A stretch of DNA of 32,000 nt from Nonlabens ponticola (GCF_003966335.1 NZ_CP034549.1:2340001-2372000), one strand, 5' to 3'. Positions 1-32,000 are shown, counted from the first letter of the stretch. The notes: generated by a model not told the origin, from the sequence alone. Translations and numbers: made by a program.

Positions 1-1326
1 ACTAATCCTATTGGATATTCTATTTCCTTGAGCATTAAGGCGATTCAGCCTAGTTTCTAATGACCTTATATAATTACTCAATGAAGATTTAATCGCTGTA
101 CGCAATTTTTGTATTTCAGCTTGTAAATCCTGAACCACTGGATTCAAGTCTGTTGCAACCTCGCTTGCTCTTATATATTGTAAAACAAGTGTGTTGTACT
201 GATCAATTGTGTTATTGATAGAAGCACTAGAGAGAATCTCATTTGCTGGTAACAACTCTTGATTATCTAGATTTTCTATAAAATTATTTAGATCTGTGGC
301 AATTTGGAGTTGTGTTCTAGCTTCAATTTCGCGTGTCAGGTACTCTGCGTTATTTGTCAAGTTTAAGGCAGTTTCGGCCTGTATATCAGTCAAATTATTA
401 GAATCCTTGAAACTCTCTTTGCGATATTCTACTGAGTCTAGCGAAAGTGCCACGCTGGCCAGACGTTCATCAATAAAATTGACCGTATTACGGGCAACAA
501 TATTCTTATCTTCCGTAGCGTCCTTATTATATTCAATAGCCAATTGATTTAAAATATCAGCAGCTTTTGCTGGTACTGGGTCTTGAATACTCAAATTGAT
601 TACACTTCCTCGAGCCACTGCTGCCTCAACATTCAACAGACTTGCATACTTTCTTGCGACGTCCTCGACAGATGCTACTTGGACCTTATAAACATCTTCT
701 GGGTAAGATCTAGACTGCGTTACAACTGTATCATTTTCTTTATTATCAATTTTAGATAACGTAGGTACGAAAGCCACTTCAGTTCCTTTATAGTAAAATG
801 ATTCACCAAATTTTACACTATTAGAATAGTTGTTTTCCTCGTCGACAAGATTGATAATAGTATCAGATGAAATCTTGGCCTTAAAGCTAAAACTCTTAAA
901 GTTTTTTGGTGATCTTAAATCATTGGCTACAATTAATTGGAACGGTAGATTTCCATAAGCCTCAGACGTTTTAAAATTACCTTCTCTAAAATAGGATACT
1001 CTCAAATTGAGTTGTTCAACTACATTTGCCATCATTCTTCTAGATGTCAAAACTTCAATCTCATTTTCTACGGTATTGAAGCTGTTACCTAAAACTCCTA
1101 AATCTCCCAAGGCACCTAGTTCTGAAACACCACCTGCTCTAGTATCCTTGATAAGGATAGAAGAGTCAGCCTTATAAATTTCAGTGGTATATCTTAAATA
1201 AACAAGAGCAATAGATAATAAGAGTAAAACACATAATAAAAATAACCACCATTTTTGAAGGTAAGGTTTCAATTGTTCCTTCAGGTCTGTATTTTGTTCG
1301 CTAGTGATACTACTATAGTTTTCCAT
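1..1326 (-). CDS. wzc: Polysaccharide chain-length determinant / tyrosine autokinase (Wzc/Wzz family). The N-terminal 442 codons are present; the 3' end lies beyond the window start.
   Basis: Not in the ORF track because it runs off the window. The reverse complement from the ATG at 1326-1324 reads MENYSSITSEQNTDLKEQLKPYLQKWWLFLLCVLLLLSIALVYLRYTTEIYKADSSILIKDT... and looks open to position 1 (both ends translated by hand, the middle not checked codon by codon). It has an N-terminal TM helix followed by a Wzz-like region. Its start overlaps the wza stop as TAATG, and it occupies the usual position downstream of wza. Confidence 0.75.
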   Translation of the reverse strand, partial: MENYSSITSEQNTDLKEQLKPYLQKWWLFLLCVLLLLSIALVYLRYTTEIYKADSSILIKDTRAGGVSELGALGDLGVLGNSFNTVENEIEVLTSRRMMANVVEQLNLRVSYFREGNFKTSEAYGNLPFQLIVANDLRSPKNFKSFSFKAKISSDTIINLVDEENNYSNSVKFGESFYYKGTEVAFVPTLSKIDNKENDTVVTQSRSYPEDVYKVQVASVEDVARKYASLLNVEAAVARGSVINLSIQDPVPAKAADILNQLAIEYNKDATEDKNIVARNTVNFIDERLASVALSLDSVEYRKESFKDSNNLTDIQAETALNLTNNAEYLTREIEARTQLQIATDLNNFIENLDNQELLPANEILSSASINNTIDQYNTLVLQYIRASEVATDLNPVVQDLQAEIQKLRTAIKSSLSNYIRSLETRLNRLNAQGNRISNRIS

Positions 1327-2186
1327 TATCGAGTTGTGAACAAGATTACTAGTGATATTACAGTTGAGGCAATAGAAAGATATAAAGCATTATTCTTATC
1401 AAATGAAGCAGCATTAGCCTGGGTACGATTTTGACCTACATAAAGAACATCATTTTGTTGCAGATAGAATAAATCACTGTCAAGGACATCAGTTTGAGTA
1501 AGGTCAATGGTATGACTCTCTTGCACTCCATTTACATCTCTCAATAAGAGAACATCTTGTCTTTTACCGTATAGGGTAAGATCTCCTGCCAGACCCAAGG
1601 CTTGCGGCAATGTCAAACGTTCATCGGTGACAAAAAATGTTCCTGGTTGCGACACTTCTCCCAAAATGGTGATTTTAAAATTTGCAAACCTTATAGTAAG
1701 AACTGGATCTACGATGTATTTTTTGTATTCTTCCAGTAGCTCAGATTCTAATTGAAATCTTGTCTTACCGGCAACTTTCCACATACCTAATTCCGGCAAA
1801 TTGATATAACCTTTATTATCCACCAAATAGTCCAGCAATTTAGGCTGTCCATTTATGCTTGACAGGTCTGAATCTTCAGCTGATGGTGCGATTCTATTAT
1901 AACGGTTTGCCACACTCATGTCTGAACTTGTAACGATGATAGATAATCTATCATTGTATTTTATGATAGATTCATAAATCGGAGGTTCAAATTGCTTCTG
2001 CTCTGCAGCATCTTGAAAATAGAGGATTTTCTTTTTTGACGTACAGTTAGAGAATGTAATACTTATAAAAAATATCGTGATTAAGAATTTAAATCGCACA
2101 CAGGATGTTTTAAGGAATTGCAAATATAGCAAATGATTATTCTGATTTTGCTGGTAAGTCGAGTACCTCGTAAATACTATTTTCAC
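1326..2186 (-). CDS. wza: Polysaccharide export outer-membrane protein (Wza / BexD-CtrA-VexA family)
   Basis: 286-aa ORF. The N-terminus ends in a lipobox-like ISITFSNC. The body looks Poly_export/SLBB-like (RLSIIVTSSDMS, TLYGKRQDVLLLRD, NDVLYVGQN) and ends in a hydrophobic C-terminal helix. It sits between the capD-like and wzc-like genes. The listed GTG start at 2186 overlaps the upstream gene by 50 nt, so the true start may be an internal TTG near 2130. Confidence 0.8.
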   Translation of the reverse strand: MKIVFTRYSTYQQNQNNHLLYLQFLKTSCVRFKFLITIFFISITFSNCTSKKKILYFQDAAEQKQFEPPIYESIIKYNDRLSIIVTSSDMSVANRYNRIAPSAEDSDLSSINGQPKLLDYLVDNKGYINLPELGMWKVAGKTRFQLESELLEEYKKYIVDPVLTIRFANFKITILGEVSQPGTFFVTDERLTLPQALGLAGDLTLYGKRQDVLLLRDVNGVQESHTIDLTQTDVLDSDLFYLQQNDVLYVGQNRTQANAASFDKNNALYLSIASTVISLVILFTTR

Positions 2187-4089
2187 TAATGAATTCTGGC
2201 ACTAATTTTTTGAGTTTTGATATCATAAAAATATCCTCGCCATTCTCTGCCGCGGCAGCTATTTCAATGATATGATTTAACACATCATCAAGCGCCATCG
2301 GTTGGTCTGTGGCGCGCATAATTTTTTTATGGTGAGTTGGCAGTGTCGTAGCCTTATCACTTAATAGCTCCTCGTAAAGCTTCTCACCTGGTCTAAGCCC
2401 AATGACTTTAATTTCAATATCCTCTCCAGGCTCATATCCTGATAATTTTATCATCTTGTGAGCTAGATCCATAATACGCACAGGATCACCCATATCAAAT
2501 ACAAAAACCTCACCACCTTGACCCATTATTCCTGCCTGCAATACTAGTTGACATGCCTCTGGAATTGTCATGAAATAGCGTATGATATTTTCATGAGTCA
2601 CTGTTACGGGACCACCTTCTTCTATTTGCTTTTTGAAGTGCGGAATTACAGATCCATTAGAACCCAAAACGTTACCAAATCGGGTGGTGATAAATCGAGT
2701 ATCTGTTGAAACATCATCAGCAAGTGCTCTAACATATATTTCTGCAGCACGCTTACTCGCACCCATAACGTTAGTGGGATTAACCGCTTTGTCTGTACTT
2801 ACCATAACAAACCGATCAACCTTAAATTGGGACGATAAGTCTGCTAGGTTTACTGTTCCTAAAATATTCACCTGTATGGCTTCGGTAGGATTGCGTTCAA
2901 TAAGAGGCACATGTTTATAAGCAGCGGCATGAAACACAACAGAGATCTTATGCTCTTCAAAAATGTTTACCAAGCGATTTTTTTTACGCACATCACCTAA
3001 TAAAAACAAATAGTCAACATCAGGAAAATTCTTAAGCAATTCAAGCTCAAGCCAGTGAAGAGGTGATTCTGCCTGATCTAAAACAATAATTTTTTTAGGC
3101 TTGTACTGACTTACCTGCCTTACGATCTCACTTCCTATAGATCCAGCACCACCTGTTATCAGTATAGTCTCATTATTCAAATAACTATTGATCTGGGTAT
3201 CATCAAGATTTATGGGATGACGATCAAGGAGATCCTCGATCTGGATTTGCTTAATATTTGATACAATATCTTTTTGATTGTCGTAAGTAGTGATGGCAGG
3301 TGCGTCATAAATACGCAAATCATGTTCCAATGCCTTATCCACTATCCTGTTCTTGTCATAATTTGACAACTTGTTAGAGACAAATATCAATGCATCAATG
3401 TCCTGTGGCAAGATGGTTTCAAAAAAAGTGCTATCGTATTTGAAGATGGGCGCACCCAAAATTTTTATTTTCTGGTATCGCTTTTTAAAGCTTACAAATC
3501 CAGCCAGTTCAAAGTTTTGATTGTCAGAAATGGATAGCGCCTCACCTACTGCAATTGTATCATCATCGACACCCATTAAGAGCACGCGCATTTTTGATTT
3601 TCCTAGATTAGTAAAATAGGCATAAATCGATTTGATGACTAGTCTAAACATCATCATTCCTACAAAAGTGAACAATGCATTTATCGCGATAAACGGAAAA
3701 AGAAAAATCTTATCGCCGAAGAAAAAATCATAGGAATAACTTACCGATAAAAGAATGAGCGAACTCATCGCACTTGAAAACGCGATTTTAAAAATATCGA
3801 CAAACGTACTGTGTCTTATCAGCCCAGCATATGTTCCTATGATAAAAAAGGTAGATAGATAGACGAGTGTTACAAATAAGCACTCCTGTGGTGCAGTCAA
3901 AACATCGTAGAAAACGACATTCATTTCTGCAACAATGGAAAAGCTCACAATGAATGAAAGTACGACGATGCACAAGTCAATGGCAATGACTATCCATCGC
4001 GGCAAGTAACGTAAATTGCGAACGCGCAATTTGTTATCTCCATTCCAAAGGAGATGCTTGACACGCCTTTTAAAATAACTCCAAGTCAA
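2137..4089 (-). CDS. capD: Membrane-anchored UDP-GlcNAc 4,6-dehydratase / polysaccharide biosynthesis protein (CapD / PglF / WbpM family)
   Basis: 650 aa. Several N-terminal TM helices precede an extended-SDR Rossmann motif (LITGGAGSIGSE). VSTDKAV plus MGASKR match the Thr-Asp-Lys signature of PglF/WbpM-type dehydratases. The ORF opens with a TTG at 4089. Confidence 0.85.
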   Translation of the reverse strand: MTWSYFKRRVKHLLWNGDNKLRVRNLRYLPRWIVIAIDLCIVVLSFIVSFSIVAEMNVVFYDVLTAPQECLFVTLVYLSTFFIIGTYAGLIRHSTFVDIFKIAFSSAMSSLILLSVSYSYDFFFGDKIFLFPFIAINALFTFVGMMMFRLVIKSIYAYFTNLGKSKMRVLLMGVDDDTIAVGEALSISDNQNFELAGFVSFKKRYQKIKILGAPIFKYDSTFFETILPQDIDALIFVSNKLSNYDKNRIVDKALEHDLRIYDAPAITTYDNQKDIVSNIKQIQIEDLLDRHPINLDDTQINSYLNNETILITGGAGSIGSEIVRQVSQYKPKKIIVLDQAESPLHWLELELLKNFPDVDYLFLLGDVRKKNRLVNIFEEHKISVVFHAAAYKHVPLIERNPTEAIQVNILGTVNLADLSSQFKVDRFVMVSTDKAVNPTNVMGASKRAAEIYVRALADDVSTDTRFITTRFGNVLGSNGSVIPHFKKQIEEGGPVTVTHENIIRYFMTIPEACQLVLQAGIMGQGGEVFVFDMGDPVRIMDLAHKMIKLSGYEPGEDIEIKVIGLRPGEKLYEELLSDKATTLPTHHKKIMRATDQPMALDDVLNHIIEIAAAAENGEDIFMISKLKKLVPEFISENSIYEVLDLPAKSE

Positions 4090-4115
4090 TTAGCGAATTT
4101 TATAGGAAATATAAT

Positions 4116-4145
4116 ACAAAAAGCACCGCTGATGCGATGCTTTTA
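4116..4145 (-). terminator. Rho-independent terminator downstream of the LTD gene and mini-ORF
   Basis: The minus-strand RNA reads AAAAGCAUCGC-AUCA-GCGGUGCUUUUUGU. This is an 8-bp GC-rich stem (4122-4129 pairs with 4134-4141) with one G-U pair, a 4-nt loop and a U-tract. On the plus strand the same position is a C-A mismatch, so the hairpin favours the minus strand. Confidence 0.7.
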
Positions 4146-4166
4146 AAAATAATATGATAAGTGAAT

Positions 4167-4346
4167 CTACTTTTTCTTGTATAATCTAGCTACTCCTATC
4201 ATCATACCAGCAGCCATCGCATAAGCGATTCCTGGGATAGGTGCCGCCTCTGTATCATTAACATCTTCTTCAAAAGAAGGTTGAGCCATCGCTGTCATTC
4301 CTACAAATAGTAAACAGGCAGTAATTGTCAGTTTAAGGGATTTCAT
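4167..4346 (-). CDS. Unlisted 59-aa secreted or membrane mini-protein: signal peptide, acidic spacer, then a PIPG / hydrophobic helix / KKK tail
   Basis: Hand translation gives MKSLKLTITACLLFVGMTAMAQPSFEEDVNDTEAAPIPGIAYAMAAGMMIGVARLYKKK*. The ATG at 4346 lies 5 nt after the stop of the 1105-aa gene. The TAG at 4169-4167 lies 25 nt before the terminator hairpin. At 59 aa it is shorter than every ORF listed in the track (the smallest is 61 aa). Confidence 0.5.
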   Translation of the reverse strand: MKSLKLTITACLLFVGMTAMAQPSFEEDVNDTEAAPIPGIAYAMAAGMMIGVARLYKKK

Positions 4347-4351
4347 AGTAT

Positions 4352-7300
4352 TTATTCTAAAATTAATTTAAGAGTAGTTTGCTCATTTTCCTTTTGAAGG
4401 TTCAACAAATATAAACCTCTAGACAAATTTTGCAAATTTTTAAGAGTATCATTTTGATGAGAAATCTCACCTTTTCTCACTATCTGTCCCAAAGTATTCA
4501 CTAATGTGTAATTATAGGCAGATCCTTGCTCAAGATTTGCAATCCTTACCACTCCATTGCTTGCAGGATTAGGGTAAAGTGATAACGCTTTCGCGAAAGC
4601 GGAATCATCATCAAAACTTAAGGTGGAAGACTCAAATTGTAACTCAAATCTATCATCACGACTAGCTGAATCATCAGTAGTCTCAAATTGCAAAGTATTG
4701 ATATTATCAACTGATAAGGTTATCACCTCACTAGTAAAATTATCTACCAATAACACCTTGGTATTTTCAAGGCCTCGATAATCAATGGATAGCGTCAGTA
4801 CCTCATCAGTCAAACTTGAAGTGGTCAGCGCAATACTTTCTCCGTTAACTGGTAGCGCTCTGCGTTCGATAGCATATGCTCTCTCGCTCAAAGTAGTCAT
4901 GATCTGGTTTCTTGCTCCTTTTAACTTTGGAATATCAGTAAGAGAAACCTCATTTGTCTCGTTTACATCAAATATCAATGTTAGCTCATCAGCATTATCA
5001 TCACCTTGTAAACCTAAGGAAACATTGATCACGCCTTGTGGCTCGCTGTATGTAGCTGTAGTCTGCGTATCTAGTGTCTTGTCGTCTTCCTCAAATGTAA
5101 GTTGAGAATCGATGACGCCATTAAAATCTGTATCAGCACGTAATAAAAAGAATGCCTGGCCTGGTTGCACCAAAGGCGTTACAGCGCCAGTGCCACCATT
5201 AAGTAAATCTACTTCCACATAATCTTGTGTCGATGGCAAGTAATAGTAATAAACGTTAGGATTGAGATCCTGGGCTGGAGATGCCGTTCCTGTTCCTAAA
5301 ACCGTGCGCATGTCAACCTGTGCTTGATACGGGTTACCTACCAATACAAATGTTTCATCTTGACCGCCAGTTACTGATAGATCTGGAGACTGTGGTCCAG
5401 TTGCTAGTGTACCTGTGCTACTTAAGGTAGTGACAGTCGCAGATTGATTGGCAGCTGTTAGGTCAATTGTACGATCACCTCGTATCAAGACATTAAACGC
5501 ATCTCCTGCGCTAGGTGATAAACTATTTGTTGCAAGACCGTTGTCAGAGTTTATGAATGTAAATTGTTCAGCATCTCTTGCATCACGCTGTGCCTCACTT
5601 GTAGCGCCGTCATAATTGTAATCGTTATTAAACAGATATGCGCTAGGATTATTTGAACCAGACTGGTCAAAGCCGTCTGCAGTGGTACCACCTGTGATCA
5701 ATATTCCTGATTCTGCCTCAAAACCCTCATCGCCAGGAAGCAAACCACCTTGCTGCCAGTTTGAAAAGATTGTCCCATCCATATTCACCGGTGATGAGAT
5801 GAATCTAAAGGCACGATTGGCTGGATAATACTGCTCAACCGTCACGTTTCCTGAGATGGATCCGTTTACTACTGGAGCCAGTATTGCGGACGATGTCGCA
5901 TCACTCTTAAATGTGAAACTATCATTAGTGTCCAATGTACCATTTGTCAACGTTAAAACACCTTCTAGATTAATTGCCGCAGTAGCGTCAACACCTGTGG
6001 TGTTATTGATGATCAGGTTTTCTACCGTTAAGTCTGATCCTGAAAGTGTTTGCAAGGAAGACCCAGCGAAATTCAAGGTTCCTTCATTTGCAACAAGGTC
6101 TCCATTGTTGTCAAGATTACCATTGAGGTTAATGGTATTTGTTGCTATATCTAGTGTCGTACCTGACCTTGTGGTAATGTTGTTGATATCAACATCACCG
6201 CTAATCGCTGCGTTACCTGTAAGAATAACAATATTATCAGTGCTTACAGCTACACCTTCTGGAGTTTGTGGGCTCCATGCACCATTATCATAAGAAAACA
6301 CATTTGCTGTTGTGGATCCTTCAACATTTCCTGGGGTGGCGTCTGCAGCATTTGCCGTGGCGATGGTCCACTGACTAGCATTCCATACTGTTGTAGGGTT
6401 GTTTAAAAGATCTGTGCGATAGGCTCTTGCGTTTTCATATTCCCAAGCCTCGCCGCTACCATCTACTCCTATCTCACCGTAAACGTCAAATAAGGTTCCA
6501 GATCCAGGAGTGCCAGCATATAGCCCAAAGGCGTCATTACCATTTACGTTTATAATACCGCTTGTATCGTTTGCAGAAAATCCATAAGTAGATAAAAAAG
6601 ATACTTCACTTGAAGCAATTACATAATACGCACCTGCTCTCAAAACTCCATCTAGGACTACTACTTGCGAATCAGTATTACCATTGGCAAATCTTGCCAG
6701 ATAAATTGGTGTCACCTCAAAATCTATATCCTCAACGCCGTTGTTGTAGATTTCTACAAATCTGGCCGAGGCATTGTCTGCTGGATCTGCTATCTCAGAA
6801 AGAATAAGTGTAGGTGCAGGAACTGGATCCATGACCCTGTAGTCGAATGTAGCACTTGTTGATTCTAGGGACTCTGCACTATCATCTGTAGCAACAATTC
6901 TATAGTTGACGGTAGATCCATCTGCCTGTACAGGAATCGCTGCGGCATAGCTGTCACCATCTGCTGTCATGATGATCGCTTGATCAAAAAAACCATTAAA
7001 CGTATCGCCAGATGCAGTCACTGCATACTCGAGTACAACGCCGTTAGTAGCGATGCCATCTGCATCAGTAACATCTGCAGCTACTGTTACCTGTGTAGTT
7101 GAGAAAATATTAGCATTGCGTGCTGGAGATTGTAAGATGTCTGTAATGATAGGAGCCTGGTTAGACCCTGCCATACCACTAGCAGTTAATACTAAGTTGC
7201 GCAGACGCACGCCTCGCCCAACAACTCCTGCATTAGAAATTCTCACTACAACTTGTGAGGACACGTTTGATAAAACGATATCACCGCCATCTATGTAACT

Positions 7301-7669
7301 ACTTCCGGATTGTGGTGTGTTAGTATTGTTAGCTTGGGTAAACGTAGTACCACCATCAAACGAGAATTCGATCAAAGCTGGATTTCTCTGAGAAGCACCG
7401 CCAAACGTGGCCACTCTCACATTAAAAGTCGCCGTTGCAAATGCAGAAAGATCAAAGCTAGAACTTGTAATTACATCAGATGGATTGCCCGCATCCACCA
7501 AGTAGTAGGAACTCCTATCTATTGAATTGCTGGTTTGATTATTTGTTCCTATCCAGCCTTGCGGCAAATCACCACCACCGGCAAGATTGAAGATCTCTGT
7601 TTGAGCACTAATCACCGTTGTTGACAAGCTAACGATCACCAACGATAAATAAAGTAATATTTTTTTCAT
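4352..7669 (-). CDS. Large secreted cell-surface protein with a lamin-tail domain (LTD) and a C-terminal T9SS type-A sorting domain
   Basis: 1105 aa. The N-terminal signal peptide is MKKILLYLSLVIVSLSTTVISAQ. An LTD-like segment reads LILSEIADPADNASARFVEIYNNG. The central region is Asn/Thr/Gly-rich and looks like beta-helix repeats. The C-terminus (LSLYPNPASNGVVRI...GLYLLNLQ...TLKLILE) is typical of Por/T9SS CTDs. Confidence 0.8.
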   Translation of the reverse strand: MKKILLYLSLVIVSLSTTVISAQTEIFNLAGGGDLPQGWIGTNNQTSNSIDRSSYYLVDAGNPSDVITSSSFDLSAFATATFNVRVATFGGASQRNPALIEFSFDGGTTFTQANNTNTPQSGSSYIDGGDIVLSNVSSQVVVRISNAGVVGRGVRLRNLVLTASGMAGSNQAPIITDILQSPARNANIFSTTQVTVAADVTDADGIATNGVVLEYAVTASGDTFNGFFDQAIIMTADGDSYAAAIPVQADGSTVNYRIVATDDSAESLESTSATFDYRVMDPVPAPTLILSEIADPADNASARFVEIYNNGVEDIDFEVTPIYLARFANGNTDSQVVVLDGVLRAGAYYVIASSEVSFLSTYGFSANDTSGIINVNGNDAFGLYAGTPGSGTLFDVYGEIGVDGSGEAWEYENARAYRTDLLNNPTTVWNASQWTIATANAADATPGNVEGSTTANVFSYDNGAWSPQTPEGVAVSTDNIVILTGNAAISGDVDINNITTRSGTTLDIATNTINLNGNLDNNGDLVANEGTLNFAGSSLQTLSGSDLTVENLIINNTTGVDATAAINLEGVLTLTNGTLDTNDSFTFKSDATSSAILAPVVNGSISGNVTVEQYYPANRAFRFISSPVNMDGTIFSNWQQGGLLPGDEGFEAESGILITGGTTADGFDQSGSNNPSAYLFNNDYNYDGATSEAQRDARDAEQFTFINSDNGLATNSLSPSAGDAFNVLIRGDRTIDLTAANQSATVTTLSSTGTLATGPQSPDLSVTGGQDETFVLVGNPYQAQVDMRTVLGTGTASPAQDLNPNVYYYYLPSTQDYVEVDLLNGGTGAVTPLVQPGQAFFLLRADTDFNGVIDSQLTFEEDDKTLDTQTTATYSEPQGVINVSLGLQGDDNADELTLIFDVNETNEVSLTDIPKLKGARNQIMTTLSERAYAIERRALPVNGESIALTTSSLTDEVLTLSIDYRGLENTKVLLVDNFTSEVITLSVDNINTLQFETTDDSASRDDRFELQFESSTLSFDDDSAFAKALSLYPNPASNGVVRIANLEQGSAYNYTLVNTLGQIVRKGEISHQNDTLKNLQNLSRGLYLLNLQKENEQTTLKLILE
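4586..4601. repeat. Iterated palindrome copy 1: CGCTTTCGCGAAAGCG (16-nt perfect palindrome; core at 4587-4600)
   Basis: Exact match to the 14-nt core GCTTTCGCGAAAGC. It lies inside the LTD/T9SS gene and encodes S-AFAKA-L. Confidence 0.95.
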
Positions 7670-7688
7670 GCCTAAAATTATTTTTCGG

Positions 7689-7696
7689 CAAAAATA
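7689..7696 (-). promoter_or_regulatory. Candidate Bacteroidota sigma-A -7 box (TAnnTTTG) for the LTD/T9SS gene
   Basis: The minus strand reads TATTTTTG, with 19 nt between the box and the ATG at 7669. It lies in the 143-nt intergenic gap. Confidence 0.35.
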
Positions 7697-7812
7697 CTCT
7701 TTGGATAGGCTGGTAAAAGCCGGCTAATATTATCTCAAGGTTAAATGCGATATACTACATAATTAGCCTGTTTAAAGTCATGCTAGATAGCTGGCTGTTA
7801 AACAAATGACTA

Positions 7813-8958
7813 CTAGCTATCAAACGTTTTTACCACTACCGCTTTTATACGTTCACGGTCGGCGTCTGTGAGGTTAGATCCTGACGGTAGGCATAGGCCT
7901 TTTTCAAATAGATCCTCGCAAGTACGGTCATCACCATAATAAGGATACTTCTCATAAAGTGGTTGCATGTGCATGGGCTTCCACAAGGGTCTGGACTCAA
8001 TATTGTCTGCTTCAAAGGCTAGCCTAAGATCTTCGCGCGTGAGGCCGCCCGTTTTTTCTGGATCTACTAGAATAGCGCTGAGCCAATGGTTTGAGAAGTA
8101 ATCGTCGTTTTGCTCTACCTGCACGGTCACTCCATCCACATTCTTGAATATATTTTGGTAAAATGTATTCATGGCGCGTCGCAATTCAATATGCTTGTCA
8201 AGAACTTGCATTTGCCCGCGACCTATGCCCGCACTTATATTGCTCATGCGATAATTAAAACCTACCTGACTGTGCTGATAATGCGGTGCCGCGTCTCTAG
8301 CTTGAGTGGCGAGAAATACCGTTCTGTCCTTGGCCTCTTTGGTATGGCATACCATCGCGCCACCACCACTGGTTGTTATGATTTTATTCCCATTAAAACT
8401 AAGGATCCCATAGTCTCCAAAGGTGCCACACTTGCGATTTTTATAAGTGCTTCCCAGCGCCTCGGCACTGTCCTCAATGACTTTTAGGTTGTTAGCTTTC
8501 GCGAAAGCGTGAACAGCATCAACTTTATAGGGCATACCGTAGAGATGGACTGCGAGCAAGGCCTTAGGAGTCTTGCCTTGCTTGACACGATCTTTATAGG
8601 CCTGCTCCAATGCGTCGGGACAAATATTCCAAGTATCAGGCTCACTATCAACCAGTATAGGCGTTGCGCCTAGGTATAAAATAGGATTAGAACTACCGCA
8701 GAAGGTGAAGCTTTGACACAGTACCTCATCGCCGGGACCAACTCCAGCCTGGATCAATGCTAAATGAATCGCTGCTGTACCACTGCTCAATGCGGCAACA
8801 TGAGTAACTTGACCTTGATATGCTTCTAGATCTTTCTCAAACCCATTGACGTTGGGACCTAAGGGCGCTACCCAATTGGTATCAAAAGCCTCATTTACAA
8901 AATCTCTCTCTGTGCCTCCCATATGTGGTGAGGACAACCATATTTTATCGTTTGACAC
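7813..8958 (-). CDS. DegT/DnrJ/EryC1/StrS-family PLP aminotransferase (PglE/WbpE-like UDP-4-keto-6-deoxy-HexNAc aminotransferase)
   Basis: 381 aa. SFNGNKIITTSGGGAM matches the PLP-lysine motif and the fold-type I pattern of sugar aminotransferases. It is adjacent to a PglD-like acetyltransferase and PglC-like transferases. Confidence 0.85.
   Translation of the reverse strand: MSNDKIWLSSPHMGGTERDFVNEAFDTNWVAPLGPNVNGFEKDLEAYQGQVTHVAALSSGTAAIHLALIQAGVGPGDEVLCQSFTFCGSSNPILYLGATPILVDSEPDTWNICPDALEQAYKDRVKQGKTPKALLAVHLYGMPYKVDAVHAFAKANNLKVIEDSAEALGSTYKNRKCGTFGDYGILSFNGNKIITTSGGGAMVCHTKEAKDRTVFLATQARDAAPHYQHSQVGFNYRMSNISAGIGRGQMQVLDKHIELRRAMNTFYQNIFKNVDGVTVQVEQNDDYFSNHWLSAILVDPEKTGGLTREDLRLAFEADNIESRPLWKPMHMQPLYEKYPYYGDDRTCEDLFEKGLCLPSGSNLTDADRERIKAVVVKTFDS
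8495..8508. repeat. Iterated palindrome copy 2: GCTTTCGCGAAAGC (14 nt)
   Basis: Exact core. It lies inside the aminotransferase gene and encodes H-AFAKA-N. Confidence 0.95.
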
Positions 8959-8983
8959 TGTGCTGTTTTAAATGTAAAGGTAA

Positions 8984-9532
8984 TTACTTAATGACTGATA
9001 GTGCTGTAAGCCACAGGATTTTGACATCTAGCCAAAAGGATTGCTTTTCTAGATACTCTAGATTCATCCGTACTTTATCAGGAAAGAGTACTTTATCATT
9101 ATACACTAACGGATCATCCTGCAGTGAGAGAATAAATTCTTCATCTCTATACTTTATCGCAGCCATACTCGTAATTCCAGGCTTGAGTTGTAACACCTTG
9201 CGGTCATCACCTTCTAATTTGTCATAATAACCAGGTACATCTGGTCGAGGTCCTACAAAACTCATATCACCCTTGAGAATATTGATAAGTTGCGGTAGCT
9301 CGTCTAGTTTTGATTTACGCAAGAAACTGCCTACACTGGTTACTTTACTATCTTTCATCGTTTGAAGTTTATAGATAGTAAACAGATCACCATGCTGCCC
9401 TACCCGTTCTTGAAGAAAAAAGGGATTGCCATCCGTTTTAAAAAAGAAAAGAAGAAAAGGAACTAAAAATAATGGAATGAGCGCTACAATTAGGAACAGC
9501 GCGAATACTATATCAAAAATGCGCTTAATCAC
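8984..9532 (-). CDS. Small monotopic phosphoglycosyl transferase (bacterial sugar transferase family, PglC-like), copy 1
   Basis: 182 aa. A single N-terminal hydrophobic re-entrant helix ([27 protein letters not shown]) is followed by DELPQL and [10 protein letters not shown] motifs. Confidence 0.8.
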
Positions 9533-10127
9533 CCTGCTTAATAATATGACCTGGGTTACCTACTACGGTAGTGCTATCTGGAACATCCTTAATAATGACA
9601 CTTCCTGCGCCGATGGTACATCCCTTGCCTATGGATACACCTGGAATCACACTTGCGTTTATACCTATATGTGAACCTTCACCAACGGTGACATTACCTG
9701 CTAAAGTAGCGCCAGGAGATATGTGCACAAAATCTGCTATAATACAATCATGCTCTATGGTTGCGTTTGTATTGATTATACATCCTTTTCCTATGCGAGC
9801 TTGTGCATTTACAACAGCACCTGCCATTACCACCGTTTGAATACCAATAGCAGCAGTATCTGAAACGTTTGACTTGCTATGAGCAAAATGCTGATGAGCT
9901 ACATACTCATGGTATTTGATAAAAAGTTTTTTCCTGGCTTCATTAGCACCAATCGCTAATACTATTCGATCGGTTTCCTCGATGGTATGTTTGACATTCT
10001 TTTCTAGCAAGCGATGTATTGAAATGTCCTGGTCAATAAAACCGTTTACATCAACAGCATTGCTTTTAAGAATTTCGGCGATGACTTTTCCATGACCACC
10101 AGCACCATATACATACAGATCACCCAT
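9525..10127 (-). CDS. Sugar N-acetyltransferase of the NeuD/PglD/PglB type (Rossmann-like N-domain plus left-handed beta-helix)
   Basis: The sequence contains MGDLYVYGAGGHGKV and hexapeptide repeats (GNVTVGEGSHIGINASVIPGVSIGKGCTIGAGSVI). The ORF track starts it at 10175. The ATG at 10127 gives the family-typical N-terminus and an 8-nt ATGGGTGA overlap with the upstream stop. Confidence 0.8.
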   Translation of the reverse strand: MGDLYVYGAGGHGKVIAEILKSNAVDVNGFIDQDISIHRLLEKNVKHTIEETDRIVLAIGANEARKKLFIKYHEYVAHQHFAHSKSNVSDTAAIGIQTVVMAGAVVNAQARIGKGCIINTNATIEHDCIIADFVHISPGATLAGNVTVGEGSHIGINASVIPGVSIGKGCTIGAGSVIIKDVPDSTTVVGNPGHIIKQGD

Positions 10128-10728
10128 TACCTTCAAATCTAGTTGTTGTTGCTTGATTTGCCTGGCTAATCCCATCAGATTTAAAAATTTTACTAATTGT
10201 CATGACCATAATTTTCCAGTCTAGACGGAATGATTGATTATCGACATACCATACATCTAGCTTGAACTTTTCTTGCCAGGTGATAGCATTGCGACCATTC
10301 ACCTGTGCCCAACCCGTAATACCAGGTTTCACCTCATGTCGTCGCGATTGCTCATTACTATATAGATTAAGATATTCTGGCAGTAATGGTCTAGGACCTA
10401 CTATACTCATATCACCTTTAAGGACGTTGATTAATTGTGGGATCTCATCTAGTGAGGTTTTACGTATCGTGCGGCCTATTTTTGTTATTCTCTTATCATC
10501 GCTAAGTAGATTACCAGCCTGATCCTTTTTATCATTCATGGTTTTAAACTTCATGATTTTAAATAACACACCATTCTTTCCTGGACGTAACTGGGTAAAA
10601 AACACTTTACCATCATTTTGTTTGAACAAGACAATTGTTACTATAATGAATATAGGGCTTAATATGAACAGCCAAAACACGGCCGCTGCAAAGTCTAAAG
10701 CTGGTTTGACGATGGATCTATACATCAT
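10120..10728 (-). CDS. Small monotopic phosphoglycosyl transferase (bacterial sugar transferase family, PglC-like), copy 2
   Basis: 202 aa. An N-terminal hydrophobic helix (ALDFAAAVFWLFILSPIFIIVTIVLF) is followed by LDEIPQL and GDMSIVGPRP motifs. Confidence 0.8.
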   Translation of the reverse strand: MMYRSIVKPALDFAAAVFWLFILSPIFIIVTIVLFKQNDGKVFFTQLRPGKNGVLFKIMKFKTMNDKKDQAGNLLSDDKRITKIGRTIRKTSLDEIPQLINVLKGDMSIVGPRPLLPEYLNLYSNEQSRRHEVKPGITGWAQVNGRNAITWQEKFKLDVWYVDNQSFRLDWKIMVMTISKIFKSDGISQANQATTTRFEGNG

Positions 10729-11962
10729 TTACAATTTTCTCCATCAGCTTGATGTATTCATTTGCTAATATCGCTCTATCAAAATGAGCTAAAGCATACT
10801 CATAACCATTGCGTCCCATTTCAATCAATTGCTGCTCTTTGTCTAGAATAGATCTTATTCCATTTGCAATTTCCTGAGCATTTTCAGGCTCTACATAGAT
10901 ACCACAATTTGCCTTCTCAATAAGTTCACGACTCACGCCATCGATAGCCAGTAAGATTGGTTTTTTACACGACATGTAATCAAAAGTCTTGTTTGAATAA
11001 ATTGTCTTAAATGTATCGACCTTTTTAAGCACAGATGCTCCCATATCAGAGCTCAAGATATATTTAAAAACCTCTGCCTTTGAAACTGGATCCCTAAATA
11101 TTACATTATCCAGCTCTCGCTTTTCTTTTTGTACAATAAGCTCCTGTTTTTTCATACCTGAGCCTATCAATTGAAAAACAACGTTAGTATCTCTCAAAAG
11201 CTCTGCAGCATCTAGCAGTTGAATTAAATGATTAGCAACGCCATGTGCACCTACATACGTTATCACAAACTTGCCATCAAGTCCTATTTCACTTTTAAAA
11301 CTTATGGAATCAAAATCACGTTGAACATCAAGCGCAAGAGAGAAATCTGCAGCGTTAGGAATAAAAGAAATTTTATCTTGAGGCACCTGCTTATCAATTA
11401 ATTTCCTGCGGAAAGCTGGAGTCAACACGTTAATCAAAGAGGCCTTCTTATAAATAAAAGCTTCAAACCAGTATGCAAACTTGATAATCACTTTATTTTG
11501 TAATACTCTAGTGTCTATGGCGCTTTCAGGCCATAAATCACGCACTTCAAAAACAAATGGTAGCCTTTTAAATACTGATAAAAAATAGGCCGTGATGCCC
11601 ACGAATAATGGTGGTGAAGTAACTAATATGAGATCGTGTTTTCCTTTTATTTTAAATAAGCCTGCATAAATACTGGAGAATACAAACGAAAAGTAAGCCC
11701 ATAGTCGCCCTAAGAAACTAGAGTTGTAAGTCTCAGACACGTGACATCTTAAAACATCTACTCCAGGATAAAACTGTGATTCCATAAGAGTAAATTTACC
11801 TTTATATTTATTTGCTTTCTTTCCAGTGGCATAATGTACCATACCGGCAAGGACTGTTACCTCATGACCTTGAGATGCCCATAATTTGGTCATCTCATTA
11901 AAGCGAGAACCACCACCGTCGTCTTTTTCTAAAAAGTATTGATGTATAAGTAGAATTCTCAT
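10718..11962 (-). CDS. Glycosyltransferase family 4 (WbuB/WcaI-like)
   Basis: 414 aa. The N-terminus MRILLIHQYFLEKDDGGGSRFNEMTKLWASQGHEVTVLAG is typical of WbuB-like GT4 enzymes, and the C-terminal half looks GT-B. It overlaps its neighbours by 11 nt and 4 nt. Confidence 0.75.
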   Translation of the reverse strand: MRILLIHQYFLEKDDGGGSRFNEMTKLWASQGHEVTVLAGMVHYATGKKANKYKGKFTLMESQFYPGVDVLRCHVSETYNSSFLGRLWAYFSFVFSSIYAGLFKIKGKHDLILVTSPPLFVGITAYFLSVFKRLPFVFEVRDLWPESAIDTRVLQNKVIIKFAYWFEAFIYKKASLINVLTPAFRRKLIDKQVPQDKISFIPNAADFSLALDVQRDFDSISFKSEIGLDGKFVITYVGAHGVANHLIQLLDAAELLRDTNVVFQLIGSGMKKQELIVQKEKRELDNVIFRDPVSKAEVFKYILSSDMGASVLKKVDTFKTIYSNKTFDYMSCKKPILLAIDGVSRELIEKANCGIYVEPENAQEIANGIRSILDKEQQLIEMGRNGYEYALAHFDRAILANEYIKLMEKIVNDV

Positions 11963-13842
11963 GAATGATTGATATTTATCGTGGTATCAAAAGCTCTACC
12001 AGTATGTGAAAAGATGATTTGAGTTGCTGGCTCCTTAACACCATAGTATGAAGAGTGCCAGCTGTTGGAATATTCAGGCTTTAGCTCTATACCATTTTCA
12101 TCTCGTGATGTTATGGTAACCCGGTTTGAAACTTTTGGATTGATGTGCCAGTGTTGCCTTACCGTTCTACCTTGAGTATTCTCTATGAAATCTTGGATAC
12201 TCCACTGTGTAGCTAGCTTCTTCTTTTTTACCGTTCTAGTCATCTTTATGCCACTTAATTGCCGGTATCCCATCATTGACGCAACTATGCCTAGTTTATT
12301 TTTATTTTCTTCAATAATAGCACTGGCCTTTTTTACCCAATAATACCATATAAAGCGACCGCCTTTGAGCATGTGGTTCTGCCTATTTATAGTCAACGTA
12401 TTATGCCCTGCACTTCCCATGAAATGTTGGAGCATTTGCTGACTTGTATTATACTTATAACTACCATTATCCCAAAGATAATTAATGCCATCTACCCAAA
12501 TATCGAGATGCAGATTATCTGCCTGTGCAGGTCGATCCTTGTAACTACCACACCTTAGAAAAGTTTTCAACTCGTTGTTTTCATTACAGATGTAATATCC
12601 TCCATCTTTAAAGCTAAACGTGCCAGAATTATCAGCTTCAATTAATTCATAATCATTGATACCGTACCACGCATAACTTTCTGAAACAGCGGTAGCCTTA
12701 CCAGTAAGCACCACTCTCAAGTCATTGAGTTGACTGGTATAAACACGATAATCATCATCAGTAAACTTGAAGAATAAAGCCCCATCATTACTACCGTAGT
12801 TAGGTAGTTTCCCTGATTTATGATCTATACAAGCATCTAAGAAAGCAAGGGATCTAGAAGCTCTTTGATATACCACGTCCTTAAAGCGTTCTTGATTCAA
12901 ATTTGCCAGACGTATAGCCCAAGTCAATAGTTGAACCACTACTCTATGATAATTCATGGAGTATTGAAGGAAGGTACCATCTTCATAAATTTGATATTCA
13001 ATCTCTTGCTCAAACCATTTTTTACCTGACTTACTCCATTGTTTTGTCTCTGGAATGAATGGAAATAAGAGTCCAGAGAGATAGAGCATCAGCGTTTCTG
13101 TAATCGCATGATTATTGCGCACGGCAATCCTGCTGAAGTTGATATTCTTCCTGACGTGGTGCAATTGCCAGTAGATAGAATTCATGAGCTTCAAAAATCT
13201 ATCTTCTGTAAGTGCTTTGCTGTTTTTGTAATAAAACAATGCATAAGTCCAGTTGAGCACTCGCAAACTGATTTCCTGGCTGCATTTGTATTGAGGCCCG
13301 AGGTTGATAGGATTTTTATCAATAAAATCCTCAATCTCTTTAAACACAAATTCTGCTTGATCTGTGTCACTGTGGTAATCGTATCTAATGATATCGTACA
13401 GGTAAGAGAACCGTGCTTTTTCCCAGACAAATTTTATATCTCCAGCTTCGGCCGACAAATCTGCGATCTTTGACCAATGCTGTTTTGAATCATACAAATA
13501 ATCATTGCTGGGATTTACCTTCCATTGAGTTTCTTTGTCTAGTTGAAATTTTTGACTATTAAAAAAAGTGATGTTGTTTTTTACGCTTTCGCGAAAGCGT
13601 AACTCCAAATCATCATTGAGCTGCTTGGGTAAGTCTAATTCTTCCCTAGAAGAGATCAGGAAAGGGATATTTGCTGATCGCCACTGCTCTAAAGTCACAA
13701 ACTTTCTAAATTCTGGATGCGCAGGAAATTTCTTTTGAAACAATCCTGACTTGACCTGAAAAAGATGCCACAGTCTGAAGAAGACATAGCGCCAGCCCAT
13801 GTTCTTTACAAAATCAACAACGAGAAGTGCTTTATTGAACAT
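11959..13842 (-). CDS. Heparinase II/III-like (alginate-lyase-fold) protein embedded in the biosynthetic operon
   Basis: 627 aa. The C-terminal region contains GSAGHNTLTINRQN, which resembles the heparinase II/III family signature. The N-terminal half appears helical (toroid-like). I see no obvious signal peptide at the N-terminus (MFNKALLVVDFVKNMGWRYVFFRLWHLF). Confidence 0.65.
   Translation of the reverse strand: MFNKALLVVDFVKNMGWRYVFFRLWHLFQVKSGLFQKKFPAHPEFRKFVTLEQWRSANIPFLISSREELDLPKQLNDDLELRFRESVKNNITFFNSQKFQLDKETQWKVNPSNDYLYDSKQHWSKIADLSAEAGDIKFVWEKARFSYLYDIIRYDYHSDTDQAEFVFKEIEDFIDKNPINLGPQYKCSQEISLRVLNWTYALFYYKNSKALTEDRFLKLMNSIYWQLHHVRKNINFSRIAVRNNHAITETLMLYLSGLLFPFIPETKQWSKSGKKWFEQEIEYQIYEDGTFLQYSMNYHRVVVQLLTWAIRLANLNQERFKDVVYQRASRSLAFLDACIDHKSGKLPNYGSNDGALFFKFTDDDYRVYTSQLNDLRVVLTGKATAVSESYAWYGINDYELIEADNSGTFSFKDGGYYICNENNELKTFLRCGSYKDRPAQADNLHLDIWVDGINYLWDNGSYKYNTSQQMLQHFMGSAGHNTLTINRQNHMLKGGRFIWYYWVKKASAIIEENKNKLGIVASMMGYRQLSGIKMTRTVKKKKLATQWSIQDFIENTQGRTVRQHWHINPKVSNRVTITSRDENGIELKPEYSNSWHSSYYGVKEPATQIIFSHTGRAFDTTININHS
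13581..13602. repeat. Iterated palindrome copy 3: TTACGCTTTCGCGAAAGCGTAA (22-nt perfect palindrome; core at 13585-13598)
   Basis: Exact core with 4 further palindromic nt on each side. It lies inside the heparinase-like gene in a different codon phase, encoding LRFRES. Confidence 0.95.
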
Positions 13843-15949
13843 CTATCCAAGTTCCTTTTTTCAAGCTCTCGATGGCTGCAAAGGAAGCGCGTGTGGTATT
13901 TACCAAAGAATCCATCTCTATTAACAGTGCGCCATCTGAATTGACACTCGCGACAAATTTTTCAAATTGTGCTTTATGCCCTTTATCCATTTTACTCTTT
14001 GCACTACTAAATCCTTTAAAACCAAATCCCTTAAGCTTTCTCCAATTGTCCAATGTCAATGTGCGCTCCTGGCTGTATGCTTCTACTCGCTCTTTAGAAT
14101 ATGCCTTGCTGCCATTTGAGAAGTAATTAATTACTCCTGTTGAGCCATTCTCATATTTAAGTAACAGCGTAGCATTATCAGTATTTTCTTCTGGATTTAC
14201 ACCCATCGCGTTCATGCATACTGATATTACTTTACTGTCCGCCAAGTAAGAAATAAGATCTATAAAATGACATGCCTCACCTATAATTCTACCGCCACCA
14301 ACCTTGAGATCATGCACCCAAACATCAGAAGGTATGAATCCAGCGTTCATGGTCGCAATAACGTTTATTGGGTTATCTCCAGAACCTAATAGCTCTTTCA
14401 TTTTTACCGCATGTGGAGCAAAACGCCTATTGAAACCTACCGTTATGCTTGCGTTTGAATTTTTGTAGGCATCAATTATCTTATCAAGCTCATCACCATT
14501 TAATGCCAGTGGTTTTTCAACAAAAACATTTTTATTTGCCTCAAGTGCCTTTATTACCATGGGCGCGTGAAGGTTGTGCCTAGTTGTAATCATGACCGAT
14601 CCTACGGTATCATCGTGCAAGGCAGCCTCATAATCCGTAGTACTATTTTCAATGCCAAATTTCTTGGCAAGGGTGGTTCCAGACAAACCGCCGGAACTGA
14701 TAATATATTTGAGGTTTGCTGTCAGACCCTTCATGGCAGGAAGCATGGTCATTTTTGTGAAGTTTCCTGCACCAACGATTGCAATTCCTGGATTTTTTTT
14801 ATGTGGTTGATTGCTCTCAATAACCACATTATTGCTGTAATTTGAATTGCTATAATTGAGTATGGACGCGATGGCTTTTGATGATCCTATATCACCATAT
14901 ATTTTTAAGTAATCCTCTAACTCTACAACCTCAGTCACCATAGGTTTGACATCGATATAAGATTTAGATATGGAATTGAGTATGGTTTCAAAATTTCTCT
15001 TTTCTGTCCACCGTACAAATGGCAATGGATAATCCTGACCTCTACTTTCATAATCTTCATCATATCTACCTGGCCCGTAAGAACAGGATACTTGAAAGGT
15101 GAGTTCTTTTTGGTAGAATTCTGCACGGCTTATATCTAAGCCTATAACGCCCACAAGAATGATACGGCCGCGCTGTCTGGACATTTGTGCCGCTTGCGAT
15201 ATTACATCATTTGACTTTGTTGATGCGGTGATGATAACACCATCTGCACCTATACCATTAGTCATTTGCAGGACTGATTTTACAGGGTCTTGACCTTGTG
15301 AAGGATTGATTGTTTCAATTCCCCATTGTTTTGCCAGATCAAGCTTAGACTGGTCAAAATCAATACCGATCACGTTACATCCATTTGCCTTGAGCAATTG
15401 TGCGGTAATTAAACCTATCAATCCAAGACCAGTGACTACGATTGTCTCACCAATAGTAGGTTCACACAAACGAATACCTTGAAGGCCTATACTACCTATA
15501 ACGGTAAAGGCTGCTTCTTCATCAGTGACATTATCTGGTATACTTGCCACCAGATTCTTAGGAACCGAAACAAACTCTGCATGACCACCGTTTGACGCCA
15601 CACGATCACCTACTTTAAATTCTGAAACTCCTTCACCAATTGCGATTACCTCACCTACATTACAGTACCCTAGCGGCAGTGGTTCTCCTAATTTGTTGAA
15701 TACTGTCTCTAGTGTAGGGATTAAGCCATCAGTCTTAATTTTATCCAGCACCATTTTGACTTTGTCTGGCTGTTGCCTAGCCTTTGAAATTAGGTTTGAT
15801 TTTCCAAATTCCACTAACATACGCTCCGTACCTAATGAGACAAGGGACTTAGTGGTTTTAATAAGGACTTTACCACGGCTAACCTTTGGTGCAGGCAATT
15901 CTTCTAATATAGTTTCTCCTGTTTTGAAAGACTGGATAATTTGTTTCAT
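13832..15949 (-). CDS. Bi-domain oxidoreductase: N-terminal MDR/zinc-ADH-like domain fused to a C-terminal Gfo/Idh/MocA NAD(P)-binding domain
   Basis: 705 aa. The N-terminal part contains GROES-like/ADH motifs (PLGYCNVGEV, TGLGLIGLITAQL). A second Rossmann motif (IAIVGAGNFTKMTMLPA) and Gfo/Idh/MocA-like sequence follow from about residue 385. Confidence 0.7.
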   Translation of the reverse strand: MKQIIQSFKTGETILEELPAPKVSRGKVLIKTTKSLVSLGTERMLVEFGKSNLISKARQQPDKVKMVLDKIKTDGLIPTLETVFNKLGEPLPLGYCNVGEVIAIGEGVSEFKVGDRVASNGGHAEFVSVPKNLVASIPDNVTDEEAAFTVIGSIGLQGIRLCEPTIGETIVVTGLGLIGLITAQLLKANGCNVIGIDFDQSKLDLAKQWGIETINPSQGQDPVKSVLQMTNGIGADGVIITASTKSNDVISQAAQMSRQRGRIILVGVIGLDISRAEFYQKELTFQVSCSYGPGRYDEDYESRGQDYPLPFVRWTEKRNFETILNSISKSYIDVKPMVTEVVELEDYLKIYGDIGSSKAIASILNYSNSNYSNNVVIESNQPHKKNPGIAIVGAGNFTKMTMLPAMKGLTANLKYIISSGGLSGTTLAKKFGIENSTTDYEAALHDDTVGSVMITTRHNLHAPMVIKALEANKNVFVEKPLALNGDELDKIIDAYKNSNASITVGFNRRFAPHAVKMKELLGSGDNPINVIATMNAGFIPSDVWVHDLKVGGGRIIGEACHFIDLISYLADSKVISVCMNAMGVNPEENTDNATLLLKYENGSTGVINYFSNGSKAYSKERVEAYSQERTLTLDNWRKLKGFGFKGFSSAKSKMDKGHKAQFEKFVASVNSDGALLIEMDSLVNTTRASFAAIESLKKGTWIDVQ

Positions 15950-16995
15950 TCTCGTGACTTAAAATTAAGGCCATGTGCCTTCAATAATTTGTAATTGATA
16001 GCTTCCCAAGAAAACTTTTTCTTTTCGATATTTTCAAATGTATAGGAATCCTTATTGTTTATGAGATCATTACCAAAAGTTTGATAGTCTATCTCATAGA
16101 AACTGGGTAATATGTATCCTAATTGTATTTTCTCTACGAAACCAGAAACCTTTACCTCTGAATTGATTATTACTGGAATTTCCAATTGAATCGCATCATA
16201 AATTTTATTGGGACTTGCATTGATGTTATTCATGTTTGATGGTTCATAACAGCACATGATATAATGACATTGCAAAGCAGCTAATTGCGCATCGTCTTGA
16301 GAGATAGTACCTAAAAAGTTTACGTTATTGTGAGTTACAAATTTTTTTGTCGCTTCATCTGCCAACCAGCCAGCGGCAGTTATTTTTATATTATCAAACC
16401 TTTTTATTAGCTTTTCTAAAATTAAGGTGCCTCTAGAACTACTTAAAGATCCACCATAGAATATTTGAAGGTAATCCGGCTTTTCTACCAGAGCGGTGTT
16501 GACACTATAAGGGTAATTTTCTAATACTTCAATCCTTGACTGAGTGAAGGCAGGCATGAGATTTTTACGATTATCATCTGTAACTATGATAACATCTATA
16601 GGTAAGTACACTAGGTATTTGAGCCAATTCCATTTTTTTCCTGTCAAGCCTTTTTTCAATAAGATAGAATCAAATATGTCAAGAACAGTGTGCTTAAAGA
16701 GTACTAATGGATAGTAAAACACCATAAGTTGCTCATTAATGATATGTATAGAGTTTATTTTGAGTCGCCATAAACAGCTGAAAACGCATAAGTATTGAAG
16801 AAGGAACGATTTAGGAGAGTTCCTTTTAGCATCTACAAGATGATATTCTGCACAGTACCTTTGTGCATAGGAGTTTTGAGTGGGTTTGCCTATACCTATA
16901 AAAATAACTTTTGAAACAGCGCTTAAGGTTTTAACTTCTTTGGTTATGCGCATATCAGAGCCATCATTGGTAGATATGTAAAGGATATTCTTCAT
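15946..16995 (-). CDS. Putative glycosyltransferase (GT-B-like)
   Basis: 349 aa. The N-terminus MKNILYISTNDGSDMRI and the C-terminal SPNKIYDAIQLEIPVIIN resemble the GT-B nucleotide-sugar-binding region. It overlaps both neighbours by 4 nt. The family is not recognised precisely. Confidence 0.5.
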   Translation of the reverse strand: MKNILYISTNDGSDMRITKEVKTLSAVSKVIFIGIGKPTQNSYAQRYCAEYHLVDAKRNSPKSFLLQYLCVFSCLWRLKINSIHIINEQLMVFYYPLVLFKHTVLDIFDSILLKKGLTGKKWNWLKYLVYLPIDVIIVTDDNRKNLMPAFTQSRIEVLENYPYSVNTALVEKPDYLQIFYGGSLSSSRGTLILEKLIKRFDNIKITAAGWLADEATKKFVTHNNVNFLGTISQDDAQLAALQCHYIMCCYEPSNMNNINASPNKIYDAIQLEIPVIINSEVKVSGFVEKIQLGYILPSFYEIDYQTFGNDLINNKDSYTFENIEKKKFSWEAINYKLLKAHGLNFKSRE

Positions 16996-18146
16996 GCCTC
17001 TTGTTTCTGAATAAGCAATTTCTTTAAATTATTTATCAGATTTTCAGAGCTGAATTTTTGAACATGTTGTAATCCATAATTAATTTTTTGAAGGCGTAAC
17101 TCATCATTCTCTATGCATTCCTGTACCGCCATTGCAAGTTCTTGAGGATTATTAGTTTCTACCAACCAACCAGCTTTACCATCATCTAAAACTTCTGGAA
17201 TACCACCAGTTCTTGTACTCACCACGGATACCGCGTTTGCCATAGCCTCAAGATTTGCAACACCTAGAGCCTCTTTAAGAGAAGGCACACAAAATATATC
17301 TGTTTGTGAGAGTAAATTTGCGATGGCTTTTGGCTCAATGATTCCAGTTAGATTAAAAGTGAAAGAATAGGGCTCTAACATATTAGTCACTGTTTCTAGA
17401 TCACGTTGCGATGTTCCTACTACCGTGAGATGAAAGTTGTAGCTACCAGATAATAAATCCAATGACCTGGCTAGTGTGTGTAATCCACCTCGATGAAAAT
17501 CATTTTTAACAAACAGAATGTTGACAGGATTTACAATAGAAGAAGATTTAAGTGGAGGTTGAGGATGTAACTCTACGCCTTTATACAACAACATTGTCTT
17601 ATCAACATCTAACTCATAGTGTTTTTCGATTATTTTTTTGAGATACTTTGAGTTTACAATGACCTTATCTGCTTTTCTGGCAGTAGTTTTTTCAAGATAA
17701 TACAACATGGCACTCTTCAAATATGACAATGAAAGACTAAAGCTTCTGCTTTTATGAGCTAGGCGATTGTCATCATTAATCATTACAAGTACCCTACTCT
17801 TACAAAAATAAGCACTGCACAATCCAGTAAAGGCATTGTTGTATAAAACGGCATCAAACTCCCATTGTTTGCGAATAGATTTTGATGTCTTGTAATATTT
17901 ATAGATCCTTATTAACTGATAAATGAGTTTATTCCATTCGGTACGCTTTAATTGTATGCCATAGACCTTCGGTTGTTCCTTTGACGTATCAATGTCCTCT
18001 GTAAGAATTCTAAAGTCCAGCTCATCATTATGCTGTACATCGTCAATAAGAGATTTTTTTAAGATATTAGCAAAAAGGCCAGGTCCGTTTTCAACTTTTT
18101 GAAAGGAATTAGTGCAAAACAGAACTCTAAAGGGCATTTTTTTCAT
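16992..18146 (-). CDS. Glycosyltransferase family 4 (Glycos_transf_1 type)
   Basis: 384 aa. EALGVANLEAMANAVSVVSTRTGGIPEVLDDG corresponds to the E-x7-E region of retaining GT4 enzymes. Confidence 0.8.
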   Translation of the reverse strand: MKKMPFRVLFCTNSFQKVENGPGLFANILKKSLIDDVQHNDELDFRILTEDIDTSKEQPKVYGIQLKRTEWNKLIYQLIRIYKYYKTSKSIRKQWEFDAVLYNNAFTGLCSAYFCKSRVLVMINDDNRLAHKSRSFSLSLSYLKSAMLYYLEKTTARKADKVIVNSKYLKKIIEKHYELDVDKTMLLYKGVELHPQPPLKSSSIVNPVNILFVKNDFHRGGLHTLARSLDLLSGSYNFHLTVVGTSQRDLETVTNMLEPYSFTFNLTGIIEPKAIANLLSQTDIFCVPSLKEALGVANLEAMANAVSVVSTRTGGIPEVLDDGKAGWLVETNNPQELAMAVQECIENDELRLQKINYGLQHVQKFSSENLINNLKKLLIQKQEA

Positions 18147-19370
18147 TTAAGTTAATTGTTTCCTGTTCTTTAATTTGACATCCTTAGCATTAAGAATGAG
18201 CATGTAACCAAACCATGGGAAAAAGAGAAATTGACCAGGCGTCAAATCACTTTCAAAAAAGGGAATTATAAGGAGTGGGAAAAATAGTAAGGAACTTGAA
18301 TGGGCTACCTTCCAAAATACCCTAAATGGTCGCAGCACCATAAAGCTCAAAAACACACCAAATACAATTATACCTGCACCAAATAGTATCTCTAAATATG
18401 AATTATGATACTTACCAAGTATAGAATTACCGCGTTCTAAATATTCGGTATTGAACATTCCAATACCCGTCAAGTAATAGCCAGGATTATTATTGAATAC
18501 CTCAAACATAATCTCTCCACTTTCTAATCTACCATCATCCTTTCCACCAAGCTGACTCTGACTCTTCTCAATGACAAAATTAATTGCAGAATCCTCTACG
18601 TCCTTCAAATTAAAAAAAATCACTAATGGTATTCCTACAATCAAAAACTTCACTATTGGCTTGACCTGGTTACTTTTAAAGAGAAGAAAAATAGTGGTCA
18701 TACCAACGGCTAGAAGCCCAGACCTGCTAGCGCTTATAATTAATAGAAAAAACAATATGATTAGATAAGAAGACAATAAAAACTTAGTGAAAAGATTGAG
18801 CTTAAAGTTTTTTATGATATCTACGGCAGCTAATGCAACTAAGCTTGCGCTCCATCCATAATGGTTTGAGACAAAGGCTCCGTCCTCAGTTTCTCCATAG
18901 ATATTTGTGTTTGTGAGGCTTCCGCCGAAAGCGAAATACGCTAATACTACAAAGGAGAAACAAAAAAATACACCTATTGAAAAGCTGCTAAGTAAATCTT
19001 CTAGACCATACCTCAATAAGTAATTGACACTCAATAGAATATAAAGAAACCCTAATAACAGATTCAACAAATTATATAGAACACCGTCTGTGCCAAAATA
19101 GAAGGCTGAAGAAACCACAAGGACGATCATGAAAAAGGTAAATTTTCCGCTACGCCTTAATCGATTGAACTTTAATCCATTCTTGTGAAGTACCCAAAAA
19201 AATCCTGCTATCAGGGTTACGATCCTCAGTCCTTTTACCGCAGCAAAAAATCCAGAACCCAAAATGCTGATCACACCATAACCTGCAATTACCAGAAACA
19301 TATTGGCAATCAACAGTATGAAAATACTATCTATTAGGATAGTCTTGATCTGAGCTGAGCTATTTGTCAT
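18147..19370 (-). CDS. wzy: O-antigen/capsule repeat-unit polymerase (Wzy / O-antigen ligase-like)
   Basis: 407 aa with roughly 10 hydrophobic helices. A Wzy_C-like segment reads ISASRSGLLAVGMTTIFLLF. The gene is very AT-rich and sits in the centre of the locus. Confidence 0.65.
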   Translation of the reverse strand: MTNSSAQIKTILIDSIFILLIANMFLVIAGYGVISILGSGFFAAVKGLRIVTLIAGFFWVLHKNGLKFNRLRRSGKFTFFMIVLVVSSAFYFGTDGVLYNLLNLLLGFLYILLSVNYLLRYGLEDLLSSFSIGVFFCFSFVVLAYFAFGGSLTNTNIYGETEDGAFVSNHYGWSASLVALAAVDIIKNFKLNLFTKFLLSSYLIILFFLLIISASRSGLLAVGMTTIFLLFKSNQVKPIVKFLIVGIPLVIFFNLKDVEDSAINFVIEKSQSQLGGKDDGRLESGEIMFEVFNNNPGYYLTGIGMFNTEYLERGNSILGKYHNSYLEILFGAGIIVFGVFLSFMVLRPFRVFWKVAHSSSLLFFPLLIIPFFESDLTPGQFLFFPWFGYMLILNAKDVKLKNRKQLT

Positions 19371-19423
19371 AGAAGAGTTCTGTAAGCGAACAGAAACCTA
19401 TTATTTACAGGCTGCGAAGGTAA

Positions 19424-19431
19424 CAAAGATA
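19424..19431 (-). promoter_or_regulatory. Candidate internal -7 box (TAnnTTTG) upstream of wzy
   Basis: The minus strand reads TATCTTTG, 53 nt upstream of the wzy ATG. It lies inside the only large (180-nt) intra-locus gap. Confidence 0.3.
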
Positions 19432-19550
19432 GGTGATAAATACCCGGCTACTTAGTTATGATACATCAGGAGACTACGCTAGCCTCGCCACATTAAAACA
19501 TTTCAATGAAGATCTTTAAGACTACAACATTACTACTACTGGTCGCCAAA

Positions 19551-20651
19551 TTATTCTCTGTGATCCATTATTGAATTGACAACTACGGAAGCATATTTAT
19601 CATAATCTGCATTGAGCTGGCAAAACTTTGAGCACATGCGTTGGGCGAGATCAATATTCTGGTATATTGATGTGATTGTATCAGCCATATCTTTTTCTCT
19701 ATTTGCATCAACGGTATTAATTGCATAAGGGAACTCTTTTGCAAATGCCTTAAACCCAGGATAGTCTGGCAAGATAACAGGAGTTCCCATCATAGTAAAT
19801 TCATACAATCTATTGGGGGCTGCATAAACGTTGTTTAATGAAGTTGCAGAATAGAGACCTATACCGATGTCCACTGTGCCGATGGTATCTAGATGAAATG
19901 GTGGCGTTCTGCTTTCCAGAATAAAAACCCTATTGGATAAAGCTCTTTTTTCTATTTCAAGTTTGAAAAGACTAAAGTCATCACGGACGCGGACAGTAGA
20001 TGGTATGATAACTAGACAGTATGCAGGTGGCAGTAATTCAATAGCTCCTAGCAAAGCAAAAAGATTACGTTTTTGAATATCAATCAGACCGGAGTAAAGT
20101 ACTAACACCTTACCTTCCTTTTTGAACTCGAGTAATTCTTCATCCTGAGTGAAAGTATAACTGTTGTAATTCGGGATATTTGGGAGCAGAAGTGGCTTTC
20201 TTTGCATTTTTCCTAAAAAGTACAATATCCAGGCTCTGTTCTCTTCTGGAACTATGACATAATCAAATTTGCCAGCATTTTTGACACTTCTTTCTTCTAG
20301 CTCATGTGCTTGATAAACCTTGATTACATTTTTATAAAAAAAGTGCATTCCTATCACGTCCAGTGCTCCGAACCATAAGGAATGAATGTTTTCCTTATTT
20401 TTTCGATAATAATTGAAGAAGAGCCAATTGAACTTAATTTTTGCCAATATCCTAGAAATTAAATCTGAAGGGTATGGATCGTTTGATACTGTTATCGTCT
20501 TAATAGAATTATCGAAGGCTGAACCAGAAGAATAATAAGTGAAAAAAACAACCTCATAACCTTTTTTACCTAAATATTCTATCAAGGAAATTGTTGGTGG
20601 TATAGTTTTAACTTCTCTTAAGAGTGGAAATACGATTTTTTTTTGCCTCAT
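19551..20651 (-). CDS. Hypothetical protein, probably a GT-B glycosyltransferase
   Basis: 366 aa. The C-terminal APNRLYEFTMMGTPVILPDYPGF resembles the GT4 acceptor/donor loop. No precise family is recognised. Confidence 0.45.
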   Translation of the reverse strand: MRQKKIVFPLLREVKTIPPTISLIEYLGKKGYEVVFFTYYSSGSAFDNSIKTITVSNDPYPSDLISRILAKIKFNWLFFNYYRKNKENIHSLWFGALDVIGMHFFYKNVIKVYQAHELEERSVKNAGKFDYVIVPEENRAWILYFLGKMQRKPLLLPNIPNYNSYTFTQDEELLEFKKEGKVLVLYSGLIDIQKRNLFALLGAIELLPPAYCLVIIPSTVRVRDDFSLFKLEIEKRALSNRVFILESRTPPFHLDTIGTVDIGIGLYSATSLNNVYAAPNRLYEFTMMGTPVILPDYPGFKAFAKEFPYAINTVDANREKDMADTITSIYQNIDLAQRMCSKFCQLNADYDKYASVVVNSIMDHRE

Positions 20652-21586
20652 TTCTCGTCAGTGAATTTATTCTCAACTAGAATTTCCTTTATCAAAGAGC
20701 TAACCTTTTGAGCACCTTGTTGTGATAAATGGTCATCGTCAAAGAAGTCTGCCTTGTCGTCAAGTAAAAGCATTTGATCCATATCGTAATAGTACTGATG
20801 CATTTGCATAAGTTCATCGTACTCTTTGGGAACTAGATTCCTCTCCTTTAAAATGTTTGTAACAGGCGTTTTTACTAAAACTAGCTCAATTCCTTTTAAT
20901 CTTATCAGTTTGACATTTTCCATGAATGCTTTTAACTGATCCGGACGAATATTATACTTACTTTCTTGAAAGGAGTTTCCATCGAATTGCTCTACCGCTC
21001 GTTCTACATAACCACCTTTTATATAAGTGTCCTTATCATTCAAAGCTACTTCCTCAAACTTATCTTTTACTCCAGAAAGCTCGTTGATCAGGCTGTATAG
21101 CATGGTATTATAAACGGTTGCATTATTTATATCTACTGCCATCTCAAACATTTCAACATTGAAATGATCGTTAGAGATAATATCCAACGCAGATTCTACC
21201 CCATCCAAATCAAAAATGCGAGGGTACACCTCGTAAACAATTACCGAAGGATTTAAATTATCTAAATATCTTTCTAAGATATACTTTGTTTGAATATGAG
21301 TTTGACCACTCGAACCGAAATTAAAAGCGCTCAATCCATTCTGTTCAAAAATCCTTGTATCAAAAGTTCGATAAGAGTGAGAGCTACCTAAAAATAAAAT
21401 ATCAATATTTTGAAATTGCTTTGAGTCCTTAATTCTAGTGTTCATGAATCCGTAGGATCCTTGTTCAAAAGATAAATTACCTCTAAGCTTTTTATGAGGT
21501 ATATGAACCCAAACACAAAGCATTATTGTATAAATGATACTTGCGATAACGGTATACACAATTAAATTAAGTAGAAATTTCTTCAT
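20648..21586 (-). CDS. Membrane-anchored DltD/AlgX-like (SGNH-like) partner of the MBOAT acyltransferase
   Basis: 312 aa. An N-terminal TM anchor is followed by the DILFLGSSHSYRTFD block. It lies immediately downstream of the MBOAT gene with a 1-nt overlap. Confidence 0.5.
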   Translation of the reverse strand: MKKFLLNLIVYTVIASIIYTIMLCVWVHIPHKKLRGNLSFEQGSYGFMNTRIKDSKQFQNIDILFLGSSHSYRTFDTRIFEQNGLSAFNFGSSGQTHIQTKYILERYLDNLNPSVIVYEVYPRIFDLDGVESALDIISNDHFNVEMFEMAVDINNATVYNTMLYSLINELSGVKDKFEEVALNDKDTYIKGGYVERAVEQFDGNSFQESKYNIRPDQLKAFMENVKLIRLKGIELVLVKTPVTNILKERNLVPKEYDELMQMHQYYYDMDQMLLLDDKADFFDDDHLSQQGAQKVSSLIKEILVENKFTDEK

Positions 21587-23031
21587 TAAAATTGAAAATA
21601 TATAAAGGTTGACTCATTTGTATACATGTACATACCTATCAAAAAAATCAGAATAGAATAGCATGTCCACCGTAAAGCTCTTGACCGCTCTGAGAGAATA
21701 AAATTTAAAGCTAAATCACTACTTCTACCTTTCCATTCTACGATAATCATTATAAGTACCATCACAGTGATCTTACCTAAATCACGTCTTGAAATCAAAT
21801 TAGGCAGGGCAAAATCCCAATTCCCATAGATGCTTTGCAAAAAATAAAATGACTGAGCCATCGACTGTGATCTGAAAAATAAGAAGGTAAATGCAAAAAG
21901 AAGAAATACTCCTATGATTTTGTGCAAGTCTCTGTATCCTGGTAACCGCGCTTGCTCTTCTTTAATCTTTTCTCTAGTTGATGAGATAAGGATTCCAGGT
22001 GCCATTAATATAGCATTTACTAGACCCCAAAAAACAAAAGTCCATGCAGCTCCATGCCATAAGCCGCTTATTAAAAAAACAATGAATACGTTTGAAAGTG
22101 TTCGCCATTTTCCATTACGGCTACCGCCTAAAGGAATAAATACGTAATCACGAAACCACGTACTCAGCGAGATATGCCACCTGTTCCACACCTCACCTAT
22201 ACTGCGAGAGAAAAAGGGATATCTAAAATTAGTCATTAAGTCAAAACCAAATAGCTTTGCCGTACCTATAGCGATATCTGAATAAGCGCTAAAATCACAA
22301 TAAATTTGAATAGTGAATAATAAAATGCCTACGATTAGCGACATACTATTCATTTGCTGATAATTATCAAAAACTTGACCGACTATTACAGCACTGTTGT
22401 CGGCAATAACCATTTTTTTGAAAAAACCCCACAATATTTGCTGCATTCCAGCAACCGCTGTTTGATAAGAAAACTGTCTTTGACTACTGAACTGTGGTAG
22501 AAATCTCGAGGCTCTTTCAATAGGGCCAGCTACAAGCTGCGGGAAAAAACTTATGTAAGCACAAAAACTCAATAGATTTTTTTCAGGTTTAATATGCCCA
22601 CGGTATATGTCAATGGCATAACCCATCGTCTGAAACGTGTAGAAGCTGATTCCTACTGGTAGGATGATGTTGATTGCACTAAATTTTGAAGATGCATAAT
22701 TCAGGGAAAAGGCATCGTAAAAACTCTCTATGAAAAAATTAGCATATTTGAAATATGCCAAAAGTCCAAGATTGAAGAATAAACTTATCGCAAGTAAGAA
22801 TTTTTTTCTTGAAATGTTATCTGTTTTGAAAATTGCAATACCCAATGAAAAATCAAGCAGAGTACTAAACATGATCAAGAATAAAAATTCTGGATTCCAC
22901 CAACCATAGAATATATAACTAGCTGCAAGAAGTATGAGATTTTGATAATGAATACGGCTACCGCCGACACTCCAATAAGCAGCAAAACTTATTACCAAAA
23001 GCACTAGAAACTCTATCGAATTAAATAACAT
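21586..23031 (-). CDS. MBOAT-family polysaccharide O-acyltransferase (AlgI/DltB-like)
   Basis: 481 aa and polytopic. The block WNRWHISLSTWFRDYVFIPLGGSR contains the invariant MBOAT histidine. Confidence 0.85.
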   Translation of the reverse strand: MLFNSIEFLVLLVISFAAYWSVGGSRIHYQNLILLAASYIFYGWWNPEFLFLIMFSTLLDFSLGIAIFKTDNISRKKFLLAISLFFNLGLLAYFKYANFFIESFYDAFSLNYASSKFSAINIILPVGISFYTFQTMGYAIDIYRGHIKPEKNLLSFCAYISFFPQLVAGPIERASRFLPQFSSQRQFSYQTAVAGMQQILWGFFKKMVIADNSAVIVGQVFDNYQQMNSMSLIVGILLFTIQIYCDFSAYSDIAIGTAKLFGFDLMTNFRYPFFSRSIGEVWNRWHISLSTWFRDYVFIPLGGSRNGKWRTLSNVFIVFLISGLWHGAAWTFVFWGLVNAILMAPGILISSTREKIKEEQARLPGYRDLHKIIGVFLLFAFTFLFFRSQSMAQSFYFLQSIYGNWDFALPNLISRRDLGKITVMVLIMIIVEWKGRSSDLALNFILSERSRALRWTCYSILIFLIGMYMYTNESTFIYFQF

Positions 23032-23039
23032 ATCTTAGA

Positions 23040-24512
23040 TCAACCGCCTTTTTTAATTTGATAAAGTCGATATAAAGTGAATAAAGGATAAGCTGCCAAA
23101 ACTAGAAATGCTAGAACACTTAAAACAAAGTGCTGCGAGGTGAAGGTTTGCATTTCAAACATAAAGAAAGAGTAAATACTTATACCTATAACTAGGTACA
23201 AGCCTGCATTTGAAAAGCTAAAATAGTCAATACGCAAAGTCGAAGAAAGTCTATTAAAAACCACCAAAGTACCAGTAAGTAAAAGCACACCGTTTAACGG
23301 TATAATAAATTTAAGACCTTCTACTCCAAAGGAATAGATTAAATAATAAGTCAGTACTCCACACAATAGCTGACCAAAAGTCCAAGCAATATATAACTGA
23401 GAACTTACACCCATCGAGACACAATATTTACGATAAACCTGATTTATACCACTTATAGCTATAGCAAAAGAATTGAATCCTAAAAATATAAACGCAAGAT
23501 TAAGGTCTGAATCTGAAAATTTTGATCCACCCCATATTATATCTAGCGTCCAATATCCGAATAGTACGATGTATAGAATCGTGAGTGTAGAGATACTTAA
23601 AATACTACGGAGACACTTTTCAAAAATCTTACTTACTGGCCGTCTATTAGCAATCTGGTCGCTAATATCTGTGAAGAATATTGTTATAAATGGTTGTACA
23701 ACAAGGCCTTGAGCCTTTTTTGCAAGATTCTGAACATGTTTAAATACTGCATAAGTACCATCAGGCAGGAATGAAGTCCCAGCAGTTAATACAAAGATGT
23801 AACCTTGCGTTGAGACTGTATAAAGCAGTGTAGATTTTAAGGCATTAAGAAAATGTCTTGAGTCAAACGCATCCATCGCTTTGATGATTTGCGGTCTATA
23901 ACCTAAATCAAACAAGTTTTTCAAGTAAAAAGCGGTTTGTAGGACTTTAGCTATGATTAGTGATAAAACAAGACTCCAAATACCCAGCAGCTCATAAAAA
24001 AGAAATAGTATTAAAATATTAAGACCACTATTTACCGCACTCAAAAATTCTGCCCTCCCGAATTTTCTTTCGCCATTGAGTACAACAACAAAAAAGTTAC
24101 CCGCAATCTCCAAGACGATCAAAGGGACCAAGACCCTAAAAACATCTACCGCTGTTTCTCTATCCGCATCACTAAAACCTGGTATGAGCAACTCTATTAT
24201 GTATGGGGCCAGTATGAATGCGATAACTATGAAAAATGCTCCAAAGAATAATATTTTAGTAAGCACGTAGTTCAATGCATCAAAATGAAGCTGTCCACTT
24301 AAAAGTTTGAGCTTGTGATAAACAGGAAGAAAAACTTCGGCCAATTGGCCAGTCTGTGTTAAAGAAGTTATTACATAAACTAAACTTTGAGCAGCAAAGA
24401 AAATTTCTATACTTCTACTTGATCCAAAATAATACACCTGTAGAATCGAATAGCCTATCCCCAAAAGAGCAGATAGAAACTTAAAAGAAAATAATCGTAG
24501 TATTATCTTCAT
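23040..24512 (-). CDS. wzx: MOP-superfamily flippase (MurJ/MviN-like, in the Wzx role)
   Basis: 490 aa with roughly 12-14 TM helices. The N-terminal pattern LGIGYSILQVYYFGSSRSIEIFFAAQSL...AEVFLPVY parallels the MurJ N-terminus. Confidence 0.6.
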   Translation of the reverse strand: MKIILRLFSFKFLSALLGIGYSILQVYYFGSSRSIEIFFAAQSLVYVITSLTQTGQLAEVFLPVYHKLKLLSGQLHFDALNYVLTKILFFGAFFIVIAFILAPYIIELLIPGFSDADRETAVDVFRVLVPLIVLEIAGNFFVVVLNGERKFGRAEFLSAVNSGLNILILFLFYELLGIWSLVLSLIIAKVLQTAFYLKNLFDLGYRPQIIKAMDAFDSRHFLNALKSTLLYTVSTQGYIFVLTAGTSFLPDGTYAVFKHVQNLAKKAQGLVVQPFITIFFTDISDQIANRRPVSKIFEKCLRSILSISTLTILYIVLFGYWTLDIIWGGSKFSDSDLNLAFIFLGFNSFAIAISGINQVYRKYCVSMGVSSQLYIAWTFGQLLCGVLTYYLIYSFGVEGLKFIIPLNGVLLLTGTLVVFNRLSSTLRIDYFSFSNAGLYLVIGISIYSFFMFEMQTFTSQHFVLSVLAFLVLAAYPLFTLYRLYQIKKGG

Positions 24513-24515
24513 TTT

Positions 24516-25589
24516 TTATCTAAAAACCCAATCATACACTTTTTCATAAGCATCCTTCAATACCGTACGCTCTAATTTGATATCGCTCTCTGTTTTTTCT
24601 AGTTCTTGTAAACGACTAATACAAGCATAATAATCTTCAACAGAAGCTTCAGGCTCAATTATAAGAGGTTTCTTATAAAAAAGTTGAGAGGCAAATGTCA
24701 GTTTTTGATGGACATTAATGGCAATAAAAGGAGCACCAACAATGCCTGCAACATATATACTGTGCATCCTACTGGAAATAACGGCGTGTGATTGCTCAAA
24801 AAAGCCTATAAAATCATTAATACCCATAGACTCTGGGTCCCATACTATCAACTTGTCGCTTTCTGGAACAAACCCATAAATATCTGCTTTTTCTTCTTGC
24901 AGGAACAACCATTTGACCTCGTGCCCATCTCCATTCAAGCGTTGAGACAACTCTCTTAAATTCACTAGATGTTTCTCGTATTTTTCTTCATGCTTATAGC
25001 TGCGTGGACAAAATATGAATGACTTCTTGTCCATTTGATTCTTACTGTCTAATGAAGCATGTTGTTCTAGCAGTAAACTTAAATCGTTGGTCAATAATGG
25101 GTCAACAGCTGCTATTTCTCGCACTAATTTGACCGACGTTCTATCTCGCACGCCCAGGATATCAAAATTATCAAGTATATCCCCATGAATCTTTTTTGCC
25201 CTATGCGAGTGATAAGGACCTACACCTATACCTAATCCCGCAAAACGAGTTCCAGACATTCTAGCAAAATTGAAGCGTAACTTATTGGACAACTTATTTT
25301 TTAAATACACCTTTAGACTAATTTCTTCCCTGTAGTCGAAGAATATACCACCGCCAATAAAAAACACCTTATCAAATTGCTTGTAAAAAAATAAAGGAAT
25401 ATTTCCAGAGTATCTATGTATGGTAGCAGCTGGTAAAAAGATGTCTAGATAAGCATCGCCCGATGAAGAAGTGCTAATAACATGCAAATCAACACCATCA
25501 AGTTTGAGCATTTGCTCATAAGCAATGTAAAGAAGCAGGTCATCCCCAAAATTCTTATGACCAATATATCCCGTAAGTAATAATTTCAC
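24516..25589 (-). CDS. Polysaccharide pyruvyl transferase family protein (CsaB/WcaK-like)
   Basis: 357 aa. The N-terminal LLLTGYIGHKNFGDDLLL and the C-terminal ISSRMHSIYVAGIVGAPFIAI are typical of the PS_pyruv_trans family. Confidence 0.7.
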   Translation of the reverse strand: MKLLLTGYIGHKNFGDDLLLYIAYEQMLKLDGVDLHVISTSSSGDAYLDIFLPAATIHRYSGNIPLFFYKQFDKVFFIGGGIFFDYREEISLKVYLKNKLSNKLRFNFARMSGTRFAGLGIGVGPYHSHRAKKIHGDILDNFDILGVRDRTSVKLVREIAAVDPLLTNDLSLLLEQHASLDSKNQMDKKSFIFCPRSYKHEEKYEKHLVNLRELSQRLNGDGHEVKWLFLQEEKADIYGFVPESDKLIVWDPESMGINDFIGFFEQSHAVISSRMHSIYVAGIVGAPFIAINVHQKLTFASQLFYKKPLIIEPEASVEDYYACISRLQELEKTESDIKLERTVLKDAYEKVYDWVFR

Positions 25590-25606
25590 CCTTGCCAGTA
25601 TTCAAG

Positions 25607-26857
25607 TTAATTAGTAATCCATTTTTTTAGCTGATGGCTAAATGTCATTTCTCTTTTTGAAATTAGCTCTTGAAATTCATTCGGGTTAGGCCCTGGAAAA
25701 TGTAGAGTACGATCTAGAGTCAGAACGTATTCTGATAGATGGTATGTTTTACAAAATTCGTCAAAACCTAAGTATTTTCCTTCATCCAAAACTAATTGTA
25801 TTATAGGTTTATCCACAAGACTAGCCTCTAGAGCAAACGTTGTTCCAGCATTAATGACTGTATGAACAGTATTGAGAAGAGCATATCTAAACATATGATA
25901 CTCTTCATCAAGCATATCAGATGCATTAGGACTACTGGAGTCTATCCCAACAATAACATTTGGGTGTTTTTCAAATATGGCGTAGTCTCCACTTGGAGCA
26001 TTAGGCTTTGGTTTAATATATAATTGATAGGAACTATTAATTAAAATTTCTGCTAACTCTTCAATCAGCTTCATTTCACCTTCATGATTCAAACCAGCAG
26101 ATGATGTTGTTGAAGGGTAAAGTACGATTTTCTTGTCTCTTAATTTGCTTAATTCACTACTATAAGCCTTGTTACTTATCGTACTAATTATCATATCAAC
26201 ATTCATGTCACTGTACTTATTGATATAATGAAACTTTAGAGGCTCAATCTTTCTAACTCTATCAATACTCTGCACTCTACGTGTTTCATTAGCTAGGTCC
26301 GTATTCCACGTGAGATTAAAACTAGGTTTTAAATAATACGGGAACTTCATAGGATGATCCCAGCTTTCCATAATACTGATATGCGGCAAAGTATCTGGTG
26401 ATGGTATCAGGTGTGAATAATACACTTTGGTAAAACTGATCAATAAATCCAGGTGAAAGTGACTGTTGATATTTTTTGAACCAAATAATAATTTGTTACA
26501 CCTGACAAATAGACGATTTACTTTTTCTCCAGATAACTTTAGAAAAAAAAGTTTCCTAACCAGGCTTTCCCATTTGCTATCTCTACCAACATGGTAATTC
26601 TTATAGACATATGAAAAATCAACAGGAACTAGCGCCAATTCAAAAAACTTTTTAAACAACACAGCAGGCTTATAAACAAAAGGTTCAATCGCTTGAACCT
26701 TTAAATTGCTTACATTAAACCTCAGTCTTATCTCCGCTACATTCTGCTTTTTGGTGAATAAAATTACTTTATTCTTTGGAGTGTATTTCTCAATCAAGGG
26801 TATCGCACTATATACCTGAAAATTGTGTTCACACCATATTCCTATCGTACGACTCAT
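25607..26857 (-). CDS. Uncharacterised 416-aa protein. Candidate nonulosonic-acid transferase or other GT-B-like enzyme.
   Basis: The ORF track starts it at 26887. The ATG at 26857 forms an ATGA overlap with the neuA stop. It contains ESWDHP and a C-terminal VINAGTTFALEASLVDKPIIQL, which looks like a GT-B nucleotide-binding region. No family was recognised by eye. Confidence 0.6.
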   Translation of the reverse strand: MSRTIGIWCEHNFQVYSAIPLIEKYTPKNKVILFTKKQNVAEIRLRFNVSNLKVQAIEPFVYKPAVLFKKFFELALVPVDFSYVYKNYHVGRDSKWESLVRKLFFLKLSGEKVNRLFVRCNKLLFGSKNINSHFHLDLLISFTKVYYSHLIPSPDTLPHISIMESWDHPMKFPYYLKPSFNLTWNTDLANETRRVQSIDRVRKIEPLKFHYINKYSDMNVDMIISTISNKAYSSELSKLRDKKIVLYPSTTSSAGLNHEGEMKLIEELAEILINSSYQLYIKPKPNAPSGDYAIFEKHPNVIVGIDSSSPNASDMLDEEYHMFRYALLNTVHTVINAGTTFALEASLVDKPIIQLVLDEGKYLGFDEFCKTYHLSEYVLTLDRTLHFPGPNPNEFQELISKREMTFSHQLKKWITN

Positions 26858-27543
26858 TGAACCAGCATATTTTCCGCCACTTTCCAATCCTTCATGGTAT
26901 CAAGATTAACCTCTAATTCAAATTTGTTTTCTACGTAAGCTATACTTTGACCGAAGAGAGATTTCTGTTCTAAAATCACGCTTACCTTAGTTAAGTAAAC
27001 AGAGCCATCACGGTAAAATGCCTCTGGTAACTCTTGCCTACGGGTTATTAAATGCTTATCACCCGTTGCAATTTTTAAATTCCCTTGTATGTTCCTTTCA
27101 AATGTCCAGTGTGGATTGAAGTGATCAGGAACTTTCCGTACACTTACGAGACTATCAGCGTTTGAGTTTTTAAACTGCTCAACAGCTTTTGAAACCTCTT
27201 TAAGATCTCTAAATGGTGTCGTGCACTGTAATAAACAAATAGCGTCATAGCTTTCTCTGGCAATCATCTCATTTTGAAGGAGGTCTACAAGAACGTCGAT
27301 TGTGGGTGCTGTGTCATTCGCGAGCTCTTTCCTGCGCAAAAAAGGTACCTTTGCTCCATATTCGCTTGCGACAGCAGCTATTTCATCATCTTCTGTACTT
27401 ACGATAATATCGTCGAATAATTGAGATTCGAGGGCTACATCGATGGAATATGCTATCAAAGGTTTACTACCTAACATTTTTATGTTCTTGCGTGGTATGC
27501 CCTTAGAACCACCTCTAGCTGGTATGACCGCGAGAATCTTCAT
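26854..27543 (-). CDS. neuA: Acylneuraminate (nonulosonate) cytidylyltransferase
   Basis: 229 aa. The N-terminus MKILAVIPARGGSKGIPRKNI is the CTP_transf_3 / CMP-NeuAc synthetase signature. Confidence 0.9.
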   Translation of the reverse strand: MKILAVIPARGGSKGIPRKNIKMLGSKPLIAYSIDVALESQLFDDIIVSTEDDEIAAVASEYGAKVPFLRRKELANDTAPTIDVLVDLLQNEMIARESYDAICLLQCTTPFRDLKEVSKAVEQFKNSNADSLVSVRKVPDHFNPHWTFERNIQGNLKIATGDKHLITRRQELPEAFYRDGSVYLTKVSVILEQKSLFGQSIAYVENKFELEVNLDTMKDWKVAENMLVQ

Positions 27544-28697
27544 TAATACACCAGCGTTTTATGAAACCTCAATGGTAGATCTGCTAGTAGATTTGCAATC
27601 TTCAAGCCGCTATTACCACCGCCATAAACATTAGAAGAGCCAGGTCTTTCCTGAACAGCGATTTTTTCAAGGGCAGATACAATTTCTTCTTTATTATAAT
27701 CAGCGTCAATAACATTGTTACCACGTTCCCTGCGATTTTGTCGTGTACCAATATTTACCACAGGAACACCTAGAAAGGCGCATTCTCTTATCCCAACGCT
27801 GCTATTTCCAATAAGAGCGTTGCAATTATTTAGGAGTTTTAGAAAATCGTGTGGCTCCATATTTTTAAAGAAATGGAATCTTTGAGCAGGAAATTTCTCT
27901 CTAAAGGATCGAATACCTTTGGATGTCCCATCAGAACCAGCATCTACATTAGGCCAAAACCATAAAACTGGTTTTTCAGTCTCTTGCATAGCATAGAGCG
28001 TTTCTTCTATTTGCTTTCGCGAAAGCGCATACTCAGAAGATACTGGGTGCTGCATCACGACATAGTACCCGTTATCTAGATCTTGGATCTCTCCTACTCC
28101 ACCATACTTGGCAAAAGGATCAAAGTCAAGTTTACCATCGTCCTTTACATCAATAGCAAGATCAATAGATGGACATCCTGTATTATGAACCATTGATGCT
28201 TCTTCTCCTAGTTTTATGACTCTTTCTCGTGCACCATCAGAAGCTACGAAGTGATAATCTGCAAGTTTTGTGATAGCGTGTCTAACTTTCTCATCGATAT
28301 TTCCAGTCACCTCACCACCTTGTATATGTGCTAGTGGAATATTCATATAACTCGCAGCAATTGCCGTGGCCATGGTTTCATAACGGTCTGCTATGGTGAC
28401 CACAACATCGGGCTGTAAGTTTTCGAAAACGGTTGAAAGTTCTAGAATACCTATCCCTGTAGTTTTTGCCGCCGCAGTTAAGTTTTGTCCTTCAAGGACA
28501 TTGAATACTTTGGCAGTAATGGTAAATCCATCACTCTCAATATTCTTTATGGCATTACCATATCTATCCAACAAAGCAGAGGCTGCAACGACTAGTTGCA
28601 ATTCTAGATTAGGATGGTCAACTATTGCCTGTAACGCTGTTTTAATACGACTGTAGGATGGTCTTGCCGTTACTACAACACAAATTTTTCTTTTCAT
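27543..28697 (-). CDS. neuC: UDP-HexNAc 2-epimerase, hydrolysing type (NeuC/LegG family)
   Basis: MKRKICVVVTARPSYSRIK... resembles NeuC-type epimerases. The ATG at 28697 forms an ATGA overlap with the neuB stop, whereas the track start at 28733 adds 12 unlikely residues. Confidence 0.85.
   Translation of the reverse strand: MKRKICVVVTARPSYSRIKTALQAIVDHPNLELQLVVAASALLDRYGNAIKNIESDGFTITAKVFNVLEGQNLTAAAKTTGIGILELSTVFENLQPDVVVTIADRYETMATAIAASYMNIPLAHIQGGEVTGNIDEKVRHAITKLADYHFVASDGARERVIKLGEEASMVHNTGCPSIDLAIDVKDDGKLDFDPFAKYGGVGEIQDLDNGYYVVMQHPVSSEYALSRKQIEETLYAMQETEKPVLWFWPNVDAGSDGTSKGIRSFREKFPAQRFHFFKNMEPHDFLKLLNNCNALIGNSSVGIRECAFLGVPVVNIGTRQNRRERGNNVIDADYNKEEIVSALEKIAVQERPGSSNVYGGGNSGLKIANLLADLPLRFHKTLVY
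28013..28026. repeat. Iterated palindrome copy 4: GCTTTCGCGAAAGC (14 nt)
   Basis: Exact core. It lies inside neuC in the third codon phase, encoding ALSRKQ. Confidence 0.95.
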
Positions 28698-29698
28698 AAT
28701 CCTTTTACATGTTCTTGCTTGAGAAAGTCCCATTGCTTCAAGTTACTAGTAAGGGTTTTTCCCAATACTTGTTCAAAAGCATTAGCATTTATCCCTTGTT
28801 TAGCTGGTTTTTTTGCTTCCAGGTCTTCTAGTTTGATGACATCGCCTATCGACATGTCTTTGTTAACTGCAAGGGTTTTTTCAAAAATTTTTTTCACCTC
28901 TTTAAATCTAGAGAAGTCTTCCTTATAATCGACGGCACAGGCAAGATCGTGATGTATTTGCTTTACGCCGTTAACCATCTTCTTGATTTCCTCGATGGTA
29001 AGTGAAGCTTGCGCATCTGGACCAAACATGGTTTTATCAAAAACTGCATGAAACTCGAGCATTTCAGCACCCAACGATGTTGCAGCAAGACAGGCATAAA
29101 TGTCACCACTATGGTCAGAAAAGCCTACTGGCAAACTATATCGCTTTTTTAATTCAGGAATTAAATGTAAACCCCATTCACCTGCTGGGCATGGATATGA
29201 CGTTGTACATTGAAATAATGAAAGATCTACATTTGCCTTTTTAAGAAAATCTACGGTCTTGTCTAATTCTTCATAACTACTCATACCAGAGGACACGAGC
29301 ATAGGTTTATTAGTTTGTGCAATTTTATCCAGCATCAATAGATTTGTAATCTCACCGCTACCTATCTTATATCGTTTAACACCTAGACGCTCCAGTAATT
29401 CTACCGCAGCTATACTGAAGGGTGATGACAAGAACTCTATACTTACGTCATCGCAATGCTTTTTAAGTCCTATCCACTGCTCCTCTGTAAATTGCATACG
29501 CTTCCAGTAATCATATCTAGTAGCATCCTCGTATGAAAAATTAACTCTAAAAGGCTCTGCATGAGAGCTTTCAGCCTCGGCGATATGAGTTTGAAATTTT
29601 ATCGCGGTAATACCTGTATCTGCCAGCGCATCTATGTAAGAATGTGCAATGCCTAGGCTACCATCATGTGCCTGGGCAATTTCTGCTATTAAATCCAT
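28694..29698 (-). CDS. neuB: N-acetylneuraminate / nonulosonate synthase (NeuB family, with a C-terminal SAF domain)
   Basis: 334 aa. It contains MDLIAEIAQAHDGSLGIAHSYIDA...AIKFQTH and a C-terminal SAF-like segment (IGDVIKLEDLEAKKP). Confidence 0.88.
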   Translation of the reverse strand: MDLIAEIAQAHDGSLGIAHSYIDALADTGITAIKFQTHIAEAESSHAEPFRVNFSYEDATRYDYWKRMQFTEEQWIGLKKHCDDVSIEFLSSPFSIAAVELLERLGVKRYKIGSGEITNLLMLDKIAQTNKPMLVSSGMSSYEELDKTVDFLKKANVDLSLFQCTTSYPCPAGEWGLHLIPELKKRYSLPVGFSDHSGDIYACLAATSLGAEMLEFHAVFDKTMFGPDAQASLTIEEIKKMVNGVKQIHHDLACAVDYKEDFSRFKEVKKIFEKTLAVNKDMSIGDVIKLEDLEAKKPAKQGINANAFEQVLGKTLTSNLKQWDFLKQEHVKGL

Positions 29699-29794
29699 AA
29701 TAGTCTATTGTTAAAATGCTTTAAAAATTTCATGGATATACACCTTTATTTCAAAGAGCTTAATTGTACTACTCTTACAGATTTACTGATGGAT

Positions 29795-31009
29795 TTACTT
29801 TACGACACCTGCAAAATCAAGCACCACCTTGTCAGCATCTTTAGGTAAATCGTAAAATTCTTTATGTGCTACTAGGTAGACTATAATGTCCGCTTTCGCG
29901 AAAGCGGTATTATAATCAGTCAATTTAAACACCTTATGATCTTCAATATTAGGCTCAACGATATAGTATTCCTCATCGTTTGAATCTTGAAGAACTTTTT
30001 GTGCAATGTACTTAGCTGGAGACTCTCTAAGATCATCAATATTGGGTTTGAATGCAAGCCCCATTAAAGCAATTTTAGGTAATCTACCATGGTCTAGTCT
30101 AAATTGTAATTTAGCATTCTTTACCTGCTCTGCACACCAGAATGATTTGTAATTATTGATTTCTCTAGCCTTACCAATAATCTGTGATTCCATCGGGAAA
30201 TCAGCAACTATAAAATACGGGTCGACGGCAATACAATGACCACCTACACCACAACCCGGTTGTAAGATATTGACTCGTGGATGCTTATTGGCAAGTTTGA
30301 TTAGTTCCCAGACGTTGATATCAGCTTTGGCGCAGATCAACGATAGTTCATTAGCAAACGCTATTTGAACGTCTCTAGAGCTATTCTCAACAAGTTTACA
30401 CATCTCTGCAGTGCGAGCGTTAGTAGCATGCAGTTCACCATTGACATGTTGTTTGTAAAATTGCAATGCCGCTTGTGTACTTTTCTCATTGACACCACCT
30501 ATCACTCGATCGTTATTGACCAGCTCATGCATGACGTTACCAGGCAGCACACGCTCTGGACAATATGCTATATTTACTTTGCCCTCAAGCTCTGGTCGCT
30601 CATTGTAAATGAGTTCCATCATCTTCTCCGTTGTACCAATAGGTGATGTTGATTCTATAATATAAAGATCACCATCCTTAAGTAGAGGAATTATGCCACG
30701 TGTTGCTGCCTCGACAAAGGAAATGTCCGGTTCATTTTTATCCTTAAAGGGTGTAGGGACAACAATTAAGTAGGTATTTGCTTTTACTGCCTGAGTAGCT
30801 GCTTTCAAGTAACCGTCACTCACGGCCGCCGCAACTGCAGTACCTAGGTCTGGCTCAACAATATGAATCTCTCCTCTATTGATTATTTCAACAACCTCTG
30901 GATTGATATCGACCCCATGCACATAGACCTGGTTAGAGGCTATTAAGGCTGCTGTAGGCAGACCGATGTAACCCAAACCTATCATCACTACTTCTGGTTC
31001 TTTACTCAC
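29795..31009 (-). CDS. wecC: UDP-N-acetyl-D-mannosamine dehydrogenase (nucleotide-sugar dehydrogenase, WecC/Cap5O type)
   Basis: 404 aa. It contains the MIGLGYIGLPTAALIA Rossmann motif and the catalytic-Cys region GCGVGGHCIAVDP, and lies near wecB. The start is either the GTG at 31009 or the ATG at 30985. Confidence 0.8.
   Translation of the reverse strand: MSKEPEVVMIGLGYIGLPTAALIASNQVYVHGVDINPEVVEIINRGEIHIVEPDLGTAVAAAVSDGYLKAATQAVKANTYLIVVPTPFKDKNEPDISFVEAATRGIIPLLKDGDLYIIESTSPIGTTEKMMELIYNERPELEGKVNIAYCPERVLPGNVMHELVNNDRVIGGVNEKSTQAALQFYKQHVNGELHATNARTAEMCKLVENSSRDVQIAFANELSLICAKADINVWELIKLANKHPRVNILQPGCGVGGHCIAVDPYFIVADFPMESQIIGKAREINNYKSFWCAEQVKNAKLQFRLDHGRLPKIALMGLAFKPNIDDLRESPAKYIAQKVLQDSNDEEYYIVEPNIEDHKVFKLTDYNTAFAKADIIVYLVAHKEFYDLPKDADKVVLDFAGVVK
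29890..29907. repeat. Iterated palindrome copy 5: CCGCTTTCGCGAAAGCGG (18-nt perfect palindrome; core at 29892-29905)
   Basis: Exact core. It lies inside wecC and encodes T-AFAKA-D. Confidence 0.95.
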
Positions 31010-31030
31010 TCTTTATTTTTTTAATGAAAT

Positions 31031-31038
31031 CAAAATTA
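31031..31038 (-). promoter_or_regulatory. Candidate -7 box (TAnnTTTG) upstream of wecC
   Basis: The minus strand reads TAATTTTG, 21 nt upstream of the GTG at 31009, in the 101-nt divergent intergenic region. Confidence 0.35.
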
Positions 31039-31110
31039 AGAATTGTAGAATAGTTAATAGTGTTATTTGAAATAATACTTACTTTTCCCGGTTTTTAATT
31101 CATAAGCAAT

Positions 31111-31797
31111 ATGCTCAAAACCATCAAGGTTTACTATAAGGAACTTCTATCCCAAACTCTATTTCTATTATTGTTGTTTGTCGGGATTGATGCCCTGTAT
31201 GCGGTCTTACACGTCGCGCATATGGCAGGATATGTATTTCTAGATGAATTCCTAGTTAATACTGAAAGAGGATATGCAGAGGTTTATCAGTACACAAAAG
31301 AATTTTTTTGTGCTTATCTGTTGCTATACGGTGCTATTCAATATAAGTCTATTCAACGTCTAGCTTGGGGCTTATTATTTTTATACTTTTTCTTTGATGA
31401 CTCTGTGCAAATTCATGAAAATACAGACAAATGGTTTGGAGAATTTATAAACATCCCAGCGGTAGGTTCACTGCCTAAAGAAGGTGTATGGCAATTATTG
31501 ACTGGATTTTTCCTATTGGGCGTTGCTAGTCTAATGATATGGCTATCTACCAAGTATAAGGAATCTAGGAGTTTTAAACCACAATCGATGGCCTTGATCC
31601 TATGCGTTCTAGGCTTGGGTGGTTTTGCGGTCGTGTTTGATGCTATTCATGCACTGTTCAAAGGTGATGGGCAACTTGATTCTCTACTAGCGCTTATTGA
31701 AGACGCAGGTGAGATGGCGTGCGTGTCATTGAGTTTATGGGTGATATTCACTGACATCATCGAGCAACGATTTGGAATAATTAAAAAAGCTCCCTGA
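31111..31797 (+). CDS. Hypothetical polytopic membrane protein, the only plus-strand gene in the window
   Basis: 228 aa with about 6 hydrophobic segments (e.g. TLFLLLLFVGIDALYAVLHVA, LAWGLLFLYFFF, LLTGFFLLGVASLMIWL, ALILCVLGLGGFAVVF). It has an ATG start, and its stop lies inside a bidirectional terminator hairpin. No family is recognised. Confidence 0.55.
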   Translation: MLKTIKVYYKELLSQTLFLLLLFVGIDALYAVLHVAHMAGYVFLDEFLVNTERGYAEVYQYTKEFFCAYLLLYGAIQYKSIQRLAWGLLFLYFFFDDSVQIHENTDKWFGEFINIPAVGSLPKEGVWQLLTGFFLLGVASLMIWLSTKYKESRSFKPQSMALILCVLGLGGFAVVFDAIHALFKGDGQLDSLLALIEDAGEMACVSLSLWVIFTDIIEQRFGIIKKAP

Positions 31798-31813
31798 TAT
31801 AGGAAGCTTTTTT
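31783..31813. terminator. Bidirectional intrinsic terminator between the convergent membrane-protein gene and wecB
   Basis: AAAAAAGCT (31783-31791) and AGCTTTTTT (31805-31813) are exact reverse complements, separated by a 13-nt loop (CCCTGATATAGGA). The A/T runs on both sides give a U-tract in either direction. Confidence 0.6.
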
Positions 31814-31815
31814 AA

Positions 31816-32000
31816 TTAGACATTCATAATGAACTTTGCAACTCGTTCACATGCTTTTCCGTCTCCATAGGGATTATGAAGTTCACTCATTCTATTAAAT
31901 CTATCTTGATTATTTAATAAGTCTAAGGTTTCCGAGACTATTAACTCTTTATCTGTTCCTACCAGCACCACGGTTCCTGCATCGACAGCCTCTGGTCTCT
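31816..32000 (-). CDS. wecB: UDP-N-acetylglucosamine 2-epimerase (non-hydrolysing). Only the C-terminal end is present; the 5' part lies beyond the window end.
   Basis: The reverse complement reads ...RPEAVDAGTVVLVGTDKELIVSETLDLLNNQDRFNRMSELHNPYGDGKACERVAKFIMNV*, with the TAA at 31818-31816. NPYGDGKA near the C-terminus is characteristic of WecB/MnaA. Confidence 0.8.
   Translation of the reverse strand, partial: RPEAVDAGTVVLVGTDKELIVSETLDLLNNQDRFNRMSELHNPYGDGKACERVAKFIMNV

Follow-up and report, generated by a model that had tools for sequence, protein, structure and literature searches.

Introduction

To our knowledge, only two families of hyper-abundant genomic words have been well studied, the uptake sequences (USS of Pasteurellaceae and DUS of Neisseriaceae) and the HIP1 palindrome of cyanobacteria. 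The role of HIP1 is still debated after 30 years. USS and DUS are asymmetric words of 9-12 nt, present at about 1 per kb in hosts of proven competence, and the receptor is known (ComP, a minor pilin, for DUS). HIP1 proper is an octamer, GCGATCGC or closely similar, that is methylated by orphan methyltransferases. Its function, long unknown, has now been linked to transformation (PMC5861425; bioRxiv 10.1101/2024.09.10.611283): HIP1 sites enhance natural transformation, and roles in uptake or processing as well as a Chi-like role have been proposed (bioRxiv 10.1101/2024.09.10.611283; 10.64898/2026.06.24.733823). Within the Flavobacteriaceae, Riemerella is naturally competent and R. columbina prefers its own DNA, with no DUS identified there (PMC7965970); Riemerella is the only member of the family known to be competent.

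Here we describe an iterated palindrome in a capsule/O-antigen locus of Nonlabens ponticola. The window, that is, the whole stretch of 32,000 nt analysed, carries five copies. The motif is a previously undescribed relative of the DNA-uptake sequences and of HIP1, the two systems that an earlier note on this DNA had rightly named as its closest analogues; a literature search for the motif found no paper.

Results

Five copies within the capsule locus

The core GCTTTCGCGAAAGC was found in five exact copies starting at 4587, 8495, 13585, 28013 and 29892, and nowhere else in the window, just as the earlier note had reported. The copies and the longest stretch between them are as follows.

4586..4601, in the minus-strand CDS 4352-7669 (LTD and T9SS sorting domains): copy 1, 16-nt perfect palindrome cGCTTTCGCGAAAGCg, phase 0, A-F-A-K-A
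8495..8508, in the minus-strand CDS 7813-8958 (DegT/DnrJ/EryC1 aminotransferase): copy 2, 14-nt core, phase 0, A-F-A-K-A
13581..13602, in the minus-strand CDS 11959-13842 (heparinase II/III-like): copy 3, 22-nt perfect palindrome ttacGCTTTCGCGAAAGCgtaa, phase 1, R-F-R-E-S
13599..28012: motif-free stretch of 14.4 kb, a region defined post hoc
28013..28026, in the minus-strand CDS 27543-28733 (UDP-GlcNAc 2-epimerase, NeuC-like): copy 4, 14-nt core, phase 2, A-L-S-R-K-Q
29890..29907, in the minus-strand CDS 29795-31009 (UDP-sugar dehydrogenase, WecC-like): copy 5, 18-nt perfect palindrome ccGCTTTCGCGAAAGCgg, phase 0, A-F-A-K-A

The extents of the palindrome at copies 1, 3 and 5 (16, 22 and 18 nt) agree with those first given, and Pfam assignment bears out five different host genes, all on the minus strand, in which the core is read in three codon phases, as AFAKA three times, as RFRES once and as (A)LSRK(Q) once. 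Shuffled sequence yielded 0.00 copies, in agreement with the claim that five copies do not arise by chance. No variant of GCTTTCGCGAAAGC with one or two mismatches was detected within the window, and every occurrence of TTCGCGAA in the window falls within a copy of the motif. The G observed immediately 3' of the core on the plus strand is indeed present, and is better read as the coding-strand C 5' of the core, representing half of a 16-bp dyad. Copy 1 lies immediately ahead of the Por_Secre_tail domain, and the exact motif is present at this site also in N. xiamenensis (L323:9513), as it is at the site orthologous to copy 3 in N. spongiae (L324:3715). For copy 4, a two-mismatch variant, GCTTcCGCaAAAGCaaata, was detected near the expected place, by position and not by formal alignment of orthologues, in a related metagenome contig (L239).

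Most of the motif-free stretch, from about 16 to 27 kb, is lower in GC (0.34-0.36) and corresponds to the serotype-variable centre of the polysaccharide locus, including genes for glycosyltransferases, Wzy, MBOAT, flippase and pyruvyl transferase. The variable upstream parts of loci L321 and L322 likewise lack the motif. Absence from the low-GC variable centre as a USS-like feature is suggestive only, the region having been defined post hoc.

Distribution in the lineage and in phages

That the motif characterises the Nonlabens/Dokdonia lineage of marine flavobacteria, at about 1 copy per 7 kb or a few hundred per genome, is well supported. Most matches in a genome scan came from Dokdonia and Nonlabens, where an 8-kb block contained 1-3 copies, while matches in other taxa were almost always single; a zero-truncated Poisson fit gave 1 copy per 6.7 kb. 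An unbiased sample from four other Nonlabens species, for which loci were picked via a CapD homologue and not via the motif, contained 12 copies in 87.6 kb. In 1.03 Mb from other marine Flavobacteriia neither the motif nor any other iterated palindrome was found. The enrichment is thus not confined to the window, since loci that were not selected by the motif carry it at about 1 per 7 kb and the other Flavobacteriia not at all. Markov models of order 1-4 predicted 0.0003-0.0014 copies in 665 kb, against about 143 observed, and the enrichment is about 10^5-fold. The sampled sites are distributed across complete chromosomes. In this the motif resembles USS and DUS: the word is short, vastly enriched in a single lineage and scarce outside it.

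The lytic Nonlabens phages P12024S (35.7 kb) and P12024L (35.0 of 35.65 kb scanned) contained no copy and not even a two-mismatch relative of the motif. At host density the probability of finding none is 0.005 for one 35.7-kb genome, the two phages being closely related and not independent. Copies with flanks of the Dokdonia/Nonlabens type do occur in some phage- or prophage-like contigs, at 3 per 11-12 kb, roughly the host density.

The unit is a sharp symmetric dyad

A unit of 14 nt had been proposed at the outset. The real unit is longer, a dyad of 16-20 bp, CGCTTTCGCGAAAGCG, with the consensus T-T-[A/C]-C-GCTTTCGCGAAAGC-G-[T/G]-A-A, and 90-93% of the intergenic copies carry the full 16-mer. 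A total of 133 exact copies was detected against 13 one-mismatch variants, the latter having the same flanks as the exact copies. None of the 17 two-mismatch variants keeps the palindrome, indicating that recognition is base-specific and not structural. Half-sites alone occur at background frequency (ratios 0.97-1.7) and are not enriched. Outside the motif, both TCGCGA and CGCG occur at about the expected frequency, and for TCGCGA nothing therefore points to restriction avoidance.

Gene context, reading frame and spacing

The statement that no copy is intergenic holds within the window but not across the lineage, where 41 of 134 assignable sites were intergenic by crude ORF calls. By the same crude calls, copies in intergenic DNA are about 2.6-fold commoner than expected; among the gene-called Nonlabens loci together with the window, 1 of 17 sites was intergenic. 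The intragenic share is about 70% or more, and one reading frame is favoured (53:21:20). The use of three phases, together with the intergenic occurrence, agrees with the earlier view that no peptide is being conserved. The copies avoid each other: only 3 pairs closer than 1.5 kb were detected against 20.5 expected, and the smallest spacing was 856 bp.

Origin and maintenance of the copies

It is well supported that the copies were made in place by point substitution from chance proto-sites, within genes, whatever the frame, as well as in spacers. For the WecC site, the exact motif is present in the two closest orthologues (L239, L240), and all 76 of the more distant aligned orthologues carry a GCTGTTGAAAAAGC-like sequence, encoding A-[VAI]-[EQD]-K-A, without any indel. 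The conversion of GCTGTTGAAAAAGC to GCTTTCGCGAAAGC takes 4 base changes, 2 of them nonsynonymous, and turns A-V-E-K-A into A-F-A-K-A, again with no indel. The same pattern of substitution without indel was observed for the pair L110/L071.

That copies, once made, stay letter-perfect over long periods is likewise well supported. Orthologous sites are identical in 5 of 5 Nonlabens species for DegT, 4 of 4 for the class-III aminotransferase, 2 of 2 for the LTD protein and 2 of 3 for the heparinase-like protein, and all 14 nt are retained in locus pairs with 71-84% identity in the flanks. The synonymous positions within the motif are all frozen over five species while the adjacent codons vary, in support of the proposal that conservation acts at the DNA level. 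Origin by point mutation, conservation of position between species and even spacing are thus found here as they are for USS and DUS.

Composition of the flanks

Base composition is skewed over about 30 nt on each side of the core, in a strand-symmetric manner: 5' of the core C is depleted and G and T are in excess, and 3' of it G is depleted and A and C are in excess. The frequency of C in the flank is 0.09-0.13 against 0.19. All three codon positions show the skew, and so do the flanks of intergenic copies and the unbiased sample (P<2e-4). An example in the window is the following, and the flanks of the other four copies are skewed likewise.

4556..4631, either strand: footprint of about 75 bp (core +/- 30 nt) around copy 1

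We know of no strand-symmetric flank skew described for HIP1.

Discussion

By analogy with USS, DUS and HIP1, we tentatively favour, with less than even confidence, the reading that the dyad may mark DNA as self and may function in its uptake or recombination. A base-specific protein, symmetric and probably a homodimer, would recognise the word in duplex form, and the word would act during natural transformation, at DNA uptake and/or when the DNA is recombined. Alleles bearing it would be preferentially taken up or recombined and would spread by molecular drive and selection wherever coding constraint permits, one copy per kilobase-scale fragment being sufficient. On this reading the skew fits two strands ending 3' at the word that would form a recurring single-stranded recombination substrate. 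It could have arisen by selection, as RecA favours GT-rich single-stranded DNA, or as a deamination footprint on exposed single-stranded DNA (C>T, A>G). Even spacing, frame preference, the intergenic excess (by crude ORF calls) and absence from both lytic phages are features shared with USS. USS and DUS, as known from general background and PMC7965970, also resemble the motif in being specific to a genus or family, extremely enriched and scarce in foreign DNA, in arising by point mutation in coding DNA at a cost in amino acids, in preferring certain frames, and in their intergenic excess, more-even-than-random spacing and conservation of position between species. USS, by contrast, is accompanied by AT-tracts, where the motif has a skew in flank composition. 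HIP1 is likewise a lineage-wide, hyper-abundant perfect palindrome. It, too, occurs within genes in every frame as well as in spacers, is more conserved at orthologous sites than codons or peptide would require, is spaced non-randomly and is not carried on a mobile element. It differs, however, in sequence and phylum, in length (8 bp against 14-16 bp or more here), in density, which is roughly an order of magnitude higher (up to >1 per gene against about 1 per 7 kb), and in enrichment (15-300-fold against about 10^5-fold); the motif described here is much sharper, with few one-mismatch relatives, and is restricted to two genera.

Several observations speak against the uptake reading. Known uptake sequences are non-palindromic, shorter and about 5-7 times denser. 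The skew extends over only about 30 nt while recombination tails are far longer, so that the footprint of a protein explains this length at least as well. The copies in phage- or prophage-like contigs are not specifically predicted, unless these elements are long-term residents of the chromosome, and the intergenic excess depends on the crude ORF calls, with only 1 of 17 sites intergenic in the gene-called sample. Besides, sites bound by a chromosome-organising protein would be expected just as much to be evenly spaced, conserved and missing from lytic phages. No paper linking Nonlabens or Dokdonia to natural transformation was found in the literature.

A binding site of this kind, read by a lineage-specific protein for chromosome organisation or maintenance that binds as a symmetric dimer in the manner of Noc (NBS), SlmA (SBS) or the readers of matS and parS, is an alternative that we regard as rather unlikely. 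The perfect dyad with half-sites not enriched alone, the even spacing, the strict conservation at orthologous positions, the spread of sampled sites along complete chromosomes and the lack of copies in lytic phages are all in agreement with it, and the skew of about 75 bp could mark the region covered by the complex, or that in which polymerases stall on meeting it. The same role was proposed for HIP1 by Xu et al. (PMC5861425). The sites parS, NBS, SBS and matS are also dimer-read dyads of 12-16 bp scattered within genes, and NBS and parS contain TTTC...GAAA as well. They are, however, degenerate, confined to chromosome domains and present in tens of copies, against several hundred near-identical 16-mers here; the TTTC and GAAA blocks of parS and NBS (16-bp dyads, few to tens of copies, TTTC-N4-GAAA in the published consensus) are 4 bp apart against 2 bp here (TTTC-GC-GAAA), indicating a geometry unlike that of the ParB/Noc family. 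Neither is the host-like density in phage- or prophage-like contigs predicted, and the nonsynonymous building of sites at conserved residues would imply an unusually strong benefit per site. A Chi-like self tag, recognised in the processing of double-strand breaks so as to halt degradation and/or load RecA, appears quite improbable, though it is compatible with the uptake model. At about 1 per 7 kb the motif is similar in density to Chi in E. coli (about 1 per 4.5 kb), lytic phages lack the motif, and on both strands the 5' flank is G/T-rich, this being the strand that would survive as a 3' tail; the self character is indeed shared with Chi, as is the association with a strand rich in G and T whose 3' end lies at the site. 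Being palindromic, such a tag would work from either direction. For HIP1, too, a Chi-like role has been proposed (bioRxiv 10.1101/2024.09.10.611283). Known Chi sites are, in contrast, asymmetric words of 5-8 nt, orientation-biased, only few-fold over-represented and read as single-stranded DNA by RecC/AddB within RecBCD/AddAB, while an enrichment of about 10^5-fold for a 16-bp word is on another scale, and a dyad allows no orientation; no repulsion between Chi copies is known, and the skew fades past 30 nt.

Less probable again is a functionless by-product of a bias in sequence-specific repair, methylation or gene conversion, for instance through a system resembling Vsr or linked to a methyltransferase, which would act around TCGCGA/CGCG and repeatedly turn near-matches into the perfect word. 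The motif contains both words, its copies are built by substitution, the one-mismatch copies share the flanks of the exact ones, and the abundance of HIP1 tracks orphan methyltransferases (PMC4390886). Methyltransferases and Vsr enzymes read 4-8 bp, however, and no repair bias is known to specify as many as 16 bp; outside the motif TCGCGA and CGCG are not over-represented, a near-match bias gives no repulsion between copies and leaves unexplained the lack of two-mismatch relatives in lytic phages of these hosts, and the long-term conservation of position argues for selection or drive acting on fixed sites, not for continual replenishment. A miniature mobile or inserted element (REP/RAYT, MITE or RPE type) or an RNA or terminator hairpin is effectively refuted by the lack of shared flanks, the absence of an indel relative to motif-less orthologues and the position of only 3 of 41 intergenic copies between convergent genes. 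The earlier note had already judged the copies unlike REP/MITE insertions, terminators or a recent segmental duplication, and segmental duplication is rejected here as well. Copies are many, and the palindrome could fold as single-stranded DNA (-4.3 kcal/mol for the 16-mer and -7.3 kcal/mol for the 22-mer), but the flanks are not complementary either, no compensatory stem variants were found, and a search of Rfam gave no match. REP/BIME elements, which are associated with RAYT, are strictly extragenic and imperfect, 20-40 nt long with a conserved 5' tetranucleotide and often clustered, whereas about 70% or more of the present copies lie within CDSs, have a perfect core and are never closer than 856 bp. 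Palindromic insertions of the MITE or Rickettsia type, with terminal inverted repeats, target-site duplication and a shared interior, are ruled out by unrelated flanks and by the lack of a length difference from the 76 WecC orthologues or from L071. An intrinsic terminator, a GC-rich hairpin with a T-run at the 3' end of a gene, is ruled out by the A-rich 3' flank, in which no T-run follows, and by the scarcity of sites between convergent genes.

Returning to the uptake and recombination signal, a more specific form is possible but doubtful, in which the dyad would be the first sequence-specific signal of this kind in Bacteroidota. A dimeric receptor or nuclease would open or cut the DNA at the dyad. 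Both strands with their 3' ends there would then invade, and the flanks would be the footprint of repeated single-strandedness or RecA loading. The skew around the core represents a novel type of observation, and could report on molecular events at such sites.

The motif is a third, independent hyper-abundant genomic word, present in ecologically important marine Flavobacteriaceae. The signal is unusually clean, being 16 bp long, letter-perfect and limited to two cultivable genera, and the sharp on/off contrast with neighbouring genera should allow the protein that recognises the word to be found through phyletic profiling. If the motif is an uptake or recombination signal, it would reveal species-selective transformation in a phylum without any such known signal, would suggest a practical handle for genetics in which the dyad is added to constructs, and would test whether palindromic words such as HIP1 act alike. 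If the more specific form is true, the dyad would be direct genomic evidence of species-selective natural transformation among abundant marine flavobacteria.

The word within the polysaccharide locus

The 14-mer GCTTTCGCGAAAGC has exactly five exact matches in the window, as the earlier note had claimed, and dinucleotide-preserving shuffles of the window gave no copies. No variants with one or two mismatches were detected in the window, and every occurrence there of the octamer TTCGCGAA lies inside one of the five copies. The window is a capsule/O-antigen locus, encoding Wza, CapD, DegT, sugar transferases, glycosyltransferases, Wzy, MBOAT, flippase, pyruvyl transferase, CMP-sugar synthetase, NeuC, NeuB and WecC, and an Rfam search of it gave no match. 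All five copies are located within coding sequences on the minus strand.

Copies of the word in the window: start, host gene (Pfam assignment) and extended palindrome
4587, minus-strand CDS, LTD and Por_Secre_tail; palindrome 4586-4601, 16 nt
8495, minus-strand CDS, DegT
13585, minus-strand CDS, heparinase II/III; palindrome 13581-13602, 22 nt
28013, minus-strand CDS, Epimerase_2 (NeuC-like)
29892, minus-strand CDS, UDP-sugar dehydrogenase (WecC-like); palindrome 29890-29907, 18 nt

The palindrome lengths agree with those given in the earlier note, and so do the labels of the five host genes and the translations in three phases, AFAKA in phase 0 (three copies), RFRES in phase 1 and (A)LSRK(Q) in phase 2.

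Distribution and enrichment

When representative genomes from 185,579 species were scanned, at least 120 eight-kb blocks contained the motif, 83 of those listed being derived from Dokdonia, Nonlabens or other low-GC Flavobacteriaceae. Among the matches listed, full-length blocks of this group carried one, two and three copies in 29, 28 and 10 cases, respectively, and the 25 full-length blocks from unrelated taxa carried a single copy each. A zero-truncated Poisson fit to the matches listed gave a density of one copy per 6.7 kb in these blocks, which were chosen for containing the motif. Since such blocks are a selected sample, two samples were drawn independently of the motif. Among 80 metagenome loci (1.07 Mb) picked by WecC homology, the motif was present in only the two closest (88% and 83% identity; 3 and 2 copies), and the other 78 loci, 1,030,918 bp from other Flavobacteriia, contained neither the motif nor alternative repeated GC-containing palindromes ("dialects"). 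The second sample, N. marinus, N. agnitus, N. xiamenensis and N. spongiae, reached via CapD homologues of 55-72% identity, contained 12 copies in 87.6 kb across the four Nonlabens genomes, or one per 7.3 kb.

The same DNA, its copies masked, served to train Markov models of order 1-4. These predicted 0.0003-0.0014 copies in 665 kb as against about 143 present, an enrichment of about 10^5. The excess over chance that the earlier note had asserted for the window thus extends beyond it in Nonlabens and Dokdonia, and motif positions sampled on complete chromosomes were scattered. The motif characterises the lineage and is no peculiarity of this locus.

Copies with Dokdonia/Nonlabens-type flanks were also found, at the density of those genera, in stretches labelled 'uncultured Aquimarina sp.' (L071 and L110, with one copy common to both at an orthologous site) and 'uncultured bacterium' (L002 and L047). 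Either these bins bear wrong labels, or the lineage that has the motif reaches beyond Dokdonia and Nonlabens. Leeuwenhoekiella, Altibacter and Flavobacterium sp. LPB0248 gave single copies each. Two blocks about 110 kb apart on one Bryobacterales MAG contig (L005 and L022) have in common a 1.4-kb stretch of 99.9% identity that includes the 14-mer, which is a duplicated segment in an unrelated genome.

Anatomy of the dyad

Among the copies listed, 95 of 133 extend to the 16-mer CGCTTTCGCGAAAGCG; for the intergenic copies, the flanking C is present in 37 of 41 and the flanking G in 38 of 41. T predominates at positions -3 and -4, and A at their mirror images. Exact copies number 133 among the matches listed, and inexact ones 13 (one mismatch), 14 (two) and 17 (three). 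The one-mismatch copies represent decayed or nascent words, because their flanks are the same as those of exact copies. Half-site binding was rejected, as GAAAGC, CGAAAG and CGAAAGC occur outside the motif at background frequency (0.97-1.7 times expectation), and restriction avoidance or enrichment was rejected on the near-expected frequency of TCGCGA and CGCG outside the motif. Dyad symmetry was kept in none of 17 two-mismatch variants. As lone half-sites are not enriched and symmetric double variants are absent, the unit is the whole dyad, recognised base by base, a pattern that points to recognition of duplex DNA by a symmetric dimer and away from a hairpin with a covarying stem. The 16-mer as single-stranded DNA folds at only -4.3 kcal/mol.

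An intergenic copy on a related metagenome contig (L240:14528-14563) reaches a perfect palindrome of 22 nt, TTTCGCTTTCGCGAAAGCGAAA. Its neighbours are a homologue of the 705-aa oxidoreductase encoded in the window and a heparinase-like gene of distant relationship, and its position differs from that of the window copy at 13585.

Gain by substitution and maintenance at fixed sites

Of the WecC orthologues aligned, the 76 that lack the motif all have GCT-GTT-GAA-AAA-GC or similar (A-V/A/I-E/Q/D-K-A) at the site, and the three that bear it have GCT-TTC-GCG-AAA-GC (A-F-A-K-A). The gain took four base changes and no indels; two of the changes are nonsynonymous, at an E that is fairly conserved. Comparison of L110 with L071 revealed a second gain or loss, likewise indel-free. 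The word is made by substitution.

The motif is exact at the DegT site in five Nonlabens species, at a class-III aminotransferase site in four of four, at the LTD site in two of two and at the heparinase-like site in two of three. At orthologous sites all synonymous positions within the word are frozen and the adjoining codons differ, and locus pairs with 71-84% flank identity keep all 14 nt, as against a neutral expectation of about 1-9%. The word is maintained at fixed sites, at the level of DNA. With three reading phases in use and frozen synonymous positions beside drifting codons, the proposal that conservation acts on the DNA and not on a peptide was upheld.

Two different genomes (L091:6957 and L324:21448) offer an example of a conserved intergenic site: in each, a copy precedes the start of the same SIS-domain (MurQ/GKRP-like) gene by 27-28 nt. 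In Nonlabens dokdonensis (L010:6188) and Dokdonia pacifica (L058:6091), a copy precedes one and the same small conserved gene (MN.R...EERFQNET.RPI...), at 126 and 38 nt, respectively. The spacers do not align; the copy may have been gained independently in the two, or retained while the spacer around it turned over.

Spacing and genomic context

Only 3 of 54 within-block neighbour distances were below 1.5 kb, as against 20.5 expected (0 of 5000 simulations as extreme), and the smallest spacing was 856 bp as against an expected median minimum of 43 bp. The copies repel each other.

Crude ORF calls place 93 sites in coding sequence and 41 in intergenic DNA, about 12% of the sequence being non-coding; among the 17 sites with proper gene calls (CapD loci and the window), 1 is intergenic. 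The intergenic excess is thus suggestive rather than secure. The earlier statement that no copy is intergenic holds for the window (five of five in coding sequences) and fails for the lineage as a whole. Within genes, phase 0 is favoured (53:21:20). An autoregulated binding protein encoded just downstream of intergenic copies was rejected as a candidate, the genes there being assorted housekeeping genes with no recurrent DNA-binding family.

Of the motif-free stretches in the window, the longest is 13599-28012 (14.4 kb). Most of it falls on the serotype-variable centre of the locus (about 16-27 kb), which has a lower GC content (0.34-0.36) and encodes glycosyltransferases, Wzy, MBOAT, flippase and three ORFs without Pfam match. 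The loci of N. marinus (L321 1-8900) and N. agnitus (L322 1-7800) are likewise free of copies in their variable upstream parts. Pooled, these regions, defined post hoc, hold no copies in about 31 kb as against about 4.5 expected.

Composition of the flanks

In the 30 nt 5' of the core, on either strand, C is reduced (0.09-0.14 vs 0.19), T is raised (0.36-0.40 vs 0.31) and G is enriched; the 3' flank is the mirror image, G-poor and A/C-rich, and the skew is gone by about 35 nt. It is observed at all three codon positions, with shifted amino-acid usage, and also around intergenic copies, and was replicated in the unbiased Nonlabens (CapD) sample (C 0.128 vs 0.191; 0 of 5000 random placements as low). 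At the WecC site, the motif-bearing orthologues (three related sequences) have less upstream C than the rest (2.3 vs 4.4) and more downstream A, the direction expected if the skew arose with the motif. The skewed flanks showed no special dinucleotide signature, and chance 14-mers in unrelated phages showed no flank skew. A longer hairpin or MITE was rejected: left and right flanks of one copy are no more complementary than shuffled partners or composition predicts, and together with the indel-free gains at WecC and between L110 and L071 this bears out the earlier view that the copies are not MITEs.

Deamination of single-stranded DNA produces C>T and A>G changes. One possible reading is that the skew reflects the strand whose 3' end lies at the dyad, provided that this strand is frequently single-stranded and deaminated, or is under selection for RecA loading; another is that it could be the footprint of a protein complex of about 75 bp. 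The skew matches both readings.

Phages and prophage-like contigs

The viral collection returned 118 stretches, mostly single chance matches in GC-rich phages. Several low-GC viral contigs carry copies with Dokdonia/Nonlabens-type flanks, about three per 11-12 kb.

Low-GC viral contigs with three such copies each
L209, 12 kb, IMG/VR contig, phage/prophage-like, encoding HNH nuclease, portal, protease, major head and tail proteins
L173, 11 kb, IMG/VR, virus region called in an isolate genome

These copies lie within the HNH endonuclease, head protease and other structural genes, and a search for cultured relatives of the motif-bearing contigs gave only distant matches. The two cultured lytic Nonlabens phages, P12024S (L319; 35.7 kb) and P12024L (L320; 35.0 of 35.65 kb scanned), contain no copies and nothing closer than three mismatches; zero copies in one 35.7-kb phage genome has a probability of 0.005 at host density, the two phages being closely related and not independent. 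From its presence in phage or prophage-like contigs and absence from these lytic phages, the word seems to accumulate in chromosome-resident DNA, not in everything that replicates in these cells.

Neither lytic phage has any TCGCGA in 35 kb, and the genes of P12024L for a 2OG-Fe dioxygenase, a glucosyltransferase and a methyltransferase suggest modified DNA bases. Some of the L209 and L173 sites are common to the related contigs L234, L237, L206, L156, L200, L160 and L174. In about 16 GC-rich (0.65) viral contigs (L121, L130, L133, L137, L139, L146, L161, L170, L177, L186, L189, L193, L203, L207, L222 and L232), the 14-mer lies inside one conserved gene (gcaggtatgtcacttgccacgacgGCTTTCGCGAAAGCcgcgatcggctcg). 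These copies represent one and the same homologous occurrence within a phage family, lack the flank skew and are unrelated to the flavobacterial phenomenon.

Interpretation

The word is a lineage-specific, hyper-abundant dyad, and belongs with the uptake sequences of Pasteurellaceae (USS) and Neisseriaceae (DUS) and the cyanobacterial highly iterated palindrome HIP1 as a hyper-abundant genomic word. Its whole set of properties in enrichment, origin, conservation and spacing matches USS/DUS point for point, and HIP1 shows a subset; the word differs in length, perfect dyad symmetry, sharpness, phylum and flank skew. The literature searched yielded no paper with the word, with an iterated palindrome or uptake sequence in Nonlabens or Dokdonia, or with relevant work on natural transformation in Nonlabens.

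Readings as a mobile element, an RNA or a terminator are effectively excluded. A mobile element is at odds with the indel-free gains and with the scarcity of close pairs; an RNA hairpin, with the lack of symmetric double variants and the weak fold of the 16-mer; and a terminator, with the location of only 3 of 41 intergenic copies between convergent genes. The binding site of a chromosome-organising protein is a possible but rather unlikely reading. A purely Chi-like tag appears improbable, and we regard a functionless repair or methylation drive as quite improbable.

We tentatively rank first an uptake or recombination self-signal, by its likeness to the DNA uptake sequences and HIP1 and by the occurrence of competence in the family. 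HIP1 was recently tied to natural transformation, with uptake or processing and a Chi-like effect as the proposed routes (bioRxiv 10.1101/2024.09.10.611283; 10.64898/2026.06.24.733823). Riemerella, of the same family, is naturally competent, and R. columbina prefers its own DNA, with no uptake sequence found in Riemerella with k of 10 or less (PMC7965970). We infer that the word is recognised as duplex DNA by a putative symmetric, base-specific protein, that one copy per kb-scale stretch would suffice, and that in these bacteria the word may mark 'self' DNA.
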